IMG/VR virus record: IMGVR_UViG_3300042291_000666 | Coordinates: 54,326-118,325 of that record | Direction: 5' to 3' (one strand) | Source of the DNA: a virus | DNA: 64,000 nucleotides | Shown: positions 1-64,000 of the stretch, piece by piece | Position numbering within the stretch: position 1 is the stretch's first letter | How the letters are laid out: every line of letters begins with the position of its first letter | Position numbers and translations under genes: made by a program | The notes under the pieces: generated by a model | What the model was told of the DNA's origin: nothing | Database searches by the model: none | What the model saw: only the letters and a program-made list of their open reading frames with translations

Positions 1-2
1 CT

Positions 3-1958
3 CCAGATCAAAGATATATTTCTGATTCAGCATATGTTGGTAAAGTAGATTTGATGACAGTATCTGATGTTGTAGATAAATACGGATATTTGATGAGCCA
101 AGAACAATTGGAATCATTACAAAGAATTTATCCGGCAAGATCTGCTCAATATCAAGTTAATGGATATCAAAATGATGGTTCTTATTATGATGCAACAAGA
201 TCACACGCTTGGAATACTAATGCCCCAGGTTTAGCATATAGACAATATACAAGTAACTACATGGCAGATCCTGCTAGAGGTGGTGATATATTAAATCAAA
301 TTTTAGGAGAGAGTGAAGACTTAGCTTACTTTGGTGATGGTAATTTAATGAGAGTATCTACAATTTATTGGAAGACTCAAAGAAAAATTGGACATCTTAC
401 TAAAATAGAATTTGATGGTGAAGTAACTCAAGAAATAGTTGATGAAACATTTAAAGTAACAGAAAAACCTGTTTATGATACATCAATCTTTAAAAATAAA
501 ACAAAAGATACTCTACTACAAGGAGAACATCTTGATTGGATTTGGATTAATGAGATTTGGGGTGGTGTAAAAGTTGGACCAAATGTACCTGCTATGTGGA
601 AGAGTTCTACAAGTAGTGAAATAAATCCAATATACTTGGGTATTAATAGAACTAAACCAGGTAGATTACCATTCCAATTTAAAGGAAACAATTCTTTATA
701 TGGTTGTAAGTTACCTGTAGAAGGTAGAGTGTTCTCTGATAGAAATACAAGATCTACTTCTTTAGTAGATTTAATGAAAGCATATCAGGTTGGATATAAC
801 ATGGTTAATAACCAGATTGCTGATATCTTAATTGATGAATTAGGTACAGTAATTATGTTTGACCAGAATGCATTACCACGTCACTCTATGGGAGAAGATT
901 GGGGTAAAAACAATTATGCTAAAGCATACGTAGCAATGAAGGATTTCCAAATGCTTCCTCTTGATACTTCAATTACTAATACAGAAAATGCTGTAAACTT
1001 CCAACACTACCAGACTCTAAACATGGAGCAAACTAGCAGGTTAATGAGTAGAATACAATTAGCAAATTACTTTAAACAACAATGTTTTGATGCAATTGGA
1101 ATTAATCCTCAGAGATTAGGTGGTCCGGTAGCAGCAGAAACAGCTACAGGAGTAATGAACGCAATGCAACAATCATATGCTCAAACAGAAATTTATTTTG
1201 TACAGCACTCTGATCAGTTAATGCCAAGAGTACACCAAATGAGAACAGACTTAGCTCAGTTCTATTATAGTACTAATCCAAGTGTAAGATTGAGTTATAT
1301 ATCTACTGAAGCAGAAAAGGTAAACTTTACAATCAATGGTACAGATCTTTTACTAAGAGACTTCAACGTATTTGCTACAACTAAGACAAATCATAGAGCT
1401 ATTCTTGAACAGTTAAAGCAAATGGCATTAACTAATAATACAACAGGTGCTAGTATATATGAACTTGGAAACATTGTTAAAGCAGATTCTATTGGTGAAG
1501 TAACAGATATCTTAAAAGATTCTGAAGCAAGAGTAAATGCTCAAAGACAAGAGGAAATGCAACAACAACGTCAAATGCAAGAACAACAGTTACAAGCACA
1601 GGCGCAAGAGGCTCAAATGAAAGTTCAGATGGAGCAAGAAGAAGCAGAGAAAAACAGACAGAAAGATATTACAGTGGCTGAAATTAGAGCTGCTGGATAT
1701 GGAGCTGGTGTAGATGTAAATGAAAATAAAATAAATGATTACCAGGATGCACTAAAAGATATTCAACAAACAACTCAATATAGAGAGCAAATGAATATGA
1801 AACGTGAAGAGATGGTAAGTAAGTCATCTACAGAATCTCAGAAACTTCAAGTTGAAAGAGAAAGAATTGCAGCACAAACACAGATAGCAAAGACGCAGTT
1901 AGATATAGCAATACAGAATAAAAACAAGTATGATAGCAAAAAACCAAAAGATAAATAA
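3..1958 (+). CDS. Portal protein (crAss-like), 5'-truncated by the window
   Basis: Frame is open from position 3, so the TTG at 51 is not the true start. Ends in a long Gln/Glu-rich coiled coil. Lies two genes upstream of the MCP, as in the Crassvirales capsid module. Confidence 0.8.
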   Translation, partial: PDQRYISDSAYVGKVDLMTVSDVVDKYGYLMSQEQLESLQRIYPARSAQYQVNGYQNDGSYYDATRSHAWNTNAPGLAYRQYTSNYMADPARGGDILNQILGESEDLAYFGDGNLMRVSTIYWKTQRKIGHLTKIEFDGEVTQEIVDETFKVTEKPVYDTSIFKNKTKDTLLQGEHLDWIWINEIWGGVKVGPNVPAMWKSSTSSEINPIYLGINRTKPGRLPFQFKGNNSLYGCKLPVEGRVFSDRNTRSTSLVDLMKAYQVGYNMVNNQIADILIDELGTVIMFDQNALPRHSMGEDWGKNNYAKAYVAMKDFQMLPLDTSITNTENAVNFQHYQTLNMEQTSRLMSRIQLANYFKQQCFDAIGINPQRLGGPVAAETATGVMNAMQQSYAQTEIYFVQHSDQLMPRVHQMRTDLAQFYYSTNPSVRLSYISTEAEKVNFTINGTDLLLRDFNVFATTKTNHRAILEQLKQMALTNNTTGASIYELGNIVKADSIGEVTDILKDSEARVNAQRQEEMQQQRQMQEQQLQAQAQEAQMKVQMEQEEAEKNRQKDITVAEIRAAGYGAGVDVNENKINDYQDALKDIQQTTQYREQMNMKREEMVSKSSTESQKLQVERERIAAQTQIAKTQLDIAIQNKNKYDSKKPKDK

Positions 1959-2087
1959 TTAGCGTTAGCTATATACTGCAAAAAACTTTGCAATATTATC
2001 AAATATAATAAGTTTAGGATAGTGTAAACTAAATAAAGAATTGTTATATTATATATATAAAGTATTAATTATTAAACCAACAATAAG

Positions 2088-3389
2088 ATGAGTACCAAAA
2101 ACAACACAATGAGTAGTAACGTAGAGACTTTAGATATTGACTTAGATACAATATTCAATGCAGCACCAAGCGGTGATGACATGACTTTGCCATCTGGAAA
2201 GGATACTAAATCTACAAACAACATTTTTTCAGGAATAAATAAGAAAGCAGATTTTTCATTTGCTGATCCAGATGCAGATGATGCAGATGATTTAACTGAT
2301 AAAGGTAAAACTCCAACATCAAGTGCAGATCTTCTTGCAGATGATGATAATGAGATTACACCTAAAGCAACTAAAGAAGATGGTAAAAGCATCCTTGATA
2401 GTTTAGGTGATGATGAAGATGAAGAAGAAAGAAAAGAAACTAGAGGTAGAAAACCTATTTCTGGAATTTCTGATGTCTTCTCTAAAATGATTAAAGAAGA
2501 TAAATTAGTACCTTTTGATGATGAAAAGTCTTTTGATGAATATACAGCAAAAGATTGGGAAGAATTAATTGAAGCTAATTTGGAAGAAAAAGCTAATCAA
2601 GTAAGACGTGAAACACCTAAACAGTTTTTTGCTAGCTTACCTGAAGAGTTACAAATTGCAGCAAGATATGTGGCAGATGGTGGTACTGACTTAAAAGGTT
2701 TGTTTTCCACTTTAGGTCAAGTAGAAGAAACTAAGGATTTAGATATTAAATCTGAAAGAGATCAGGAGATTATTATTAAAGAATATTTAAATGCTACTGG
2801 TTACGGTACTTCTGATGAGATTGCTGAGGAAATTGAAATTTGGAAAGATTTAGGAAAGCTTGAACAACAAGCTGCTAAGTTCAAACCAAAGTTGGATAAG
2901 ATGGCAGAACAAATTGTTATCAAAAAAGTGCAAGAGCAACAACTAAAACAAAAACAACAAGAGCAAGCTTCTAAAGCTTATATGCAAAATGTATATGATA
3001 CTTTAAAAGATGGTAACTTGGGAGATATTAAAGTTGATAGAAAAACTCAAGCAATGTTGTATAATGGTTTAGTTCAACCTAGTTATCCTTCAGTAAGTGG
3101 AAGAAATACTAATTTATTAGGACACCTATTAGAAAAGTATCAGTTTGTAGAACCAAATTATAAATTAATATCAGAAGCATTATGGTTATTGCAAGATCCG
3201 GAAGGATATAAAGCAAAGATCATGGATAAGGGAGCTCAACAAAGTATTGAGCAAACAGTAAGAAAACTAAAAACAGAACAGGGTAACCATAGTTCAAGTT
3301 CTCTTGGGATTCAAGATAAAGATGAAGAAACAAGAAGACAACCAACTAAAAAATTACCTAGAACCAACAACATTTTCAAACGGATTTAA
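2088..3389 (+). CDS. Putative capsid scaffolding/assembly protein
   Basis: 433 aa, very acidic low-complexity N-half and helical coiled-coil C-half. Sits between portal and MCP. Function inferred from synteny. Confidence 0.55.
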   Translation: MSTKNNTMSSNVETLDIDLDTIFNAAPSGDDMTLPSGKDTKSTNNIFSGINKKADFSFADPDADDADDLTDKGKTPTSSADLLADDDNEITPKATKEDGKSILDSLGDDEDEEERKETRGRKPISGISDVFSKMIKEDKLVPFDDEKSFDEYTAKDWEELIEANLEEKANQVRRETPKQFFASLPEELQIAARYVADGGTDLKGLFSTLGQVEETKDLDIKSERDQEIIIKEYLNATGYGTSDEIAEEIEIWKDLGKLEQQAAKFKPKLDKMAEQIVIKKVQEQQLKQKQQEQASKAYMQNVYDTLKDGNLGDIKVDRKTQAMLYNGLVQPSYPSVSGRNTNLLGHLLEKYQFVEPNYKLISEALWLLQDPEGYKAKIMDKGAQQSIEQTVRKLKTEQGNHSSSSLGIQDKDEETRRQPTKKLPRTNNIFKRI

Positions 3390-3434
3390 CAATCAAATAT
3401 ATAAACAATTAATAACTAAAAACAAGTAAAAATT

Positions 3435-5051
3435 ATGGCAACTCCAGTATTAAATAATGGGATTTTCCTAAGAGACACTAGCTACAAAGCAAGTTCTCAT
3501 GTTGATTCTTATCACTTGACTCAGATGCTAGGTTCAGCAGAACCTATGGATATGGGACCAATTGATTTATGGGCAATGACTCAAAAAGTTGAAATGCCTC
3601 TTTATCAAATGGCATCATTTGGTGGAAAGAATACTATCATGGTAGACAATGCTCGTGGTGAGTACAAATGGCAAACTCCTATTGCACAAGATCTTCCATA
3701 CATTGTGGCAGACATTGAACCAGCTAATGCCGCTAAAGGTGTAGATGGAACAACATTCAAAATTAAAATTTCTAAAAGAACATTTGGACATGGTGATATC
3801 ATCACTTATGACAAATACAATGGATTAGAACTTTACATCACAGCTGATGATATCATCCCTGCTGGTGACGGTTTTATCTATACTGTTCAATTAGTAAACA
3901 ACAACAACGTAGCTAGCTTAGACAATAAGTATTTAGCTAAAGGTACTAAGTTCTTCAGAAAAGGTTCTGCAAGAGGTGAGTACGGAGAAAGATTCTCTGA
4001 CATTGAAACAGGTTCTGGTTTCCGTGAGTTCTACAACTTTGTAGGAGGAGCTGAAGCACACGTACACTATTCTATTTCTAGCCGTGCTGATCTTATGATT
4101 AAAGGTGGTTTGAATGCAGATGGTACTGTACCTGTAACTGAAATCTGGAGAAACTTTGGTGCAAACAATGATCCTGCTGTACCTAGTATTGAAGGATTAA
4201 TTGCTAACATGGGTAAAGCTGGTGCAAGAGAAGCATTTGAAAATGGTTCATTGACTAGAACATTTATCACTAACATGGAAGCTGCGCATTTATCAAAAAT
4301 TGCTTCTGACATTGAAACTTACTTAATGTGGGGTAAAGGTGGTAGAATCAAACAAGATGGTCCAGATGATATTAGATTATCTGTGGGATTATGGGCACAG
4401 TTGGATAACTCATTCAAAAGAGTTTACAACAAGTCTTCTTTCACACTTGATATGTTTAAATCTGAATTGTATAACTTCTACCAAGGTAAAGTTGAGTTCA
4501 AAGGTCCAGATCCACAAAGATCACTTGTTGTTCAAACAGGTATTGGTGGTATGCAATTGATCAACAAAGCTATTGCTGATGAAGTATATGGTTCTGGTTT
4601 AGTACAAAATGCTAGTGATATTGGAGCTGTTAAAGGTTCTGGAATGGATCTAGATTATGGATTTGCTTACACTTCATTTACTATTCCTTTCTTAGCTAAC
4701 GTTAAGTTTGTATTGAACCCTGCGTTTGATAACTTGAATACTAATGATATTGAGAATCCATTAATTGATGGCCGTCCATTAAGTTCTTATAGCTTCATTA
4801 TCTTTGACGTAACAGATGAAGGAAATGATAACATCCATTTATTGAAATTATCTTGGGATAATCAATTGAAATGGTTCTACCAAAATGGAACTATGGATTA
4901 TATGGGAAGAACTCAAGGTTTTGCATCTACTGGTAACTTCAACGGATACCGTGTAATGATGTCACAAACTATGCCTGCTATTTGGGTTAAGGATCCAACT
5001 AAAGTTTTAAAAATTGTTATGAGAAACCCTATTACTGGTGGTTCATTCTAA
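3435..5051 (+). CDS. Major capsid protein (crAss-like)
   Basis: 538 aa, position after portal and scaffold. Codon usage visibly richer in C-ending codons (AAC, TTC, ATC), as expected for a highly expressed gene. C-terminal IWVKDPTKVLKI motif resembles crAss-like MCPs. Confidence 0.85.
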   Translation: MATPVLNNGIFLRDTSYKASSHVDSYHLTQMLGSAEPMDMGPIDLWAMTQKVEMPLYQMASFGGKNTIMVDNARGEYKWQTPIAQDLPYIVADIEPANAAKGVDGTTFKIKISKRTFGHGDIITYDKYNGLELYITADDIIPAGDGFIYTVQLVNNNNVASLDNKYLAKGTKFFRKGSARGEYGERFSDIETGSGFREFYNFVGGAEAHVHYSISSRADLMIKGGLNADGTVPVTEIWRNFGANNDPAVPSIEGLIANMGKAGAREAFENGSLTRTFITNMEAAHLSKIASDIETYLMWGKGGRIKQDGPDDIRLSVGLWAQLDNSFKRVYNKSSFTLDMFKSELYNFYQGKVEFKGPDPQRSLVVQTGIGGMQLINKAIADEVYGSGLVQNASDIGAVKGSGMDLDYGFAYTSFTIPFLANVKFVLNPAFDNLNTNDIENPLIDGRPLSSYSFIIFDVTDEGNDNIHLLKLSWDNQLKWFYQNGTMDYMGRTQGFASTGNFNGYRVMMSQTMPAIWVKDPTKVLKIVMRNPITGGSF

Positions 5052-5059
5052 CAAAAGAA

Positions 5060-5200
5060 ATTGTTAAGCTCCGCACCTCAGCTCTGGCCCTTCGGGGTCA
5101 TCTGGGGGGCGTCTTAGCAATACTGTGATAGGTTGGCCCATATCTCTATTCTGTGTGCATTGACAAGGGATGTCTAGCATGCTGGGGCCAGCTGATTCAC
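5060..5200 (+). ncRNA. Candidate structured RNA: two long imperfect hairpins followed by a U-tract
   Basis: GC-rich island. Hairpin 1: 5060-68/5113-21, 5076-81/5102-07, 5085-90/5095-5100 with a cUUCGg loop. Hairpin 2: 5125-28/5197-5200, 5131-39/5185-93, 5153-58/5177-82, 5162-65/5171-74. Many G-U pairs work only on the + strand. Confidence 0.7.
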
Positions 5201-5235
5201 TTTATTTTTTTTAACAAACTTAATTATAAAATATT

Positions 5236-5436
5236 ATGGCACTAGATATAAAAAAAGCAAACAAAACATATGAGTTTTCAAACTCAAATGTTTCTCAAAT
5301 TATTGCTTCAAAAGCTGTAGGTAAAGATATATTAGATAGAAATTATGCTGATAATGTTGCAGCAAAAGCAGCAGGATTAGGTAATGGAGATTTATATCAT
5401 ACGGCAGGAGTATTAAAAATTGTTTACGCGGCTTAA
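5236..5436 (+). CDS. Small putative virion protein
   Basis: 66 aa with an A-rich leader. The C-terminal YADNVAAKAAGLGNGDLYHTAGVLKIV resembles a short motif found at the ends of phage structural/fibre proteins. Confidence 0.6.
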   Translation: MALDIKKANKTYEFSNSNVSQIIASKAVGKDILDRNYADNVAAKAAGLGNGDLYHTAGVLKIVYAA

Positions 5437-5446
5437 GTCAAATAAA

Positions 5447-5475
5447 CTGGAGTAAGAATAAAAACCTTACTTTAG
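5447..5475 (+). other. Intergenic hairpin
   Basis: CTGGAGTAAG (5447-56) pairs with CTTACTTTAG (5466-75), including two G-U pairs. No strong U-tract follows. Confidence 0.4.
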
Positions 5476-5496
5476 AAATATTAATAATAATAAATT

Positions 5497-5517
5497 GTAC
5501 ATAATTATGTACTTTTG
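5497..5517 (+). promoter_or_regulatory. 16-bp palindrome overlapping a Bacteroidota -7 promoter element
   Basis: GTACATAATTATGTAC (5497-5512) is a perfect palindrome. TACTTTTG (5510-17) matches TAnnTTTG, about 45 nt upstream of ATG 5562. Confidence 0.55.
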
Positions 5518-5561
5518 ACAATGAGAAAACAATTATTAAATTTTAACACAAAAACCAAATT

Positions 5562-6578
5562 ATGAATGATTACACAATTGTAGAAAAGTATCAGCAAACA
5601 AAGAATCAAACTATTGCTATACGCCCTTATTTTAACTCTTCAAAAGAGAACATGGGTTTAGAGCATTACGGATTAGCTTTGCATGATGGAGTATTTCATG
5701 AAGAAACATTAGCTTGTTTAGAAATGAATGGGGTTAAACGTTATGTTACAGGATTAAATGAATTTGCTCCTGATGTAAAAATGTTAGCTCCAAAAGAAAA
5801 AGAAGCAAAGATCAAAGAAATTAGAAAAGTTGTTTCTCAATTAGAAGCTGAATTAGCTGCTAATGTTGTTGCTGTTGATGATAAAGATTTTTGGAACAAG
5901 CTTACAGTAATGAAGCCTGATAATTCAAAATTTTGGGATAAGATTAGTTTAAGATGTGGTAATGATCCTGTGTTTTTAGATCCAGATAAAGATCCTTATG
6001 ACTTAATTAAATTACATGCTATTCATGCAGGAGGTTTTTCTATTGTAGCAAAATCATTAAGAGAAGCAAGAGAATCAGGTAATCCACCTAAATTCTATCT
6101 TGATACAATGGAAGAAACATTAAGTACTAGAACAGAACTTAGTAAATTAAAAAATAAAGCATTGGTTGAACTACAAAAAATGTATGATTCAAATGCTTCA
6201 AAATTAATGTATGTTGCTAAAATCTGTGATGCTGATAGTGTACAGTATGTTAAAAATACACCTAATGATATTCTTTATGAAAACATGGATGAATATATTC
6301 ATGGTAATGGTGCTGAGTCTTCTAAGAAAAGAGCAGCTTCACAATTTATAGAAGTGTCAGGGTTATCAATGGAAGAATTAAAAATTAGAGCTTTAATTAA
6401 AGACTCTTTATATTATAGATTTATTACTACTAAAGCTGGAGGTTGGATTGAACCAATTGACAGTGGAATTAGATTGGGTAAGTCACCATCTGAATGTCTG
6501 GAATTTTTAAAGAATCCAGAGAATGAAGAAACATTGATGTCATTACTTAATAAAGTAGAGCCATACTGGAACTCCTAA
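5562..6578 (+). CDS. Conserved crAss-like capsid-module protein (crAssphage gene 75-like)
   Basis: 338 aa helical, charged protein just downstream of the MCP. Call is from synteny. Confidence 0.55.
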   Translation: MNDYTIVEKYQQTKNQTIAIRPYFNSSKENMGLEHYGLALHDGVFHEETLACLEMNGVKRYVTGLNEFAPDVKMLAPKEKEAKIKEIRKVVSQLEAELAANVVAVDDKDFWNKLTVMKPDNSKFWDKISLRCGNDPVFLDPDKDPYDLIKLHAIHAGGFSIVAKSLREARESGNPPKFYLDTMEETLSTRTELSKLKNKALVELQKMYDSNASKLMYVAKICDADSVQYVKNTPNDILYENMDEYIHGNGAESSKKRAASQFIEVSGLSMEELKIRALIKDSLYYRFITTKAGGWIEPIDSGIRLGKSPSECLEFLKNPENEETLMSLLNKVEPYWNS

Positions 6579-6588
6579 AATTTAAAAA

Positions 6589-7296
6589 ATGGATAATAAC
6601 ACACTTTTAATTAAATTAAAACAAAGACTAAACAAACTAGATAGCCAAGACTATGATAACATAGAGTGTTGGCAGTTTGTTGAAGCTTTTAATAAAGTAC
6701 AGGTAGACTGGTGTAGAAGAAATTTGCACGGGGGTAATATGTACAAAGAAGGTGATGAATTATCTAAAAGAAGAATTGATGATTTACAACCCCTGTTAAG
6801 AGAGTTATCTTTAACAGGAGTTGTAACTGATCAGTACTTTGAAACAAATAACTTTCCTATAAATACTTATTTAGAATACAAAAGAGTAAGTACGGATGCT
6901 ACAAGTGAATGTTGTCCAGATCCTAGATCAATGACAGTATATTTAGCTGAAGAGGCTAATGTATCTTTATTACTAAGAGATCCATTAAAGGATCCAAACT
7001 TTGAATGGGGTGAAACATTTTGTACAATGTTGGGTAACAAAATTAGAATATATAGAAAACCAGATTTTAATATTGTAAACCCTGTATTGACTTACTATCA
7101 AAAGCCTGTTTATATACAAATACAAGGTTGTGTTGATCCATATACAGGTGTTGTTAGTACAACTAATATACCTTGTCAATTTAAAGATGATGTTGTTGAA
7201 GTATTATTAGATGATACGGCTTCACTTATTGCAGGAGATATAGAGAACATTTATCAACAACAAAGGGGCCAAGGTTCTGCTGAAAGAAATAATTAA
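6589..7296 (+). CDS. Ring/head-tail connector protein
   Basis: 235 aa. N-terminal 'RLNKLDSQDYDN...FNKVQ' helix pattern, 'LTYYQKP' strand and C-terminal helix fit tail tubular/ring proteins, as does the synteny. Confidence 0.6.
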   Translation: MDNNTLLIKLKQRLNKLDSQDYDNIECWQFVEAFNKVQVDWCRRNLHGGNMYKEGDELSKRRIDDLQPLLRELSLTGVVTDQYFETNNFPINTYLEYKRVSTDATSECCPDPRSMTVYLAEEANVSLLLRDPLKDPNFEWGETFCTMLGNKIRIYRKPDFNIVNPVLTYYQKPVYIQIQGCVDPYTGVVSTTNIPCQFKDDVVEVLLDDTASLIAGDIENIYQQQRGQGSAERNN

Positions 7297-7298
7297 TC

Positions 7299-7826
7299 AT
7301 GGAAAATAAAATGAGATCTTTAAAGATAAATACTCAAGTAACTAAAACAATTAGCAGACCATCTGCAAAAGTTGAAGAAAAAGAAGAAAAAGAAGAAGAA
7401 TCTGTTATAGCTAAACCTGTACCAGATACTGGTGTTGGTGGAAGTTCTTTAGATACTATGACTGCTAATTTAGCAACTGAAATGATGAATGCTGCAATCA
7501 GTTTTCATAGACTTCATTTAAAAGTTAATGGAGAAGGTTCTTATTCAGCACATATAGCTTTAGGTGGTTTTTATGAAGGTCTACATGATCACGCTGATAC
7601 TTTAGTAGAAGGATATCAAGGTGTGTCTGAAAAACTTTTATCATACAAAGATTCACCAATTAGAACATTAGATACTGTAGCGGATGCTGTTGGATATTTA
7701 AGAGATTTATACAATACTGTTAACAAATTACAGGGTATGATGCCTTATTCAGAAATTGTAAATAATCTTGATCTTGTAAAAGATTCAATTAATTCAACAA
7801 AATATAAATTAATTTTTCTATCATAA
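7299..7826 (+). CDS. Ferritin/Dps-like four-helix-bundle protein (DUF5856-like)
   Basis: HRLHL...SYSAHIALGGFYEGLHDHADTLVEGYQG...NNLDLV...KYKL matches the Dps-like pattern H-x(11)-H...Y...D-x(3)-E. Confidence 0.7.
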   Translation: MENKMRSLKINTQVTKTISRPSAKVEEKEEKEEESVIAKPVPDTGVGGSSLDTMTANLATEMMNAAISFHRLHLKVNGEGSYSAHIALGGFYEGLHDHADTLVEGYQGVSEKLLSYKDSPIRTLDTVADAVGYLRDLYNTVNKLQGMMPYSEIVNNLDLVKDSINSTKYKLIFLS

Positions 7827-7843
7827 TTGGAAATTAAAAACTT

Positions 7844-7857
7844 TTGCTTATATTATA
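7844..7857 (+). promoter_or_regulatory. Putative late promoter motif
   Basis: TTGCTTATATTATA. The same TATATT core recurs upstream of the genes at 2088, 9503, 18764 and 35495. Confidence 0.45.
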
Positions 7858-7910
7858 TGTGTACACGTAGTACAAATTTATATATTTATTAATAACAAAA
7901 AACAAAAATT

Positions 7911-9374
7911 ATGGCTTATTTTAATCATGCGTTTTACAAAACGTTTGTTGCTACATCAACCCAAGCGTCAGCTGGAGTAGCAACCTCAGCATTAACTGCT
8001 GGTCAGCTTGGTTTAGTTACTGATGCATCATGGCAAACAATTGCTATTGCTGGTGGTACTTTACCTGCTAACTCATTAGCTTATCTTGTACAAGGTAGCT
8101 ACTACACTAAAGATACTATTGGAAACAATCCAGGTAACGGTGGTTACAAGGAATCTGTTAAATCAAAAGGTATCAATCCTAAATTCATCTCAAGAGCATG
8201 GGTTACTAACTGTTTATTGGCTCAACAATCTACTGCGTCTTTATCATTAGGACCTGATTGTGCTCCATGTGGAAAAACTCAGTTCATGAGAATTGATGTT
8301 AAAGGTTCTCCAACATTACGTTTCTTAAATCACAATGCTTATTCTATTGGTGATAGTGCAAACATTTGTTGTGTAGGTGATCAAGAATTTTTAGATCCAG
8401 CATTAGTTTCGGCTACTATGGCTCAAATGGTTCTTGCTAATCCTTTAATTACTCCATTTGTTGCTGAAGGTGACGTTGATGGTGTTGCTACTGCTACATT
8501 AGCTGGTGGTTCTGGATATTCTGTTGCTTCTGGTGTTGCTACTACTGGTGGTTCTGGATCAGGTTTTAAAGTTAATATTTTAACTGTATCTTCTGGTGCT
8601 ATTGCTACTTATAGTGTTGCTGCACGTGGTGCTGGATATGTTGTAGGTGATGTATTAACAGTTGCTGGTGGTACTGGTGGAACTTTCACAGTTACTGCTC
8701 TTACTGCAGGTGGTGTTGTAATTACTGCAACTACTGGTGCTGTAAGTGTACAGTCTGTTTACACTATTGCTCAAACTTTAGGTACAGCTGCTTCTGGAAA
8801 CTATGTTCCTTCACTTGATCCTAATGGTACAACTAAAGTTAGTGCTACAGTTAATTTTGTAGGAGCTTATGTTGATACTAAATTTGGTAACTGTTCATTT
8901 GATACTAGAGATCATTTTAACGCTGAACCTGTAGTTATCATTGCTTCTATCCTTGATGAAACTGGAAATCCATGTAATGATTGTGGTGTTGCTACAAGCA
9001 CTCCTGGTCAAATGCAACAAACTCAAGGTGAAAATGTAGTTAGAGATTTAATCTTATCTGAAAGATACAGACAATCTCCTTTCAATCAAGGAAATGCAGA
9101 TAGTGCAAGAATTAGAGAGATTGAGATGTCAGATGAAATCTTAGCTGCTGTTGATAGATCTGCTACTTATAAAGCATATTATATCCAACATACTGTTCCA
9201 AGATTCAACAACCCAAGTGGTGTGTTTGACAATGATCAATATGTTTACCAAGTATATGTTAAATGTTCTGACACTGCTGCTAACACTGCTGTATTAGCAT
9301 TGGTTAACAAAGTGGTTGCTTTAGCAAATGCTGCTGGTAATAACATTGCATTAGAAACTAACTCTTACTGGTAA
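7911..9374 (+). CDS. Structural protein, probably auxiliary capsid protein, with an inserted Gly/Thr-rich beta domain
   Basis: 487 aa, followed by a strong terminator. Contains the insert GGSGYSVASGVATTGGSGSG...GAGYVVGDVLTVAGG. Synteny matches the crAss001 auxiliary capsid gene. Confidence 0.5.
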   Translation: MAYFNHAFYKTFVATSTQASAGVATSALTAGQLGLVTDASWQTIAIAGGTLPANSLAYLVQGSYYTKDTIGNNPGNGGYKESVKSKGINPKFISRAWVTNCLLAQQSTASLSLGPDCAPCGKTQFMRIDVKGSPTLRFLNHNAYSIGDSANICCVGDQEFLDPALVSATMAQMVLANPLITPFVAEGDVDGVATATLAGGSGYSVASGVATTGGSGSGFKVNILTVSSGAIATYSVAARGAGYVVGDVLTVAGGTGGTFTVTALTAGGVVITATTGAVSVQSVYTIAQTLGTAASGNYVPSLDPNGTTKVSATVNFVGAYVDTKFGNCSFDTRDHFNAEPVVIIASILDETGNPCNDCGVATSTPGQMQQTQGENVVRDLILSERYRQSPFNQGNADSARIREIEMSDEILAAVDRSATYKAYYIQHTVPRFNNPSGVFDNDQYVYQVYVKCSDTAANTAVLALVNKVVALANAAGNNIALETNSYW

Positions 9375-9409
9375 TCAATATACCTTAAGAGGTTGATTTT
9401 TTAAAAATT

Positions 9410-9446
9410 AAGAGTAGGAGTCAAAAACTCCTGCTCTTTTTTTTTT
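9410..9446 (+). terminator. Intrinsic terminator
   Basis: AAGAGTAGGAG-tcaaaaa-CTCCTGCTCTT followed by a T-run. Confidence 0.85.
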
Positions 9447-9502
9447 CTTTATTCTAATTTTTTTGTATATTGTATATATAGTGTATCAAAATAAATATCA
9501 AA

Positions 9503-10075
9503 ATGGCTGACAAACATATATTAAGCTTAGAAATACCAACAGTATCTAACTGTAATCTTTTATGTATTAAAGATACTAGTCAGTATTCTTCAGAACTTGC
9601 TGTTGATTGTGAAGAATTATTAATCACACTTCCTGGCTTTACCGTACCTGTGTTACTTAAAGTAACAAAAGGTTTTGACATGTGTTTAACAGCATGTGCA
9701 CTTGCAATACAAAACCTTAATTGTGGAACTATACAACAAGAAATTCCTGATGGAATTTATGTTATTAGATATAGTGTATCTCCAAATTCAAAAGTTTATG
9801 TTGAATATAATCACTTAAGAGTTACTAGATTATTGACAAAATATTATGAAGTATTATGTGATTTAAATATTCAAGCATGTCAACCTGAATCATATAAACA
9901 ACAACTTTTAAATGAGATGAATTATATTAAAATCATGATTGATGCTGCTGTAGCTAATGTTGAATATTGTCAATCTCCAGCTCAAGGAATGCAATTATAT
10001 AATTATGCAAAAGATGGATTGAATAGAATAATTTGTCCTTCTGGTAATTGTGGGGGAAGAACATACTTATACTAA
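9503..10075 (+). CDS. Cys-rich structural protein (tail hub-like)
   Basis: 190 aa with IPDGIYVIRYSV and many Cys. Lies just before the fibre genes. Confidence 0.5.
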   Translation: MADKHILSLEIPTVSNCNLLCIKDTSQYSSELAVDCEELLITLPGFTVPVLLKVTKGFDMCLTACALAIQNLNCGTIQQEIPDGIYVIRYSVSPNSKVYVEYNHLRVTRLLTKYYEVLCDLNIQACQPESYKQQLLNEMNYIKIMIDAAVANVEYCQSPAQGMQLYNYAKDGLNRIICPSGNCGGRTYLY

Positions 10076-10133
10076 TAGTATATACTAAAAGTATATGATG
10101 ATAAAGATTTAAATAAACCAAAAATAAATTGAT

Positions 10134-10337
10134 ATGAACTGTGCAAATTGTAACAAAACATTTACTTGCGGTTGTCAAAAAGCATTTGATGACCAAGGTA
10201 CTGCCATATGTAAAACATGTGTGAATGAATGGGCTAATAAAAGATTATCTGGTGAAGCGGTTACACAACCATTACCAACAAGAGATTTAAATTTAGAATT
10301 AGCAGCTCAACAAATTAGAGATCTGAGAAATAAATAA
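10134..10337 (+). CDS. Small zinc-finger-like protein
   Basis: 67 aa with CxxC...CxC...CxxC and an A-rich leader. Tightly coupled to the next gene. Confidence 0.6.
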   Translation: MNCANCNKTFTCGCQKAFDDQGTAICKTCVNEWANKRLSGEAVTQPLPTRDLNLELAAQQIRDLRNK

Positions 10338-10339
10338 AT

Positions 10340-10840
10340 ATGGAGCAAGCACTTATTAAAAGAATTAGGACTGAACAAAATTTTGCAGTACAAGCATATA
10401 CAAATTTTAAAGAAATTAAATTTGGTATAGAACCATGTTGCTATGTTGATTTTGAGACAGCTGCTTTAAATAAGTATTTGTGTGATTGGCAAAACAGTGC
10501 TTCTAACAAAATAATTATTGATAGTGGTCAAGTAGGCATCTTTATTGAACCATTAGCAATAGTTAATACAGAAGCTAGTATGTCTTGCCCAGTTATACCT
10601 ACTAATGTTTGTACAATAATAGATCTTGAAAATATACTTTGTAATACAGGAACTTATATACATACACAAGATGTGCCATTAGCTGTTTGGGTTATAACAC
10701 ATAATTTAGGAAGTTTTCCTTCAGTGACAGTTGTTGATAATTTAAATCAAGTTGTTGTTGGTGATATAACTTACAATAGTTCAAATACATTAACAATAAC
10801 ATTTACCACTGCTTTTGCGGGGTATGCATATTTAAATTAA
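10340..10840 (+). CDS. Tail-associated structural protein
   Basis: C-terminal WVITHNLGSFPSVTVVD...ITFTTAFAGYAYLN small beta domain typical of phage fibre/hub proteins. Confidence 0.55.
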   Translation: MEQALIKRIRTEQNFAVQAYTNFKEIKFGIEPCCYVDFETAALNKYLCDWQNSASNKIIIDSGQVGIFIEPLAIVNTEASMSCPVIPTNVCTIIDLENILCNTGTYIHTQDVPLAVWVITHNLGSFPSVTVVDNLNQVVVGDITYNSSNTLTITFTTAFAGYAYLN

Positions 10841-10884
10841 AAACAATTAAAACAAATAATAACTAAAAACAAAAAACAAAAATC

Positions 10885-13152
10885 ATGGCAATTAAATATT
10901 TAAATAGTATTAACCTGAATCAGAATGAATTGCAATTTGCAGTTATTCAAAATTTAGGCACACCTCCTGCAACGGCAACGGAAGGTCAAATTTATTATGA
11001 CACAGTAACTGATAAGTTACAGTTAAGAACTGCTAGTGCTTGGGTTCCTATTCTTTCTGGTACAGATACGAATACTACTTATACTTTAGCTACAGCTCCA
11101 ACAGGAACTGCCATTAGATTAACAGGTAGTGATTCTACTACTAATGATGTTACTATAACTGGTGCAGGTACTGTTGTTGTTACAAGAACAAGTGCTAACA
11201 CATTAACAATTACAGGAACTGATTCTGCTGCAGGTACGGTAACTTCAGTAGTTGCTGGTACGGGTATTTCTATTACCGGAACTGCTACTATAACTCCTAC
11301 AGTAAACATTCTTTATGCTGGATTATCTAATGCTATTTTAGCTGCTACTGCAGCTACTCCAGTTGGTGCTGATACATTATGGTTTAGTGATGCAACAGAT
11401 AATACAATTAAGAAAGCTTTACTTTCTACATTCCCTGGATTTGGTGCTGATGGTACTGTAACAAACGTTACTGGTGCTAACTCTACATTTGTTTCAACAG
11501 CAGTTGCTACTGGAACTACAACTCCAGTTATTACAGCTAGTTTAAGTGCAACAGGTACACCAAGTGCTACTACTTTCTTAAGAGGTGATAATACATGGGC
11601 TGCTGCATCAAATTATACTAGTTGGTCATTACAAGGTTCAGCGGGAACTACAGAAGTTATTTCAAGTGGTGAAACTGTTAACTTTTTTGCTGGTGCGGGT
11701 ATAACAACTACTGCTTCTAATTCATTAGGTATTAATTATTTAAGTATTGTAAATACAGGTGTTCTTGCACTTACTGCAGGTACTAATATTTCTATTACAG
11801 GTACTAATACAAATTTAACTATTAATTCAACTGACCAATTCCAAGGTACAGTAACTTCTATTACTTTAGCTGCTGGATCAGGAACTGGTACTGCAATTAC
11901 ATCAAGTGGTACATTTACATTTGCTGGAGGTACAGGTATTACAACTTCTGTATCAGGAACTACTGTAACTATTAATGCTACAACTTTAGGTACTGTAACA
12001 AGTATTACTGCAGGAACTGGTTTAACAGGTGGTACAATTACTTCTACCGGTACAATTGCTGTTAAATATACAGGAGCGGGTAACATTGTAGATGCAGCAC
12101 CAACTGGAATACCTTTAACAAGTTTTGATTATTTCTTAACACATAATTTTATAACAAATAATGCTGAAAAATCTCAAGTTGGTGCATTATCAATAAGTGA
12201 ATTAGATGCACCTTCTGCAGATTTAAGTATTAATACATTTAAATTAACCAATGTTGTTAATCCAACAAATGCTCAAGATGCTGCAACTAAAAACTATGTA
12301 GATACTACATTAGCTGGTTCAGGTGCTTTAATTTACCAAGGTGGATATAACGCATCTACAAACGTACCTAACCTTGATACAACATCAAATATTCTTATTA
12401 ATAGAGGATTTACATATACTGTTACAGTAGATGGTTTATTCTTTGGGGAACAAGTTAGAGTTGGTGATTTAATTATTGCAAATGTAAATATTCCTGCTAA
12501 CAGTCCTTCAAATGCTATAACTAACTTTACAATTGTTCAAGATAATGTTGATTTAGCTAGTACAACTACTGTGGGTATTGCTAGTTTTGCTGCTGCAAGT
12601 TTTGCAGTAAGTGCAGCTGGTGAGGTTACAATCAAAAATGGTGGTGTAATTTTAGGTACACAAACTACAGGAACTTATAACCCTACTGTTGGTTTATCAC
12701 AAACTATTGATATTGGAAATAATACTACATCTGGTGTTGCAGTATTTAATACTGTTACATTAACAAATGGTGTTATTACAGCATTTACCACTGAGAATAT
12801 TCAAGCATCAAGTACAGCTAATCCTGGGGTAATTTTAATTGCAACAGATGTTGAAGCTACTGCTGGTGTTGTAACTACTAAAGCTGTTACTCCAGCACAA
12901 TTAAAATCTAATGCAACTACAATTGCTAATGCAGCTATAGTAGCTAGAGAATTTAAACAAACTGTTACTTTAGCATCAACAGTTATAAATCATGAGTTAG
13001 CTTCAAGAGATCTTATAGTTCAATTGTATGATACAGTTACTTTTGAAACTGTTTATGCAGATATTATTAGAACAGATGTAAATAACTTAACTGTTATTTT
13101 TGGAGCAGTTCCAACTAATGCTATTAGAGTATTAATTACTAAAATAGGATAA
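10885..13152 (+). CDS. Tail fibre protein 1
   Basis: 755 aa, Thr/Gly-rich with GTVTS repeats. Contains LTNVVNPTNAQDAATKNYVD and ATDVEATAG...KAVTPAQL fibre motifs and a C-terminal HELASRDLIVQLYD domain. Confidence 0.75.
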   Translation: MAIKYLNSINLNQNELQFAVIQNLGTPPATATEGQIYYDTVTDKLQLRTASAWVPILSGTDTNTTYTLATAPTGTAIRLTGSDSTTNDVTITGAGTVVVTRTSANTLTITGTDSAAGTVTSVVAGTGISITGTATITPTVNILYAGLSNAILAATAATPVGADTLWFSDATDNTIKKALLSTFPGFGADGTVTNVTGANSTFVSTAVATGTTTPVITASLSATGTPSATTFLRGDNTWAAASNYTSWSLQGSAGTTEVISSGETVNFFAGAGITTTASNSLGINYLSIVNTGVLALTAGTNISITGTNTNLTINSTDQFQGTVTSITLAAGSGTGTAITSSGTFTFAGGTGITTSVSGTTVTINATTLGTVTSITAGTGLTGGTITSTGTIAVKYTGAGNIVDAAPTGIPLTSFDYFLTHNFITNNAEKSQVGALSISELDAPSADLSINTFKLTNVVNPTNAQDAATKNYVDTTLAGSGALIYQGGYNASTNVPNLDTTSNILINRGFTYTVTVDGLFFGEQVRVGDLIIANVNIPANSPSNAITNFTIVQDNVDLASTTTVGIASFAAASFAVSAAGEVTIKNGGVILGTQTTGTYNPTVGLSQTIDIGNNTTSGVAVFNTVTLTNGVITAFTTENIQASSTANPGVILIATDVEATAGVVTTKAVTPAQLKSNATTIANAAIVAREFKQTVTLASTVINHELASRDLIVQLYDTVTFETVYADIIRTDVNNLTVIFGAVPTNAIRVLITKIG

Positions 13153-13168
13153 ACATTACTTTTATATG

Positions 13169-13207
13169 AAGGGGGGATTTCATAAATTCATGTTTTCCCC
13201 CTTTTTT
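13169..13207 (+). terminator. Intrinsic terminator
   Basis: AAGGGGG...CCCCCTT stem followed by a T-run after fibre 1. TACTTTTG (13224-31) downstream could restart transcription. Confidence 0.65.
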
Positions 13208-13256
13208 ATAAATAAAAAAATTGTACTTTTGGTACCAATATTAAATAAAATTATAG

Positions 13257-16200
13257 ATGGCAATAAGATTTTTAAACAGTATAAATATCCAAGCAGGTAC
13301 ATTAACTGTATCAACTATAGCTAACTTAGCCACAGCATCTAACGTATTTTTAGTTTCAGATGGTGGTTTAGTTAAATATAGAACTGCCGCACAAGTGCGT
13401 TCTGATATTGGAGCAGGCACAGGTACAGTAACTAGTGTTGCTGTAACTAATGGTACTGGTATTTCTGCATCAGTTGCAAATGCATCTACTACACCAAATA
13501 TTACTATTACAAATACAGACTTGGGTTCTTCTCAAGCTATATTTAAAAACTTTGCAGTTGCTGGTGAAAGTACAGTAGTTGCAGATAACAATAATGATAC
13601 ATTAACTTTTGTCAATGGAGCTAACGTTGCTATTACTACTAATGCAACAACAGATACAATAACTATATCCGCAGCAAATACTAATAACTTTCCATCAAGT
13701 TTAGCTTGGGATACCGGAACAGGTATTTTAACTTTAGGTAGAAGTGGTTTATCTTCTTTAACTGTAGACTTAGACGGTAGATATTTAGAACTAGCAGGTG
13801 GAACTTTAACGGGTGGATTATATGGAACATTTGCTAGTTTTGGTGGTACACTTAATTCATATGTTACAATAGATAATTTAGCAAGAAGATTTAATTCTCC
13901 TGAAGGTGCAACTTATATTACAACTAACTCTTCAATAGTTGGAGCTATTAAAATTAAATTACCTATAGCAAGAAATAATTCATCTACAATGATGATGTTT
14001 ACTGTTAAGATCTATCAATATAGTACAGGTAATTGTCATGAATTACAAATTGCTGGATATAATTATGCTGGAGGAAGTTGGTATAATACATCTGTTACAA
14101 ATTTAACAGATAATGGTGGTAATTTAACTGTAAGATTCGGTACTGATGCAACATCTGATTGTGTATGGATTGGGGAAACTAGTTCTAGTTGGTCATATCC
14201 ACAAGTATTTGTAACTGACTTTCAAGCAGGATATAGTGGTCAAGCTAATTCTTGGGGAGAAGCTTGGAACATTACATTTGAAACAGCATTTGATACAGTA
14301 GAAGATACAAGAATAGCATCACAAGTAATTACAAGTAGAAATATTGGTGTACAAAATGTTCTTACAGCTACTGCATTAACTTCAATGAATATATCTCAGT
14401 TTACTAATGATAGTGGTTATACTACTGCTACTGCTGTTGCTAATAATTATGCTTCAAAATTTCTTACATTAACTATAAATGGTACAGGATATGATCTTAG
14501 TGCAAATAGATCTTGGAGCGTTGGTACTGTAACATCTTTTTCTTTTGGATTAGGCACAACAGGAACAGATATAAATGCTACCCTTACTAATAATACTACA
14601 ACACCTGCATTAACTTTAAATGTTCCTGATGCAAGTGCTACTGCAAGAGGTTTAATTACAACGGGTACACAAACTATTGCTGGTGCCAAAACATTTTCAT
14701 CTGGTGTTACTGCATCAAGTTTTGCTTTTGGTACATCATCAATATATAATTATAGTGGTTTAAATGTAATATATCAAGGTGCTACAGGAACTACACATAA
14801 TTTTGGCGGTGGCCCTGGTTTTGTACAAAATAATTTATCAGTACCTAATGGTACATTTAATATTGCTTTACAAACAGCATCAACTATAGCATCATTTGAT
14901 GCATCTAAAAATGTAGTAAGTTTACCTACTGCAACATATCCTTCATTAGCAGAACTTGCTTATGTCAAAGGAGTTACATCTGCTATTCAAACACAACTTA
15001 ATGCTAAAGGTACTGTCAATTCAATAACCGCAGGAACTGGATTAAGTGGTGGAACAATCACAAACTCAGGAACTATTGCGTTAGCAAATACATCTGTTAC
15101 TGCAGGATCATATACTGCTGCTAATATTACAGTAGATGCTCAAGGTAGAATTACATCAGCATCAAATGGTTCTGGTGGTGGTGGTATTACAGGTTCTGGT
15201 ACTGCTGGAAATATTACTAAATGGAGTACTACAACGGGTGTAACAAACTCTATTATGACAGATAATGGTACTACCGTTACTATAAATAGTGGTACATTAG
15301 CTTCACCAGTAAATAGTTATTTGCCAGTACAAACTTTTGCATTAAATAATGGAAACGGTGAGTATGTTGAATTTGGTTCTTTAAGAACAGCTACAGGATC
15401 AGACTGGACAAATGCTGGATTTAGAATACAAGAAAAAATTGACTCAACTTGGATGGGGTATATGCAGTTCAATGGAACTGGTAATCTAGGTGGTATTTCA
15501 TTTGGAACAGGTACAAGTGCTGCAAGTAGACAATCTATTGTAGAAAGAGTAATAATCAATAGTGCTGGTAGCATGGGTATAGGAATTGCTCCACTTAGTA
15601 CACTTGATGTAAATGGTACTATTACAACTAGAGGTCAATTATATATAACATCTGGAGGTTCATCTGTACCTAATTGGTTTTTCCAATTAAATGGTTCTGG
15701 AGATTTAGTTGTTGATGAAGCAATAACTTCTAAAAATTTTATATTTAGTAATTCAGGTAATGTATTTTTAAGTAATGGTGGTCAAGTAACAATTGGTACA
15801 ACAGATGTTGGTACACCTAATTATGGACTTCTACCACAATTAACAGTAGCAAATGCTTCTGGTGGTGTTTTAGATATAAGAACTACTAATACAAATGTTG
15901 TAGCTGGTACATCATTGGGTAGAATACAATTTACTGGAAAAGATGATTCACTTACAGGATATACTTCTGCAGCAATTGAAGCTATTTCAGCAGGTACTAT
16001 TAGTAGTGGTGCAAACGGAGGTGGTAAGTTAAAACTAATGACTTCTATAGCAGGTTATGGTACACCTCCTTTACCTAGAATGTGGATTAATCAAAATGGT
16101 TATGTTACTGTAGGATCTACAGACTTAGGATATAGTGAATTTGCTGTAAATGGTAGTGTTTATGCAACAAGTGGTGTTTATGCTGCTTCTGGTAATGGTT

Positions 16201-16721
16201 GTGCTATTGGAAGTCCTACTATTATAGGTAATGATGTAGGTTTATATGGTCTTGCTGGTGATGAAGTAATTGCCATGTTAAATTATAGTGATGGTTATTA
16301 TTGGTATGGTGGTGGATCAATAAAAACTACAGGTTCATTTGTTGGTATTAGTGCATTACCTGATTATCCATTACATGTAGGATTAGAAAATGGAAATATT
16401 TCTATATATGCTGATTATGATATTGTTGCTTTTTCTGATGAATCTGTAAAAGAAAACATTAGACCTATTGAAAATGTAATTGAAAGAGTACAAAAATCAA
16501 GAGGTGTATTATATGATAGAATTGATAGTGGTCATAAAGACAATATTGGTTTTATTGCACAAGAGTTAGAACTTACTTTCCCTGAATTAGTTGTTACTAA
16601 TGAAGATGGAACTAAAGCTGTTAAATATCAGAATGCTGTAGCTGTTATGTTTGAAGCTATTAAAGAACAGCAAAAACAAATAGATGAACTAAAAGAATTA
16701 GTAAATAAATTAATCAAATAA
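13257..16721 (+). CDS. Tail fibre/spike protein 2 with C-terminal intramolecular chaperone (peptidase S74)
   Basis: 1154 aa with GTVTS repeats and VDAQGRIT. From 16431, FSDESVKENI...IGFIAQELE..FPELV...EAIKEQQKQIDELK is the S74 autocleaving chaperone signature. Confidence 0.85.
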   Translation: MAIRFLNSINIQAGTLTVSTIANLATASNVFLVSDGGLVKYRTAAQVRSDIGAGTGTVTSVAVTNGTGISASVANASTTPNITITNTDLGSSQAIFKNFAVAGESTVVADNNNDTLTFVNGANVAITTNATTDTITISAANTNNFPSSLAWDTGTGILTLGRSGLSSLTVDLDGRYLELAGGTLTGGLYGTFASFGGTLNSYVTIDNLARRFNSPEGATYITTNSSIVGAIKIKLPIARNNSSTMMMFTVKIYQYSTGNCHELQIAGYNYAGGSWYNTSVTNLTDNGGNLTVRFGTDATSDCVWIGETSSSWSYPQVFVTDFQAGYSGQANSWGEAWNITFETAFDTVEDTRIASQVITSRNIGVQNVLTATALTSMNISQFTNDSGYTTATAVANNYASKFLTLTINGTGYDLSANRSWSVGTVTSFSFGLGTTGTDINATLTNNTTTPALTLNVPDASATARGLITTGTQTIAGAKTFSSGVTASSFAFGTSSIYNYSGLNVIYQGATGTTHNFGGGPGFVQNNLSVPNGTFNIALQTASTIASFDASKNVVSLPTATYPSLAELAYVKGVTSAIQTQLNAKGTVNSITAGTGLSGGTITNSGTIALANTSVTAGSYTAANITVDAQGRITSASNGSGGGGITGSGTAGNITKWSTTTGVTNSIMTDNGTTVTINSGTLASPVNSYLPVQTFALNNGNGEYVEFGSLRTATGSDWTNAGFRIQEKIDSTWMGYMQFNGTGNLGGISFGTGTSAASRQSIVERVIINSAGSMGIGIAPLSTLDVNGTITTRGQLYITSGGSSVPNWFFQLNGSGDLVVDEAITSKNFIFSNSGNVFLSNGGQVTIGTTDVGTPNYGLLPQLTVANASGGVLDIRTTNTNVVAGTSLGRIQFTGKDDSLTGYTSAAIEAISAGTISSGANGGGKLKLMTSIAGYGTPPLPRMWINQNGYVTVGSTDLGYSEFAVNGSVYATSGVYAASGNGCAIGSPTIIGNDVGLYGLAGDEVIAMLNYSDGYYWYGGGSIKTTGSFVGISALPDYPLHVGLENGNISIYADYDIVAFSDESVKENIRPIENVIERVQKSRGVLYDRIDSGHKDNIGFIAQELELTFPELVVTNEDGTKAVKYQNAVAVMFEAIKEQQKQIDELKELVNKLIK

Positions 16722-16722
16722 T

Positions 16723-17043
16723 ATGCATACATATACCTGGACTATTGTTGCATTAGATTGCAAAATAAATGAAAACAATTTACAAGATGTTGTATACAAT
16801 GTAAATTGGAGATATACTGCTTCTAATGAAGATGGTGTAAGTGCTGTAAATTTTGGAGCTTTACTTGTACCACCGCCAAGTCAAGAAGATTTTACACCTT
16901 ATGAAGACTTAACAAAAGATCAAGTTGTTGGTTGGTTAGACGCTGGTTTAAATGTTCCGGCAATGACTGCTGATTTGGATAATCAAATTAACTTGATTGT
17001 AAATCCTGTAGATATTACATTACCTCCACCATTTGAAAATTAA
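16723..17043 (+). CDS. Small tail-fibre-associated protein (paralog 1, DUF7936-like)
   Basis: YTWTIVALD...VVYNVNWRY...FTPYEDLTKDQVVGW. Similar to the ORFs at 17490 and 17831. Confidence 0.6.
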   Translation: MHTYTWTIVALDCKINENNLQDVVYNVNWRYTASNEDGVSAVNFGALLVPPPSQEDFTPYEDLTKDQVVGWLDAGLNVPAMTADLDNQINLIVNPVDITLPPPFEN

Positions 17044-17049
17044 TAAGAT

Positions 17050-17469
17050 ATGTCATTACCATTAAGTGGACCTTTAAGCTTTTCAGAAATAGCTAGTGTA
17101 GTAGGTGTTGGTTCACCTTACTCATTAAACACTATGTCAGCTAATGCTGGATTTGGATCACCAGATTCAGTATCTGAATTTTATGGTTATGGTCCTGGTG
17201 GTTTGATATTATTTTATAGAACTTTTGATTATGGATTTAATCCAAATGAACAGTGTTTTAATAATTGTAATACAGAAGTTTATCATAATGGGGTAAATCC
17301 TTTACCTAGTCCGGGTGATACTGTATATGAAGATCCTGGAGGTAATTTTCCAATACAACCGGGTGGTGTATATTGGGGTATGAGTGAAATACAATATGAA
17401 CCGGCTTTTATAACTTTTAGCACTATATCAAAAAGTCAAGGTGTAGTAGATACTTTAGGATTATGTTAA
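17050..17469 (+). CDS. Putative fibre-tip/adhesin protein
   Basis: N-terminal LPLSGPLSFSEI...SVSEFYG motif is typical of small proteins that follow S74-containing fibres. Confidence 0.5.
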   Translation: MSLPLSGPLSFSEIASVVGVGSPYSLNTMSANAGFGSPDSVSEFYGYGPGGLILFYRTFDYGFNPNEQCFNNCNTEVYHNGVNPLPSPGDTVYEDPGGNFPIQPGGVYWGMSEIQYEPAFITFSTISKSQGVVDTLGLC

Positions 17470-17489
17470 TGTAAATAAATTAAAAAAAT

Positions 17490-17825
17490 ATGACAAAATA
17501 TATTTGGGATTGTAGTATGATTGAGGTTTTACCAACCTTAGAAACATATACTAATGTAGTGTGTAAAGTACATTATAAAGTAACATGTATTGATGATGAA
17601 GATTTATCTGAGTCACCAAAGTCAGTTGATAAACTGGGTATGCAAATATTAAATACAGATAATATAACTGATTTTGTTAATTTTGAAGAATTAACAAATG
17701 ATGATGTTACTGTTTGGGTAAAAGCAGGACTTGGTGAAACCCGTGTTTCTGATATAGAATTAAAACTTAAAGCTAGATATGATAGTATGACTGGCTCATA
17801 TATTACATCTATTAATAAAGATTAA
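17490..17825 (+). CDS. Small tail-fibre-associated protein (paralog 2)
   Basis: YIWDCSMIE...VVCKVHYKV...FVNFEELTNDDVTVWV. Confidence 0.6.
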   Translation: MTKYIWDCSMIEVLPTLETYTNVVCKVHYKVTCIDDEDLSESPKSVDKLGMQILNTDNITDFVNFEELTNDDVTVWVKAGLGETRVSDIELKLKARYDSMTGSYITSINKD

Positions 17826-17830
17826 TAGTT

Positions 17831-18298
17831 ATGAAAAAACCAATTGCTAAAAAAGTTGCTGCAAAAAAGGAAGTAGCAAAAAAAGAAGTAGTAGAAAAGA
17901 AACCTATTGTTAAAACTCCTGTTAAGAAAGTTAAAACAATAAGTAAAATTGTAAAACCTCTATTTATAGAGGAACCAATTATTGAGATTAATTATAGTTG
18001 GGATATTGAAAGTATTGAAATCAATAACCTAACTAATGTTATTTCTCAAATAACCTATGAATTTATAGGTATTCTTATTGATCAAACACATACAATAAGT
18101 GGTACAATAGTAGTACCTAAAATCATTGATACTCATAGTAAAGTAGAAACAAGTGACTATAAGACCTTAACAAAACAAGAGATTATAGATTACATTATAA
18201 GCAAAGTATCTGAAAGACACCTGGATGTGATGAAAGATATGATTATCCAAAACTTCAAGGGAACTAAAATAATTGATAAAACTTTTTGGAAATCCTAA
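17831..18298 (+). CDS. Tail-fibre-associated protein (paralog 3) with Lys-rich N-terminal extension
   Basis: KKPIAKKVAAKKEVAKK N-tail, then YSWDIESIE...VISQITYEF...YKTLTKQEIIDY. Confidence 0.55.
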   Translation: MKKPIAKKVAAKKEVAKKEVVEKKPIVKTPVKKVKTISKIVKPLFIEEPIIEINYSWDIESIEINNLTNVISQITYEFIGILIDQTHTISGTIVVPKIIDTHSKVETSDYKTLTKQEIIDYIISKVSERHLDVMKDMIIQNFKGTKIIDKTFWKS

Positions 18299-18349
18299 AT
18301 AAGTTATATATTTGTAACATAATTTAAAAACAATTTAAAATCAATAAAA

Positions 18350-18634
18350 ATGGCAAAGACAAAGTTACCACAAGAAGAAGCTGTTGAAGTTAAAAAACTT
18401 ACAGTAGAAGAACTAGAAAACCTAGTTGATGTTCAACAAAGAATTAACAATATTACCTTAAACTTAGGTAATGCTGAATTGGCTAAACAATCAATGTTAG
18501 CTGAATATTCTAAAGTGAAAGCGGAATGGGATGTAGTTGCAAAAACATTAGAAGACAAGTATGGTCAGGTTAATGTTAACCTATCTGATGGTTCAATTGC
18601 ACCAATTGACCCTTCAGCTAACCCATTAGGGTAA
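18350..18634 (+). CDS. Small coiled-coil protein (possible fibre-assembly chaperone)
   Basis: 94 aa heptad helix ending LEDKYGQVNVNLSDGSI. Preceded by TATATTTG (18307-14), a TAnnTTTG match. Confidence 0.55.
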   Translation: MAKTKLPQEEAVEVKKLTVEELENLVDVQQRINNITLNLGNAELAKQSMLAEYSKVKAEWDVVAKTLEDKYGQVNVNLSDGSIAPIDPSANPLG

Positions 18635-18658
18635 ACCCTCTATACATAAATATTTTAT

Positions 18659-18715
18659 AAAAAATTTTATAACTGAACTTTTCTTGTTTGGTTATAAAAT
18701 TTTTTGTATATTATA
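18659..18715 (+). promoter_or_regulatory. 15-bp perfect inverted repeat overlapping a putative promoter
   Basis: AAAAAATTTTATAAC (18659-73) / GTTATAAAATTTTTT (18691-705) with a 17-nt spacer, then TTTGTATATTATA (18703-15). Confidence 0.5.
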
Positions 18716-18763
18716 ATTGTATAGAGCACAACAAACTATTACATTATAGTAAAAAAAATATTT

Positions 18764-20908
18764 ATGATACCAACAAATTCAAGTAATACAACAAACGGAT
18801 GTGATAGTATTTCATCTAATTGTGTCATTTGGCAAGGCCCGGATATTAGTTGTATAAACCTATGTAATGGTGATACAATTAGTGATGTAACAGCTAAATT
18901 AGCTGAACTAGTATGTTCATTAATTGAAGATGGGGTAGCTGCTAATCCAAACTTAACAGGATTAGACATGTCATGTCTTAATATACCTGGTACAACACCT
19001 ACTACTTTAGTACCTGTTTTACAGGAAATGATTAATGCTATATGTGCAGAAAATTCACCAGTAGGACCTACTCCAGAATACATTAAACAAAACTTACCTA
19101 TGATGACTTTACCTGCGTGTTTAGTCTACAATGATCCATCAGGTAATCCAGTAACACAATTACGTTTAGATAACTTTACTCTTTTAATAGCAACTAAAGT
19201 TTGTGATATACTTGCAGTAATAATAACTATCAATACAACATTAACCAATTATAATACTAGATTAACAATATTAGAAGCATGTGTATTACCATGTACAGGA
19301 ACTACAGCAGAAACGCAAGTTGTTCCTACATGTATAATTAATGTTGGTCAATTAACAGATGTGTCTGTTTTATTACTTGCTTTAGAAGTAAGATATTGTG
19401 CATTAGAAACAGCAGTAGGTTTACCTGCAGCAATTAATGCAACAATTTCTCAAGCATGTATATTGTCAACTACAACTACATTAGCTAATCCAGCAGTATC
19501 ATATGGTTCAGAAATAGGATGGAATAATACTCCTGTTAATTTAGCACAAACAGTTCAAAACATGTGGATTGTATTGTGTGATATGTATGAAGCTGTTTCA
19601 AGCATTCAAACTAACTGTTGTCCTTCAGGATGTGAAAGTGTAACCTTTGGTTATAACACATCAAATATATTAGCTAGCAATGGCACAATAACAGGTCTTA
19701 ATTTTAACTTCCAAAATACATCAGGTAACGGTTCTGTTATACCAGCAACATTTAATGATTGTGCTGGTAGTACAATTATTACTGTTAGAGATAGTAATAA
19801 CGTTACAGTTACAAGTACAGTAAGTGTTGCAGCTTTACAAAATTCTGCAGGTGGTGCTACTATATCATTACCAGGTTTAAACACATATGGTCCTTTAACT
19901 ACAAGTGTAGCATTTTGTGTTACAGATGGTAGAGATACATGTAGTGATACAATAATTAAATCAGTTGCAGGAATCATTCCATGTGTATTACCAATTATGA
20001 GTGCAATTACAGAGACAGGTGCTACTGTTACATTTACCAATTCATTAGGCTTATCAGCTGTTTATGTAATTGATATCCTTAATGCTTCAACAAATCTTGT
20101 TGTAGCTACATATACACAAAATAACCCTGGACCTACAGTTACTCATGCATTTACAAGTTTAGGTGCAGGAACACAATATATAACTAGAGTAACTGTACAA
20201 ATTGGTGGTGAAACACGAATCTGCCCTAATACAGCAGCATTTGAAACAACAGCAAATATTCCTGTTATTACTACTATTACAGAAATAAATATATGGTTTG
20301 ATAATTCAGGATCTATGGATCAAACATTAGCACCATTAAATACTATGAGAGATACATTGTTAAAAGATTGTATAGGACCTATTTATGGTTATGATCCATT
20401 AGTACCTGGTAGTGATGCATTATATAATACCAGAGTAAAAGTTTTAAATATGTTTGATACTGGTTGGAATTATAATGAAAGATTTGTACAATGTCTTGCT
20501 ACACCAAGAAACTTTGATAGAGCTCCAGATACTACAGTAAATCAAGTACTTAATCTAACGTTTGCAGATGAATCTGATGATTATGGAGCAACTACAACAT
20601 TTAGTAATACTGTAATAGCTGCACAATATGCAACTGATATTGCTACATTAAGAACTAATTTTACAGCAAGTCCTTTTATAAAAGGTGTTGCTTTTCAAGT
20701 AAATACAGGACCAGGTAGTTACCCAGGATTTAGATCTTTAACGCAAGCAACTTTTGTGAATACGGGTATTTATACACCTAACGCTAATATTAGTAATTTA
20801 CCTGCATTTACTTATGAATTAGATGTAACTGCTGCTTCAACTCCAGCATATTACTTAACTAAAGTTGGTGAAGGATTAACTACTTTAGGATTTGCTATTT
20901 CATGCTAA
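18764..20908 (+). CDS. Cys-rich structural protein with FN3-like and vWA domains
   Basis: N-terminal SSNCVIWQGPDISCI Cys-rich region, FN3-like ITETGATVTF...LGAGTQYITRV, and MIDAS motif DNSGS at 20300. Confidence 0.65.
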   Translation: MIPTNSSNTTNGCDSISSNCVIWQGPDISCINLCNGDTISDVTAKLAELVCSLIEDGVAANPNLTGLDMSCLNIPGTTPTTLVPVLQEMINAICAENSPVGPTPEYIKQNLPMMTLPACLVYNDPSGNPVTQLRLDNFTLLIATKVCDILAVIITINTTLTNYNTRLTILEACVLPCTGTTAETQVVPTCIINVGQLTDVSVLLLALEVRYCALETAVGLPAAINATISQACILSTTTTLANPAVSYGSEIGWNNTPVNLAQTVQNMWIVLCDMYEAVSSIQTNCCPSGCESVTFGYNTSNILASNGTITGLNFNFQNTSGNGSVIPATFNDCAGSTIITVRDSNNVTVTSTVSVAALQNSAGGATISLPGLNTYGPLTTSVAFCVTDGRDTCSDTIIKSVAGIIPCVLPIMSAITETGATVTFTNSLGLSAVYVIDILNASTNLVVATYTQNNPGPTVTHAFTSLGAGTQYITRVTVQIGGETRICPNTAAFETTANIPVITTITEINIWFDNSGSMDQTLAPLNTMRDTLLKDCIGPIYGYDPLVPGSDALYNTRVKVLNMFDTGWNYNERFVQCLATPRNFDRAPDTTVNQVLNLTFADESDDYGATTTFSNTVIAAQYATDIATLRTNFTASPFIKGVAFQVNTGPGSYPGFRSLTQATFVNTGIYTPNANISNLPAFTYELDVTAASTPAYYLTKVGEGLTTLGFAISC

Positions 20909-20938
20909 CTTTTAACAAATAAAAAAAATATTAAAAAA

Positions 20939-21499
20939 ATGGGATGTAATTGTTCAAAATGTAGTAGTAGATGTGGTTGTGCTGATACAGCATTAACTAA
21001 TCCATGTACATATACTGACTGTAGTGTTGGTAGTGAAAGATGTGATGATGTACAATGTGCAGAATGCGTTAGTTATTGTGGTACTTCTTTTCAAATAGGA
21101 AACCCTGGGACTTTATTACAAATAAATAAAGGTGAAAGACTTGATTCTATTATACAGAAATTTGCTATGATACTATCTAATGGTTTAGGCGCATGTACAT
21201 CTAATGATGTTCAACATGATCCATTCAATGTATATGCTGGTGTTATTACAAGTGGTACAGCATCAATATTGTGGAATGGTACTTGGAGTGGAGGCACTGG
21301 TGTTAATATTTATTATAATACACAGATTGCTCCTGGAGCATGGGTTTTAGCTAATCCAGCACCAATTGTACCAACTATATTTAATTATACAATTACAAAC
21401 CTTTTAGCTAGTACAGCATATAAAGTAAAAGTAGTAAGTGTTGGTAACTCATCAGCATGTAAACCAATAGAAATACTATTCTCTACACTAGCAGTATAA
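20939..21499 (+). CDS. Cys-rich protein with C-terminal FN3-like domain
   Basis: Cys-dense N-terminus. ITSGTASILW...YTITNLLASTAYKVKV is an FN3 signature. Confidence 0.6.
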   Translation: MGCNCSKCSSRCGCADTALTNPCTYTDCSVGSERCDDVQCAECVSYCGTSFQIGNPGTLLQINKGERLDSIIQKFAMILSNGLGACTSNDVQHDPFNVYAGVITSGTASILWNGTWSGGTGVNIYYNTQIAPGAWVLANPAPIVPTIFNYTITNLLASTAYKVKVVSVGNSSACKPIEILFSTLAV

Positions 21500-21554
21500 C
21501 ATTAAAAAAAACAACAATAGTGGCGGTTTGTTGGTTTTCTGTCACAGGCGTTGA

Positions 21555-21587
21555 AAGAGGCTGGGGTAACTCAGTCTCTTTTTTTTT
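21555..21587 (+). terminator. Intrinsic terminator with GNRA loop
   Basis: AAGAGGCTGGG-gtaa-CTCAGTCTCTT followed by a T-run. Confidence 0.85.
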
Positions 21588-21651
21588 AAATAAACCTGTA
21601 ATATTATAATAAAATTTTTACATTTACATAATTAATTTTAAAAAAGATTCT

Positions 21652-22857
21652 ATGAGTTATTTAAAAAATAAAATACTTGAGTCATTAAAATGGAAGAAAT
21701 CACCGGCTTACTGTGCATCAAGACTAGGAATATCAGAGGAAGAATATATTAAGGTTAAAGAACAAATATCAAATAAATTTAAAAAATCTTCTTACAGACA
21801 AAACCCAGCAATAGCTGAATCTGTAGACTTAGAAAAGGGTCAATCAACAATATCAGGTTCATTTACATATGAACCAAAATCAGCAGAAGAGATAATCAAA
21901 CTTTTAAAAATTGATACAAAGGTTTGGAAATTATCACAATATTGGAATAAACAAATGGGTGACCATTGGAGAGTTTCAGCTTTAATAACTAAAATTAAAG
22001 AAAACAGCAAAGAAGATTTATTAGTAAATTTACTAAACAATTGGAAACCAAAGGTTTATAAAACAACTTCTATAAATAAATCTTATGACTCTAATAAAAC
22101 AGATGTTTGTGGAGTAATCTCTTTACAAGATATTCATTTTGGAAAACAAGGAAATGAAACCATTGATAAAGATTTTGAAGATACAATTAAAAATTTATTG
22201 AATAAAGGGGTAGCATCACATAATATAAAAGTATTATATTTTGTTGTTGGTGGAGACTTAATCAATATGGATACTTTTGCTGGTACAACAACAAGTGGAA
22301 CTCCTGTTGATAATTGTATGTCTGCAACAGATGCTTATATGCAAGCCTTTGATGCAATGCATTGGGCTGTAAATTATATAAAACAATACTGTGAAGAACT
22401 TGTAGTAGTGTATGTTCCGGGTAATCATGATAGGTTATCTTCTCACCATTTAGTACATGCCTTATCTAAATCTATTTATAATGATGGAGATATAACATGG
22501 GATATAAAATATGAAGAAAGAAAGGTTCATGTATGGCACAATAATTTCAATGCCTTTGAGCATGGAGATAAGACAAGTAAAAACAATCCATTAATATATG
22601 CATCAGAATACGCTAAAGAATGGGGTAGCACAACAAACAGAACTCTATATAAGGGTCACATCCATACTGACAGAAAAGTTGAGTATATGACCTCTAATGA
22701 GACAGCAGGTTTTATAGAAAAGACTTTACCTAGTTTAGGCAAGACAGACTATTATCACTATAGCAACAAGTATGTTGGTAATAGAAGATCAGGAAAATTG
22801 GAACTGCAAGATCCAGTTTTAGGAAATATATGTGAATTAACTCATCAATCAATATAA
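21652..22857 (+). CDS. Calcineurin-like metallophosphoesterase with possible N-terminal HTH
   Basis: All five motifs are present: DIHFG, GGDL, PGNHD, FEHGD, KGHIH. N-terminal AYCASRLGISEEEY is HTH-like. Confidence 0.85.
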   Translation: MSYLKNKILESLKWKKSPAYCASRLGISEEEYIKVKEQISNKFKKSSYRQNPAIAESVDLEKGQSTISGSFTYEPKSAEEIIKLLKIDTKVWKLSQYWNKQMGDHWRVSALITKIKENSKEDLLVNLLNNWKPKVYKTTSINKSYDSNKTDVCGVISLQDIHFGKQGNETIDKDFEDTIKNLLNKGVASHNIKVLYFVVGGDLINMDTFAGTTTSGTPVDNCMSATDAYMQAFDAMHWAVNYIKQYCEELVVVYVPGNHDRLSSHHLVHALSKSIYNDGDITWDIKYEERKVHVWHNNFNAFEHGDKTSKNNPLIYASEYAKEWGSTTNRTLYKGHIHTDRKVEYMTSNETAGFIEKTLPSLGKTDYYHYSNKYVGNRRSGKLELQDPVLGNICELTHQSI

Positions 22858-22864
22858 AGAAGCA

Positions 22865-22894
22865 ACTTAAATTTCATTAAGTGGTCTTTTTTTT
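22865..22894 (+). terminator. Weak terminator-like hairpin
   Basis: ACTTAA-atttca-TTAAGT, then a T-run that merges into the promoter-like TTTGTAAATTATA (22892-904). Confidence 0.35.
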
Positions 22895-22915
22895 GTAAAT
22901 TATAAATATACGTGT

Positions 22916-23482
22916 ATGATAAACAATTTTAAAAAACCAGATTTAAAAGCATCAAGATATAGAGAAAAAAGATTAGGTATATTAAATGAAGAAACAATAA
23001 AAGAATTTAAAGAAAAAAAACCTTTATATTCTAGTATAGATAATGATAAATTAAAAAAAATAATAAAGCTTTATAATATAAATTTATGGCAAGCAGTAAT
23101 AAAAAATAGAGATGGTGTTGAATTACCTGATTCATTAGGATACTTGTTTATTGGAACATGTCCTTCTTCTAAGACGGTAAATACAAACTATGCACTATCT
23201 CAACAATATGGTAAAGTCTTACAAAACAAAAATTGGGAAACTGATGGTAATTTAGGAAAGATATTTTATACTAACTGGTCAACTAAATATAGATTTAAAA
23301 ATAGGGAGTTATGGAGGTTTGTAGCTTGCAGAGAATTTAAAAGAGCGGTAGCTAAAACCTACCCAGAAAGCTGGACTAAATATGTTGTGATGAAAAACAA
23401 ATATAGAGTTGCTCATTTATATGATGTAAATACAGAAGAAACCAAAAAGGAATTAGAGTTTTATAATGAATTTGAAACATAA
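22916..23482 (+). CDS. IHF/HU-like DNA-binding protein (crAss-type)
   Basis: Basic 188 aa. IKNRDGVELPDSLGYLFI resembles the HU/IHF strand-turn motif. Crassvirales carry an IHF-like gene before the tail tubular genes. Confidence 0.65.
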   Translation: MINNFKKPDLKASRYREKRLGILNEETIKEFKEKKPLYSSIDNDKLKKIIKLYNINLWQAVIKNRDGVELPDSLGYLFIGTCPSSKTVNTNYALSQQYGKVLQNKNWETDGNLGKIFYTNWSTKYRFKNRELWRFVACREFKRAVAKTYPESWTKYVVMKNKYRVAHLYDVNTEETKKELEFYNEFET

Positions 23483-23487
23483 ACAAA

Positions 23488-24165
23488 ATGTCACAGATAA
23501 TAATAGGAGAAGCAATATCAAGAATAAGAGGTCAGGTAAAAGCTGAGGTTCAAGATTCTTTTGTTACAGATAGATATATTTACAGTTTAATAGAAAAGTT
23601 TGCTCAAGTTTTAATGAGGAGACAAGACTCATTAAACAAATTAATGAAATTCAACTCTGTATGGAAGGCTCTTCCGTATATTGAATTAATTGATGTAGAT
23701 AAAGTAGAAGCAGGTTGTTCTGGAATAACTAGTGGATGTACAATCAAACGTACAAAATTAAGATTACCTTCTATGATTGAAGGTTATTGGGGACCACTTA
23801 TACGTACTGTGACTTCAATAGATGCTTCACAAGAACTTCAAGCAACATATCCTGGAACATATACATCCATGACTAAAACAACATCTTTTAAATATAATAG
23901 AACAAAATATTTTTGGTGGTTAGATGGATATATTTATTCACCTAATATTGAATGGGATGCTATTAGAGTTGAGGGAGTATTTAATGATGATATTACTAAA
24001 TGGAATTGTGATGAAAAAGATGATTGTACGCCTAGATATAAACAACCAATGTATATACCTGAAGCAATGTTTGCAGAAATTGAATCTCAAATCATAAACA
24101 TTATGATGAATACAATGAAGGTACCAAGTGAAGATTCTGATAATAAACAAAACATAAATAGATAA
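23488..24165 (+). CDS. Ring/tail tubular protein
   Basis: 225 aa with YFWWLDGYIYSPN...VEGVF. Stop overlaps the next start (TAATG). Synteny: IHF-ring-ring-muzzle. Confidence 0.65.
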   Translation: MSQIIIGEAISRIRGQVKAEVQDSFVTDRYIYSLIEKFAQVLMRRQDSLNKLMKFNSVWKALPYIELIDVDKVEAGCSGITSGCTIKRTKLRLPSMIEGYWGPLIRTVTSIDASQELQATYPGTYTSMTKTTSFKYNRTKYFWWLDGYIYSPNIEWDAIRVEGVFNDDITKWNCDEKDDCTPRYKQPMYIPEAMFAEIESQIINIMMNTMKVPSEDSDNKQNINR

Positions 24166-25106
24166 TGAGCGTATCACATAAATATAGAACATTCAGTCAG
24201 TTATATGAAGATGTTGCAGTTGACTTTACAACTTATTCATTAGAAGGAATGATTGAACCACAGCAATTAATTAAAGTTGCTACTAGAATTAATTATGAAC
24301 TTGGTTTAAAAATACACAGAACTAAAGAAACTATAATTGATGTAGAACATGGTAGAGCTCAATTACCTAGAGATTTTGCATATATCAATTATGCATTTCT
24401 TTGTGGTGAATATCACATTAATGCAACAATGCCATCTGGTACTCATGTTGAAACATTTAATGATGTACCATATGTACCGGCACCTGGTGAAGTTGCTGCG
24501 TGCAGTACAGGAGAAGGATGTGCTGATGTATGTGTAGTTAAAACATGTGAAGATAAAAACAGTTACCAATTAGTTCAGAGAATTTCTCCAAATCAATTTA
24601 GAACTTATAGTACGTGGACTGAATTAAGAATCCAAGATATAAATCAGAAGAGTTGTTTTTGTCCTGATTTGGCAGCACAAGCTCCAGACATTGCGCAAAT
24701 AGTTGATGGTTTTTTAATTACTAATTTTACTAGCGGTAGAGTTTATATAAGTTATCAAGGAGCTATGGAATCACCTGATGGAGATTTATTAGTTCTTGAT
24801 CAACCTCTTTGTAATGAGTATTATGAATATGCATTGAAACAAAGAATATTAGAAAATATGATTTGGCAAGGTGAACAAATGGCTCCTCAATTACAATTAG
24901 TTGAATCACGTTTAAGACCTGCAAGAAATAATGCATTATCATTTGTAAATACACCAGATTTTGCTGAAATGCAAAAAGTCTTTATAATGAATAGAAGAGC
25001 TCAATATCATAATTATTATAATATGTTTATGAGTCATGCTCCTTATAATCCAAGACTTCATAGAGGAGTTAATACATCTAGTAGTATTAACAATCCTACA
25101 CACTAA
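24165..25106 (+). CDS. Ring/tail tubular protein
   Basis: 313 aa with IDVEHGRAQLPRDF...GFLITNFTSGRVYISYQG...DGDLLVLD pattern. Directly precedes the muzzle gene. Confidence 0.65.
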   Translation: MSVSHKYRTFSQLYEDVAVDFTTYSLEGMIEPQQLIKVATRINYELGLKIHRTKETIIDVEHGRAQLPRDFAYINYAFLCGEYHINATMPSGTHVETFNDVPYVPAPGEVAACSTGEGCADVCVVKTCEDKNSYQLVQRISPNQFRTYSTWTELRIQDINQKSCFCPDLAAQAPDIAQIVDGFLITNFTSGRVYISYQGAMESPDGDLLVLDQPLCNEYYEYALKQRILENMIWQGEQMAPQLQLVESRLRPARNNALSFVNTPDFAEMQKVFIMNRRAQYHNYYNMFMSHAPYNPRLHRGVNTSSSINNPTH

Positions 25107-25124
25107 TAAAAGAATTAAACTATT

Positions 25125-28100
25125 ATGGCACAGCAAAATGAAAATCCTGGGACATCTTCCGTAAATACTAATTCATTCATAAAAGGAATGAATAAAGATA
25201 TTACGCAAGCAATGGAACCAAAAGAAAGTTGGTGGCATGCACGTAATGCTATGAACAATTCTACTGATGGTGACCTTGGTGTAATTGGCAATGAACCTTC
25301 AAATTTACAATGTGGTGTAATACCATATACAATTATTGGGGCTATACATAGATTTGGTGACCAATGGGTTGTGTATTCTACTGATGATGTAAATTCAGAA
25401 ATTGGAACATTTGATGATAGTCAATGTAAATATGAAGTTATTGTAAATGATCCTTGTTTAAATTTTAATAGAAAGTATTTAATAACTGGTGCAGCAAAAG
25501 AAAATTTTGATTGTACTTGGCAAGTATATTGGGATGATGGAAACAATCCTTCACGTTCATTAAACATTAATAAAGTACCATGGATCAGAACTATATCATC
25601 TGCACCTGGTGATCCATGTATTACATATAATGATACAACACAATTAAATTGTGAAAAAATAAGATTAGCTCCTTTGGTTGATACACCTTGTGTTACGTTA
25701 AGTAAATCAATTGATGGTGGTATGTTACAAAATGGAGCATATCAAGCATTCATTGCTTATATTGAAACTGAACAAAAGGTAACTGATTATATTGGTATTT
25801 CTAATGTTCAAACATTATGGTCACATTCTGGTACAGGAGGTTCATTAAATATTACAGTAAGTAATTTAGATAAAGATTATGATTACTATGAGTTAGTATT
25901 ACTTGTAAGAAATCAAGGTCAAATATATGCTAAACGTATAGGTAGTTATAGTACACAACAACAAGATATTAATATTGATTATATTGATGATACATTAGTA
26001 GCTGTAAGTTTAAAGACAATTCCTCAAAGAAGTCCTGCTTATGAAAAATCAAATGCAATGTATGTTGTAAATGATTGGTTAATTAGACAAGGACCTGTAA
26101 GTCAGTTTGATTTTAACTATCAACCAATAGCAAATGATATCAAAGTTAATTGGGTATCAAATCAAATAGATTCTAGTTATTATCATTTAGGTGGTAATAA
26201 GTTGGGATTTTTAAGAGATGAACAATATGCATTCTTTATTAGATGGATTTATAATACAGGAGAGAGATCTTCTTCATATCATATTCCAGGAAGAGCACCA
26301 AGGCCATTTGCAACCCCTTCAGGGACATTTCTAGAAACAGATGTTATATACGGTAATAATGTTTTAGATTCTGCAGGAGACCCTTTATTTAAGGTTTATA
26401 ATACAGGAACAATTACATCATCTAATTTAACAGAAGTTCAACCAGATGGTTCATTAATTATTGCTAGAGGTGATATGGCATATTGGGAATCAACAGAAAG
26501 ATATCCTGCTAATAGACCTGAGATTTGGGGTGACCTTTGTGGAAAACCAATTAGACACCATAAGTTCCCTACTGAAGAAGTAGGGGGTGCAAATTCACCA
26601 TTGCATATAAGTACAACAGCAGGAGATTTAATTAATGTTCTAGGTGTTGAGTTTACAAATATTGGAAGACCAAAATATAATGACGGAACTTATATAACAA
26701 ATGTAGTTGGTTATGAAATATTAAGAGGATCTAGAGGTGGTGCTAAATCTATTTTAGCAAAAGGATTATTTAGAAATATGCGTAAGTATACTATACCTAA
26801 TGCAGAAAATCTAATAGGTGGATCTGTTCAAGGTTTATATCCTAACTATCCGTACAATGATTTAAGACCTGATGTTTATTTTCATGATGGTAATGCTAAT
26901 AGTATTCATAGAACAGAAGGTTGTGATAACTATAGTCAATCAATGGGTAGTTTTAGACCATTGGGTGCAGCTCCTGCTATAGCTGGTGATCCGTCTGGAT
27001 ATTCAAAAAAAGTATTTACTTTTTCATCTCCAGATCTAATGTTTACTAAACCATTTCTGAATGCATATGAAACTAGAATTTATGGATATTTAACTGGTAA
27101 TCAATCAGGTTATTTTAAAGCATCAGAAGATCATCCTCAATTTAAATTATTAAGAAATGGTGCAGCAATAATGGCTGCAATTGTAGGTTTAGGTTATGCT
27201 GTGGCTCAAGTTCAAGGTGATAGAGGAAGTTCAAGATCATCAGGAACTTCAGGTAATTATATGGCAAATGATTTTTATTTGGGTTTTGGTACAGGTGGTA
27301 CAACAGGTCTTGGTGCAAGTGCTGCAGCAAATGCAGTTGGAGCTGGAATTAATGCCGGTTTAATTGCTACACTTTCAAGTGTATATGAAAATGTTGACAA
27401 TGGTGTAGCTTTAGCTGATTTATGGGTAGGTGGCTCAGGAATGGAATTTGCAAATCAATTATTTTCTACAGCTGCCCTTACAGTAGGTATAGCACCTGCG
27501 GGTTCAGGTGGTGAATATATAATCAATACTAATAAAAATACACCACTTTCTCAATTGCCTGGTGTGTTTAGAGCTATAGTTGCATTGTTTACAACAGCAT
27601 CTAACATTGCTATTGGTGGAAATGAAATAGTAGAATTAATTTATAACTTGGTTAATAAATCTGATTTTGTATTAAAATATAATTCAGCAGGTTTCTTTAA
27701 TGCATTTACAAAAATCAATACAGGATTGTTTAGAATTAAAAATACAGATTCAAATTATCTAGGTCAATCTTTTCAAAGTTTTGATAATGGAAATTACAAG
27801 ATAAATAATTTATTTAGACCTACTACGGTAGCAGTTTCTTTAAGTGATCCTATAGCAGAACCAAGTGTAGTTGATAGATCAAGATTTACAGTTGGTGGGG
27901 ATATGAATGCAAATTTAACTGTTAATGTTTATTCTGGTGATTATTTAACTAACCCATCAGAAAAACAAATAAGACCTATATCTGCTTATTATGGAGCTCT
28001 TAAATTTAATTTTGATAATCAGTATGGTCAACTAGATGGTATTAAACAAGTTCAAATGAGAGGTTGTGTAGAATACTTAGATCCTACTAAACCGGATGCA

Positions 28101-31100
28101 TTTAAATATTCTAGTTCAGCTATATTTGGTGGTGATATATTTATTACTAGATATACTGAAAAAGTTATAATGCCAATATTTGCACAATACTTATTAGGAC
28201 AACCTGATGAATTTACATATGATTATTCTCAACATGTTAATATACCTTATCCAAGATTTTGGTTAAATTCCCAAAAGTTTGATATGAGTAAATTAAGTAG
28301 AGAGATAGCATCTTTTGGTGCAATCAGTGGTAGTGATTTAGATGCATTGTTACCTAATGATTTATTTTACTTAGATAGAGGTGGTGATAGTTGTAATAAC
28401 TTTATCAATAGTATTGTTAACAATAGTGATCCTAATCCAATGTTTGCTATGAGATTTGCATATATGTATTCTCATTCAAATGGTATGTTAGATTTCTTTG
28501 TAGAATCTGAAGTTAATCTAGCTAATAGAGATTGGGAAGATAGACAAGATGCTAGAATATATGATGTATACAGTTATAATGATATTGATGAATTATTTCA
28601 TGCTCAGATTGAAAAGAAAGATAATTTTTATAAGTATGATGAATCATTAAGCCCATCTAAATTTGTAACACAGTTGGGTAGCTTTGGTGAGATTCAACCA
28701 AGATACTATGATCCATATACTGCAGAAAATTGTTATGTTAGTTATCCAAAAAGATTAATCTATTCATTGCAAGCACAAAAAGAATCTAAGAAAGATTTTT
28801 GGAGAGTGTTTTTGCCATTTAATTATCAAGACTTTAAAAACAAAGTAAGTGTAATTAAACCTATTAATAAGAATGGTGCACTTATATTTTTCCCATATCT
28901 ATCTCCACAAATGTTTCAGGGAATTGATACTTTAAAAACATCTTTAGATACTAAACTTACTATTGGTGATGGAGGTTTATTTAGCCAACCATTTCAAAAT
29001 GTTGTTAATTCAGATTTGTCAAATGAGTATGGTTCATGTGAAAGTTTAAGAAGTGTTATGAATACACCAGTAGGTTTGTTTTTTATATCTCAAGCTCAAG
29101 GTAAGATATTCCACTTTACTGGTCAAAATTTAGATCCAATATCTAATGCAGGAATGAAATGGTGGTTTAATAAATATCTACCATCTCAATTGGTTAAACA
29201 ATATCCTGGATTAGAAGATTCACCATTATCAGATAATCCTGTAGTAGGTGTAGGTTGTCAAACAATCTATGATCCTAATGATGATATAGTTTACTTTATG
29301 AAGAAAGACTATAGAGTTAAAGCTTCATATATTGCTGATGTTACATATACTGAAAAAAGAGGATTTGCTTTATCAGGAAATCCTATTACATTGGGAGATC
29401 CAATATTCTTTGATGATTGTTCTTGGACTGTAAGTTATGATCCTAAATCTAAAGCTTGGATATCATTCCATGATTGGCATCCAGAATTTGCATTGCCAAG
29501 TATTAACCATTTCTTTACTACTAAGACTATAGCTACTACTATTCCACAATGTCCTCCAGGTTATAATTTTAATTCTACTAATGGGTTATGTGAAAGATCA
29601 ATAAATATTAATGAGCCGGCTATTGTTACAGTAGATGAAATCAATTCTGTTGTTAATGGTGGACCAGTTAATTGTTTAATAGATATTGTTATTGCAATGG
29701 ATACATCTGGATCAACTAATTCAGGAGGACGCAGACAAGCACAATTAGCATGGTTAAATGCATTTTTAAGTGATTCTAATATAACTGCACCAATGGCAGC
29801 AGGAACAATGCAGATAGGTTTTACATCATGGGGTAGTGGTAATATAAATTATAATATACCTAATCCAGCTGGAGGTACTTGGTCAATGAGCAATACAGTA
29901 ACTCCAACGCAAGTTGCTGCTTGGTATAATGCTAATTGGACAGGTGGCGGTACTAATGTTTCTTTAGGTATGACTTCTGGTCAAACATTGTTAAATAATA
30001 AAGCAGCTAGTCAATTAGGTAATAGAAGTGCACAACCATTTTTTAGACAAATAATTATATTAGTTACAGATACAACAAGTGATCCTGGAAATATTGGTTG
30101 TCCATTTCAAGGTACTGGTGTTTCACCAAGTGCAACTGGTCCAGCAAATCAAAGAGTATATGCATTATTTTGTGGTGCAACTAGTGCTATACCAACTGGT
30201 AATGTATTAGGTAATATATCTTGTACACCGGGCCCTGTAAATGTTGATGGATACCAATTTGGAATTAATGCATCTGTGCCTGCAACTTTTGCTACTGTAG
30301 CAACAGCTATTGCTGGGTCTGTTTGTTCAATTCCATTTGTTTGTACTTGTGCTCCAGGTTATACAAAAGTATTTTTTAATCCAGCAACTAGTGTTTATAC
30401 ATCACCAACAGGTGTATGTGATAATATTACACCACCTGTATGTAGAAAAGTAACTTGTGCATGTCCAACATCTCCTCCGGGAAGTGTTACAACTACAACT
30501 GGTAATTGTGATGATGTTTATTTAATAGGTAATCCAACCTATGTGAATCCAAATCCTCAGATTTGTAATTTCTTTAAATATGAATCTACACCAGCTAATT
30601 ATAAAGTTGGTTCATTCTGGAGACATAATGTTAGATGTGATAGTTTTGCTAATTTCTATGGTACTGATTATCCATGGGAAGTAGAATTGGTTTCTAATAC
30701 TGGACAAATGGTTAATACTGTTAGAAGTATGGAGTATCAATTAGAAAGTTATGTGTACAAAGGAGATATGGGATTTGCTTGTAATGATGACAGATGGGAA
30801 GATTTAAACTTTAACTTTGATCAATCAATCATTTATAATAATGAGCAAGTATCTGGGTTACTACAATTAACTCCTACACCATATAACAATCCTATATTGG
30901 AGTTAAGTTATCCTATTATCACTACAAATAGCATAAATATATTATGTTCTAAAGTAGAACAAAAATATAGATTCAATCAATTTTATGACATTACTAATGA
31001 TAGAGGTGAATTTACAAATGCTGAACAGGCAATCTGGGATACACAGCCTAATGGATATATTAAAGTTTTAAATACTATAAACTTAAATTATAACAAACCT

Positions 31101-31223
31101 CCATTACAGCATAAGAAGTTTAGACATTATTATAATAATGTTATTTTAAGAAGAGTTAAATCAGAAAATAGAAAGATGTTATTGAGATTGAATAACACTA
31201 AATTACTTTTATCAATGAGATAA
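25125..31223 (+). CDS. Muzzle/tail stabilisation protein with inserted vWA domain
   Basis: 2032 aa. Starts SFIKGMNKD...ARNA (P22 gp10-like start) and contains FLRDEQYAFFIRW, KPIRHHKFP, GGDIFITRY and WTVSYDP...WISFHDW. MIDAS motif DTSGS at 29700. Confidence 0.8.
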   Translation: MAQQNENPGTSSVNTNSFIKGMNKDITQAMEPKESWWHARNAMNNSTDGDLGVIGNEPSNLQCGVIPYTIIGAIHRFGDQWVVYSTDDVNSEIGTFDDSQCKYEVIVNDPCLNFNRKYLITGAAKENFDCTWQVYWDDGNNPSRSLNINKVPWIRTISSAPGDPCITYNDTTQLNCEKIRLAPLVDTPCVTLSKSIDGGMLQNGAYQAFIAYIETEQKVTDYIGISNVQTLWSHSGTGGSLNITVSNLDKDYDYYELVLLVRNQGQIYAKRIGSYSTQQQDINIDYIDDTLVAVSLKTIPQRSPAYEKSNAMYVVNDWLIRQGPVSQFDFNYQPIANDIKVNWVSNQIDSSYYHLGGNKLGFLRDEQYAFFIRWIYNTGERSSSYHIPGRAPRPFATPSGTFLETDVIYGNNVLDSAGDPLFKVYNTGTITSSNLTEVQPDGSLIIARGDMAYWESTERYPANRPEIWGDLCGKPIRHHKFPTEEVGGANSPLHISTTAGDLINVLGVEFTNIGRPKYNDGTYITNVVGYEILRGSRGGAKSILAKGLFRNMRKYTIPNAENLIGGSVQGLYPNYPYNDLRPDVYFHDGNANSIHRTEGCDNYSQSMGSFRPLGAAPAIAGDPSGYSKKVFTFSSPDLMFTKPFLNAYETRIYGYLTGNQSGYFKASEDHPQFKLLRNGAAIMAAIVGLGYAVAQVQGDRGSSRSSGTSGNYMANDFYLGFGTGGTTGLGASAAANAVGAGINAGLIATLSSVYENVDNGVALADLWVGGSGMEFANQLFSTAALTVGIAPAGSGGEYIINTNKNTPLSQLPGVFRAIVALFTTASNIAIGGNEIVELIYNLVNKSDFVLKYNSAGFFNAFTKINTGLFRIKNTDSNYLGQSFQSFDNGNYKINNLFRPTTVAVSLSDPIAEPSVVDRSRFTVGGDMNANLTVNVYSGDYLTNPSEKQIRPISAYYGALKFNFDNQYGQLDGIKQVQMRGCVEYLDPTKPDAFKYSSSAIFGGDIFITRYTEKVIMPIFAQYLLGQPDEFTYDYSQHVNIPYPRFWLNSQKFDMSKLSREIASFGAISGSDLDALLPNDLFYLDRGGDSCNNFINSIVNNSDPNPMFAMRFAYMYSHSNGMLDFFVESEVNLANRDWEDRQDARIYDVYSYNDIDELFHAQIEKKDNFYKYDESLSPSKFVTQLGSFGEIQPRYYDPYTAENCYVSYPKRLIYSLQAQKESKKDFWRVFLPFNYQDFKNKVSVIKPINKNGALIFFPYLSPQMFQGIDTLKTSLDTKLTIGDGGLFSQPFQNVVNSDLSNEYGSCESLRSVMNTPVGLFFISQAQGKIFHFTGQNLDPISNAGMKWWFNKYLPSQLVKQYPGLEDSPLSDNPVVGVGCQTIYDPNDDIVYFMKKDYRVKASYIADVTYTEKRGFALSGNPITLGDPIFFDDCSWTVSYDPKSKAWISFHDWHPEFALPSINHFFTTKTIATTIPQCPPGYNFNSTNGLCERSININEPAIVTVDEINSVVNGGPVNCLIDIVIAMDTSGSTNSGGRRQAQLAWLNAFLSDSNITAPMAAGTMQIGFTSWGSGNINYNIPNPAGGTWSMSNTVTPTQVAAWYNANWTGGGTNVSLGMTSGQTLLNNKAASQLGNRSAQPFFRQIIILVTDTTSDPGNIGCPFQGTGVSPSATGPANQRVYALFCGATSAIPTGNVLGNISCTPGPVNVDGYQFGINASVPATFATVATAIAGSVCSIPFVCTCAPGYTKVFFNPATSVYTSPTGVCDNITPPVCRKVTCACPTSPPGSVTTTTGNCDDVYLIGNPTYVNPNPQICNFFKYESTPANYKVGSFWRHNVRCDSFANFYGTDYPWEVELVSNTGQMVNTVRSMEYQLESYVYKGDMGFACNDDRWEDLNFNFDQSIIYNNEQVSGLLQLTPTPYNNPILELSYPIITTNSINILCSKVEQKYRFNQFYDITNDRGEFTNAEQAIWDTQPNGYIKVLNTINLNYNKPPLQHKKFRHYYNNVILRRVKSENRKMLLRLNNTKLLLSMR

Positions 31224-34200
31224 TGGAGAAAAAGATACAACAAAAAGAAAGTAGAGGATTACCAGGTGGCCCAAATGAGATGTTTACTTATACTACAGGA
31301 GTATTCTCTACAGAAGGATTTAGAATGGATAGCCCAGATGTAAATAATTATCAAAATATTATTCCATCTGGTTCTATTACCATGAAAGAAAGAGATGGTA
31401 GTCCTTTGAGAAAGGGACCAATCCATGGTATAGATAATCTAGGTAATGAGCAAGTTATGTATCCTGGATATAATTATGAATTTCCAGGTACAGAAGTAAC
31501 AGAAACATTGATGGCTAAAATGGGTGGTGCTCTATTAGATAAAACTATTGAGTGCGGTAATTGCGGTTGGGAATGGAAAGCTGCTGATGGTGGTTCTGAT
31601 GTTATGGATTGTCACAAGTGTGGTGGTAAAGGTTTGATAAAAGCTCAACAAGGACAGGAAATAAAACCACCATTAGGTGGAGGTAAATATTATACTACTG
31701 ATAATAAAGTAGTTGACTGGGGAACTGCTGAATATGAAGATGCTTATAATAGAGGTGAAGTATTATCTGATAAAGGTGTACGTTCTGAAGTAACCTTAGA
31801 TGGTGGAAAACTTGATGATGTAGTTATAAAAAATAATTACAAAAGAGGTTTTTGGGGAAAGTATAGAGATAAAATTATAGATGAAAATAAAGATGCAGGA
31901 TTACTAGGAGCTATTGCTGGTGTACCTATTTCAGCTGTAACAAGTCTTCCACAACTTGCAGCAACATATGGTATTACAGGAAAAATGGAAAGACCTTCTG
32001 AAGCAATGGATATAAAAAATCCTTATTTAGCTATGGGAGTTGATGCTGTGGCTGATCCTACAAATTTAGTTGGTGCAGGATTATTATCAAAAACAAGTTT
32101 GATTGCTCCAGAAATAAAACAAGGAATAAAAGTTTTAGGAAATTATGGTAATGATGTAATTCAAACATCAAAAGCAGCTGGAAAAATTAAGTTACCTACA
32201 TATGCAAATGCTTATAGATGGCAAGCTGATGTAGTACCTGAAAGCTTAGTTAATTGGGGTAAAAGTTTAACACCGGAACAACAATCACTAACAGGTTCTT
32301 GGTATACAGAAAATGTTGAGCAATTACCATTTTATATGAGAACAAGACCTGGATCTGGAAATGTTAATGTTTCAAGACTAAGTAATACAAAAATAGATCA
32401 CTTAAGGGAAACAATGTCTGATGCAGCAAAAGGTATGTCTGGTAAAGCAGAAAGTGTGGCTGCATCAAATACCAGTATGCCGGGTGAATTAATTCTTCCT
32501 GAAGCTTCAAGAAGTAATCTTAAAAAATTTAAGTTTGATGTTAACCCTAGTGAATATACCATACCTGATGAAAGTATTAAAAATCCACAATACCGTAATG
32601 CAGTTATAGATGAAAATACTACTGATATAATTAAACCTATGTTGGAAGCACAATATCAACCTATAATGGGTATACCTAGAAAATATTTTCCTTTTGCAGA
32701 AGGGGGTGAAACTATTCCTCCAACACAATATGTAGTTAAGAAAGGGGATACACTTGGTAAGATTGCTGCAGCAAACAATACTTCTATTGCAAGTATTATG
32801 AGAAACAATGAAAACATTGCTGATCCAAATGTAATTAGTGTTAATCAAAAAATTAATCTTGCAACTCAAAGTGCTGACGCACCTAAAGAAGAAGTATATA
32901 GAGATTGGGATACAATAAGAAATAAAAAAGATGAGATAAATAAATTATCTGATGAACAAAAGATCATACGCTATTACAATGACAAACCAGAAGAAAAGTA
33001 TCTTATATTAGATAAGAAGAATGCTGTAATGAAACTCTATACGGGTGGTAATTTTACAAAGTCATATGAGGTTGGTGTTGGTCAAAATCCTGGTGATGCA
33101 CAAACTGTTACTAAAGTTAAAGATGGTAAAACAGATTGGACAGGTGGAAACAAATCTACTGGTGCAGGTATTTATACTATATCAAATATTGATCCTGCTA
33201 GTAAAGAATATTATGGTTTGCCTGCATTTAATTTAAAAAATGAAAATGGTATTGAAGTAGCAACAACAATACATGGTACTCCAACATCTAGAAGAAGTAA
33301 GTTTAGTAATGGTACTGTTGTAGATAACAGAATGAGTAATGGTTGTATTAATGGTAAGTGTGAAGATCTTAAAGATTTATATAATGAATTAGAGATGGAT
33401 GCAAAAGTTTATATTCTGCCTGAAGACACCGGAAATAATTTTCAAATCATAGATGGTAAACCTGCATTAAAAGTATCTGCTCAAAACAGACAAAAATATA
33501 ATAGTTATGTTGATCAAAAAGGTGTTACACAAAAAGGTCAAGGTGCAAATCAAACAACTAAAACATTAGTATATAAACCAATTAAAGCATTCATTAATGA
33601 AAAAAAATTCAAAGAAGATGTATTTCAATGGAATGACTTTAATGATGAAAAAGAATATACTAATACTACAAAACCATTTATTGTTGGTTTAACTACAAAT
33701 AAAAAAGATGTCATGAAAGCTGCAAAGATTTCATCTGATGTTTATAATGAATTAGCTAAAATGGCTTTTGGTATATATGGAACTGAAAGTAATTTTGGAG
33801 ATGAGCACGTAGCTTTTGGAAATTTATTAAGAGCAGGTAATAAGTTTTTAGATCCTGAATCATCAAGTAGTCCTGATGTTAAATCAAAAGCAAGTACTTA
33901 TGGAGCTGATGAAAATTATAGAAGCGTTGGATATACTCAATTAAGATGGAACTATCTTAATAAAGATGAGAAGGCTGCATTAAAAGAAGTAGGTATTACA
34001 TCTAATAAAGATTTTCTTGATCCTAAAAAAGCAGCTATAGGTACAGTTACTGTATTAGGTATTAGATATAATCAACAACTTACTGATAAACAAAAACAAG
34101 AAGTTTGGAAATACTTACCTTCTAAGTGGAATAACCGTGCTAACTACGGTAGCCGTGTTAAAAGCAATTCATCTTATTTATCATTTAAACAATTAGATAA

Positions 34201-35434
34201 AAAACAGGAAGGTGGTGAATATATTCTAGAAGCTCAGAAAGGAAAAGAAACTGAAGACACTTCATGGACAGCATACTTAAATCCAGCAAACTGGGGTACA
34301 TCTAGATATGATGATGCAGGTACATTTAAAGAAGCCTTTAGAGCAGCACGTGTTGAAGGTGATTCTGATTTCCTATGGAAGGGTGATAGATATTCTACTG
34401 AATTAAAAAAGAATACAGCACCAGCTAAACCAAAAGGAATAACTCCAGAAATTTTAATAAGACAAGCATATAGAGAATCTGCATTTAATCCTAAAGCTGT
34501 TTCTCCAGCTGGTTATAAAGGTTTAGGACAAATTGGAGATGATGTAATTAAAGATTACAAAAAAGCAAATAACATTGCAGGTAATGTTGATCCTTTTAAC
34601 ATGAAACAAAATTCTGAGGTTCAAAAGTATTCAATGAATGAATTGTATAATTCAAGTTTTATTAATAAACCAGGACAATCAGAACAAGTAAGATTAGCAA
34701 AAACATTAGCTGCATATAATTGGGGTAGAACTAATGTTAGTAATTTACTAAATGATTTAAAAGAAGATGGTGTTGACATTTATAATAGTTTAGACTGGAT
34801 TAGTAAATTACCAGATGAACCAAAAAAATATATAAATGATATATTATTACAAAAAAACACTACCTTTAACACTGATTTTTCTAAGGCATTAGGTAATCAA
34901 AAAAATATGCCAATAAAAAGATTATATGGTTTTAGAGATGGTGGTGAATCAAAACCAGGTCCATTAATGATAGCATATAATAGATTGCCAGCAGAAAAGA
35001 AAATGGGTGGTGCTATAGATTACAAACAAGTTGGTGGTGAAAAGAAATATTCAGAACAAGATGGTAGATTGGTTGTAACTACAAAAAAAGTTGATACAGC
35101 AGATGGGCCAAGATACTATCAAGCTAAATCACCTGATTATAATTTTTCAAGAGAATTAGTAGATACAAGATCAAGAACAAGGGTTGCTGATTCAATACCA
35201 AAAGCCAATTTAGATCCACGTATAATTGAATCTTTAAATAAAAAACAATTTGGTGGTCAATTAAATTCTACTAATATTACTATGTATAAAGATTATATAA
35301 AAGGTAATATTGGTAATGAAGAACAAGCAGTAAAAAACTATGATAAATTAAATAGGATTTACTATAATAAAGCAAAAGAGTTAGGAATGACTGCTGCAAA
35401 TTACATAATGACGTATGTTGTAGACAATTCTTAA
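31223..35434 (+). CDS. Multidomain cargo protein: Zn-ribbon, ART-like, LysM, YkuD L,D-transpeptidase and two lysozyme/SLT-like domains
   Basis: CGNC..CHKC. LysM: YVVKKGDTLGKIA...IADPNVISVNQKINL. YkuD: IHGT...SNGCIN. Lysozyme-like: GTESNFG...SVGYTQL. SLT: RESAFNPKAVSPAGYKGLGQI...LAAYNWG. Confidence 0.8.
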   Translation: MEKKIQQKESRGLPGGPNEMFTYTTGVFSTEGFRMDSPDVNNYQNIIPSGSITMKERDGSPLRKGPIHGIDNLGNEQVMYPGYNYEFPGTEVTETLMAKMGGALLDKTIECGNCGWEWKAADGGSDVMDCHKCGGKGLIKAQQGQEIKPPLGGGKYYTTDNKVVDWGTAEYEDAYNRGEVLSDKGVRSEVTLDGGKLDDVVIKNNYKRGFWGKYRDKIIDENKDAGLLGAIAGVPISAVTSLPQLAATYGITGKMERPSEAMDIKNPYLAMGVDAVADPTNLVGAGLLSKTSLIAPEIKQGIKVLGNYGNDVIQTSKAAGKIKLPTYANAYRWQADVVPESLVNWGKSLTPEQQSLTGSWYTENVEQLPFYMRTRPGSGNVNVSRLSNTKIDHLRETMSDAAKGMSGKAESVAASNTSMPGELILPEASRSNLKKFKFDVNPSEYTIPDESIKNPQYRNAVIDENTTDIIKPMLEAQYQPIMGIPRKYFPFAEGGETIPPTQYVVKKGDTLGKIAAANNTSIASIMRNNENIADPNVISVNQKINLATQSADAPKEEVYRDWDTIRNKKDEINKLSDEQKIIRYYNDKPEEKYLILDKKNAVMKLYTGGNFTKSYEVGVGQNPGDAQTVTKVKDGKTDWTGGNKSTGAGIYTISNIDPASKEYYGLPAFNLKNENGIEVATTIHGTPTSRRSKFSNGTVVDNRMSNGCINGKCEDLKDLYNELEMDAKVYILPEDTGNNFQIIDGKPALKVSAQNRQKYNSYVDQKGVTQKGQGANQTTKTLVYKPIKAFINEKKFKEDVFQWNDFNDEKEYTNTTKPFIVGLTTNKKDVMKAAKISSDVYNELAKMAFGIYGTESNFGDEHVAFGNLLRAGNKFLDPESSSSPDVKSKASTYGADENYRSVGYTQLRWNYLNKDEKAALKEVGITSNKDFLDPKKAAIGTVTVLGIRYNQQLTDKQKQEVWKYLPSKWNNRANYGSRVKSNSSYLSFKQLDKKQEGGEYILEAQKGKETEDTSWTAYLNPANWGTSRYDDAGTFKEAFRAARVEGDSDFLWKGDRYSTELKKNTAPAKPKGITPEILIRQAYRESAFNPKAVSPAGYKGLGQIGDDVIKDYKKANNIAGNVDPFNMKQNSEVQKYSMNELYNSSFINKPGQSEQVRLAKTLAAYNWGRTNVSNLLNDLKEDGVDIYNSLDWISKLPDEPKKYINDILLQKNTTFNTDFSKALGNQKNMPIKRLYGFRDGGESKPGPLMIAYNRLPAEKKMGGAIDYKQVGGEKKYSEQDGRLVVTTKKVDTADGPRYYQAKSPDYNFSRELVDTRSRTRVADSIPKANLDPRIIESLNKKQFGGQLNSTNITMYKDYIKGNIGNEEQAVKNYDKLNRIYYNKAKELGMTAANYIMTYVVDNS

Positions 35435-35448
35435 ACCTTAAAAATTAG

Positions 35449-35477
35449 TAAATCTATAGATTTATTTGTATATTAAT
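35449..35477 (+). promoter_or_regulatory. 16-bp palindrome abutting a putative promoter
   Basis: TAAATCTATAGATTTA (35449-64) is a perfect palindrome, immediately followed by TTTGTATATTAAT (35465-77). Confidence 0.55.
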
Positions 35478-35494
35478 AATATAATCTAGACAAC

Positions 35495-37663
35495 GTGAAA
35501 GTAAACAAAATAAGTTTAAAGCAACAAGGAGGGGAGAATACTGAACAAGTTGAGGCACAGCCACAACAACAATCAGTAGATCCTGCTATACAACAAATTT
35601 CAGATTTTATTTCTCAAGCAATAAGTCAAGGACAAAATCCTGCTGAAGTTGTTATGTCTTTGGTTGAACAACAAGTTGACCAACAAACTATTGGTCAAGC
35701 TTTGATGATGAATGGTTTTGAAGAAAATGATATCATGTCTTTGTTTGAACAAATGAGTCAAGGTCAACAACCAGAAGAACAAGTTGGTGGTGAACCAATG
35801 CCTGCTGATCAATTAGATCAAACCTCACAACAATTAACTGAAGATGAGAGCATGCATTTTGATGATATGTCAGAAGAAGAAACACAAGAACCAGGGATGT
35901 CTATGGGTAAATCAGGTATAGAAATTAAACCTGAGAATGAAGGTAAGTTTACTAGATGGGCTGAAGCACGCGGTATGTCCGTACAAGAAGCTGCAAGTAG
36001 AGTTATGTCTAATACAGATGAATATCCTCCAGCTGTAGTTAAGATGGCTAACTTTGCTAAAAATGCTGCTGGTTGGAACAAAGAATATGGTGGTGAAAAT
36101 TATCAAATGGGTGGTGTTCCTCAAGGTAAAGTAGCATCAGTTGATAATGTTAATGCTAGAAATAAAGATATGAATTGGCAAAGAGCCCCTTTATATTTTA
36201 ACCCAATGGAACTTGAATATAGCAATGACAACTTTAGTTTAGGTAAAGCTGCGGCTGTTGCTTATGGTGGTTATAAAGAATTTTTAAGTGGTGATGATAA
36301 AAATAAAGATGGTATCAAAGATGGATTCTTTAGAGATGGTGCTAAAAAATCTGCAATAAGGGATGCATCTAAAGGTAATTATTATAATTATGAAATTACT
36401 AAAGATGTTAATGATCCAAATACATATAAGGCGGATAATCTTGATTTATTTAATGCTTCAAAAAATAAAGGTAATTTAAGAACATCTGAGCAATTTGATA
36501 AAGATGTAATGGATTATTCTAGATTTAATTATAATGTAGATACAAATGGTTATGATGGTATTAAAAGCAGCAGACCAATAGATGAAAGAATTTATAATTC
36601 AGCAGGTAACAAAAATGCTTTAGCTGGTAAGGACTTTAATTATTTTAAAGAGTTTCTTGGAGATAAAGATACTAGAGAAATGCTATTAGGTACTCAAGAT
36701 GATCCTGAAGCTGGTCTATTAAGTATAGATCAATATGGTCAAGATTCATCTGTTAGACCAGGTAGTCCTAATCCTTATGAATATAATACCTATATGGGTA
36801 TTAATAAACGTGGTGTTAATCAAAATGCAATGATACCTACTGGAAGCAATGGTCAACCTGCTCCTAGTATGTTTAATATTCAACCAGCACCAGTATCAAT
36901 GATGAATGCAATTCCATCTAATACTTCAACAGATACTCCACAAAAATCATTTCAACAATGGTATGCATCTGGAGATGCTGTAAGAAATCAAGGTAAAAAT
37001 CAAGAACAATTAAAATCTGAGTATGACGCTTATCTTAAACAAGGATTTAAATATGGTGGTGACTTAGATAAAGCTCAATTTGGAATCCCTCAAGGTTTTG
37101 ATTTTAGTTCTCTTACTAATTTTGATGATCCTTTTGGTATGAATGATCCAAGGTTTGGACAGACTGCTAATTATGCTGATACAGCGGGTTATAATCAACA
37201 ACAAACTTTAGCTGCAAATAATCCAGCAACTAATACTACAGCAGGACCAACTGCACCAACAACACCTACATTTGGGCCACCAAAAGTAGAAAGGACTAAT
37301 AAACTTGAAGGTGGATTAAATAGATTTATGGATAGCCCTGGTGTACAAGGTTATGCAAAAGTTTCTGACTTTGCTGTTAAAGCAGCTAATGTTGCTAATG
37401 ATTGGTTTAGAGATCAAACAGTTAATCAAGCAAGAGAAGATAACTTTAATAAACTTGGTGCTGATTATCAATACGCTACTGCAGAAGATCCTTTTAATAA
37501 AAGAGGAATGTGGGATGTTAATACCGGAACAGCTGGTAGTGAAGGAGATAGAACGGTTGGTTTATACATGAGCAAATATGGTGGTGAAAACAATACTGTA
37601 AATGTTGATTCAAATTTATTAGCAAAATTAATTGCAGCGGGAGCTGACATTGAAATATTATAA
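35495..37663 (+). CDS. Cargo (internal virion/ejection) protein
   Basis: 722 aa, GTG start, Gln-rich low complexity. Contains the IEIKPENEGKFT...KMANFAKNAAGW mini-domain and repeated xxxGG motifs. Confidence 0.65.
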   Translation: MKVNKISLKQQGGENTEQVEAQPQQQSVDPAIQQISDFISQAISQGQNPAEVVMSLVEQQVDQQTIGQALMMNGFEENDIMSLFEQMSQGQQPEEQVGGEPMPADQLDQTSQQLTEDESMHFDDMSEEETQEPGMSMGKSGIEIKPENEGKFTRWAEARGMSVQEAASRVMSNTDEYPPAVVKMANFAKNAAGWNKEYGGENYQMGGVPQGKVASVDNVNARNKDMNWQRAPLYFNPMELEYSNDNFSLGKAAAVAYGGYKEFLSGDDKNKDGIKDGFFRDGAKKSAIRDASKGNYYNYEITKDVNDPNTYKADNLDLFNASKNKGNLRTSEQFDKDVMDYSRFNYNVDTNGYDGIKSSRPIDERIYNSAGNKNALAGKDFNYFKEFLGDKDTREMLLGTQDDPEAGLLSIDQYGQDSSVRPGSPNPYEYNTYMGINKRGVNQNAMIPTGSNGQPAPSMFNIQPAPVSMMNAIPSNTSTDTPQKSFQQWYASGDAVRNQGKNQEQLKSEYDAYLKQGFKYGGDLDKAQFGIPQGFDFSSLTNFDDPFGMNDPRFGQTANYADTAGYNQQQTLAANNPATNTTAGPTAPTTPTFGPPKVERTNKLEGGLNRFMDSPGVQGYAKVSDFAVKAANVANDWFRDQTVNQAREDNFNKLGADYQYATAEDPFNKRGMWDVNTGTAGSEGDRTVGLYMSKYGGENNTVNVDSNLLAKLIAAGADIEIL

Positions 37664-37665
37664 CT

Positions 37666-40242
37666 ATGGCAAAAATTAAAATAAATAGTTTACCTGCTGG
37701 CTTTAAATTAGTTAATGGTAAAATAGAAGAAGATCAAATGATGAAAGAAGGTGGCTATGTAACTGGTGATCAAGCCGGCTATGGATTAGTTACCCTACCA
37801 CAGGAGTATTATAATAATGCTAATATGAATACTACCAGAGATGAATCTGTAAGATATAGTTTATCTGGCGTACCTAGGGACAAAGCAAACATTGAAGCTG
37901 AAGGTGGTGAAACTGTGTTAACTGATTTAAACAATGACAATCAATTTGGTCTATATAATATAACTGGACCAAGACACTCTAAAGGTGGTGTGCCAATGTT
38001 TTTACCAGAACAATCTTTTATTTATTCTGATACAGATAAAATGAGATTTAATCAAGAAGAATTAGCTGAGTATGGTATTGAAACTAAATTAAAAATGACT
38101 CCTGCTCAAGTATCTAAAAGATATGATCTTAATAAGTACTATGGTACTATGAAAGATCAATTTGCAGATGAGATAACAGCGCGTAGTTCTGAACTTATGT
38201 TAAAGAAAAACATGATGGGCTTATCTAAATTAGCATTTGGTCAAGAACTTAAAAAGAAATTTGAAGATGGTGTGCCTTTAGCGGCTCATCCATATTTAGT
38301 TTCTATTGGAGAAGATCCAATTGAGTTTACTGCTAAAGTAGAAAACATTACTAAAAAGCAAGCTCAGATGAAAGCATTTGCTGCTTTACCTCCTGATCAA
38401 CAACAACAGTTATTACAATTGCAAGAAATGATGGCTCAAGTTGATGAACAAGAAGGTCAACAAGAAGAACAATCTTTTGAAGATCCATCAATGCAAGATC
38501 CTGGAATGCAAGAACAACAATTGGCTATGGCTGATGAAGATGTTATGGCTATGGGTATGCCTGAAGATGATATGTCTGAAGATGGTATGGCAAGATATGG
38601 TATGGAAATGGGAATGTATCAAGATGGTAAAGAAACACCTGTTAATCCTCTTCCTAAAGATCATCCAAAATATGCAGAAGCACAAAAATTAATTGATTCT
38701 GGTAAATATAAAGTTGTTAAAGGTGATGTTGTAAATGGTACTCAAATGTATAAGTTTGAATTACTTGAACCTGTTGATCCAAAATTTGAAGCAGAAAGAA
38801 AAGCTCAATTAGATAAGCAAATTGTTACTGCTCAAGATCAAAAAGGTACAGGTTCTGTATCTATATATGATGAAAATCTTACTCAACAAGGAAAAGCAAT
38901 CCAAGAAAATAAATTGGGTGCTTATAAATATGGTATATTATCAAATAAAAATAGACCTACATTACAAAATAAAGCAGGTGATAAAGCGTATGGTTCAGCA
39001 GATATTTCAAAACCAGAAGCAAAAGCGGATTTTTATGATAGATGGGGTGATGTTATAGAAAAAATACCTGGGTTTGATTATGATAAACCTACAATGGTGG
39101 ATGCTAACGGTAAGGCAATAGCAGATCCACAATGGACTCAGTTTCAAAAATTAGCTGAAGAAACAAGAAGAAAAGAACATATTGCTGCATTTGGTAATGA
39201 TAAAGATTATATACCTTATTTTAGAAGTGATACAAAAGCTAAAGATTATAAACCAGGTTCAGCTTTTGATGGTAAAATAGGATTGCATACATATAACACT
39301 CCGCGTTTTAAACTTGCTCCTGTAGAACCCGTTACAACTTTTGGTGTTAAAGTACCAGATCCAGAAAGACCTGATATAGAAATTCCTCCGGTTAAAGAAT
39401 ATAAAAGACCTCCAGCAGAATGGTGGAGACAAGATAAAAATAACCTAAGAACGTTGGGTTTAATTGAAGATAACTTATATTTGCCATGGGCACCAGATGC
39501 TGCCCCAGCTAAAATAGATTATGTATTAGATGATTGGAGAAGTAATGCTAATGCAAATTTAGCAGCTGCAAACACTATGGCTGGAGCATTAGGTGCTGCC
39601 GGTGGACCACAGGCTGTAGCTAATTCAAATATTCAAGGTACTGCTTTGCAAGGTATTGCTGAAGGAATCAATAGAGTTAATAGTAATAATGTTGGTATTA
39701 TGAATCAGGTTGCACCAATGCAAGCGCAATTGAATATGCAGACTGATGCAATTAATCAGGGTAGAAATATTAAGGTTTATGATGATACTCAAAAAACATT
39801 ACAAAATGCGGATAACTTTCAGAATTGGAAGATTGCTAAACAAAATGAATTGTTTAATACTGCACTTACTAATAGAGCTAATACATATAACTTAAATTCA
39901 ACATATGATTACTTTGGTATTAGTCCAGAAGATGCTGGAGCTATTGAGTTTACAAATAGTAAAGCTTTGAGAAAAGTTGGAAAAAGCGCAGACCCAATGA
40001 AAAACTTTTATGATCAAGTTGCTGACTATCATAAAGAAACCGGTAAGCCAATGCCTGACGCCCTTATCAAAGCATTATATCCAGGTCAAACAGCAAGTGC
40101 AGATCCTGATATAACTAATGTACAAGCAGAGTGGGCAAAAAAAGGTCTTCCACCACAATATGTACAACCTCAAATGGGTAGATCAGGAAAAGAAATAAAA
40201 AGAATGGTAGTACCATTTTACACAGGAAAGATGGGAACATAA
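37666..40242 (+). CDS. Cargo (internal virion/ejection) protein
   Basis: 858 aa with an NIEAEGGETV...GPRHSKGGVP...FIYSD module and an Asn/Ala/Gln-rich helical C-half. Confidence 0.65.
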   Translation: MAKIKINSLPAGFKLVNGKIEEDQMMKEGGYVTGDQAGYGLVTLPQEYYNNANMNTTRDESVRYSLSGVPRDKANIEAEGGETVLTDLNNDNQFGLYNITGPRHSKGGVPMFLPEQSFIYSDTDKMRFNQEELAEYGIETKLKMTPAQVSKRYDLNKYYGTMKDQFADEITARSSELMLKKNMMGLSKLAFGQELKKKFEDGVPLAAHPYLVSIGEDPIEFTAKVENITKKQAQMKAFAALPPDQQQQLLQLQEMMAQVDEQEGQQEEQSFEDPSMQDPGMQEQQLAMADEDVMAMGMPEDDMSEDGMARYGMEMGMYQDGKETPVNPLPKDHPKYAEAQKLIDSGKYKVVKGDVVNGTQMYKFELLEPVDPKFEAERKAQLDKQIVTAQDQKGTGSVSIYDENLTQQGKAIQENKLGAYKYGILSNKNRPTLQNKAGDKAYGSADISKPEAKADFYDRWGDVIEKIPGFDYDKPTMVDANGKAIADPQWTQFQKLAEETRRKEHIAAFGNDKDYIPYFRSDTKAKDYKPGSAFDGKIGLHTYNTPRFKLAPVEPVTTFGVKVPDPERPDIEIPPVKEYKRPPAEWWRQDKNNLRTLGLIEDNLYLPWAPDAAPAKIDYVLDDWRSNANANLAAANTMAGALGAAGGPQAVANSNIQGTALQGIAEGINRVNSNNVGIMNQVAPMQAQLNMQTDAINQGRNIKVYDDTQKTLQNADNFQNWKIAKQNELFNTALTNRANTYNLNSTYDYFGISPEDAGAIEFTNSKALRKVGKSADPMKNFYDQVADYHKETGKPMPDALIKALYPGQTASADPDITNVQAEWAKKGLPPQYVQPQMGRSGKEIKRMVVPFYTGKMGT

Positions 40243-40301
40243 ACTTTAAAAGTTTTATGATTTATCTTGTTAAACTTAATAAATTTTAGTAATTTACAAT
40301 T

Positions 40302-43300
40302 ATGGCAACATACGTACCAGGAGTAGAAACATACTTACCAGACATTAAACCATTTACACCAGACTATAAATTTTTGTCTGCTGTACTTGATGTTAGAACA
40401 GATAAGTATAACACTAATTGGAAGGCAACTAATGACCTTTACAATAAGGTTGTTTATGCAGATTTGTCTAGAGCAGATACCAAAGAACAAAGAGATCAAT
40501 ATATAAATCAAATAGCTCCATCTTTAGAGAAGATCTCAGGGATGGATTTATCAATGGTACAAAATGCTGACTCTGCTAAAGCAGTATTTGCTCCATTCTT
40601 TGAAGATGATTTAATAGTAAGTGATATAATGCATACCACTAATTATAGAAAAGAAACAGATTATGCAAATAGACTTATTGATTCTCCAGATGCAGAACAA
40701 AGAAAGAAATATAATTCAGATGGAGTAAGATCATTACAATATCAAATGGAAGACTTTATTACTGCGTCTCCAGATAAAGCAATGAAGATGGGATTACCTC
40801 AATATGTTGAAGGTGCTGATTTAATGGGTATGGCTGAAAAGATGTTGGGAGAAATGAAACCACCATTAAAAATAAAAAGAGAAAGCCCACAAGGTGATTG
40901 GATTATTACTCAACAAAATGGTACTTTGGTAATTCCTGCTGCAACAGCATATCTTGAAAAAACTTTAATGAGTGATCCTAGAATTACAAGATTTTATCAA
41001 AACCAAGCTTTTGTAAGAAGTAGAGACCGTGCTGCAGAAGGAATGGCAACAGGTGAATTTGCAAGTGTAGAGCAAGGTCAAGGAGTTTGGGCTCAAGAAA
41101 CCATAGATAAAATAACTGCACAGAATGAATATTACAGAAAAGCAGAACTTTCTAAAGCAGCTGAAGGTAAAACTGTAGAGGAAAAATGGATTAACTATCA
41201 AAAAACTAATGGTATTGTTCCAGGTTCTGATGATGAAAAAGCAATGAATCAACAACTTTCTGCTTATGAAAGAACTAAAGCTGCTTTAGAAGCTAGAGAA
41301 AAGATCAAGGAATTATCTAATGAACCAGTTAAAGATTTCCAAACTACACTAAATAAAGCATACAATCTTTATTCACAAGCAACTATTGGAAGAGATATAA
41401 ATACAGCAGCAGCTGTTTATGCTAGTAGAGATTCTGAAATAACCATAAGAGAAAATGAATTTGTTAAACAAAAAAAACAATTTCAATATGATATGGCTAA
41501 GATTGAAGCACAAGGACAAAATGCAGAAGACTTAGCAAGACTGAAAGGTGCAATTGATTATGATTTAGCAAAAGCAAAAGGAGAAATTTTATATGGTGCA
41601 GATGGTAAACCTCTTAATCCTGTATTACAGGCAGCACAAGAGCAAGCTGCTCTACTAGGTGACATTACAACTACAGAATTTGCAGTTGATAAAGATGGAA
41701 AACCGGATGCAAATACAGAAATGTATAAAAAATTAGTTGATGATTATACTAAAGTAAGAACAGAAAATAGAGGTGAATCACTTGATGTTGCCACTAAGAT
41801 ATTATCATTCTTAAAACCTGCGGGTGATGTTGATGCTGATGGTAAACCAACACAAAAATATACAATCAAAGTTGGTGGTCAAAATTTTACAGGAAGTATA
41901 GATCAAATAAAAAGTAAACTTAGTGTAAAAGAAGGTGGTGTTTATAAATACAGAGATGATATAACAGCATTATATGATCAACAATCTGCAATATTAAATG
42001 ATCCAAAGCAGATGGCTAAATATCCAGGTAAAGCTAAACAACAAGCTTATAAGGATCTTTATCAACAAGTATATTCAGATGGAGGACTTAATTCAAAAAT
42101 TAAAGTTACTGATAACGCATTTAATGAAGTAAGTAAGATCTATAAAGAAACTCATGATAAAGCACTTGTAGCTTTAAGAAAATCAGATCCTAAACTTAAA
42201 GAATTAATGGATCAAGGTTTACCAGGATTATTTACAGATGGAGAAAGACCAAGAGAAATGAGTCCTGAAAGATACAAAGAAGTTGTTAAATCACTTGCTG
42301 AACAAGGTAAGATAAAAGGTATTGATAGAGTTCAAATGCGTAAGAAAGAGTACATGAATTACGTTGATACAAAATTTATGCAAAATGGAGTAGAAAGAAC
42401 TAATGTTGAAATTGTGTATTCAGATAAACCACTTCCAAATGCTAGAAAATATTATGAAGTAAATTCTGTAATGTATACAGATAAGACAGGAAGATTAATT
42501 AGAGCACAAGATAGAAATCAACTTGATCAAAAAACAGTTAGGCCAGCAACAGTGTTGTCTGATGCGGATATTGAAAAAAAGGCTGAACAAGCTTATAAAG
42601 CAATTAAGACATTTACTAATAGTGCTTTGACTTTACATCAAGGTGAGCAATATAGAACAGCAACTTTTAAAGGTTATATAAACGGAAAAGAAGGTGGTAG
42701 TGATATGTTTACAGATAATATTTACAAAGCTGCAGTAGATCCTTTAAGTGCTACACTAGAAGGTCAAACTATGTTAGCTCAAATGATGAGACAAAAAAGC
42801 ATGTTAGATGCAAAAGGTGGTGGATATAGTATGGTGCTTGGTAATTTAAAAGATGCAACAGATGAGGCATCTATAAAAGATAATGAGTTAGCACGTAGAG
42901 CTTATAATGCTTATATAGCAGATATGACTACTTGGTTAGGTAATCCTAAACGTAGTAATGATGCAGGTAGTGCTCCAAGAGGTAGCATTGCTTATAAGCC
43001 TACATTTGGTGCTGCAAGTGATGGTGAAAAAACAACTGCTGGATATACTATTGATGGATTTAATCAATGGTTAGCAAGTAAAGTTAAAGGTTCAGCAACA
43101 GAAGCTAGTGGAGCTGCCGGAGAATATGGTTTGTTTAAAAAAGAGGAAGTAGAACAATTACGTAATGGAATTAGTATGGTGTTTGATAAACAACAAGACA
43201 TAAGTCCAAGATCTAGTAATAGACAATACTACTCAAAAACATTAGCTGCTATTCAAGCTAGTCCAGAAAAATTTGTTGAGTATGATTATGCTGGTGTAGA

Positions 43301-43568
43301 TGGTTTAACACCAACTGCAACATATAGAGTTGTTAAAACAGGAACAGATGAGTATTATGCTACATATAAAGTTAATACTTATCAACCTAATGGTACATAT
43401 ACTCAAAGTGATTGGGAAACAATTCCAATTAATGTATCTGGTTTTGACGCTGCTAGAGAAATAGATTTACAACTACAAGATATAAAAAGTGTTCTTGAAC
43501 AAGTAAGATTGAAAAATCTACAAGATTATGATAAAAATTCCGCTAGTAAAGGAAAAGGTAAAAATTAA
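40302..43568 (+). CDS. Cargo (ejection) protein
   Basis: 1088 aa helical protein with N-terminal IKPFTPDYKFL. Directly upstream of the virion RNAP, as for crAss-like cargo genes. Confidence 0.6.
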   Translation: MATYVPGVETYLPDIKPFTPDYKFLSAVLDVRTDKYNTNWKATNDLYNKVVYADLSRADTKEQRDQYINQIAPSLEKISGMDLSMVQNADSAKAVFAPFFEDDLIVSDIMHTTNYRKETDYANRLIDSPDAEQRKKYNSDGVRSLQYQMEDFITASPDKAMKMGLPQYVEGADLMGMAEKMLGEMKPPLKIKRESPQGDWIITQQNGTLVIPAATAYLEKTLMSDPRITRFYQNQAFVRSRDRAAEGMATGEFASVEQGQGVWAQETIDKITAQNEYYRKAELSKAAEGKTVEEKWINYQKTNGIVPGSDDEKAMNQQLSAYERTKAALEAREKIKELSNEPVKDFQTTLNKAYNLYSQATIGRDINTAAAVYASRDSEITIRENEFVKQKKQFQYDMAKIEAQGQNAEDLARLKGAIDYDLAKAKGEILYGADGKPLNPVLQAAQEQAALLGDITTTEFAVDKDGKPDANTEMYKKLVDDYTKVRTENRGESLDVATKILSFLKPAGDVDADGKPTQKYTIKVGGQNFTGSIDQIKSKLSVKEGGVYKYRDDITALYDQQSAILNDPKQMAKYPGKAKQQAYKDLYQQVYSDGGLNSKIKVTDNAFNEVSKIYKETHDKALVALRKSDPKLKELMDQGLPGLFTDGERPREMSPERYKEVVKSLAEQGKIKGIDRVQMRKKEYMNYVDTKFMQNGVERTNVEIVYSDKPLPNARKYYEVNSVMYTDKTGRLIRAQDRNQLDQKTVRPATVLSDADIEKKAEQAYKAIKTFTNSALTLHQGEQYRTATFKGYINGKEGGSDMFTDNIYKAAVDPLSATLEGQTMLAQMMRQKSMLDAKGGGYSMVLGNLKDATDEASIKDNELARRAYNAYIADMTTWLGNPKRSNDAGSAPRGSIAYKPTFGAASDGEKTTAGYTIDGFNQWLASKVKGSATEASGAAGEYGLFKKEEVEQLRNGISMVFDKQQDISPRSSNRQYYSKTLAAIQASPEKFVEYDYAGVDGLTPTATYRVVKTGTDEYYATYKVNTYQPNGTYTQSDWETIPINVSGFDAAREIDLQLQDIKSVLEQVRLKNLQDYDKNSASKGKGKN

Positions 43569-43607
43569 AATCATTACATTTACAACAAATAATATATCCA
43601 ATATTGC

Positions 43608-46600
43608 ATGGAAAATCAAGTTCAAAATAACAGTTTAGATCAAACAATTATAAACAATCAAGTTTCAGAAGATGTTATCCCAAAAGATAATTCATTTGAA
43701 TCTGTAAAAGAAATGTTCAATACTCCAGTAAATGATATTCTCATGAGCAAAATGGATGTTGCTGCATTTGAACAACTTGATTTATTGAAACCAATGATTG
43801 ATGCTACTGGTATGAGATCAAATGGAAATGGTGCTGCAAGAAGACCTACATTAGCTACTAATACATTTGACCCTGTTCTTCAACAAAATCCACCTAATAT
43901 AAATGAACCAGGTGGGATTCAAAGAATGATGGAACAAAAAGTAAAAACTGGTTTCCAACAACGTCAAGCTAATAGAGCTCCTGGAACTGGTATTGCATCT
44001 CCTACTTTTTCAAGTATGCAACAAACTAACTTTAAACGTTATTATGAGCATCCTGAATTTCAAACTTTAGGATGGAAACCATATGCAGATAATGAAGCTT
44101 ACTATAACGCTAACTCAACCATCTATGATGATATGAGTAGAATGTGGGGTCAGTTTGGAAGTTTAGTTGGAACTGGATTTATGAGTGGTTATAGAGCAAT
44201 TGGTGACATGGTTACTGGAGGATCTAATGTTGTTGATTTAAAATCTGCAAATGAATTTGAAGAAGCAATGGCTATTGGTAGTTCAAGTAGAGAAGGCGGT
44301 ATGGCTTGGACTAATAATCTTTTATTAAATTCTGGATATACAGTTGGTATTATTAGTTCTATTGCTTTAGAAGAAGTTGCATTAGCTGCTTTAGAAGTAG
44401 GAACATTTGGTGGAGCTACACCACTTGTAGCTGGAAGAACAACTCTTAATGCAGCAAGACTTGCTGAAGCTGTGGGTAGAGCAACTACTGTTGGAAGAAT
44501 GGCTAGTTCTGGAAGAACAATGATGAATACTTTAAAAGGTATTGATACAGCAAAAGATTTTTGGCAAGCTAGTAAACTTGGAGGTAAAGCTGTTGCTTCA
44601 ATATTTGCTCCAGGAACTATAGCTGCTGTTAATAGATTACATACTACAGAAGTAGTAGCTCAAAATCTAAACAATTTAGCTAAAGCTTCTGAATATGCAG
44701 GAGCATTTTATAGAGATGTTAGAGCTTTAAATTTAGCATTATCAGAAAGTAAACTTGAAGCTGGTATGGTCTTTAATCAAATGATGAAAGATGGTATGAA
44801 TATTAAGTATGCTGAAAATAATGGTGGTTCAGTTACATCAGAACAAATGTCTGATATTGCAAACAATGCACATAAAGCAGCATTTGCAACTGAGATGTGG
44901 AATATGCCTGCTATATTTTTAACAAACAAATTAGTTTTAGGTAATTCATTAGGTGGATTTAATAAATCATTGGGTAGAATATTCAATGAACAAGCATCTG
45001 GTGTTGGAAATAGAATTATTAAAACTGCACAAACTGTTGGTAAAGATGGTATAAAAGCATTATCTCCATTTAAAGATGCTGGTACAGGACTTAAAGGATT
45101 GGCTACAACAATTGCTAATGCAGGAGTAAAAGGTAATATAACAAAATTAGGTCAGGGTTCATTAAGATATTTTGCAGCTAACTTAGGTGAAGGTATACAA
45201 GAACTTTCTCAAGAAGCTATTTCTGTAGGTACTAAGAATTATTATACATCTGTATTAAAAGATCCAATGAATGGGGGTCCTGAATTATATAAAGCATCTG
45301 TCAATGCTGGATTAGGTTCACAACTTTCTGCTCAAGGTTTTGATACATTTATGTCAGGATTTTTAATGGGTGGTGTAGTATCTGGACCACAAAAGTTATT
45401 TTTCCAAGGTGTACCTGCTTTATATCAAAGAGTTTCTAATCCAGAAAAATTTGCTCAGTATAAACAAGATAGAACTGATTATATAAAAAAAGTAGTTGAT
45501 ACATATAATGCAGTTTGGAATGCGCAAGCAGAAGATCCAAATTCAATTTTTGATGCAAAAAGATTTAACTTTTTACAACAAAAAGCAGCAGCAGAATATA
45601 AAACATTATCTGCTTTTGCTATGGATAGATTTTATTTTACTGATGAAACTGACTTTGCTAAATTTAACCAAATACATACTGTATTAAGTACAGGTGGTGC
45701 TGCTTTATTTCAAGATCAATTAGCTGATTATATGAAAATGTCTGACCAAGATTTAGCTGAAGCTTTTCCTTCAAGTAAAGCAGATGTTAAAAATGGAAAG
45801 ATAAGAGAGCGTCTTCAAAGCATGATTAATCAAATTGATAGCACTGAAGAAATATATCAAAAATCAAAAGATAGAAATCCAAATCCATTTACACCTGATT
45901 CATATGAAAAAGGTTCAAGAGAATGGCAACAAGAATCAATAAAGAAAATTGCATTTGAACATGCAAGATATCTTTATATGTTTACTCAAGATGGATTTAC
46001 TAGAGCATTAGAAAGATCAAATAGTATATTTCAAAATTTAGCCACTGAACCATTGTTTGATAAAATGGCAGCTAATGATTTAACTGTATTGTTAGATGAA
46101 AGATCTATTGATAATGAGATACAAATGTTAATGCAAGAAGCTGACATTTTATCTCAAGATAAAGCTAATGATAGTAAAGTAAAAGATAAAACTGAAAAAG
46201 TTAAAAGATTATTATCATTTAAAATTGTATTATCAGAAAATCAAAATAAAGATGGTTCTTTTGATAAAAGAAAAATCAATTTACTTAGAAAAGAATTTGA
46301 AAGCTATGTTAAACATATGGCTGAAGCATCAGGTACATTTGTAAATAAAGATGCTGTTGATGATGCTTTAAAACAAATTATAGATTATACTGCATTAAAA
46401 GGTAGAGCTAAAATGTATGATAAGGCAATTGAATATTTAAATAACCCTGAAAAGTTTAATGAAGTATTTGAAAGAAGTGCTGAAGTAATACAAGATGAAT
46501 TTAAAAATAGAAAGAAAAGATTTGAAGAGCAGGTCCTTGCTTATACTGATGTAATAGAAAGAAATGAGTTAGCTAATCAAATTGCAAAAGCCGGATTTAT

Positions 46601-49600
46601 TCCTGCTAATGATGAAATGAAAATGTTTTTAGAAACTGGGGATACTAAATATCTTAAAACATTTTATAATCAAAAAGGTGAAGTATTAGATTCACGTGAT
46701 AAATTAGACTTAGAAGAAATTCAAGCATTGCTAAATACTTATGAGCAAACTAGACCTGATAAAAAAGTTGAGGAAGATGTTAAGGATGAAGAAGAAATTG
46801 CTGAAGAAGGTAGAGCTGATATAGATGATATATTAGTAACTGCCGGAGTAACTACTGAAGTATCAGTTAAAAACTCAAGTCTTTTAGATAATGCTATTAA
46901 AAAAGCATATGATAAATATTCAGCTATGGAAACAAGAGCTGGAAAGAAACCTATGTCTTTAGAAAATTGGATTACGGGTGATGGTGGTAAAAATCTTAGA
47001 GCTACATTTATTGCAGTTAAAAGAATCTGGGTAGAAAATGATTTGCTTATAAACCCAAATAACCCACTTACAGAACAAGAAATTGAAAATGAAACTAAGT
47101 TTTTACCTTGGTTACAAAGTCAAGAAGGTAAAACAAATGATTTAGTTCAAGCTGTAGTTAATGCTGTTGGATTAACTATTGAAGATATTACAGGTCAAGT
47201 TGAATTGTTACCTGCACAAGGTGAAAATATTGAGGGAAATGAAAATGCTACCGTTGTTGAAAAAGGAGAGGTCATTTCATTAATTGAATTAAATACAGTT
47301 GATCCAGACGGAAATACTTTTAAATCATATCAATTAGTTGATCAATATAAACAACCATTAGATGAAGAAACATTAACTAGATATGATATTCCTACATTAG
47401 GAATATATGATGAAGCCAGTAAAGCTGAAGGTATTAAAATGCAAAAAGCATTAAATGATTTAATTCCTGATAGTACTAAATTTACTTTTGCTGGTGCAAC
47501 TTTAAATTATGGACAACTTATTTATGATAAGACAGGTCTAGAATTTATTATATTAAGTGACCCTAAACAAATTAAAAAAGATGGTAAATTATTAATAATT
47601 CCATCTAATGAAATTAGTCCAATAATTAAAGAAACTGAAAGATCTACTCAACCTATTACAGCTAAAGAGTTTACTAATTCTTTTAGTGTTCAGGATTTAA
47701 ATGTTAAACTATTACCTAGCAATGTAGCTAGACTAAATATCAATGAACCTATTCAACCATATCCTTATAGAAATAAAGATGCTGGAACTGATGATTGGTC
47801 AGAAACTAATGAACAAGCAATAGCAAGATATAATTTAATTATGTCAGTGTTAACGCCAGAAGAAGTAAGCGGTTTAGAATTAGTTGTTTCTGCAGATCCA
47901 GAAGGTGGAACAGAAGGCCCTCTTCTATTTATTCCGGGTAGTAAAGAAGCAAATCCTTATATACAAACAGTAAGAGCAAAGTATTCTGTAGGAATAAGAA
48001 TTGCTAATCCTGCGGTTCAAGCTAAAGTTGATGCTATTGTAGAAAAAATGGGATTAACTAAAAGTACTTCTACAAATGGTGTTTTTGCATTTATGCAAAA
48101 CAATAACTTTGTAATTACAAATTCTCAAGGTACTGTTATTGATCCAGTCAATATGACAATGGATGAATATAAAAATATAATTTACATTCCAGAAGGAATG
48201 GTTAAAAATCCTGAAACAGATTTAAAGCGTGCTCAAGATAACTTTGCTTTAAATAATGTATTGAGTGCAGCATTACCTGGTTTAGTAGCTAAGTATCCAA
48301 ATGGTATTATACCAATGAGTGAATTACCTAATGGTTTATCTTTTGTATATAAAGAAGCTGTAATGATGTATGACAAATCACCAAAGTCATTGACTGATTT
48401 ACAATTTAATGCTGCTGATATAAACGGTAACTATTTAATTTATCAATCAGAAATAGTTAGAGATGAAGACGGTAAGCCTGTCAAACCTTTTCAAAGAACT
48501 AAAATAGCTATATCAAACCTTGAAGGTCAAGCAAGAAGACAACTTATAAATGAGGTTGAAGCAAACTTAAGTGAAGAAGATTTAGCCAAACTTGTTAGTG
48601 GCCAAGATGCATATAATGCAATTGTATTAATGCCTGATGGCAAATATAAAGTGGTTAACTTAAAAGCTAAATCTATTGATAAAGCAAGTTTGATAGAAAA
48701 GTTTACAGCAATAATTAATAAAGCTCAATTAACATTAACTGAAAATCCAGAAAAATCTGATTCTTTCAATAAGAATGCTAATTCTGATTACAATCAAAAC
48801 TTAGCTAATGAGATATTTGTTAGTACAAAAAATGGTTATAAAATTTCTCTTCAAGTTAGTCCTTGGGGTAAAATAGAATTAGATTTATATGATACTGTTA
48901 ACAAGAAAAAATTAGGTGTTGTTAGATTAAAACCAACTGCAAAGGCATCTGTTGATGAGCAACTTAAAACTTTGTTAGATGATTTTAATGCATTGCCTGG
49001 AGTTATAGATGCAGGAATAAAGATTACTCCTGAAAACTTTAGAGAAAGTTTTCCAAGAGATATATCTGCTAAAGACTTAATTGAAAAAACAACAACTGAG
49101 GTTGCACCTAAAGTTGCATCTAATAGTAAAATTGAATTGTCTGGAGATTCTTCTGCTATTCAAACTGCTGTAAATATACCTATATCAACACAAGGTACAT
49201 TTACACCAACAGAAACATTTACAGATGCCCAAGGAAATTCTATTCCTAAAGGTCCTGAATTGACAACAGCTGCAACACCTGAAGAGGTAGCGGATAATGT
49301 TAATGCAGATAATATTAATCCTGAAGACATTAATATAGATGAGATTAATTTATTAAGAAATGCTGTTAGGTTAAGTAATTTAGAAGATGTTAAACAACAA
49401 TTAGAAACTCTTAAAGCAAAACTTACGGAAGGATTAGTTGGAGCAGCTAAAATTAAAGCTGTTAAAGAAAGCAAAGAATACGCAGATCTTTTGGCTAAAA
49501 GAAAGAAATTAGAAAGTGAAGCTAACAAAGTAGTTTCTGTTCAAGATGCTATTGTTGATGCTGAAGATATTGATGTATTTACAGAATGGGCAGCTGCAAG

Positions 49601-52600
49601 TCTTCCAGAGTTTATATCAATAGAAGATATTGAGACTTTAGGTAATAACCTTAAAGCTGGAGGAGTGCGCGTTGGTGCATTTGTATTAGGTCTTAATAAT
49701 ATAGGTGGAGGATTAACTGTTAATGGAACATTATTTACAGGAGCCAAATCTCCATTTAAATATCATGAAGCATTTCACGGTGTATTTAGAATGTTATTAA
49801 CTGATGCAGAAATTAAAAAATATTTAGCTATTGCTAGAAAAGAAGTAAGAGCTAAGTTAAGAGCAGAAGGTAAAAGCTTTGAAGCTGAATTACAAAGATT
49901 CAAAAACTCAGCTGATACTTATTCTAACATGAGCCGTGAAAGATTAGAACAAGAATACTATGAAGAATATTTAGCTGATGAATTTGAGAAATTTAAAGCA
50001 AACGCAAAGTCAACTCAAACAGATTCTTCTGTTAAGTCTTTATTCACTAGAATTATGGAGTGGATTAAATCTGTATTCAACTCCTTTACTAAGAATCAAT
50101 TACTTACTTTATATGAAAACATTGATGCAGGTAAGTTTAAAACAGCGTCAATAACTTCAAATCAGTTTGTCAATAGTTTGATGACAGGTATATCATTAGA
50201 AGCTAATGCATTAATACCATATGATACTGAACAAAATGCCAACAACAAAGTTGGATACTATTTCTTAGATAGTGTTATTGCTGAACCTTTGGTTTCAGGA
50301 ATAGCTGCTATGTATATACAAGAAATTGCAAAAGTAAAAGATCCTAATGTAAAACGTGGAGATATACTTGATAATGTTATAAATGATTTTGCTGCTTTAT
50401 ATGATGAAGAAAGTGAGTCAAATCAAAATCTTTCAGATGACCAGAAAAAATTCTTACCTCAAATAAGTGAGGTGTTCTATAATTTTTCTGATGAGTTAAA
50501 AGCTGAAGTATTTAAAGTATTGAATATTATAACTAAACAAACTCAAGAAGAAGAATACAATAATGAATACTTTGAAGAGCAGGTAGGTTTAAGAAACACA
50601 GAACAATACAACATGGATGCGTCTATGATTGGTGGTTTTGGATCTTTATCTGAAGGTCTAAGAAGTTATTTAGCTACAACAACAATAGCAGAAACTGATT
50701 ACTTTGGTAACAAAGAATTAAAGCCTGGAGTAAAATTAATTGTTCCTATAAACTTTGTATCTGCTTATAATGGATTATTAAAAGCTGTTAAGAATATTGA
50801 AGATCCTAAAAAGATGTTACAGAACATGTACTTCTTTGGATTAGATAATCCACAGACTGGTGCAGTTGTAACAAGATTATTACAAGATTTTGGTTTATCT
50901 GTAGAAACATTATTAGAGCCAGGTCCATTACCTACTAAGATTAAAAATGCTGCTTTATTCCAATCTGTTGTAAAAGGATTTACAACATTTAGAGTTGATT
51001 ACTTATTTGTACAAAGAGATGATGCTGGTGCAGTATTGATTTATTCAGCTGCTGAAAGAGATGATATTAATTCACAATTAGAATCATGGTCTCAAGCTTG
51101 GGGACAAGCTGAAAAGAAAATTAAAGCAGATCCAAAAGTTAGAAAAGAAACTCTTGATACATTAGAAGATTTTGCAAGTTATTTGCAACCTAGTGATAAA
51201 ATAATTTCTGATGCTGAATTGACAGAATTATCTTCTCAATATTCCCAAGATATCTTTAGACTTACAGGTATTAAACTAAGTAAACAATTTATTGTATTTA
51301 GTATTGCATCATCAAGAAATAACCCTACACCAATGCAGGCAGCATTAATAAATGCTTATTCTGAACAAACTCCTGTGAATTATAATGATATGCTTGAAAT
51401 AAATAAATTAATTCAAGATGGTAGTGATTTATTTAGTGAAGGAAAAAAAGGTGCTGAGTCTAGAATTAAAAAATTAGCAATTCAAAATGCTGCTTTTGAT
51501 GAAACAATTGGAGCATCTGTATTTAAAAACCCTGAAGGTAACTTAGTATATGCACATCAATTACCTACATTCCATTTAAAAAGAATACAAGAGTTAAATG
51601 ATGTAGCTGAATTAGAACGTCTTAAAGAATCTGATCCATACTTAGCAAATAACTTCCTTTTAAATAGTGAAGCTTTTTTACAAATGTCTGCAGAAAACAG
51701 ACAAAAAGTTTTAAGAATAGCTGGAAGTAGTGTTGGTAAAATAAACAATACAGAAGAAGAACTCAATGATAAAATTTCTGGAGTATCTAATAAATCAACT
51801 TATGGTAACTATACACCACAAGAATTTACATTAAGCATACTTAATACATATACAGCATTATTAAATACTAAAAGTAACAAGGTTGAATATGTAGAATATT
51901 TTGATAATAAACTTAATAAAAATGTTAGGTCTGCATTAGCACCAGTATTACTTAGAGTGTTAGAAGCATCTAACACAGGTGATTTGATGTATCTACCTGT
52001 AATTAAAGCTGTTAAGTTTGAAAAAGCAGGTGGTGGTAAAGTTGTTTTAACTGATGAAACTGTAAACATTTTTGTTGATAATATCAAGAATGAATATAAT
52101 AGAATTACAAGAGAATCAAATCCTGAGACTAGAACTGAAGAAACTCAACTTGGATACAATACTGAAAATGGTAGAGCATTTAAGTTGACAAACACAGGTT
52201 TATTTGTTACTCCTGATTTAAAAGCTTCATTGGAAACTATTGCTACCCGTGAAAATGCTCCTTCATTTGAAGAAGCTTTAAAAGAATTAAACATTACTGA
52301 TAACAAATTTAGATCTATAGTAAATCAACAATTAGAAAATCAATATGATAAATTTTCTAAAGGTTTAAATGATTTACAAATAGAAGATCAATTAAGTAAA
52401 AGTATAACAGAAGGATTAGCTGTTGATAAAAAGGGAGATAAAAATCTTATTGATTCAGCTGAACTACTTAATCTTACTTATGATAAAGAATATAACTTAA
52501 AACAAATATTTTTTAATGACTGGGTTAATACACTCTCTATAAATGAAGTTCTTTTAGGTGACCAGGCTGTAACATTAAAAGATGGAGTTGATGCCGTTAA

Positions 52601-55600
52601 AAGAGCTAAGATGCAGAATGCAGCATACTATAGTGCTTATAGTTCTATAATGGCTGAAGACATGGGTGTAATGCATACTGTTGATGATATTAGTTTAGTT
52701 GCTTTAGAGGAGCCAGTAGGAGTTTCTGCATTAACAGGGAAAAATATTGATAGATCAGATGCTCAAATGTGGATGACTACAAAAGCATTTAGATATATGT
52801 GGTTTGGATTTGGTAAACTTAATCCTGCTCAAGCAAAACTTATTGATAAAATAGAAGCTGGTGAAAAAATAACTTCTGAAGAATTGTTTGGTCAAGATGG
52901 TTATGTTGATATGGGTAGTATGCTTAACTCTAAAAAGTTAGTATATGGTGATGGTAAAACATTTATTAAAATGTCTGCCTTTGTATTGACACCTGAACTT
53001 ACATCTAATAAAGTAGTAGATGAGAATGGTAATGTAACTTGGGTTGCTAAAGAAACCAGATCTGAATTACATGATTTAAGAATGAAGCTTGAAGGCATTG
53101 AAGCTTTACCTGGAAAACAAACTTTAGGTATAGCCGCTCCATTGAGTGCATTGAAAATGCTTAAACAAAGAGTACAGACATTAAATAGAGTTGGTGAAGA
53201 TAAAGCATTTGAAGAAGGTGATTATACTACACTATCTGCAAAATACATGGGTCTTCAAGTATTAACACCTTCAAACAAGACAGAAGTTATTGATGCAACT
53301 CAAGTAAAGAATATTGTTACTTCAGAGCAAAAAGATGATGTTTTTGTAGAAGCTTTGGGAATGACTGTTGGTCAAATTAGAGCTGCATATAATCTTGCTA
53401 CCTCAACTAAAGTTGAATTAAAGTTTAAAAATAAAAGAAACTTAATTTTTAGTTTTGATAAAGGAATGCAAGAACTTGCAATTTCTAAAGAAAATAATAA
53501 ATTAACTCCTAACTTAACAGCATTCTTAAGATATGCTACAGAGGGTCTTAAAGCATCTCAAGCAAGTAGTAACTTGTTAGAGTTCTTTTCAACTCAAGAT
53601 GGAGAACAAAAGTATGATTTAAATAATCCTATTACCTTAAATAAATTTGAACAATTGTTTTTAAGTTATTTGAGTAAAGGTACACTTGCTGAAAAAGCAC
53701 CTGGTCATGCTGTAGCTTTAGTATCTGATTTTGGTACTAAGGTTTATAGAAGAGTATTCAGTGTAGATGAGAATGGTATTCCTGATAGATCTGAAGTTAT
53801 AAGAGAGAATGTTTGGAATAGTTTAGCTAACAAACCTGATATTATAGAATCAACTAATATAGGTGGTGAAAGATCTTGGAGTGGTATTAAAATTCCTAAA
53901 GAAGGTATTGTTGTACTTGACCGTTTAAGATCTGGTGTAAAAGAATATGATAAAGATGGTAAGTTTACAGGTGAAAGATATACTGAGATGCTTATGCCTG
54001 CTCATTTTAAATCTGTAATGGATTTAGTTGAAAACGCAAATGGTTCATTTCCTGATGTATTATCAAAAATGTTTGGTGTACGTATTCCATCTCAAGATAA
54101 TCATTCAACAATTAACATTAAACATGTTGATTTCTTGCCTGCATTCTATGGTTCATCTGCAATGTTTGCTCAAGAACTTATTGAGATATCAGGAGCGGAT
54201 TTTGATATTGATAAAGTTTACATGCAAATCAAAGAGTTCTATGAAGAGGGTGGGCAGTTTTATGAGTATGGTAAACAAACTACAGAAAACGGTAAGTATA
54301 CAGATTATTTAAAATATGTATCTGAAAAAGTTAAAGTATCAGGTACTACTTATGCTGAGGCAGTAGAGTTATATGACAAGGATGAGCAAGGTGCAACTAT
54401 TGAAAATTCTGTAACTGATGTAGAAGAAGAAATAGCTTCTGATGCTGGATTATCAGAAGATGGAATTAAAGCTTTAAAAATCTTAGGTTTACCTATTACA
54501 AAAGAACAATACTCAGAATATAAAAAGAAATTCCGTGAGCCATATGAAGCTCCAATGAACAATGCAATACTAGATTACAAGTATGCATTGATGGGTAATA
54601 CTGGTGTAACAGAAACAACAAATGAAAATGAAACACCAATTTCATATACAGCTGCTAGTTTGCAAATATTAACTGATGAATTAAAAGCATTAGAGCAATT
54701 ATTACCGGGGTTACTTGAACGTTCAAGAGAAGATGATATTGATATCAACAATATGATTGGTAAGATCAAAGCATTTACCAATAATAAAGGTGCTGCTATT
54801 GGAGCCATTGTATTACCTAACGTATACTTGAGTTTACTAACTGAGTATGGTATCAAAATAAATCCTGATGGTCCACAAATTACCATTAATGGTGTTACTT
54901 ATAATGACTTTGGTGTAACCAGAGAACAATTAGCAAATGGTTTAGAAGGATTGCGTAAGCAAGATATTATTTCAGCATTGATTACAATGGCTACAGATAA
55001 TGCTAAAGAACGTCTTGTTGCTAAACTTGGTTTAAATAAACATGCTCTTGGTGTGGTTGCTAACTTAACTGCTTTAGGTGTTCCTATTAAAACATCTTTA
55101 TTGTTGATTAACAATCCAATGATACAGGATATATATTCTCAAGCATTAAATAAAAAAAATAAGTTAGATCCAGGGGTTCCTACTTTAGTAGACAATATGA
55201 TAGTTGAGTTATTAGAAAAAACAAAAGCTATTAAAAAAGATGATCTAGAAAAAACATTAGCAAACATGGGTATAGATTTTACTACCTATGATGAAGTTAC
55301 TGATGCTTTCTTAATAGATGCGTTTAATAACCCGGAAGAAGTTACTGATAAAGAAAAAATTGCAATATTAAATTTATTTTCAAATGCTGTAAAAGTTAAA
55401 GACTTTACAAGTAATATGTCAGCTATTGCTGGTTTAACAAATGGATTAGGAAAAGATATCTCAGCAGTTAATGAAAAAGCTTTACAAATAGATAAACTAT
55501 TTGATGAAAAAGCAATGATGGATTTAAAACCAATATACAAAAGCAATACTTGGCAATCAAAATATCTTGATATATTTAATCAAATTAAAAATGAATTGTT

Positions 55601-57116
55601 GCCTGTTACATTCTTAACAGCAAGTGAAAACTTTCAATCAATACTAAGTGAAGTATATGAAAATGTAAATTCTAATTCAAATGATTTTAATGAAGAAGTA
55701 AGAACTAAAATATCAAAAGATTTATTGTCATACTTAACTATTAAAGCATATCAAGAAAATAAATTAAAAAATGATCCACAATCTGTGGCTACTTTAAATA
55801 ATGAGTTGATCTATCCTGGAGGAGGTTACCTATCAATTAATGATATTGTTGATAGATTACGCACAACAGAAGCAGGTCAAAATAATTTCTTCTTAGATAA
55901 CTTTGCAATAAATGTAAAAGCAAGTGATGCTAAAAATCAAACTGGTTTAAATACAGTTGATGCAAATACTTTTAGAAGTTTGAATGCTGGTCAAAAAGTA
56001 GATTTACAAAATTCATTTGCTAAACTATATGGTTCTTTAGAAACTAAAAATGATGCTTTATCTGTGATTAATTATATCATGGTTAAAGACGGATTACAAT
56101 TGGGTTATGCTTCTTTATTAGAAGCTATCAGTCCTTTTGTAATGGATGCATATCTAAGTCAAATTGAAACAGCAAATGTTGCGTTAAGAAGTAATGATGA
56201 TGCAAAAGTTAAAGAAGCCTTTGGTTTAAATACAGCAGAATTAAAATCTGATTTTGTTAATAATTATTTGTTATCAAATATAAATGGACCTTTATTGTAT
56301 ACATTTAACAGTAAGTTTGCACCTAAAGGGGTTAATGTAAAGAAAGAAAACAATATTACAACTGAAGTTAAAGTTGATTGGAATCAGATTAATGGTGGTA
56401 CACCTACACGTTTTATTAGATTAAAAACAGAAGATGTATTAGGTAATACCTCTTATGAAACTTTTGCATCTATATCAAAACCTGAATTAACTACACAAGT
56501 TTATAATAAGGTAGAAACAAAAGGCTCTAATCAACAAAACCCAATTGGATTTATGTTTGGAGAAAGACCTACATATAAAGCTGTAAGACAGATGATTAAA
56601 GCTAAAAATGCAAATACAGGTCAGGATGCATATGTAGACAGCGTGACTTATGAAGCAACAGAAAATTATGCATTATCAGCAACTGAAATGATTCAACTAG
56701 GTGCTTTAAATGATGAGAATGCTGACATTGAAGCAACTGAGTTTGGTGTTAACATTAATGGTAACAACATTGCTAATATTAGTGCAATGGAAGCATTGCT
56801 TGCTGCTGAACCAAAAGAAAAAGCAGAAGAGATTGAGTCAGATATTACTGAAATTGGTGAAGCAACAACACTGCTTGATTCAATGAGTGATCTTGAAAGA
56901 GAGTTGTATGACGAGATGAATGCTGAAATAGAAAGTGATTATTCAGCAATTGAAAATTTCTGGGATGCTAACATTCAAAAAAACTCAGAAGCTAAAGAAA
57001 ACTTGAGAGTAAATAATAATGTATTATCTTTGGAAGATCTTATAGATATGTACAACAATGGTATATATGCAAATCAAGAAGAATTTATTGATCAAATTAA
57101 AAAATGTAATCTATAA
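43608..57116 (+). CDS. Giant virion-packaged RNA polymerase protein (hydrophobic N-region, zincin domain, single-chain RNAP)
   Basis: 4502 aa. RIPSQ...SGADFDIDK (DFDID at 54198-212) is the catalytic motif of crAss-like RNAPs (phi14:2 gp66 type). HEAFH (49764) plus EEYLADEF is a zincin motif. Hydrophobic Gly/Ala helices lie near the N-terminus. Confidence 0.9.
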   Translation: MENQVQNNSLDQTIINNQVSEDVIPKDNSFESVKEMFNTPVNDILMSKMDVAAFEQLDLLKPMIDATGMRSNGNGAARRPTLATNTFDPVLQQNPPNINEPGGIQRMMEQKVKTGFQQRQANRAPGTGIASPTFSSMQQTNFKRYYEHPEFQTLGWKPYADNEAYYNANSTIYDDMSRMWGQFGSLVGTGFMSGYRAIGDMVTGGSNVVDLKSANEFEEAMAIGSSSREGGMAWTNNLLLNSGYTVGIISSIALEEVALAALEVGTFGGATPLVAGRTTLNAARLAEAVGRATTVGRMASSGRTMMNTLKGIDTAKDFWQASKLGGKAVASIFAPGTIAAVNRLHTTEVVAQNLNNLAKASEYAGAFYRDVRALNLALSESKLEAGMVFNQMMKDGMNIKYAENNGGSVTSEQMSDIANNAHKAAFATEMWNMPAIFLTNKLVLGNSLGGFNKSLGRIFNEQASGVGNRIIKTAQTVGKDGIKALSPFKDAGTGLKGLATTIANAGVKGNITKLGQGSLRYFAANLGEGIQELSQEAISVGTKNYYTSVLKDPMNGGPELYKASVNAGLGSQLSAQGFDTFMSGFLMGGVVSGPQKLFFQGVPALYQRVSNPEKFAQYKQDRTDYIKKVVDTYNAVWNAQAEDPNSIFDAKRFNFLQQKAAAEYKTLSAFAMDRFYFTDETDFAKFNQIHTVLSTGGAALFQDQLADYMKMSDQDLAEAFPSSKADVKNGKIRERLQSMINQIDSTEEIYQKSKDRNPNPFTPDSYEKGSREWQQESIKKIAFEHARYLYMFTQDGFTRALERSNSIFQNLATEPLFDKMAANDLTVLLDERSIDNEIQMLMQEADILSQDKANDSKVKDKTEKVKRLLSFKIVLSENQNKDGSFDKRKINLLRKEFESYVKHMAEASGTFVNKDAVDDALKQIIDYTALKGRAKMYDKAIEYLNNPEKFNEVFERSAEVIQDEFKNRKKRFEEQVLAYTDVIERNELANQIAKAGFIPANDEMKMFLETGDTKYLKTFYNQKGEVLDSRDKLDLEEIQALLNTYEQTRPDKKVEEDVKDEEEIAEEGRADIDDILVTAGVTTEVSVKNSSLLDNAIKKAYDKYSAMETRAGKKPMSLENWITGDGGKNLRATFIAVKRIWVENDLLINPNNPLTEQEIENETKFLPWLQSQEGKTNDLVQAVVNAVGLTIEDITGQVELLPAQGENIEGNENATVVEKGEVISLIELNTVDPDGNTFKSYQLVDQYKQPLDEETLTRYDIPTLGIYDEASKAEGIKMQKALNDLIPDSTKFTFAGATLNYGQLIYDKTGLEFIILSDPKQIKKDGKLLIIPSNEISPIIKETERSTQPITAKEFTNSFSVQDLNVKLLPSNVARLNINEPIQPYPYRNKDAGTDDWSETNEQAIARYNLIMSVLTPEEVSGLELVVSADPEGGTEGPLLFIPGSKEANPYIQTVRAKYSVGIRIANPAVQAKVDAIVEKMGLTKSTSTNGVFAFMQNNNFVITNSQGTVIDPVNMTMDEYKNIIYIPEGMVKNPETDLKRAQDNFALNNVLSAALPGLVAKYPNGIIPMSELPNGLSFVYKEAVMMYDKSPKSLTDLQFNAADINGNYLIYQSEIVRDEDGKPVKPFQRTKIAISNLEGQARRQLINEVEANLSEEDLAKLVSGQDAYNAIVLMPDGKYKVVNLKAKSIDKASLIEKFTAIINKAQLTLTENPEKSDSFNKNANSDYNQNLANEIFVSTKNGYKISLQVSPWGKIELDLYDTVNKKKLGVVRLKPTAKASVDEQLKTLLDDFNALPGVIDAGIKITPENFRESFPRDISAKDLIEKTTTEVAPKVASNSKIELSGDSSAIQTAVNIPISTQGTFTPTETFTDAQGNSIPKGPELTTAATPEEVADNVNADNINPEDINIDEINLLRNAVRLSNLEDVKQQLETLKAKLTEGLVGAAKIKAVKESKEYADLLAKRKKLESEANKVVSVQDAIVDAEDIDVFTEWAAASLPEFISIEDIETLGNNLKAGGVRVGAFVLGLNNIGGGLTVNGTLFTGAKSPFKYHEAFHGVFRMLLTDAEIKKYLAIARKEVRAKLRAEGKSFEAELQRFKNSADTYSNMSRERLEQEYYEEYLADEFEKFKANAKSTQTDSSVKSLFTRIMEWIKSVFNSFTKNQLLTLYENIDAGKFKTASITSNQFVNSLMTGISLEANALIPYDTEQNANNKVGYYFLDSVIAEPLVSGIAAMYIQEIAKVKDPNVKRGDILDNVINDFAALYDEESESNQNLSDDQKKFLPQISEVFYNFSDELKAEVFKVLNIITKQTQEEEYNNEYFEEQVGLRNTEQYNMDASMIGGFGSLSEGLRSYLATTTIAETDYFGNKELKPGVKLIVPINFVSAYNGLLKAVKNIEDPKKMLQNMYFFGLDNPQTGAVVTRLLQDFGLSVETLLEPGPLPTKIKNAALFQSVVKGFTTFRVDYLFVQRDDAGAVLIYSAAERDDINSQLESWSQAWGQAEKKIKADPKVRKETLDTLEDFASYLQPSDKIISDAELTELSSQYSQDIFRLTGIKLSKQFIVFSIASSRNNPTPMQAALINAYSEQTPVNYNDMLEINKLIQDGSDLFSEGKKGAESRIKKLAIQNAAFDETIGASVFKNPEGNLVYAHQLPTFHLKRIQELNDVAELERLKESDPYLANNFLLNSEAFLQMSAENRQKVLRIAGSSVGKINNTEEELNDKISGVSNKSTYGNYTPQEFTLSILNTYTALLNTKSNKVEYVEYFDNKLNKNVRSALAPVLLRVLEASNTGDLMYLPVIKAVKFEKAGGGKVVLTDETVNIFVDNIKNEYNRITRESNPETRTEETQLGYNTENGRAFKLTNTGLFVTPDLKASLETIATRENAPSFEEALKELNITDNKFRSIVNQQLENQYDKFSKGLNDLQIEDQLSKSITEGLAVDKKGDKNLIDSAELLNLTYDKEYNLKQIFFNDWVNTLSINEVLLGDQAVTLKDGVDAVKRAKMQNAAYYSAYSSIMAEDMGVMHTVDDISLVALEEPVGVSALTGKNIDRSDAQMWMTTKAFRYMWFGFGKLNPAQAKLIDKIEAGEKITSEELFGQDGYVDMGSMLNSKKLVYGDGKTFIKMSAFVLTPELTSNKVVDENGNVTWVAKETRSELHDLRMKLEGIEALPGKQTLGIAAPLSALKMLKQRVQTLNRVGEDKAFEEGDYTTLSAKYMGLQVLTPSNKTEVIDATQVKNIVTSEQKDDVFVEALGMTVGQIRAAYNLATSTKVELKFKNKRNLIFSFDKGMQELAISKENNKLTPNLTAFLRYATEGLKASQASSNLLEFFSTQDGEQKYDLNNPITLNKFEQLFLSYLSKGTLAEKAPGHAVALVSDFGTKVYRRVFSVDENGIPDRSEVIRENVWNSLANKPDIIESTNIGGERSWSGIKIPKEGIVVLDRLRSGVKEYDKDGKFTGERYTEMLMPAHFKSVMDLVENANGSFPDVLSKMFGVRIPSQDNHSTINIKHVDFLPAFYGSSAMFAQELIEISGADFDIDKVYMQIKEFYEEGGQFYEYGKQTTENGKYTDYLKYVSEKVKVSGTTYAEAVELYDKDEQGATIENSVTDVEEEIASDAGLSEDGIKALKILGLPITKEQYSEYKKKFREPYEAPMNNAILDYKYALMGNTGVTETTNENETPISYTAASLQILTDELKALEQLLPGLLERSREDDIDINNMIGKIKAFTNNKGAAIGAIVLPNVYLSLLTEYGIKINPDGPQITINGVTYNDFGVTREQLANGLEGLRKQDIISALITMATDNAKERLVAKLGLNKHALGVVANLTALGVPIKTSLLLINNPMIQDIYSQALNKKNKLDPGVPTLVDNMIVELLEKTKAIKKDDLEKTLANMGIDFTTYDEVTDAFLIDAFNNPEEVTDKEKIAILNLFSNAVKVKDFTSNMSAIAGLTNGLGKDISAVNEKALQIDKLFDEKAMMDLKPIYKSNTWQSKYLDIFNQIKNELLPVTFLTASENFQSILSEVYENVNSNSNDFNEEVRTKISKDLLSYLTIKAYQENKLKNDPQSVATLNNELIYPGGGYLSINDIVDRLRTTEAGQNNFFLDNFAINVKASDAKNQTGLNTVDANTFRSLNAGQKVDLQNSFAKLYGSLETKNDALSVINYIMVKDGLQLGYASLLEAISPFVMDAYLSQIETANVALRSNDDAKVKEAFGLNTAELKSDFVNNYLLSNINGPLLYTFNSKFAPKGVNVKKENNITTEVKVDWNQINGGTPTRFIRLKTEDVLGNTSYETFASISKPELTTQVYNKVETKGSNQQNPIGFMFGERPTYKAVRQMIKAKNANTGQDAYVDSVTYEATENYALSATEMIQLGALNDENADIEATEFGVNINGNNIANISAMEALLAAEPKEKAEEIESDITEIGEATTLLDSMSDLERELYDEMNAEIESDYSAIENFWDANIQKNSEAKENLRVNNNVLSLEDLIDMYNNGIYANQEEFIDQIKKCNL

Positions 57117-57122
57117 TAAGCT

Positions 57123-60100
57123 ATGGCAAGATGTCCTAATAAAAACGCACCGGAATATAAAGCTTTACAAGAAGTTTATAAAAGTGAAATTGCAACAAAC
57201 AATATTATCAATACTTGGCAAGATGCAAACAACACAGATGTTTTTCCTACTGTAGTTGAAGCAAAGCAATTTGCTCAAAACAATAAAGTTGCTTTTGCAT
57301 TAAAACAAAAAAGTTTTGCTGAGAGCTTATTAAATAATTTAAGAAACAAAAAACTTATTCATAGTGAATTTGGTTTAAATCTTATCAATGCTTCAGATCC
57401 AAACGTTTTTTATACTGAAAGAGTTGCTGATTCAGCAGTTGTTGAAGATAACAAAAGAAAAATAGAGCAATATCTAAAGACTAATAATATTCCTTTAGAT
57501 GCTATTTCTATTATAAAGACTGATAAAACATATAAGATTATAGTTGATCAAAATGTTTTTACACCAAAAGATTTATTACCATCATCTAGAGCTTGGGATA
57601 CGCCAAGAGCTAGAGCAGTTGTAATGCATTTGATGAGAATGTTTCCTGAAGTAAAAGTTAAAATGCTTAGTCCTACTGAAGCTGAAGCTCTTTATAATAC
57701 AATACCAAAAAGTGATAAAAGTAAAGTCAACTTTAAAAATGTAAATTCATTTTATTATAAGAATGTTGCATACCTGGTTAAAGGGAGAGTTACAGATGAA
57801 ACTGCAATTGAAGAAATGCTTCATCCTTTCATTGATGCAATTAAACTAGATAACCCGCAATTATTTAATGGGTTACTTACAGAAGCTAAAGCAAACTTTC
57901 CGGAGATGGTTCAGTCTATTACTGAAGCATACAATGCAAATAGAAACTTTAGTCAATTAGAAAGAGATCTTGAAATAGTAACTCAAGCATTATCTAGACA
58001 TTTTAATAATGAATATGAAACAACTCCAACTAAAAAATTCTTAGATAAAATCAAAGAAGCTTTAGAGTGGTTTGCAAAAGTCATTAATAATTTAAATGAA
58101 TATATAACAGGTAAACCTTTAACAGTAAAAGCTATTAATAATAATACTACGTTTACTGATATTGCTAAACTTTTAAATACAGAAGGTATAAGCTTTAATC
58201 TGGGTACAAGTTCAAATGGAAAAGTAAGATATTCATTATCACCAGCAAAACAAAAAATTGTAAATACTGTATTAGCAACAGCTAATCCAATTCAAACACA
58301 AATAATTAAAAATTTATTTCATGTTGCTACTAATTCTAAACAAGAAATAGATTCATTATCTGTAAACATAAGTGATACTAAATCTGCAAATACAATTGTT
58401 GTTCTTAATGAAGAAGATCATACATATGTTGATATTACTAACCGTGATATTTATAAATCAGCAACCACAGCAATTAAAGGTCAGCTTAAAAATCAAGAAG
58501 AAGTTCAACTTAATTTAGTTGTTGGTAATGAAGTAGATGCATTATTAGATTCTTTAGTATCTAATGAATCATTTGAAGAAGCTTTTCTTAAAATGAAACT
58601 TTTAACTAAAGAACAAGCTGAGAAAGTATTTAACATGTTACAAGATCAGCTTACTCAATTAAAGCCTTTAAACTCTGTTGCTATTTCACAAGTTGTTGTA
58701 TTTGATGAAGCAACAAGAATTGCAGGTACAGCAGATTTAGTTATTATAGATGAGTATGGTAGAATAAGAATTGTTGACTTAAAAACAAGTAAGTCTTCTA
58801 TTAAAGATATGTTTAGCAAAACTGTAAAGCAGAATAACATACCACAAAAACTATCAGGCACAAGATATGAAATGCAAGAGTATGATTTAAATGAAGATTC
58901 TTTTGTCTTAGATAAAAATGGTAAACCTGTTTTAGATGCAGATGGTAATCCAATAGTTGAATTTCTTGGTAGTGATCTAAAAAAACTTTATGGAATAGAA
59001 AAATTATCTACTAGAGGTCAACATGGTTTACAAGTAAATCTTTATAGACGTATGTTTGAAAACATGGGTTATACGGTTTATGAAGGTGATGAAGGTGCTG
59101 TAACTATTCATATAAGAGCAGACATAACAGGTAAAGGAAAAGATCAGGTATTTAATGGTACATTTGAAATAGACGGTAAAGTAGAACATCCATTACTTAT
59201 AAATCATAAACCATCAGAAAACTTACTTTATGTTAATATGCTTATTCCATCTGTAGAAATACTTGATAAAAGTATTAGTGCAGCAGAGGATGCTATTTAC
59301 CGTGGTAGTGAAGATATAGAAGCTATGGAGCAACTAGCTGATACAGTAGAAGCTCAACAGTATTCTGAGTATAATACTATTACAACTGCATTAGAAAACT
59401 ATGCTCTTGCTTTAGTAGAACAAGATAAAGCTTTGGATAAACTTAAAAATAATGTATTTAGAGATAAAACCAAAGAGCAAACCAGAGATGATATTGCAAG
59501 TACGTTAGCCTATATTGCTAGTAATATTAATACAGGACCGATAGCTAGATCTCAAACATATACTCAATTATTAAGAAGCTCTTTAAATCAAATGCAAAAA
59601 TTTAGAGAGTATGTTGAAAATCCAGATAATGTAAGTAAACCGGAATACATCACATATGTTTTAAACTTTGAAAGATTTTTAAGTACATTTAATGCTTTAT
59701 ACGCAATTAAAGATTCTAAAGAACTTAATGCTACTCAAAGAACATTGGTTCTTCAAATGCAACTTGAACATAATAAACTTGTTGGACCTGACAAAAGTGA
59801 AGGTTTAATCAATGATGCTATTATAAACTATGTAAAAGAAACCATCAGACTCAGATCAAGTAATGATTGGGGTGGAAAAGGTAGTGCCTTTACACAAGAT
59901 ATGTTGGATGACCTTATGGTTATGGCTCCTGATATTGCAATGGATGCATTAAATGCTCAAGATATGGCTACTCAAAAAGATCCTATACTTGCTGTAATGG
60001 ATAAAATATATAAGAGTCAAAAACAAAAACTTTTAGATAGAATAGAAGAAAGAGAATACTCAATTAGGAATGCGGGTAATACTTTATTAAAATTATCAGC

Positions 60101-62915
60101 AAATAAAGATTTACAAAGTCTTTATGACTTTATGTTAGAGTATGATAAAGATGGTCTTTTCTCAGGCTTTTATACACAAAAAATTGGTGTACAATATAAA
60201 AATATTCAAGAATCATTAAGAAGTAAACTTTATGATTCAGCTGGTCAACCTTATACATATAGAGATGTTACTGATTTAAGTACAGCAAAACCTGAAGATA
60301 TTCAATATAACATTGATTTGGCTAAAAACAAAGCTGCTTTTAGTAAATTCTTTGAAGCTGAAACTGTAGCTGAAGATGGTACTATAACCACTGGTGAGTT
60401 TCATAAATATACTCAAGAATTTATTGATGCTAGAAATAGATTTGAAACACCAACTATATATAATAATAAACAAGGTGTTTTTTGGACAAGAAAAAAGAAT
60501 ATATCTGAAAGAGATTGGAGTATTTATCAAAATAAATATTATGACTTTGTTGATTATACACAAGCATTAAAAGTTAATGGTGAACCAACCGGTGTAATAA
60601 ATACAAAAAAGACGGGTGCTTTTCCAAAAGTTCAATTTAGAGAAGCGTTAGAAATAACCAATCCTAAAGAAGGAGAACCTCAAGACATGCGTAGTGAAAA
60701 GTATAGAGCATTAATGGATCCAAATAAAACAGATGCATTAAGTGTTGCTCAAAGAGATTTTTACAACATGTTCATAAAATACTATGAAAAAGAATTATTA
60801 AATAAATTACCACAAGGAATTAGGAATCAAATGATGGGCCGTGTTCCTGTGATTAAAAATAATATTTTAGATACATTAAAAGGTCAACCAAATGTTGTTA
60901 CTAAAATGTATGCTGATATGGTTAGAGGTGTTAAAAACTTTACACAAGATACAGCAACTCAAAAGAATGTTGCGTTTGATGAAAATGGTAATTTTGTTAA
61001 TGCTCTTCCTGTTTTTTATACTGGTAAATTAAGAATTGATGGTGAACTTAAAGAGATTGAAGCAGAAATAACAGCATTAAAAGATGAACATAGAAAAGGT
61101 ACAATTGGACCAGAAGCTTTTAAGAAAAAATTAGCTTTGCTTAATGGAACAGCAGCACAACTTAGAGCTCAACCATCAGTAGGTGAACTTAATAAAGATA
61201 TGACTTCAGGTTTACTTAAGTTTAGTGCAATGGCTGAACATTATGAAGTAATGGGTGAAATTGAAGATACCCTTACTGCCATGGTAGAGGTTATTGAAAA
61301 AAGAAAATATACACCAGCTGATGCTGCAATAAGTTTAGGTACTACAATTGACAACAAATTTAAAAAAGCAGGAACAATTAAAGGTGCTGATTCAAATGCC
61401 TTAAAAAGAGCTAAGAAATACATGTCAATGATTTATTATGACAATGAACTTGTTTCTAAAAAAATGGTTGATAAATTAGCGGATGAACTTATAGGTATGT
61501 CTTCATTAGCTTATGTAGCATTTAACCCATTTGGTAACCTTAATAACTATGTTATGGGTAGAATCAATAATGGTATTGAGGTTTTGGGTAGTAGATATTT
61601 TTCTAAACAATCTTATGTAAGAGCAACCAGAGAATATAATACTGAGGGTGTTAAAGGATTGTTAGATAGAGTTTCTGCTGGTGCAGTTGATTTAGCTGAC
61701 ATAGCTACAGCAGGAAAAGCAGGTATAAAGAAAGCAGATTATGATTCAGATCTACCCAACAATAAATATGAAGCTTTAGTAAGTTTTATGAGAATGATGG
61801 ATAAAGCGTCTGATATACGTCAGACTACTTCTGAATTTGATAGCAGATCTGTTTGGTCAAGATTTAAAGAATGGGGTTATGTGATGCAAGATGCCGCTGA
61901 ATATAATGTTCAATCTAAAGTTGGTATGGCAATACTTATAGATACTACAATTAAAAATAGTAAAACTGGTGAAACATTATCTCTTTATGATGCATTTCAA
62001 TATAATTCTGAAACACATAAGGTTGAATTAATAGATGGGTATGATACTATTGTAACTAAAAGTGGAACAGAAAAACCATATACTGATCAATTTAGATATG
62101 ATTTAAGAAATGAAATCAGAGAGGTTAACAAACAAATCCACGGTAACTACGCTGCAGAAGACAGAATGGTTTTACAAAGTCATACTTTAGGTAATTTAGC
62201 AACACAGTTTCACAAGTGGGTAGCTCCTGCAATTAGAGCTAGATTTAGAAGAGAATACTTTGATCAAAACTTAGGTTGGTTAGAAGGCCGTTATAGATCT
62301 TGGTGGAAGTTTATGGGTCATGTTAAACGTGAAATGGTAAGAGGTAACATTAGTGTGAATCCTGCTAACTATAATGAGAGCTTTAAAGAAGCTTATGGTT
62401 TTACCGGTGAAGGTGGAAACATAGATCAAAAGGCTGAAGATAAACTTAGAGGTTTTTACAGAACTACAGGTGAACTTGGTATTATGTTAAGTGTTGTTGT
62501 ATTAAATGCACTATTAGCTGGTATACTTGCTAATGATGATGATGATGAAGAGTTAACTAAAAGATTGAAAAATGTTATAAGACTACAAGGAGATAGAACA
62601 TACAAGGAGATGGTTTTATATACACCAACACCAACTGGTCTTCAACAACAATATCAATTAATTAAAACTCCAATTGCAACTGCAAGAACAATAGGTGAAT
62701 TAGGTGAAGCATTAAACTTAACTCTTCAAACACCAATTGCAAGATTGTATCTAAGCAAAGAAGAATTTTATGCAGATAAGGATTATGTATATCAAAACAA
62801 ACCTAACAAAGGTCAATTAAAGTTATACAAAAACTGGGCTGACGTTGTTCCTATTTTATATTCAATACAGAAATGGGAGAATATGATTAAAGCACAAGAC
62901 TTCTATATCAAGTAA
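57123..62915 (+). CDS. Large cargo protein with degenerate zincin, PD-(D/E)xK nuclease-like domain and C-terminal hydrophobic helix
   Basis: 1930 aa with EEMLHPF, IAGTADLVIID...IVDLKTS...QVNLY (from 58719) and GIMLSVVVLNALLAGILA near the C-terminus. Confidence 0.75.
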   Translation: MARCPNKNAPEYKALQEVYKSEIATNNIINTWQDANNTDVFPTVVEAKQFAQNNKVAFALKQKSFAESLLNNLRNKKLIHSEFGLNLINASDPNVFYTERVADSAVVEDNKRKIEQYLKTNNIPLDAISIIKTDKTYKIIVDQNVFTPKDLLPSSRAWDTPRARAVVMHLMRMFPEVKVKMLSPTEAEALYNTIPKSDKSKVNFKNVNSFYYKNVAYLVKGRVTDETAIEEMLHPFIDAIKLDNPQLFNGLLTEAKANFPEMVQSITEAYNANRNFSQLERDLEIVTQALSRHFNNEYETTPTKKFLDKIKEALEWFAKVINNLNEYITGKPLTVKAINNNTTFTDIAKLLNTEGISFNLGTSSNGKVRYSLSPAKQKIVNTVLATANPIQTQIIKNLFHVATNSKQEIDSLSVNISDTKSANTIVVLNEEDHTYVDITNRDIYKSATTAIKGQLKNQEEVQLNLVVGNEVDALLDSLVSNESFEEAFLKMKLLTKEQAEKVFNMLQDQLTQLKPLNSVAISQVVVFDEATRIAGTADLVIIDEYGRIRIVDLKTSKSSIKDMFSKTVKQNNIPQKLSGTRYEMQEYDLNEDSFVLDKNGKPVLDADGNPIVEFLGSDLKKLYGIEKLSTRGQHGLQVNLYRRMFENMGYTVYEGDEGAVTIHIRADITGKGKDQVFNGTFEIDGKVEHPLLINHKPSENLLYVNMLIPSVEILDKSISAAEDAIYRGSEDIEAMEQLADTVEAQQYSEYNTITTALENYALALVEQDKALDKLKNNVFRDKTKEQTRDDIASTLAYIASNINTGPIARSQTYTQLLRSSLNQMQKFREYVENPDNVSKPEYITYVLNFERFLSTFNALYAIKDSKELNATQRTLVLQMQLEHNKLVGPDKSEGLINDAIINYVKETIRLRSSNDWGGKGSAFTQDMLDDLMVMAPDIAMDALNAQDMATQKDPILAVMDKIYKSQKQKLLDRIEEREYSIRNAGNTLLKLSANKDLQSLYDFMLEYDKDGLFSGFYTQKIGVQYKNIQESLRSKLYDSAGQPYTYRDVTDLSTAKPEDIQYNIDLAKNKAAFSKFFEAETVAEDGTITTGEFHKYTQEFIDARNRFETPTIYNNKQGVFWTRKKNISERDWSIYQNKYYDFVDYTQALKVNGEPTGVINTKKTGAFPKVQFREALEITNPKEGEPQDMRSEKYRALMDPNKTDALSVAQRDFYNMFIKYYEKELLNKLPQGIRNQMMGRVPVIKNNILDTLKGQPNVVTKMYADMVRGVKNFTQDTATQKNVAFDENGNFVNALPVFYTGKLRIDGELKEIEAEITALKDEHRKGTIGPEAFKKKLALLNGTAAQLRAQPSVGELNKDMTSGLLKFSAMAEHYEVMGEIEDTLTAMVEVIEKRKYTPADAAISLGTTIDNKFKKAGTIKGADSNALKRAKKYMSMIYYDNELVSKKMVDKLADELIGMSSLAYVAFNPFGNLNNYVMGRINNGIEVLGSRYFSKQSYVRATREYNTEGVKGLLDRVSAGAVDLADIATAGKAGIKKADYDSDLPNNKYEALVSFMRMMDKASDIRQTTSEFDSRSVWSRFKEWGYVMQDAAEYNVQSKVGMAILIDTTIKNSKTGETLSLYDAFQYNSETHKVELIDGYDTIVTKSGTEKPYTDQFRYDLRNEIREVNKQIHGNYAAEDRMVLQSHTLGNLATQFHKWVAPAIRARFRREYFDQNLGWLEGRYRSWWKFMGHVKREMVRGNISVNPANYNESFKEAYGFTGEGGNIDQKAEDKLRGFYRTTGELGIMLSVVVLNALLAGILANDDDDEELTKRLKNVIRLQGDRTYKEMVLYTPTPTGLQQQYQLIKTPIATARTIGELGEALNLTLQTPIARLYLSKEEFYADKDYVYQNKPNKGQLKLYKNWADVVPILYSIQKWENMIKAQDFYIK

Positions 62916-62944
62916 TTATATGCAATTGCATATTGCAATACGCA

Positions 62945-62957
62945 ATATAGCTAACGC
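62945..62957 (-). repeat. Inverted copy of the 13-mer GCGTTAGCTATAT at 1962-1974
   Basis: ATATAGCTAACGC (62945-57) is the exact reverse complement of 1962-1974. The match is 15/16 over 1959-74 versus 62945-60. Confidence 0.7.
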
Positions 62958-62989
62958 AAAACACTATATGTAGAAACATATAATGAATG

Positions 62990-63034
62990 AAAAAGCCATC
63001 ATTAAACCCTAAAAAAGGACTTAGTGATGGCTTT
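62990..63034. terminator. Terminator between convergent modules (best U-tract on the - strand)
   Basis: AAAGCCATCATTAA (62992-63005) / TTAGTGATGGCTTT (63021-34), a 14-bp stem between two converging genes. Confidence 0.7.
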
Positions 63035-63107
63035 AACATACATTATTAGGTTTGTTTTTATACTGTGAGTATAAATATTTTCTATAAACTAAACCTATAG
63101 GTTGATT

Positions 63108-63998
63108 TTATCCTTCACAACTTGCACAATCTAGAATATTTCTGGCAAATTCTTGAGCTGAACTTTGACTAAATTGATAGTACAAAGTTTTAACTCCTTC
63201 CTCATGCGCGTATAAATACAATTGATTAATATCTTTAGCTGGAACAGATGGGTGAATCATTAAGTTAAGTGACTGAGACTGATCAATAAACTTTTGTCTT
63301 TGAGCTGCCTGCAAGATTAACTCTTTAGGGGTGATCTCAATGAATGACTTGAATACTGCTTTTGTAGGAAAATCTAAGTGTTGAACTGAGCCATCCTTTT
63401 TCAAGATGCTTTTCCATACTTCCGGGGTATTCATACCATACTTATCTAACTCACACTCTAAGAAAGGATTCTTATAGATAGTCTTAGACTTGGCCAGATC
63501 TTTAATAAAGTAATTTGATTTGATTGGTTCAATTCCCATACTCACTTGTCCCAAGATGAATGAGCTTGATTTAGTAGGAGCAATTGCAATTAATGTTGAA
63601 TTAGCATAACCTTTTCTAATTGACTCAACACCTTTAGAATCATGCAACCATTTGGAGGCTGCCTCACTTTTATCTTTAAGTGCTTTAAAGATCTGAGAGT
63701 TTAACATCTTAGCTTCCAAGGAATCAAACTCAATCAATTTAGATTGAAACAGGGAATGGTATCCTAGTACACCTAAACCAATTGCTCTATGTTGACTTGC
63801 AAATCTATATGCTCTCTTCATACCGGGCATTACAGCAGACTTCTTAATGAACTCATCCATCACAGCATTTAAAAATAATGTGTAAGTTTCAATAGCGTCT
63901 GTGTTTTTCATCTCTTCCCAGTGCAGCAGGTTGATAGATCCTAAGCAACAAACAAATGAATTAAATGAATCTGTTGGCAACTGAATCTCAGAACATAA
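63108..63998 (-). CDS. nrdA: Ribonucleotide reductase class Ia alpha subunit, 5'-truncated
   Basis: Frame is open to the window edge and reads LCSEI (catalytic NLCxEI), then VCCLGSINL, AIAPTKSSS, QKFIDQSQS, KTLYY and C-terminal CASC. Confidence 0.93.
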   Translation of the reverse strand, partial: LCSEIQLPTDSFNSFVCCLGSINLLHWEEMKNTDAIETYTLFLNAVMDEFIKKSAVMPGMKRAYRFASQHRAIGLGVLGYHSLFQSKLIEFDSLEAKMLNSQIFKALKDKSEAASKWLHDSKGVESIRKGYANSTLIAIAPTKSSSFILGQVSMGIEPIKSNYFIKDLAKSKTIYKNPFLECELDKYGMNTPEVWKSILKKDGSVQHLDFPTKAVFKSFIEITPKELILQAAQRQKFIDQSQSLNLMIHPSVPAKDINQLYLYAHEEGVKTLYYQFSQSSAQEFARNILDCASCEG

Positions 63999-64000
63999 AT

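What the first reader, a model, noticed from the sequence alone, without database searches (positions are those of the whole stretch)
1..64000. Near-complete avoidance of CGA/TCG on both strands, enforced at synonymous sites
Seen: CG is scarce overall (hand tally roughly 300 in 64 kb, approximate). Among these I found only four TCG (3653, 5092, 8409, 14137) and four CGA (11069, 20216, 56912, 59539), and no TCGA, although A and T are the commonest bases. Avoidance of the CGA and TCG codons alone does not explain it: Arg CGT codons are repeatedly preceded by the otherwise rarer C-ending synonym (TTC-CGT 4020 and 54531, AGC-CGT 4080, GGC-CGT 4770, TAC-CGT 32591, AAC-CGT 58440), which avoids creating TCG. 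GATC, ACGT and CCGG are tolerated. Inference: strong selection against a very short DNA motif. Candidate causes are a host defence recognising CGA/TCG, a context-specific cytosine modification/deamination, or a phage nuclease that cuts host DNA at this motif while sparing the depleted phage genome. The injected PD-(D/E)xK domain in 57123..62915 is a candidate for the last.
Basis: partly seen in the sequence, partly recalled or inferred. Interest (0 to 1): 0.85.

Follow-up and report, generated by a model that had tools for sequence, protein, structure and literature searches.

The report
Phage genome purged of TCG/CGA
A 118-kb crAss-like phage has removed almost every copy of the three-letter DNA word TCG (and its complement CGA) by careful choice of neighbouring codons, which suggests that something unidentified in its world recognises this very short motif in DNA.

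Summary
The window is part of a complete 118-kb crAss-like phage genome. It has 315 CG but only 4 TCG, 4 CGA and no TCGA, where dinucleotide-preserving shuffles give 189 ± 13 TCG/CGA. The whole genome has 23.

Codon-pair choice enforces the gap in every reading phase:
- Of 60 in-frame CGT codons, 1 follows a T-ending codon (T is 45% of third positions) and 17 follow C-ending codons (2%).
- C|GA boundaries number 1, against 33 for C|GT.
- NCG|A numbers 2, against 27 for NCG|T.

Less depleted relatives read T|CGN at homologous Arg codons. Here the flank is changed or Arg is AGA, so the word is removed even where the CG is kept. That indicates selection, not CpG decay.

The trait is graded among relatives: (TCG+CGA)/CG runs from 0 to 0.56 in 80 loci. 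It is 0.44-0.74 in sampled bacteria and two isolate phages, including bacterial genomes co-binned with relatives.

Five complete genomes carry no methyltransferase or base-modification gene. The PD-(D/E)xK cargo domain is RecB/Cas4-like and intact in weakly depleted relatives too, so it is not supported as the cause.

Best guess: a host DNA-targeting activity with TCG specificity. Agent and host remain unknown.

The parts
1..64000 (.). Stretch of phage genome almost free of TCG/CGA on both strands (8 copies; none of TCGA)
   Evidence: 8 seen versus 189 ± 12.5 in dinucleotide-preserving shuffles; TCGA 0 versus 27.8 ± 5.3.
3653..3655 (+). Residual TCG across a codon boundary (GCT|CGT) in the capsid gene. 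It is the only one of 60 in-frame CGT codons that follows a T-ending codon.
   Evidence: Five relatives read GCA|CGT here and one reads GCT|AGA.
5092..5094 (+). Residual TCG in the UUCG loop of a hairpin, inside a G+C-rich structured insert that five relatives lack
8409..8411 (+). The only in-frame TCG (Ser) codon in the window
   Evidence: phase worked by hand from the ORF 7911-9374.
14137..14139 (+). Residual TCG of type NTC|GNN in the tail-fibre-like gene 13257-16721
11069..11071 (+). Residual CGA of type NCG|ANN
20216..20218 (+). The only in-frame CGA (Arg) codon in the window
56912..56914 (+). Residual CGA of type NNC|GAN, the only one, against 33 NNC|GTN
59539..59541 (+). Residual CGA of type NCG|ANN in the cargo-protein gene
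3435..5051 (+). Major capsid gene (Crass_capsid). It served as the marker for relatives and for the codon-by-codon comparison. It holds C|CGT pairs at 4020-4025, 4080-4085, 4770-4775 and 4947-4952.
58533..58802 (+). It is of RecB/Cas4 type.
   Evidence: PDDEXK_1, E 1.7e-5, 25.3 bits against a cut-off of 22; D..DLK and QxxxY conserved in 5 of 5; best but weak fold matches EXO5, AdnAB, MGME1, Cas4-family, AddAB.
25125..31223 (+). Crassvirus muzzle protein gene, which places the phage among crAss-like phages
   Evidence: crAss_MUZ, E 7e-28.

Best explanation
**What is shown.**
- The phage lineage has been selected to lose the duplex trinucleotide 5'-TCG-3'/5'-CGA-3' wherever the protein sequence allows.
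- The word is removed in all three reading phases and on both strands.
- It is removed by swapping T-ending for C- or A-ending codons before CGN, by using AGA instead of CGN, and by using T- instead of C-ending codons before G-starting codons.

**What is inferred.**
- The selecting agent acts on DNA, double- or single-stranded, not on mRNA or translation.
- It is most likely encoded by the host. It could be a nuclease, nickase or DNA-modifying defence enzyme whose specificity is TCG or has a TCG core.
- Part of the clade meets this agent and part does not.
- The phage has no methyltransferase or modified-base pathway, so it escapes passively by not carrying the word.
- Relatives that infect hosts without the activity drift back towards normal TCG content.
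- The phage's own tRNA-Arg(UCU) would help it read the AGA codons it uses instead of CGN.

The agent, its chemistry and the host are not identified.
For: **Depth.**
- 8 seen versus 189 ± 12.5 expected.
- 23 in the whole genome versus about 405 expected under a first-order Markov model.

**Strand symmetry where nearly all genes lie on one strand.** TCG 4 and CGA 4, against expectations of 80 and 110.

**Codon-pair enforcement** (hand counts):
- Base before the 60 in-frame CGT codons: A 33, C 17, G 9, T 1.
- Third-position background in 200 codons: T 90, A 95, G 11, C 4.
- NNC|GTN 33 versus NNC|GAN 1, although GAN codons (16 of 200) are at least as common as GTN (13 of 200).
- NCG|T 27 versus NCG|A 2, although A-starting codons (57 of 200) outnumber T-starting ones (45 of 200).

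**Comparative evidence in the capsid gene.**
- At five homologous Arg codons, L074, the least depleted relative, reads T|CGN at four (CCT|CGC, TTT|CGT, AGT|CGT, GGT|CGT).
- L050 and L056 read T|CGN at the first of these only.
- Strongly depleted genomes read C|CGT, A|CGT or N|AGA.
- So the flank changes while the CG stays.

**No further word is avoided.**
- The remaining NCGN words fit independent flanks (my arithmetic).
- GCGC is at expectation.

**Distribution of (TCG+CGA)/CG** (my arithmetic):
- 34 of 80 IMG/VR loci with 79-100% capsid identity are at or below 0.10.
- 3 of 80 are at or above 0.40.
- Loci at 96% capsid identity range from 0.01 (L022) to 0.23 (L007).
- 11 bacterial stretches give 0.44-0.68.
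- Cellulophaga phage phi4:1 gives 0.74 and Leptolyngbya phage Lbo-JY46 gives 0.48.

**Co-binned bacteria are normal against their own shuffles**: 333 vs 350, 263 vs 308, 167 vs 204, 398 vs 420.

**No self-protection genes.** No C5 or N4/N6 methyltransferase, no thymidylate-synthase/dCMP-hydroxymethylase family and no TGT/DpdA in 0 of 5 complete genomes.

**tRNA-Arg(TCT)** is encoded by the phage.
Against: - No restriction, nicking or modifying enzyme with TCG specificity is known to me (recall, not a search of REBASE).
- The host is unknown, so no cognate system could be looked for. The bacteria tested are only bins that happened to contain relatives; their labels disagree with one another.
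- A 3-bp target would have about 1,900 sites in an undepleted 118-kb genome. It is unclear how a lineage survives the first steps of such a purge.
- CGs with other flanks are also about a third rarer here than in the undepleted relative L074: 4.8 versus about 7 per kb (my arithmetic). A pure TCG rule does not explain this.
- The comparative evidence comes from one gene and ten sequences.
- The background codon composition comes from 200 codons of one gene, read by eye.
- No tree was built, so 'gained and lost repeatedly' rests on identity values only.
Confidence: 0.45

Rival explanations
1. Self-avoidance. The phage brings or makes a nuclease that cuts host DNA at TCG to shut the host down and recycle nucleotides. 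It spares its own DNA because the word is missing.
For: - The phage carries three PD-(D/E)xK proteins, one of them inside a large protein next to the muzzle gene.
- It has ribonucleotide reductase and a dNMP kinase, as phages that recycle host DNA often do (recalled).
- Sampled bacteria carry 8-58 TCG/CGA per kb, so such an enzyme would shred them.
- Virus nucleases of 3-nt preference exist: Nt.CviPII at CCD and Nt.CviQII at RAG (PMC3017599, passages read), and T4 endonuclease IV preferring dTdCdA on single-stranded DNA (PMC2095790, abstract in the search listing).
Against: - The cargo domain and the 270-aa PD-(D/E)xK protein are present with intact catalytic residues in G006, whose DNA keeps several TCG/CGA per kb (L049 57 of 173 CG).
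- The domain's family (PDDEXK_1) and its best fold matches are end-processing exonucleases, not site-specific enzymes. Those matches are EXO5, AdnAB, MGME1, Cas4-family and AddAB, all weak (E >= 0.004), on a model with mean pLDDT 59.
- The known precedents protect their own DNA by modification, not by avoiding the word.
- Acquiring such an enzyme before the purge would be suicidal.
Confidence: 0.15
2. A context-specific mutational process, with or without selection against the damage it causes. TCG would be lost because its C or T is hypermutable. Candidates are a TC-preferring DNA cytosine deaminase, sunlight-induced dimer deamination at TCG, or a bias of the phage polymerase.
For: - TG and CA are in excess (O/E 1.29 and 1.22) and CG is low (0.20).
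- At NTC|G and NNC|GA sites the window has T where less depleted relatives have C, which is the deamination direction.
- APOBEC3 leaves a TC footprint at codon boundaries in human DNA viruses (PMC7449416 and PMC4999249, titles and abstract starts seen in the search listing).
- Fast deamination at TCG in UV dimers is recalled from the literature and was not searched.
Against: - At T|CGN Arg codons the CG is kept and the flanking T is replaced by C or A. C before CGT is 17 of 60 against a 2% background. A process that destroys the C cannot produce this.
- CCG and CGG are enriched twofold, although CCG is also a dipyrimidine site.
- Relatives at 96% capsid identity differ more than twentyfold.
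- The DNA polymerase is the same family, at 63-79% identity, in weakly and strongly depleted genomes.
- Sampled bacteria show no lack.
Confidence: 0.12
3. The summed effect of several ordinary 4-6-bp restriction sites that contain TCG (TCGA and longer sites around it), not one 3-bp target.
For: - TCGA is the most completely missing word: 0 versus 27.8 in the window and 0 in 118 kb.
- Avoidance of palindromic restriction sites in phages and bacteria is well established (PMC4687349, abstract start seen in the search listing).
Against: - All TCGN and NCGA words are nearly absent. Genome counts are TCGC 0, TCGT 1, TCGG 6, CCGA 1, GCGA 3, ACGA 12, where tens of each are expected.
- Covering all of them needs an implausible set of enzymes.
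- Other CG palindromes are not avoided: ACGT, CCGG, GCGC.
Confidence: 0.08
4. CRISPR PAM avoidance. TCG or CGA would be the protospacer-adjacent motif of the host's CRISPR system, and the phage reduces the number of targetable sites.
For: - Three-letter PAMs exist, and their depletion in phages has been reported (PMC4246573, abstract and section 8 read).
- Depletion of a PAM would be symmetric between strands.
Against: - Reported PAM depletions are small, with log ratios around -0.1 to -0.2 in PMC4246573 section 8. Here the depletion is about 24-fold.
- The gain from removing one PAM is small.
- No spacer match was found in 401 Bacteroidota genomes with 20 kb of the window.
Confidence: 0.05
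5. An RNA- or translation-level cause: rarity of the TCG and CGA codons, or an RNase that cuts UCG or CGA in mRNA.
For: Both codons are nearly unused, at 1 each in the window. The phage carries tRNA-Arg(UCU).
Against: - 5 of 7 genic residual sites are out of frame, and out-of-frame occurrences are as rare as in-frame ones.
- Both the word and its complement are missing from one transcribed strand, so two separate RNA motifs would be needed.
Confidence: 0.03

Closest known systems
Restriction-site avoidance in phages that lack a cognate methyltransferase
   Same: A strand-symmetric, many-fold lack of a short DNA word. It is achieved through synonymous changes, differs between close relatives, and occurs in a genome with no methyltransferase.
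   Different: Known cases concern 4-8-bp, mostly palindromic sites of identified enzymes. Here the word is 3 bp and non-palindromic, and no enzyme or host is known. The purge removed an estimated 95% or more of several hundred to about 1,900 expected sites.
Frequent-cutting virus nucleases of 2-4-nt specificity: chlorella-virus Nt.CviPII (CCD) and Nt.CviQII (RAG), and T4 endonuclease IV (prefers TCA on single-stranded DNA)
   Same: They show that nucleases with three-letter specificity exist in virus-host conflicts (PMC3017599, passages read; PMC2095790 and PMC1635256, abstracts in the search listing).
   Different: Those viruses protect their own DNA by methylation or hydroxymethylcytosine. 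Here there is no modification gene and protection would be by absence of the word. No homologue of those enzymes was looked for or found.
APOBEC3 footprint (TC depletion) in human DNA viruses
   Same: A short context-specific word is depleted, visible especially at codon boundaries and attributed to a host DNA-editing defence (PMC7449416 and PMC4999249, titles and abstract starts seen in the search listing).
   Different: That system is eukaryotic, the word is TC rather than TCG, and as I recall the depletion is far shallower (magnitude not read here). Here the flanking T is replaced while the C is kept, which editing alone does not give.
CRISPR PAM depletion in phages
   Same: A 2-5-nt motif is depleted on both strands by selection from host immunity (PMC4246573).
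   Different: Effect sizes there are a few tens of percent at most, against about 24-fold here.
DarT-type sequence-specific ADP-ribosylation of single-stranded phage DNA
   Same: A host defence that marks a very short motif in single-stranded DNA (PMC5179494, title in the search listing; the motif details are recalled). It would give strand-symmetric selection.
   Different: The known motifs are T-rich (recalled), not TCG. The counter-defences I saw are phage-encoded antitoxin-like proteins (PMC11481870 and PMC11825919, titles and abstract starts in the search listing), and I know of no report of motif purging.

Membership tests
Classical restriction-site avoidance | The word is under-represented on both strands beyond base and dinucleotide composition | tested here: met
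   8 versus 189 ± 12.5. TCGA 0 versus 27.8.
Classical restriction-site avoidance | The avoided word is the recognition site of a restriction system present in the host | not testable with these tools
   The host is unknown. No REBASE or methylome data were at hand.
Classical restriction-site avoidance | The word is a 4-8-bp, usually palindromic, site | tested here: not met
   All TCGN and NCGA words are lacking, so the unit is the 3-bp non-palindrome. Other CG palindromes are not avoided.
Classical restriction-site avoidance | The phage lacks a protecting methyltransferase or base modification | tested here: met
   0 of 5 complete genomes have PF00145, PF01555, PF00303 or PF01702. Other methyltransferase families were not searched.
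CpG decay by methylation and deamination | CG is lost to TG/CA, and the flanks of surviving CG are not reshaped | tested here: not met
   The flank before surviving CGT is reshaped: C 17 of 60 against a 2% background, T 1 of 60 against 45%. Homologous sites keep CG but change T.
Host-lineage compositional signature | The same lack occurs in the host's genome | tested here: inconclusive
   No lack in 11 stretches of five genomes that contain binned relatives, nor in 78 other bacterial loci. None of them is a proven host.
Crassvirales (crAss-like phages) | Crass-type major capsid protein and muzzle protein, and a block of very large genes after the tail genes | tested here: met
   Crass_capsid, E 6e-30; crAss_MUZ, E 7e-28; ORFs of 2032, 1403, 4502 and 1930 aa. 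No taxonomic placement below that was attempted.
RecB/Cas4-type PD-(D/E)xK nuclease (cargo domain, 58533-58802) | Pfam PDDEXK_1 above its cut-off, catalytic D ... (D/E)xK, and a downstream QxxxY (motif names recalled) | tested here: met
   (25.3 bits against a cut-off of 22). (D199 and D213-L214-K215 invariant in 5 of 5; QVN(M/L)YRRM in the 3 sequences that reach that far).
RecB/Cas4-type PD-(D/E)xK nuclease (cargo domain, 58533-58802) | Fold similarity to solved members | tested here: inconclusive
   The model has mean pLDDT 59 and no match at E <= 0.001. The top-ranked chains are EXO5, AdnAB, MGME1, Cas4-family and AddAB (E 0.004-0.1). Type II restriction enzymes appear only at E > 1.
Site-specific (TCG) endonuclease, as proposed for the cargo domain | Presence or integrity tracks the degree of TCG depletion among relatives | tested here: not met
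   it is present and catalytically intact in G006 (capsid-region ratio 0.33) as in G007 (0.023).

The most novel reading that the evidence does not exclude
Some environmental bacteria, or these phages themselves, possess a DNA-targeting enzyme with a three-base specificity, TCG. It could be a nuclease, nickase or base-modifying defence. That is shorter than the site of any known prokaryotic restriction system. A widespread crAss-like phage clade has answered by rewriting its whole 118-kb genome, codon pair by codon pair, to remove about 95% or more of the sites.
Probability: 0.35. Interest if true: 0.9.

Novelty: new variant of a known kind. Interest (0 to 1): 0.75.

Why it matters
- Motif avoidance is a fossil record of what attacks a phage's DNA.
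- A near-total, clade-specific purge of a 3-bp word implies a very short-specificity DNA-recognising activity that is not in the catalogue of defence or takeover systems.
- It gives a precise sequence (TCG) to test with.
- It shows how far synonymous and codon-pair choice can be bent by a DNA-level constraint. C-ending codons are used eight times more often than expected before CGT.
- Relatives from fully depleted to normal form a natural series for finding the host factor.
- An enzyme with TCG specificity would also be a useful frequent cutter or CpG-context probe.

Tried and rejected
**Computations that could not be run**
- A codon-preserving shuffle and a scan of all k-mers. The script machine was lost, and a trivial retry also failed. 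Hand phase counts replace them.
- The genome search draws no 'relatives' for a virus record and refuses 4-letter patterns. Short words were therefore counted with the DNA search on fetched loci.

**Explanations considered and rejected**
- *Codon usage alone.* Rejected by the out-of-frame counts.
- *Simple CpG decay.* Rejected by the reshaped flanks.
- *Assembly or base-calling artefact.* Rejected for three reasons:
  - Independent IMG/VR and GTDB contigs show the same lack.
  - Reading frames stay intact.
  - The differences from relatives are synonymous.
- *Phage methyltransferase or modified bases.* None found.
- *DNA polymerase swap as the cause of the variation.* The same polymerase family is present in 5 of 5 genomes.
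- *GGCC avoidance* (18 versus 50.6). It is explained by the rarity of GCC and GGC (O/E 0.58 and 0.60), so it is not a separate signal.
- *CCGG excess* (41 versus 8.0). It is the product of the two flank enrichments, not a signal of its own.
- *A conserved regulatory element upstream of the capsid gene in relatives.* The recurring CGA there is just an Arg codon, or a nearby intergenic triplet, that varies (CGA, CGC, CGG).

**Searches that gave nothing usable**
- Host finding, by three routes:
  - Bins of relatives carry conflicting labels.
  - The nearest cellular homologues of the ribonucleotide reductase are split between Patescibacteria, Flavobacteriaceae and others, at 62-66% identity.
  - No convincing spacer or other match in 401 Bacteroidota genomes.
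- Megablast of 20 kb against isolate phages: no match.
- PDB sequence searches for the two PD-(D/E)xK proteins: nothing usable.
- PHROGs and Pfam on early genes: no nuclease or anti-restriction hit.
- Rfam on the structured insert: no family.
- Literature searches found no report of TCG/CGA avoidance in crAss-like phages.

**Not used**
- Complex prediction, sequencing-run tools and the large protein searches.

Full report
**What the sequence is**

- The window is bases 54326-118325 of a single 118,325-bp contig. IMG/VR classes it as complete, with direct terminal repeats.
- It is a crAss-like phage:
  - ORF 3435-5051 matches the Crassvirus major capsid family.
  - ORF 25125-31223 matches the Crassvirus muzzle protein.
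  - ORFs of 1403, 722, 858, 1088, 4502 and 1930 aa follow.
- The standard bacterial code gives 92.6% coding density with a simple greedy ORF call.
- The left arm carries a replication module:
  - ribonucleotide reductase
  - dNMP kinase
  - a recombination-type PD-(D/E)xK exonuclease
  - DnaG-type primase
  - DnaB
  - UDG
  - SNF2 helicase
  - a DNA polymerase
- It is not close to any isolate:
  - Megablast finds nothing among 50,697 phage records.
  - The best protein matches to the capsid are Leptolyngbya phage Lbo-JY46 (28.5%) and Cellulophaga phages (25.6%).
- Its clade is common in metagenomes. At least 597 IMG/VR stretches encode a capsid relative, and the best 80 (79-100% identity) were kept.

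**The observation**

- Shuffles that keep the dinucleotide content, and so already contain the CG scarcity, give 189.15 ± 12.54 TCG on both strands, against 8 seen. They give 27.75 ± 5.31 TCGA against 0.
- In the whole genome there are 7 TCG and 16 CGA against first-order Markov expectations of 195 and 209. The next most depleted trinucleotide stands at O/E 0.58.
- The lack is even along the genome, including the 34 kb transcribed from the other strand.
- Once T before and A after are excluded, the other nine NCGN words fit independent flanks (my arithmetic). GCGC is at expectation.
- ACGT, CCGT/ACGG, GCGT/ACGC and CCGG exceed the shuffles only because the shuffles hand part of the CGs to TCG and CGA.

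**Is it only codon usage?**

No. The script machine was lost. I therefore worked out reading phases by hand from the match lists and the ORF starts. Background composition comes from 200 codons of gene 43608-57116.

| Position | T | A | G | C |
|---|---|---|---|---|
| Third (of 200) | 90 | 95 | 11 | 4 |
| First (of 200) | 45 | 57 | 74 | 24 |

- **CGT codons.**
  - The window has 60 in-frame CGT codons on the + strand. The base before them is A 33, C 17, G 9, T 1.
  - About 27 T and 1 C would be expected.
  - The C excess is what one expects if two-fold Y-ending codons can only escape T by taking C. Examples are TTC, AGC, GGC and TAC before CGT in the capsid gene.
- **C|G boundaries.** C-ending codons precede GTN 33 times and GAN once, although GAN codons (16 of 200) are at least as common as GTN (13 of 200).
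- **Codons ending in CG.** They are followed by T 27 times and by A twice.
- **In-frame codons.** TCG and CGA occur once each.

So the word is avoided in all three phases by codon-pair choice. The counts are by hand and the background is a small sample, but the contrasts are 20- to 30-fold.

**Selection or decay?**

An alignment of the capsid gene from the window and nine relatives allows a site-by-site comparison. The window, L001, L022 and L038 are strongly depleted. L007, L014 and L036 are intermediate. L050, L056 and L074 are weakly depleted.

- At five homologous Arg codons, L074, the least depleted relative, has CCT|CGC, TTT|CGT, AGT|CGT and GGT|CGT. L050 and L056 have GCT|CGY at the first of these codons only; at the others they read C|CGT, A|CGT or N|AGA.
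- The depleted genomes have GCA|CGT, TTC|CGT, AGC|CGT, GGC|CGT or GGA|CGT, or they switch Arg to AGA.
- Keeping the CG while replacing the flanking T is not what deamination of the C would do. That would give Cys or His codons. In a genome with 2% C at third positions, T-to-C also runs against the compositional drift.
- At NTC|G and NNC|GA sites the depleted genomes simply use the T-ending codon.
- By my reading of the alignment, the gene holds 1 site in the window and in L001, none in L022 and L038, 9 in L056, 12 in L050 and 11 in L074.
- I conclude that the trinucleotide itself is selected against. This rests on one gene.

**DNA or RNA?**

In the window all genes but one lie on the + strand, yet TCG (4 versus 80 expected) and CGA (4 versus 110) are equally rare. 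One target on DNA, duplex or either single strand, explains this. An RNA-level cause would need two unrelated motifs.

**Who else has it?**

I used the ratio (TCG+CGA)/CG, which is 0.60 in shuffles of the window (189 of 315) and 0.025 in the window itself.

- **Own genome.** The rest of it gives 7 of 128, 1 of 95 and 7 of 101.
- **80 IMG/VR loci** (my arithmetic).
  - 4 have no TCG/CGA at all.
  - 34 are at or below 0.10.
  - 43 lie between 0.10 and 0.35.
  - 3 are at 0.43-0.56.
- **Variation at similar capsid identity.**
  - Loci with 96% capsid identity range from 1 of 103 (L022) to 36 of 157 (L007).
  - At about 80% identity there are both 6 of 83 (L080) and 88 of 158 (L074).
- **More distant relatives** (62-77% identity) found in GTDB bins are mostly normal:
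  - L088: 242 of 473
  - L091: 29 of 60
  - L092: 166 of 280
  - L093: 46 of 97
- **Isolate crAss-like phages.**
  - Cellulophaga phi4:1 gives 144 of 195 and Leptolyngbya Lbo-JY46 gives 179 of 373.
  - Their CG O/E is 0.34 and 0.50.
  - So a CG-poor baseline is ordinary for such AT-rich phages, while the TCG/CGA rule is not.
- **Bacterial DNA.**
  - Eleven stretches from five genomes into which relatives had been binned give 0.44-0.68.
  - Against their own shuffles they are near normal: 333 vs 350, 263 vs 308, 167 vs 204, 398 vs 420.
  - 78 further bacterial loci (Patescibacteria, Flavobacteriaceae, Piscirickettsiaceae and others) all carry at least about 8 TCG/CGA per kb, against 0.125 per kb in the window.
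- **One complication.**
  - Lower CG density goes with a lower ratio across the clade, as expected if the purge removes part of the CGs.
  - However, CGs with other flanks are also somewhat rarer in depleted genomes: 4.8 versus about 7 per kb in L074. I cannot explain this.

**The host is not known**

- Bins holding relatives carry conflicting labels: Clostridium, Campylobacteraceae, Pseudomonadales, Rickettsiales, Micavibrio, Bacteroidia, and Chitinophagaceae twice.
- The ribonucleotide reductase is 62-66% identical to Patescibacteria and to Flavobacteriaceae alike.
- 20 kb of the window found no convincing spacer in 401 Bacteroidota genomes.

**Candidate agents inside the phage**

- Five complete genomes were searched: G000, weakly depleted G006, and strongly depleted G007, G008 and G009. 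None has a C5 or an N4/N6 methyltransferase, a thymidylate-synthase/dCMP-hydroxymethylase homologue or a TGT/DpdA homologue. Avoidance is thus the only visible protection.
  - It matches PDDEXK_1, the RecB/Cas4 family.
  - The protein is present in all five searched records, four complete phage genomes and the G002 bin's phage contig, at 30-51% identity.
  - The catalytic D and DLK are invariant, and a QxxxY follows in the sequences that reach that far, in G006 as in the others.
  - A structure model of modest quality (mean pLDDT 59) finds no significant fold match. Its best-ranked chains are EXO5, AdnAB, MGME1, Cas4-family proteins and AddAB, and Type II restriction enzymes appear only at E > 1.
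- A second, 270-aa PD-(D/E)xK protein (genome 49431-50243) is likewise present in 5 of 5 relatives at 70-79% identity.
- The DNA polymerase is the same family throughout.
- Nothing in the phage tracks the degree of depletion. Specificity changes within these fast-evolving proteins cannot be excluded.

**Most likely mechanism**

- I commit, at about 45%, to a host-encoded DNA-targeting activity with TCG, or TCG-core, specificity. Part of the clade meets it and part does not.
- The model is restriction-site avoidance by a phage without a methyltransferase. Each site multiplies the risk of being hit, so every site is selected against independently. Lineages that move to hosts without the activity drift back.
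- That nucleases can have three-letter specificity is shown by the chlorella-virus nickases Nt.CviPII (CCD) and Nt.CviQII (RAG) (PMC3017599, passages read). It is also shown by T4 endonuclease IV, which prefers dTdCdA on single-stranded DNA (PMC2095790 and PMC1635256, abstracts in the search listing).
- Sequence-specific marking of single-stranded DNA by a defence toxin is known for DarT (PMC5179494, title in the search listing).
- The phage's own tRNA-Arg(UCU) fits a genome pushed from CGN to AGA.

**Rivals**

- Self-avoidance of a phage nuclease that shreds host DNA (15%).
- A context-specific mutagenic process such as a TC-directed deaminase, where mutation and selection against damage act together (12%).
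- A sum of ordinary TCG-containing restriction sites (8%).
- PAM avoidance (5%). Reported PAM depletions are only log ratios of about -0.1 to -0.2 (PMC4246573, section 8).
- RNA or translation effects (3%).
- The remainder is something not thought of.

**Novelty**

- Avoidance of restriction sites and of PAMs is known.
- A near-total purge of a 3-bp non-palindromic word, enforced through codon pairs across more than 100 kb and graded across a natural clade, is not something I found described.
  - Searches found nothing relevant.
  - The library lacks most subscription journals, and supplements were not consulted.
- I class it as a new variant of a known kind. It would become more than that if a TCG-specific enzyme is found.

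Noticed in passing
window 5060-5205: A G+C-rich, strongly structured stretch of about 140 nt lies between the capsid gene and the next gene. Its fold energy is -61.6 kcal/mol (z -4.4 against shuffles), it includes a hairpin closed by a UUCG loop, and it ends in a T run. Five relatives have only a short terminator hairpin there. There is no Rfam match. It holds the window's only intergenic TCG and 3 of its 18 GGCC. It could be a small inserted element or a non-coding RNA.
   Followed up: partly
genome 37144-37230 and 37354-37428 (minus strand; left of the window, L099 17144-17230 and 17354-17428): The phage encodes tRNA-Leu(TAA) and tRNA-Arg(TCT), which read the A-ending codons TTA and AGA that the genome favours. 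Both have TTCAAAT in the T-loop rather than the G-containing form that would create TCGA.
   Followed up: partly
window 31223-35434: A 1403-aa protein after the muzzle gene combines LysM, an L,D-transpeptidase (YkuD) domain and a lytic transglycosylase (SLT) domain. It is likely an ejected cell-wall-remodelling protein.
   Followed up: no
L088 (11.3 kb) and L092 (7.0 kb): Capsid relatives at 76% and 62% identity sit in CG-rich DNA (473 and 280 CG) with normal TCG content. The wider clade therefore spans very different base compositions, presumably different hosts.
   Followed up: no
window 16545-16718 and 17832-17890: Short nucleotide matches (75-100% over 25-84 nt, E 4e-8 to 1e-3) to many Bacteroidota genomes pile up at the end of the tail-fibre-like gene (Peptidase_S74 chaperone region) and at the start of the next genes. 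This may reflect a shared module or chance in AT-rich sequence.
   Followed up: no
genome positions 574, 4192, 11624, 13623, 41851 and window 5092: 6 of the 23 residual TCG/CGA sites of the genome lie in intergenic DNA, which is only about 7% of the genome. One is explained by the structured insert. The others were not examined.
   Followed up: partly
window 1-64000: GGCC is at 18 against 50.6 ± 6.5 in shuffles. This matches the product of the low GCC and GGC frequencies, so it may be codon usage rather than a second avoided site.
   Followed up: partly
window 63108-63980 (minus strand) and genome 871-1851 (minus strand): The large and small subunits of ribonucleotide reductase lie at the two ends of the linear record, next to the terminal repeats. 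They form one module on the circular map.
   Followed up: no

Follow-up and report, generated by a model that had tools for sequence, protein, structure and literature searches.

A large two-hairpin RNA element following the major capsid gene in a freshwater crAss-like phage as a candidate strain-specific compound terminator

A GC-rich, two-hairpin RNA element located immediately downstream of the major capsid protein (MCP) gene of a freshwater crAss-like phage is best explained, on balance, as a strain-specific compound intrinsic terminator that would at the same time protect the 3' end of the capsid mRNA. Since the element sits where related phages have a plain intrinsic terminator, its simplest predicted role is termination combined with 3'-end protection rather than that of a new ncRNA class, and the suggestion of an undescribed ncRNA or cis-element, made in an earlier note on this DNA, finds partial support. 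In one lineage, as shown by alignment of the genomic flanks, the GC-rich segment has replaced the short G-rich hairpin that is the predicted terminator of relatives. Evidence for this reading comes from the position and fold of the element, from its distribution among relatives and environmental samples, and from two natural alleles; five competing explanations are weighed below against the same evidence.

All coordinates (Table 1) refer to the window, i.e., the whole 64,000-nt stretch of DNA that was analyzed, taken from a complete virus record of 118,325 bp (bases 54326–118325) that has direct terminal repeats. The ORF preceding the element encodes a crAss-type MCP (Pfam Crass_capsid, E 6.2e-30; PHROG 11589 major head protein, E 3.3e-31), in agreement with the earlier placement of the element directly behind a major capsid gene. 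The nearest named phages are distant, with MCP identities of 28.5% to Leptolyngbya phage Lbo-JY46 and ~25.6% to Cellulophaga phages phi4:1 and phi17:2, and environmental relatives in IMG/VR number in the hundreds (597 of 598 candidate stretches confirmed). The best 80 of these 597 confirmed stretches were compared first and 80 further loci were added later, giving 160 related loci. The source phage is a freshwater crAss-like phage from a widespread but uncultured group. The small ORF downstream of the element has no Pfam or PHROG match, and, among the relatives listed, its spacing is unchanged behind the simple terminator of close relatives.

Table 1. Positions of the structured element, its parts and its neighbors in the window.
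Feature	Coordinates	Strand	Description
Portal gene	51-1958		
Major capsid protein (MCP) gene	3435..5051	+	538 aa; Pfam Crass_capsid, PHROG 11589; element lies in its 3' untranslated region
Direct repeat, left copy	5046..5055	+	TTCTAACAAA; imperfect; includes MCP stop codon; repeat search
Segment without counterpart in relatives	5055..5205	+	151 nt vs. 36 nt with simple hairpin in relative L001; blastn, covariance model
Hairpin 1	5060..5121	+	62 nt, 24 bp in four helical segments, GC 58%; MFE fold
Hairpin 1 apical stem	5085-5090/5095-5100	+	closes cUUCGg loop 5090-5095; MFE fold
Hairpin 2	5125..5200	+	76 nt; presumed terminator stem; MFE fold
Hairpin 2 basal stem	5125-5128/5197-5200	+	4 bp; adjoins U-tract
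Hairpin 2 GC-rich stem	5131-5139/5185-5193	+	9 bp
Hairpin 2 apical domain	5140..5184	+	45 nt; inner helices 5153-5158/5177-5182 and 5162-5165/5171-5174; hypervariable part
Candidate pseudoknot, hairpin 2 apex	5143-5147 (UCUCU) with 5166-5170 (AGGGA)	+	loop-to-internal-loop pairing
U-tract	5201..5212	+	UUUAUUUUUUUU; read from sequence; presumed terminator release site
Direct repeat, right copy	5209..5218	+	TTTTAACAAA; core 9/10 identical to left copy; repeat search
66-aa ORF downstream of element	5236..5436	+	start 24 nt past U-tract

The MFE fold of positions 5052–5215 on the plus strand reaches −61.6 kcal/mol vs. −45.3 ± 3.7 kcal/mol for shuffled sequences (z −4.37; 0 of 200 shuffles as good), as compared to −35.5 kcal/mol for the minus strand of the same region (z −0.11; 95 of 200 shuffles equally good). 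This asymmetry arises because 7 of the 47 pairs in the fold are G-U (the others being 26 G-C and 14 A-U), so that the plus-strand assignment, previously made from the G-U pairs, holds. The two hairpins follow right behind the MCP stop codon and are separated by 3 nt; folded alone, they yield −31.1 kcal/mol (hairpin 1) and −28.3 kcal/mol (hairpin 2). The MFE fold and a GC scan reproduced, exact to the base, the GC-rich region with two long hairpins and a U-tract as it had been read from the letters alone. The GC content is 53% over 5060–5200 vs. 36% and 25% in the adjoining stretches of 151 nt and 31.6% in the whole window, where the element provides the sole 80-nt stretch with a GC fraction of at least 0.52. 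Among 9,454 windows of 150 nt covering both strands of the 118-kb genome, the lowest energy (−60.4 kcal/mol; mean −24.0, sd 6.3) belongs to this region, which also ranks first among 280 segments located upstream of a T6+ run in a genome scan. The element is present in the genome in a single copy and, with its energy and its hairpins of 62 and 76 nt, is indeed much larger than a simple terminator, as the earlier note had remarked.

Comparison with known RNA families yielded no assignment. Rfam 15 at gathering score gave no match in the 64-kb window, and a search at E ≤ 10 of the 401 nt at 4950–5350, with the phage pRNA and all small ribozyme models included, gave no family match, the sole hit inside the element being a 14-nt partial match to PhotoRC-I (10.7 bits vs. 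a gathering score of 45). ARAGORN found no tRNA or tmRNA genes in the window. The initial impression that this is neither a tRNA nor a known ribozyme is therefore upheld. The possibility of a coding element was rejected: the start codons of two small ORFs overlapping it (38 aa, minus strand; 30 aa, plus strand) are missing from a natural allele (X19, described below), and the element is thus regarded as non-coding.

The terminator reading draws on a comparison with relatives. Regions behind the MCP stop codon were taken from the 160 related loci and yielded 86 distinct usable sequences (8 were unusable). In 71 of these 86, a run of at least five T is found 31–51 nt past the MCP stop and is preceded by a short hairpin of the GGGAGG...CCTCCC type, an arrangement that is, as judged from sequence, a textbook intrinsic terminator; no T5+ run occurs within 260 nt of the MCP stop in 13 others, and in the remaining 2 the first such run falls inside the next ORF. 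Conservation in relatives, which the earlier note had itself proposed as a test of its ncRNA reading, was not observed: the element was found in 0 of the 86 distinct MCP-downstream regions, and a covariance model detected it in none of 30 whole records of relatives, 6 of which are ≥90% complete. Based on one sequence, that of the element with its MFE structure, this model is weak; at E ≤ 10 it scored 205 bits on the window and matched nothing else in 635,600 bases (the window and 80 loci), nor anything in the 362,705 bases of the 80 further loci. A blastn search of the element against 80 related loci and the window returned only the self-match, and another against 50,697 phage records returned no match. 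Exact and gapped patterns derived from four parts of the element gave 0 hits in viral, metagenome and genome collections (from which the window's own record was possibly excluded), an absence that holds only at the sensitivity of such patterns, which are blind to diverged homologues.

The replacement is seen against relative L001, whose MCP protein is listed as 100% identical and whose nucleotide flanks are 95% and 93% identical to those of the window. The blastn alignment of the two sequences breaks at window positions 5054/5206, corresponding to L001 positions 4620/4657, and the last 7 T of the U-tract align with the T-run of the simple terminator in L001. In two other relatives (L075 and L079), the simple terminator is followed by a structured non-coding segment (z −4.2 and −4.65); these segments were set aside as unrelated to the element by covariance model, Rfam and ARAGORN.

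The element is a real and geographically widespread allele. A search for its 14 sampled 31-mers identified 20 public runs, which belong to 15 studies (2016–2025) and come from freshwater, lake, river and estuary samples; 19 of these 20 runs hold at least half of the element's words, and 2 of the 20 are metatranscriptome libraries. Assembled contigs of four runs (two RNA and two DNA) were aligned to positions 4600–5700, and all four aligned element-bearing contigs extend from the 3' end of the MCP gene, with no other context among them. An assembly artefact was rejected on the grounds that independent runs hold a 232-nt contig identical to the window over 4961–5192 (run X15) and a 226-nt contig with one difference over 5000–5214 (run X10). 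In both of these DNA runs, from lake and river samples, the element-bearing contigs have a depth of 3.3–3.8, and deeper contigs (depth 14.7 and 31) join position 5051 to 5229 or 5236 with the element absent; the element-less contig of X10 has 64 other letters between the two sides, i.e., the simple-terminator form. Both forms are thus present together, with the element-bearing one in the minority in the two samples. Contigs from the RNA libraries, which may contain DNA, span the MCP gene, the element and the U-tract up to positions 5230 (X19) and 5280 (X20). In the RNA libraries, depth drops from the MCP gene to the downstream genes; as strains are mixed and depth is given per contig, nothing about expression or termination efficiency is inferred from this drop. 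The letters at which the X19 contig ends (5230) are adapter-like and are not taken as an RNA end.

As expected of an intrinsic terminator, the base of hairpin 2 abuts the U-rich UUUAUUUUUUUU, 150 nt past the MCP stop and on the plus strand, and its site is equivalent in position to the predicted terminators of the 71 relatives, with T-runs in register with that of L001. The canonical size (a stem of about 5–20 bp and a loop of 3–8 nt) does not describe it, with a 45-nt folded domain in place of the loop, and the element is not among the 8 sites called by a consensus terminator scan of positions 1–20000. Other genes of the same phage use simple terminators (e.g., at 9410–9438), and sister strains do as well, so the extra 115 nt would not be needed for termination.

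In the proposed mechanism, hairpin 2, by means of its 4-bp base and 9-bp GC-rich stem together with the U-tract, would release a host-type RNA polymerase. Termination would probably be made leaky by the internal loop close to the base of this hairpin, with a part of the transcripts reaching the 66-aa ORF, and an efficiency below that of the ancestral hairpin would be expected given the 7 nt that separate the strong 9-bp stem from the U-tract, to which only the 4-bp stem is adjacent. The ORF itself, at a distance that would leave no room for a promoter of its own, probably depends on read-through for its expression. Provided that the reads stem from RNA, the RNA-library contigs running across the U-tract fit leaky termination. 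Hairpin 1, with its 24 bp and UUCG cap, and the tight hairpin 2 would jointly form a very stable 3' end blocking 3'-to-5' exonucleases, and hairpin 1 may alternatively be a processing site. By these means, the element would determine how much capsid mRNA is present in comparison with the downstream genes.

Natural variation provides a view of which parts of the fold are maintained. The contig from RNA library X19 (4902–5230) shows 14 substitutions and 3 indels relative to the window; 12 substitutions and 2 indels fall within 5146–5179, at the apex of hairpin 2 (binomial P about 1e-10 for 12 of 14 substitutions in 34 of 329 nt), and no change affects hairpin 1 or the outer stems of hairpin 2. 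Within the nested fold, U5154·G5181 became C-G, G5155·U5180 became A-U, U5156-A5179 became U·G and G5157-C5178 became G·U, and the inner-stem pair A5163-U5173 was turned into G-C by a double compensation; among the alternative or pseudoknot pairs, C5146-G5167 became G-C (also a double change) and U5145·G5168 became U-A. Altogether, 7 of the 7 pairs affected in this way remain canonical, two via double changes and five via one-sided ones. In addition, the pair C5158-G5177 is lost on both sides, and the end pair A5140-U5173 of the alternative helix is broken, with U5173C compensating the inner stem instead. When the two alleles (window and X19) are folded together with RNAalifold, hairpin 1 is retained, as are the outer stem and both inner helices.

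When the same 7 transitions and 5 transversions were placed at random in 5143–5182 (200,000 trials), at most one broken pair was obtained in 0.5% of the trials, at least two double compensations in 6.7% and both in 0.26%; these frequencies refer to one divergent allele that was rebuilt from tables with one substitution missing (two sequences being too few for R-scape-type statistics) and to loop-to-internal-loop pairs that were partly chosen after the changes had been seen, the helix itself having been proposed beforehand in the earlier note. In the second RNA-library allele (X20, 4992–5280), a deletion at 5087 and a G inserted after 5098 are accompanied by 10 further substitutions. With these two indels alone, hairpin 1 still folds and keeps its cUUCGg cap (−27.5 vs. 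−31.1 kcal/mol), and none of the differences listed for this allele lies in the outer stems of hairpin 2. Since the changes in X19 are clustered and keep the structure, including two double compensations, the fold is probably under selection. Concerted changes in hairpins can also be produced by template-switch mutation in quasi-palindromes. The clustering of substitutions in the apex hints at either a specificity module or a recombination tract; terminator function alone predicts no clustering.

These observations also favor the first competing explanation, which we regard as possible but doubtful, namely that of a separate functional ncRNA in the capsid 3' UTR, freed by termination at hairpin 2 and by 5' processing, with the apex as a module for recognition of a partner (a regulator or an anti-defense decoy). 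Size and stability far beyond the needs of termination would fit this role, as would the confinement of changes to a 34-nt apex on an unchanged scaffold, the retention of both the nested stems and the loop-to-internal-loop pairing, the persistence of the element across 15 studies over the years 2016–2025 and its carriage on the transcript that would be expected to be the most abundant one late in infection. Against it, the absence from the 86 distinct regions and the 30 whole records of relatives makes the element dispensable for the phage group, there is no Rfam match, and the complement of the 13-nt internal loop is not enriched in the window (4 matches vs. 5.7 expected). Moreover, structure-preserving change would also be shown by a fast-folding terminator: under the compound-terminator reading, the outer stem can close only if the apical domain is compactly folded, a requirement that would account for the kept pairs in the variants. 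A more specific version, to which we assign a somewhat lower likelihood still, is a modular ncRNA with a conserved two-hairpin scaffold, in which the 34-nt apex (a pseudoknot or two-state helix) would be exchanged or diversified between co-occurring strains with its pairs kept; such an apex might serve as a specificity module for an RNA or protein partner, e.g., as a host-defense decoy or a strain-specific regulator, delivered abundantly late.

A different view of the same segment is suggested by its composition and flanks: a neutral or nearly neutral foreign insert, brought in by illegitimate or microhomology-mediated recombination or left over from a small mobile element, and persisting for no other reason than that it still provides a working terminator. 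The GC content of 50–58% in a genome of 31.5% GC is in line with this, and so is the presence of one of only 7 TCG in a strongly TCG-avoiding genome, which fits a recent arrival. Over the whole genome, 7 TCG and 16 CGA are found vs. about 195 and 209 expected; exactly four TCG are located in the window (at 3653, 5092, 8409 and 14137), and the one at 5092 sits inside the UUCG loop, precisely as counted in the earlier note, which took it as a sign of a retained loop. A recent foreign origin and a structural constraint could explain the kept TCG equally well. The imperfect direct repeat TTYTAACAAA that flanks the element might be the trace of a microhomology-mediated insertion, a weak indication in AT-rich sequence, and the restriction to one strain lineage, as a minority form in the lake and river runs, also agrees with an insert. 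Several results make this account unlikely: the element has a single genome copy and 0 hits elsewhere in the collections scanned with exact and gapped patterns, the four aligned contigs that carry it all continue from the 3' end of the MCP gene, a repeat search found no terminal inverted repeats at its ends, and the changes in X19 are non-random relative to the fold. A MITE or other small mobile element was rejected as such in view of the single copy, the lack of any other context in the collection scans and the lack of terminal inverted repeats.

Hairpin 1 offers the starting point for a third alternative, raised already in the earlier note, which we hold to be still less likely than an insert, i.e., a site of RNase III processing or retroregulation, at which a cut in this hairpin would stabilize the capsid mRNA (as at T7 R-sites) or destabilize read-through transcripts (as at lambda sib). 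Its 24 bp with small internal loops have the general look of phage RNase III sites, and it is positioned between a highly expressed gene and downstream genes; relatives do without such a site at this position. RNase III sites are not known to have a reliable sequence signature.

The apical domain of hairpin 2 was previously suspected to be a switch, on account of a pairing of 5140–47 with 5166–73 that excludes the inner stems. This alternative helix of 7–8 bp does exist; folded in the window, it gives −26.5 kcal/mol vs. −28.3 kcal/mol for the nested hairpin 2, i.e., it is less stable by 1.8 kcal/mol, and it is less stable by 2.6 kcal/mol in X19, which retains the inner stem along with 7 of the 8 alternative pairs. 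Topologically, the 5-bp core of this helix (5143–5147/5166–5170) could coexist with the inner stem in a pseudoknot, where full pairing of the 5-nt loop would cause strain. A conformational switch (riboswitch-like or a thermosensor) controlling read-through into the 66-aa ORF would draw on these mutually exclusive apical folds, lying within 1.8–2.6 kcal/mol of each other's energy in both alleles, and on the C-G to G-C double change among the alternative pairs kept in X19. We nevertheless consider it very improbable: both folds keep the outer terminator stem intact, so a switch alone would not gate termination, no riboswitch family was matched in Rfam, and the same ORF stands behind a plain terminator in relatives. 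A packaging RNA (similar to phi29 pRNA) or a self-cleaving ribozyme is barely credible, having in its favor only the two-domain shape and the covarying loop pairing, which could in principle form between molecules, and against it the 401-nt Rfam search at E ≤ 10, the relatives lacking the element and the packaging of crAss-like phages by terminase.

The compound-terminator reading has counterparts in well-studied phages. In T7, T-phi behind gene 10 (the major capsid gene) is a large, stable and incompletely efficient single-hairpin late terminator, recognized by the single-subunit phage polymerase, that raises capsid mRNA over the downstream structural genes; the element would be analogous to it in position and logic, with no sequence relation. 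At lambda sib/tI (sib overlapping a terminator) and at T7 RNase III sites, the stability of a message depends on long imperfect hairpins located downstream of its gene, and these resemble the element by analogy in hairpin placement, with no sequence similarity. An analogy may also be drawn with those 3'-UTR-derived small RNAs that end in the terminator of the mRNA from which they come, in that structured sequence separates the stop codon of a highly expressed gene from its terminator, but the element is absent from relatives.

Tandem hairpins as such are an established terminator architecture. In WebGeSTer DB, they make up the U- and V-shaped classes (PMC3013805), and hairpin clusters are likewise a catalogued kind (PMC8355165). 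Similarly to the U and V classes, the element consists of two hairpins 3 nt apart behind a stop codon, the second being followed by a U-rich trail. It departs from the typical terminators given by WebGeSTer DB (−15 to −25 kcal/mol, stems of 7–14 bp and 4-nt loops; PMC3013805) by its hairpins of 62 and 76 nt, its −61.6 kcal/mol and its 45-nt apical domain with a possible pseudoknot. The structured two-hairpin element would thus be an unusually elaborate variant of the capsid-gene terminator, tandem-hairpin terminators being already known. According to a survey of structured RNAs in IMG/VR phages, 1,241 of 8,495 candidates contain Rho-independent terminators, i.e., terminator-containing structured motifs are common in phage intergenic regions (PMC10690425). 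This survey requires covariation among homologues, of which the pattern scans found none in IMG/VR for the element. Full-text literature searches gave no description of the element or of TCG avoidance, which is not proof of absence from print.

Overall, the finding concerns one strain lineage, known from sequence and contigs. If the compound-terminator reading is true, this lineage and its sisters would represent a natural experiment, in which near-identical phages from the same lakes differ in having a 36-nt hairpin or a 151-nt module after the gene that they express most strongly, and a comparison of both forms could reveal the influence of terminator architecture on read-through and on the stability of capsid mRNA. 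A conserved scaffold that bears a hypervariable, structure-preserving apex is uncommon among terminators and, if the apex is a recognition module, would point to a new type of phage RNA.

The small ORF that follows the terminator of the major capsid protein (MCP) gene differs from relative to relative, and the MCP 3' region therefore appears to be a hotspot of cassette exchange. In two of the related environmental phage loci, L075 and L079, there is no small ORF downstream of MCP; its place is taken by approximately 150 nt of non-coding DNA, strongly structured and higher in GC, 3' of the simple terminator (the short hairpin and T-run that occupy the place of our 151-nt two-hairpin element in most relatives). 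These two segments (see the table) matched neither Rfam families nor tRNAs, and a covariance model revealed no relation between them and the element.

Coordinates of features in the window, in the 118-kb genome record that contains it (G000:C1) and in related or numbered loci (L)
Feature	Location	Strand	Detail
9-mer AAATTGTTA, two exact copies	window 5011-5019 and 5058-5066		
Inverted repeat TGTACATAATTATGTAC	window 5497-5542		
175-aa ORF	window 7299-7826		DUF5856, E 1e-13; PHROG 858, E 2e-17
Structured non-coding segment	L075:4618-4840		z -4.19
Structured non-coding segment	L079:4621-4840		z -4.65
150-nt segment ranking second in stability genome-wide	G000:C1:9701-9850	+	-51 kcal/mol
tRNA-Leu(taa) and tRNA-Arg(tct)	G000:C1:37144-37428 (outside the window)	-	ARAGORN
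GC-rich island	G000:C1:44079-44184 (L162:680-785)		
GC-rich island	G000:C1:44640-44704 (L162:1241-1305)		

In the element, the 9-mer AAATTGTTA makes up the outer 5' arm of hairpin 1, and an exact second copy of it is located 47 nt upstream, in the coding end of MCP; this duplication may reflect chance or a vestige of the origin of the insert. Further downstream, the gene at 5562 is preceded by a promoter-like site (TTGACA-16-TAAATT), immediately 5' of which is the inverted repeat TGTACATAATTATGTAC; a similar repeat (TGTACAT...ATGTAC) is observed at the equivalent position of the related locus L013. The inverted repeat is a candidate operator or late-promoter element. The DUF5856 ORF is situated in the head module, where its PHROG annotation ("starvation-inducible transcriptional regulator") is unexpected amid structural genes. 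The 64-kb window contains no tRNA genes.

Outside the window, the genome has two other GC-rich islands (GC up to 0.65), both of which are C-rich leaders directly 5' of two paralogous minus-strand genes (~109 aa, starting MSVFFRKLRVN...). These leaders share the motif CCCCAGCTAATT, have no Rfam match and fold only moderately (z of -2.9 and -1.4). The segment ranking second in stability genome-wide has a GC content of just 0.25 despite this rank and presumably consists of a long AT-rich inverted repeat.

This genome avoids TCG and CGA to an extreme and specific degree: over 118 kb, TCG occurs 7 times and CGA 16 times (vs. ~195 and ~209, respectively, expected from dinucleotides), and TCGA is absent. 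ACGT is found 138 times in the same genome, and the overall CG observed/expected ratio is ~0.2. Among the related loci L001-L080, the avoidance is common to close relatives (0-17 TCG plus CGA per 7.6 kb vs. 18-36 expected) and weaker in more distant ones (e.g., L056, L072, L074, and L075). Our guess is that it reflects a restriction or modification pressure.

What the first reader, a model, noticed from the sequence alone, without database searches (positions are those of the whole stretch)
31511..40194. Cargo polyproteins segmented by about 19 copies of an xxxGG / xxxG(K/Q)E motif: candidate processing or packaging code
Seen: three consecutive cargo genes repeat a short motif, often at module boundaries. 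ORF 31223: MAKMGG 31511, KAQQGQE 31640, FAEGGE 32693 (just before LysM), KKQEGGE 34199, AQKGKE 34232, FRDGGE 34931 (just after SLT), KKMGG 34997, YKQVGGE 35021, KKQFGGQ 35240. ORF 35495: KQQGGE 35519, MGKSG 35903 and KEYGGE-NYQMGG 36080 (bracketing the IKPENEGKFT mini-domain), FKYGGD..KAQFG 37046, SKYGGE 37571. ORF 37666: MKEGG 37741, MARYG..MYQDGKE 38587, MGRSGKE 40174. The codons differ, so conservation is at the peptide level. Inference: recognition sites for a maturation protease that releases individual effectors inside the head, or repeated capsid-targeting tags, so that any domain flanked by the tag gets delivered. Candidate proteases are the HEAFH zincin of the RNAP protein or the EAEGGE/GPRHSKGG module of ORF 37666.
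Basis: partly seen in the sequence, partly recalled or inferred. Interest (0 to 1): 0.8.

Follow-up and report, generated by a model that had tools for sequence, protein, structure and literature searches.

The report
Gly-Gly junction motif in crassvirus cargo
Three injected "cargo" proteins of a crAss-like phage are built from swappable modules joined by a short, conserved Gly-Gly motif; whether a protease cuts there is still untested.

Summary
The motif is concentrated in the three genes after the muzzle gene: GGE occurs 9 times in 2,983 aa, against 6 times in the other 34,185 aa, and 0 of 2,000 composition-preserving shuffles reach 9.

The link to module boundaries is the strongest result. 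In five distinct relatives, large insertions and deletions start or end at the motif. In 126 homologues, 588 of 1,939 homology breakpoints lie next to GG, against 176 expected. In the AlphaFold model of the 722-aa protein, 7 of 7 copies sit in low-confidence linkers beside folded domains. The first cargo protein of five named crassviruses is also unusually GG-rich.

The protease reading is not shown. Seven protease families gave no hit. The Glu after GG is not conserved, which argues against a G-x-E site. The EAEGGE/GPRHSKGG "protease" module best matches the portal-bound domain of phiCrAss001 C1. That published structure is ordered across two GG copies.

Best reading: a conserved hinge at cassette junctions, flanked by direct DNA repeats. 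Cleavage remains a live minority hypothesis.

The parts
31223..35434 (+). Cargo protein 1 (P0001, 1403 aa). A polyvalent, peptidoglycan-directed ejection protein: N-terminal Zn-ribbon module, LysM 503-545, YkuD 592-731, SLT 1068-1176.
   Evidence: ORF. Pfam LysM 3.3e-12, SLT 8.6e-12, YkuD 2.8e-9. PHROG 'internal virion protein with endolysin domain' 2.6e-7. It lies directly after the muzzle gene 25125-31223 (Pfam crAss_MUZ 7e-28).
31511..31528 (+). Motif copy MAKMGG (residues 97-102).
   Evidence: GG is kept in 5/5 relatives. In L005 a 103-aa insert ends exactly at this motif.
31640..31660 (+). Motif copy KAQQGQE (residues 140-146). Left border of the variable cassette; its last 18 nt (31643-31660) form the left direct repeat.
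31661..34231 (+). Variable central cassette (about residues 147-1003). It is absent in L001 and L005 and replaced by unrelated sequence in L002, L003 and L006.
   Evidence: Orthologue lengths 539-1403 aa; alignment.
32693..32710 (+). Motif copy FAEGGE (residues 491-496), 7 residues before LysM.
34199..34249 (+). Motif copies KKQEGGE (993-999) and AQKGKE (1004-1009). Right border of the cassette; 34232-34249 is the right direct repeat, matching 31643-31660 at 15 of 18 nt.
   Evidence: L005 carries a single copy fused directly to TEDTSW.
34931..34948 (+). Motif copy FRDGGE (residues 1237-1242), after the SLT-containing module.
   Evidence: GG kept in 5/5 relatives.
34997..35041 (+). Motif copies KKMGG (1259-1263) and YKQVGGE (1267-1273).
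35018..35236 (+). Optional 73-aa module (residues 1266-1338). Present in the window, L001 and L006; absent in L002, L003 and L005. It is flanked by direct repeats at 35024-35038 and 35243-35257, identical at 14 of 15 nt.
35240..35260 (+). Motif copy KKQFGGQ (residues 1340-1346).
   Evidence: GG kept in 5/5 relatives.
35495..37663 (+). Cargo protein 2 (P0002, 722 aa; GTG start). A beads-on-a-string protein with folded parts at 30-89, 150-192, 280-445, 486-516 and 597-653, and an invariant C-terminal tail.
   Evidence: 604 homologues. 118 of the 120 listed end in KLIAAGADIEIL.
35519..35536 (+). Motif copy KQQGGE (residues 9-14), the end of a 13-aa N-terminal leader.
35777..35794 (+). It follows the 30-89 helical domain.
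35903..36115 (+). MGKSG (137-141), the mobile mini-domain IEIKPENEGKFT...GW (142-194), then KEYGGE and NYQMGG (196-207).
   Evidence: tblastn to 8 records of 4 named crassviruses, best E 5e-9. In the 6 phages that carry it, the mini-domain has GG (4), SG (1) or the start Met (1) upstream, and GG downstream in 5 by pattern match plus 1 by eye. This is the insertion hot-spot in 42 of the 120 listed homologues.
37046..37063 (+). Motif copy FKYGGD (residues 518-523). GG is invariant in 80/80 aligned homologues.
37571..37588 (+). Motif copy SKYGGE (residues 693-698), 8 residues before the C-terminal helix.
37666..40242 (+). Cargo protein 3 (P0003, 858 aa), the likely counterpart of phiCrAss001 C1 (gp45).
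37741..37755 (+). Motif copy MKEGG (residues 26-30), in a low-confidence linker between an N-terminal hairpin (13-22) and the folded domain.
   Evidence: Fused homologues have xxGG directly before the domain.
37831..38355 (+). Folded domain at residues 56-230, which holds EAEGGE and GPRHSKGG. It resembles the C1 portal-binding domain and is not a linker motif.
   Evidence: pLDDT above 90. 7qog_M ranks first of 48,161 chains at Z 5.6. E79, E82, H104 and S121 are invariant in 77 sequences.
38587..38634 (+). MARYG (308-312) and MYQDGKE (317-323), in an acidic, Met-rich linker.
   Evidence: A 41-aa deletion in L003 starts right after YQDGKET.
40174..40194 (+). MGRSGKE (residues 837-843), near the C-terminus.
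   Evidence: SGKE or RGKE is kept in 5/5 relatives.

Best explanation
The motif is a real, conserved junction element of crassvirus ejected cargo proteins. Its form is a basic residue 2-3 positions upstream, a variable Y/F/M/E/D/Q at -1, a nearly invariant Gly-Gly, and often Glu or Asp next. It sits in disordered linkers at the ends of independently folding modules.

Most likely it works as an uncleaved hinge. It decouples neighbouring modules so the chain can be stored, and later threaded through the portal and tail, as beads on a string.

Because every junction is encoded by nearly the same 15-18 nucleotides, it also provides in-frame microhomology. Cassettes (LysM/YkuD, SET, ART, unknown modules) can be inserted, deleted and exchanged there. 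That makes the payload of these proteins fast-evolving while the N- and C-terminal docking parts stay fixed.

Shown here: location at boundaries, conservation of GG, restriction to the cargo block, and direct repeats flanking cassettes. Inferred: the hinge role, recombination as the exchange mechanism, and absence of cleavage.
For: Boundaries in close relatives (my reading of the alignments). Across five distinct relatives I count 8 insertions, deletions or replacements of 20 aa or more. Six have the motif within 5 residues of at least one end, and three have it at both ends:
- the P0001 central cassette;
- the 73-aa optional module of P0001;
- a 93-aa insert in the L002 orthologue of P0002, lying between KKQDGG and YQMGG, which are adjacent in the other genomes.

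P0002 family (120 homologues listed of 604 found):
- 83 of 115 insertions of 25 aa or more fall at residues 198-203 or 510-519, next to KEYGG/YQMGG or FKYGG.
- Three unrelated inserted modules each end in xxGG.

P0001 family (120 homologues listed of 229 found, plus the window and 5 relatives = 126 proteins):
- 588 of 1,939 BLAST homology breakpoints lie within -6..+5 of a GG. The null is 175.8 +/- 12.6, with a maximum of 217 in 200 randomisations.
- Control dipeptides SS, NN, EE, AA, PG, DG, GS and GN are not enriched.

Structure: 7 of 7 P0002 copies lie in pLDDT<50 segments beside folded domains; 387 of the 722 residues are below 50.

Conservation across 80 homologues down to 47% identity:
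- GG is 78/79 and 79/79 at KEYGG, 80/80 and 80/80 at FKYGG, and 80/80 and 75/80 at SKYGG.
- Position -1 flips between Y, E and D (35/26/16 at the first site).
- This fits a backbone or hinge requirement better than side-chain recognition.

DNA: the P0001 cassette is flanked by an 18-nt direct repeat (15 of 18 identical), and L005 has one copy and no cassette. The 73-aa module is flanked by repeats identical at 14 of 15 nt.

Generality:
- In phiCrAss001, cr108_1, cr128_1, cr127_1 and Rudgehvirus, the first protein after the muzzle has 17-24 GG per 1,000 aa. Muzzle, second cargo and RNA-polymerase proteins have 0-8.
- The mobile mini-domain sits at different places in six phages. Upstream it has GG (4), SG (1) or the start Met (1). 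Downstream it has GG in 5 by pattern match and in cr127_1 by eye.

Against cleavage: phiCrAss001 C1 is modelled as a compact domain over residues 425-552, which includes AFGG and TQGG (paper passages; sequence).
Against: A plain hinge does not need the conserved upstream Lys/Arg or the frequent Glu/Asp after GG. It also does not explain the short leaders ending in GG at the N-termini. The first GG lies within 35 aa in 104/120, 63/120 and 127/150 family members, against 23-31% expected from GG density (these are homologous positions, not independent events).

The 7-10-residue spacers between two copies, and a 94-aa protein made only of copies, look more like recognition sites than hinges.

Two of the 8 large indels have no motif at either end.

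The breakpoint statistics count related sequences, not independent events.

No experiment on any crassvirus tests whether the chains are intact.
Confidence: 0.5

Rival explanations
1. Processing code. The motif is the recognition site (xxGG then cut, or G-x-E then cut) of a maturation protease. The protease could be a phage zincin, the DUF2201-type metallopeptidase, or a host enzyme. It would release individual modules in the head or after ejection.
For: - The sites are conserved islands in otherwise divergent disordered linkers.
- There are N-terminal leaders ending in GG, short spacers between two sites, and a 94-aa protein made of four copies.
- The window's P0002 and P0003 carry, as two separate genes, modules that phiCrAss001 gp45 has in one chain. 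Fused homologues have xxGG exactly where other genomes have a protein start.
- The literature expects such processing: fused giant crAss proteins are called 'likely cleaved' (preprint passages), and polyvalent proteins are proposed to be processed by zincins (passages).
- Ejection proteins of giant phages are cut at a short motif, AXE (passages).
- Two HExxH proteins exist in the genome.
- From memory, not from any call: several viral cysteine proteases cut after GG.
Against: - There were no hits for Peptidase_S77, S78, C39, C48, C5, OTU or MPTase-PolyVal in a genome rated 100% complete.
- Glu after GG is variable: 34% overall, and E to Q in 5/5 relatives at one site.
- Position -1 is unconstrained.
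- phiCrAss001 C1 is ordered across two copies.
- phiCrAss001 virion gels show bands at 85, 100, 150, 270 and >300 kDa. These sizes fit uncut 91, 155, 263 and 277 kDa cargo proteins (Methods passage; the band assignments are in a figure I could not see).
Confidence: 0.25
2. Repeated targeting or retention tag. Each copy is a short linear motif that binds a virion component (portal, tail-barrel rings, scaffold or capsid interior) or other cargo chains. Any module carrying it would then be loaded and held in the cargo zone, through multivalent 'sticker' contacts between an aromatic or Lys residue and the exposed Gly-Gly backbone.
For: - The motif is multivalent, restricted to the virion-cargo block, and conserved in linkers.
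- In phiCrAss001, the two ordered C1 pieces start at or 4 residues after a copy. Residues 214-245 follow AYGG 207-210, and residues 425-552 start with AFGG.
- A motif-only 94-aa basic protein could act as an adaptor.
Against: No partner is known. Position -1 tolerates Y, E and D, which is odd for a binding motif. The RNA-polymerase cargo proteins lack it yet are packaged in phiCrAss001.
Confidence: 0.15
3. Recombination scar only. The repeats merely record where cassettes were joined, and selection keeps any flexible linker. The peptide has no function of its own.
For: There are direct DNA repeats at two cassette borders, with a single copy where the cassette is absent. The GG core uses the preferred codons.
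Against: GG is invariant across 80 homologues down to 47% identity at sites with no indel. It recurs in crassvirus families with different sequences. Neutral scars would decay.
Confidence: 0.07
4. Chance or composition: glycine-rich, low-complexity linkers happen to produce the pattern.
For: Plain GG is not enriched in the three proteins: 27 observed against 21.2 expected.
Against: 0 of 2,000 shuffles reach the observed GGE, G[GKQ]E or [KR].[YFMEQDV]GG counts. The copies are conserved in relatives. Breakpoints are enriched 3.3-fold at GG.
Confidence: 0.03

Closest known systems
Cargo protein C1 (gp45) of Bacteroides phage phiCrAss001 (Bayfield et al. 2023, PMC10172136; PDB 7QOG chain M)
   Same: - Same gene position, right after the muzzle gene.
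- The P0003 domain at residues 56-230 is the top structural match to the portal-bound C1 domain (Z 5.6).
- The P0002 mini-domain is shared with gp45 residues 376-429.
- gp45 also carries [AF/AY]GG copies at the edges of its ordered segments.
   Different: - No sequence-level relation to P0003: BLASTP E 1.3, hhalign probability 0.8%, and 0 hits for the profile against PDB sequences.
- Here the C1 functions are spread over two or three genes.
- P0001 adds a peptidoglycan-directed polyvalent payload.
- In the passages I read (find mode: 'proteol' 0, 'cleav' 0, 'protease' 0), the paper describes neither a motif nor processing.
Polyvalent proteins of phages and conjugative elements (Iyer et al. 2017, PMC5512222)
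   Same: These are large virion-delivered proteins with 2-15 shuffled effector domains. Homologues of P0001 combine LysM, YkuD, SLT, SET, PG_binding_1 and ART-PolyVal. Processing by embedded zincins is proposed for them.
   Different: That paper names no junction or linker motif ('linker' 0, 'glycine' 0 and 'crAss' 0 occurrences). The MPTase-PolyVal Pfam model finds nothing in this genome.
Prohead-protease cleavage motifs of T4-like and giant phages (AXE for SPN3US gp245, PMC10052503; the S/A/G-X-E form for phiKZ is recalled, not from a call)
   Same: A 3-residue motif, repeated in head and ejection proteins, defines propeptides and fragments. GGE, GKE and GQE fit G-X-E formally.
   Different: Those sites need Glu at P1. 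Here Glu is variable and GG is the invariant part. No S77-type protease gene was found. Those cleavages mainly remove N-terminal propeptides, whereas here the motif separates internal modules.
Glycine-rich motifs that delimit hypervariable segments in T-even gp38 adhesins and are thought to mediate segment exchange (recalled from memory; not checked in any call)
   Same: Short conserved Gly-rich islands bracket exchangeable segments, and recombination between them swaps modules.
   Different: Those are receptor-binding tips of tail fibres and form part of a folded structure. Here the motif lies in disordered linkers of internal, ejected proteins.

Membership tests
Crassvirus cargo protein C1 (phiCrAss001 gp45-like) | Gene lies directly downstream of the muzzle gene in the virion block | tested here: met
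   Muzzle gene at 25125-31223 (Pfam crAss_MUZ 7e-28); the three ORFs follow it. The order is the same in phiCrAss001, cr128_1 and Rudgehvirus.
Crassvirus cargo protein C1 (phiCrAss001 gp45-like) | Portal-binding domain fold | tested here: inconclusive
   7qog_M ranks first of 48,161 chains and is the only one with Z>=5, but Z is only 5.6 (rmsd 4.8, 100 aligned, 19% identity). Foldseek found nothing at E<=1e-3.
Crassvirus cargo protein C1 (phiCrAss001 gp45-like) | Sequence homology to gp45 | tested here: inconclusive
   P0003: BLASTP E 1.3, hhalign probability 0.8%. P0002 shares only the roughly 55-aa mini-domain (tblastn 5e-9 to 2e-6 against other crassviruses).
Polyvalent proteins (Iyer et al. 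2017) | Many unrelated effector domains in one polypeptide, with variable architectures among relatives | tested here: met
   P0001 has LysM + YkuD + SLT. Homologues of 792-2304 aa add SET, PG_binding_1, PF23473, PF23457 and ART-PolyVal. Orthologues range from 539 to 1403 aa.
Polyvalent proteins (Iyer et al. 2017) | Embedded zincin-like MPTase for processing | tested here: not met
   PF18818 gave no hit in the genome. An HEAFH motif exists in the separate 4502-aa protein, but Pfam finds nothing there at E<=0.1.
T4/phiKZ/SPN3US-type prohead-protease sites ((A/S/G)-X-E, then cut) | Invariant Glu at P1 | tested here: not met
   Glu follows GG in 34% of 333 contexts. GGE changes to GGQ in 5/5 relatives at P0002 site 1. 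At other sites the residue after GG is E47/R21 and D60/N12/S8.
T4/phiKZ/SPN3US-type prohead-protease sites ((A/S/G)-X-E, then cut) | Cognate prohead protease gene in the genome | tested here: not met
   Peptidase_S77 and S78 gave no hit at E<=1 in a genome rated 100% complete. No protease annotation appeared among 15 structural-block proteins scanned with PHROGs or 23 window and genome proteins scanned with Pfam.
Double-glycine (xxGG, then cut) processing sites | Gly-Gly at P2-P1 in an exposed segment | tested here: met
   GG is nearly invariant and lies in pLDDT<50 linkers.
Double-glycine (xxGG, then cut) processing sites | Cognate cysteine peptidase (C39, adenain C5, Ulp1 C48, OTU) | tested here: not met
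   No hit for PF03412, PF00770, PF02902 or PF02338. A host enzyme cannot be excluded.
Double-glycine (xxGG, then cut) processing sites | Actual cleavage after GG | not testable with these tools
   There is only indirect evidence: the phiCrAss001 C1 model spans two copies. The MS coverage figure and the gel band assignments were not visible to me.

The most novel reading that the evidence does not exclude
The Gly-Gly junctions are a true processing code. A still unrecognised GG-directed peptidase (a phage zincin or DUF2201-type enzyme, or a host enzyme) would cut the cargo chains in the head or just after ejection. That would release peptidoglycan-degrading and host-takeover modules, short spacer peptides, and the fragments of the 94-aa motif-only protein. 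It would also explain how pieces of phiCrAss001 C1 can sit on both sides of the portal, about 420 A apart.
Probability: 0.25. Interest if true: 0.85.

Novelty: new variant of a known kind. Interest (0 to 1): 0.6.

Why it matters
Crassviruses are the most abundant phages of the human gut, and their injected cargo is poorly understood. A simple, conserved junction grammar has three uses:

1. It gives rules for reading the domain architecture of hundreds of unannotated cargo proteins (604 + 229 + 1,532 homologues or clusters).
2. It explains how their payload diversifies so quickly.
3. It turns the open question of whether crass cargo or polyvalent proteins are processed into a direct experiment, because it names the exact residues to look at in MS data or to mutate.

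If cassettes really can be exchanged at GG junctions, the same grammar shows where foreign modules are tolerated in phage-delivered proteins.

Tried and rejected
Searches that found nothing useful:
- megablast of the 9-kb region and tblastn of P0003 against 50,697 phage records: no match.
- Pfam and PHROGs on P0002 and P0003: no family.
- Fold search of the P0002 model (pdb_via_wide): only generic helical matches, best Z 6.6.
- Foldseek of the P0003 N-terminal model against PDB: nothing at E<=1e-3, with weak NSF-N/double-psi-barrel rows.
- P0003 profile against PDB sequences: 0 hits. hhalign against a 5-sequence gp45-family alignment: probability 0.8%.
- Peptidase Pfam models S77, S78, C39, MPTase-PolyVal, C48, C5 and OTU on the genome: no hit. 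Only DUF2201_N hit, at genome 25437-26117(-), 3.9e-20.

Tools that gave no usable answer:
- Complex prediction of P0003 1-245 with the P0002 C-terminal 133 aa returned 'no answer'. It is not used as evidence either way.

Readings considered and dropped:
- A DNA-level signal. GGTGGTGAA occurs 10 times, all on the + strand, and 88 of 91 sense-strand GGTGGT are in frame 0, so it is simply Gly-Gly(-Glu) in preferred codons.
- A T4/phiKZ-type G-x-E site, because Glu is variable.
- A protease in the EAEGGE/GPRHSKGG module.

Literature searches for prior description of such a motif or of crass cargo processing were. None of the listed papers I opened (PMC10172136, PMC6235969, 10.1101/2020.03.07.982082, PMC5512222, PMC10052503; find mode or one section each) describes it. 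Supplementary files and figures were not available.

Full report
**Context.** The window is the last 64 kb of a single-contig, 118,325-bp virus genome. It has direct terminal repeats and is rated 100% complete. It is a divergent crAss-like phage:
- The major capsid protein at 3435-5051 hits Pfam Crass_capsid (6.2e-30).
- The 2032-aa ORF at 25125-31223 hits the crassvirus muzzle family (7e-28).

The three ORFs of the finding follow the muzzle gene directly. After them come ORFs of 1088, 4502 and 1930 aa. In phiCrAss001 this same position holds cargo proteins C1 and C2 and the virion RNA-polymerase proteins. Nothing close exists among 50,697 deposited phage records. IMG/VR holds six loci, five of them distinct, at 71-76% identity.

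- Every peptide is at the stated place.
- Over the whole proteome (126 ORFs, 37,168 aa), 9 of 15 GGE and 14 of 24 G[GKQ]E lie in the three proteins, which make up 2,983 aa.
- Residue shuffles of each protein never reach the observed counts: 0 of 2,000 for GGE, G[GKQ]E and [KR].[YFMEQDV]GG.
- Plain GG is not enriched (27 observed, 21.2 expected). The signal is therefore the sequence context of GG.

A logo from 333 distinct GG contexts in 120 homologues of the 722-aa protein gives:
- position -3: K, Y, F or M;
- position -2: Q, K or E;
- position -1: Y, E or M;
- then G-G;
- position +1: E (34%) or D.

At the DNA level the core is mostly GGT GGT GAA. It is always in frame (88 of 91 sense-strand GGTGGT are in frame 0), so it is a peptide feature written in preferred codons.

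One conserved ORF outside the window also carries the motif. It is 94 aa, at genome 4273-4557, and consists of four copies. Nine related contigs keep it at 77-91% identity.

**Module boundaries.** This is the strongest result.

*Close relatives.* The orthologues of the first protein range from 539 to 1403 aa. The differences are cassettes bracketed by the motif:
- The whole centre, residues 147-1003, lies between KAQQGQE and AQKGKE. It holds LysM and YkuD. L005 joins KAQKGKE directly to TEDTSW.
- A 73-aa module lies between KKMGG and KKQFGG. In three relatives those two copies are 10 residues apart.
- A 103-aa insert in L005 ends at K(M/L)GG.

In the second protein, L002 has a 93-aa insert between KKQDGG and YQMGG, which are adjacent elsewhere. 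In the third protein, a 41-aa deletion starts after YQDGKET.

By my reading of those alignments, 6 of 8 indels of 20 aa or more have a motif within 5 residues of an end. Two do not: a 130-aa deletion in L003 and a low-complexity indel.

*Wider families.*
- In 120 homologues of the second protein, 83 of 115 insertions of 25 aa or more sit at the KEYGG/YQMGG or FKYGG sites. Three unrelated inserted modules each bring their own xxGG end.
- In 126 members of the first protein's family, 588 of 1,939 BLAST homology breakpoints lie within -6..+5 of GG. The null is 176 +/- 13, and eight control dipeptides are not enriched.
- These counts involve related sequences, so they show a consistent pattern, not a number of independent events.

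*Structure.*
- The AlphaFold model of the 722-aa protein is built from 80 sequences and has mean pLDDT 50. It has folded parts at 30-89, 150-192, 280-445, 486-516 and 597-653.
- All seven motif copies lie in pLDDT<50 linkers next to those folded parts.
- For the third protein, MKEGG lies in a low-confidence stretch between an N-terminal hairpin and a well-folded domain.
- EAEGGE, GPRHSKGG and FGQE lie inside that fold. They should be removed from the motif list.

**Generality.**
- The first protein after the muzzle has 17-24 GG per 1,000 aa in five named crassviruses: phiCrAss001, cr108_1 and cr128_1 (Steigviridae), Rudgehvirus (Intestiviridae) and cr127_1 (Crevaviridae).
- Their muzzle, second cargo and polymerase proteins have 0-8 per 1,000 aa.
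- A roughly 55-aa mini-domain (I.IK..G.FT...FA.N..W) occupies different positions in six phages. Upstream it has GG in four, SG in the window protein and the start Met in cr127_1. Downstream it has GG in five by pattern match, and in cr127_1 by eye.
- In phiCrAss001 C1, the two segments resolved by cryo-EM are residues 214-245 and 425-552. The first begins four residues after AYGG and the second begins at AFGG. The next copy, AYGG, follows at 560-563.

**What the proteins are.**
- P0001 is a polyvalent, peptidoglycan-directed ejection protein with LysM, YkuD and SLT. Relatives swap in SET, PG_binding_1, ART-PolyVal and unknown domains.
- The P0003 N-terminal domain belongs to a very large family: 1,532 representative clusters. 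It is 95-98% identical among close relatives, against about 76% for the whole protein.
- The best structural match of that domain, out of 48,161 chains, is the portal-bound domain of phiCrAss001 C1. Z is a modest 5.6, and sequence methods see no relation.

**Mechanism.** For cleavage:
- The motif copies are conserved islands in disordered linkers.
- Short leaders end in GG.
- There are 7-10-residue spacers between two copies.
- There is a motif-only small protein.
- Published work expects giant crass proteins and polyvalent proteins to be processed.

Against cleavage:
- No recognisable prohead, C39, clan-CE, OTU or MPTase peptidase was found. Only a DUF2201_N metallopeptidase-like ORF and the HEAFH motif are present.
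- The Glu after GG is variable.
- Position -1 alternates between Y, E and D while GG is 75-80 of 80. This points to a backbone requirement rather than side-chain recognition.
- The phiCrAss001 C1 model runs through two copies.
- phiCrAss001 gels show bands at about 85, 100, 150, 270 and >300 kDa, which fit uncut cargo. I could not see which band is which protein.

The cassette borders carry direct repeats at the DNA level: 15 of 18 nt and 14 of 15 nt. L005 has a single copy where the cassette is missing.

I therefore favour an uncleaved hinge or junction element that doubles as in-frame microhomology for cassette exchange (0.5). The alternatives are:
- a true processing code (0.25);
- a multivalent targeting or retention tag (0.15);
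- neutral recombination scars (0.07);
- chance (0.03).

**Novelty.** Eight literature searches and the passages I read in five papers turned up no description of this motif, and none of crass cargo processing sites. The kind of object is known: polyvalent, modular virion proteins, and short motifs that organise head proteins. The Gly-Gly junction grammar in crassvirus cargo appears to be new. The decisive test is cheap, because the exact residues are now named.

Noticed in passing
Outside the window: genome G000:C1:4273-4557 (+) = L012:4273-4557: A conserved 94-aa basic ORF made almost entirely of four motif copies (CREGGE, MRKGGD, AYKMGG, KYRGGG). It lies upstream of fibre-like genes. Nine related contigs keep it at 77-91% identity. 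It has no Pfam family.
   Followed up: partly
window 37621-37660 (P0002 residues 709-722): The C-terminal tail KLIAAGADIEIL is identical in 118 of 120 homologues and invariant in the 80-sequence alignment. It is the most conserved part of the protein and probably a docking peptide. A complex prediction with the P0003 N-terminus gave no answer.
   Followed up: partly
window 37666-38400 (P0003 residues 1-245): The N-terminal 245 aa are 95-98% identical among relatives that are about 76% identical overall. E79, E82, H104, S121, P146 and A147 are invariant in 77 diverse sequences. The leader MKVKIKNLP.GYKV.NGK..K is conserved across the family and persists even in internal, fused copies (for example P0380).
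   Followed up: partly
window 31223-31660 (P0001 residues 1-146): A conserved N-terminal module with a four-Cys zinc-ribbon (CGNCGWEW...CHKCGG). One source names a homologue 'RNA polymerase subunit RPC12/RpoP'.
   Followed up: no
Homologues of P0001 (P0133, P0150, P0153, P0175, P0176, P0194): The payload cassettes in relatives include SET methyltransferase (PF00856) and ART-PolyVal (PF18760) domains. These suggest host-takeover enzymes delivered with the DNA.
   Followed up: no
Outside the window: genome G000:C1:25437-26117 (-) = L022: A 386-aa ORF with HELLH that matches DUF2201_N 'putative metallopeptidase' (3.9e-20). It is the only peptidase-like Pfam hit in the genome.
   Followed up: partly
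window 43608-57116 and 57123-62915: The giant 4502-aa ORF has no Pfam hit at E<=0.1, although it carries HEAFH at residue 2053. The 1930-aa ORF has a PD-(D/E)XK nuclease match at residues 471-560 (1.7e-5).
   Followed up: no
window 21652-22857 and 7299-7826: An SbcD-like DNA-repair exonuclease (phrog_704, 2e-41) and a protein matching 'starvation-inducible transcriptional regulator' (phrog_858, 1.7e-17) sit inside the structural gene block.
   Followed up: no
window 13257-16721: A 1154-aa fibre-like protein with 20 GG and a C-terminal Peptidase_S74 intramolecular chaperone domain (residues 1060-1112, 2e-9). That domain is a self-cleaving module and is unrelated to the cargo motif.
   Followed up: no
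L007:21988-24516 (phiCrAss001 gp45) and L009, L010 (cr108_1, cr128_1): A recurring GG-x5-GG unit (AFGGWLNTQGG, AFGGWVGTHGG, ELGGPINTHGG) precedes the portal-bound domain in Steigviridae. The window's KEYGGENYQMGG has the same spacing after the mini-domain.
   Followed up: partly
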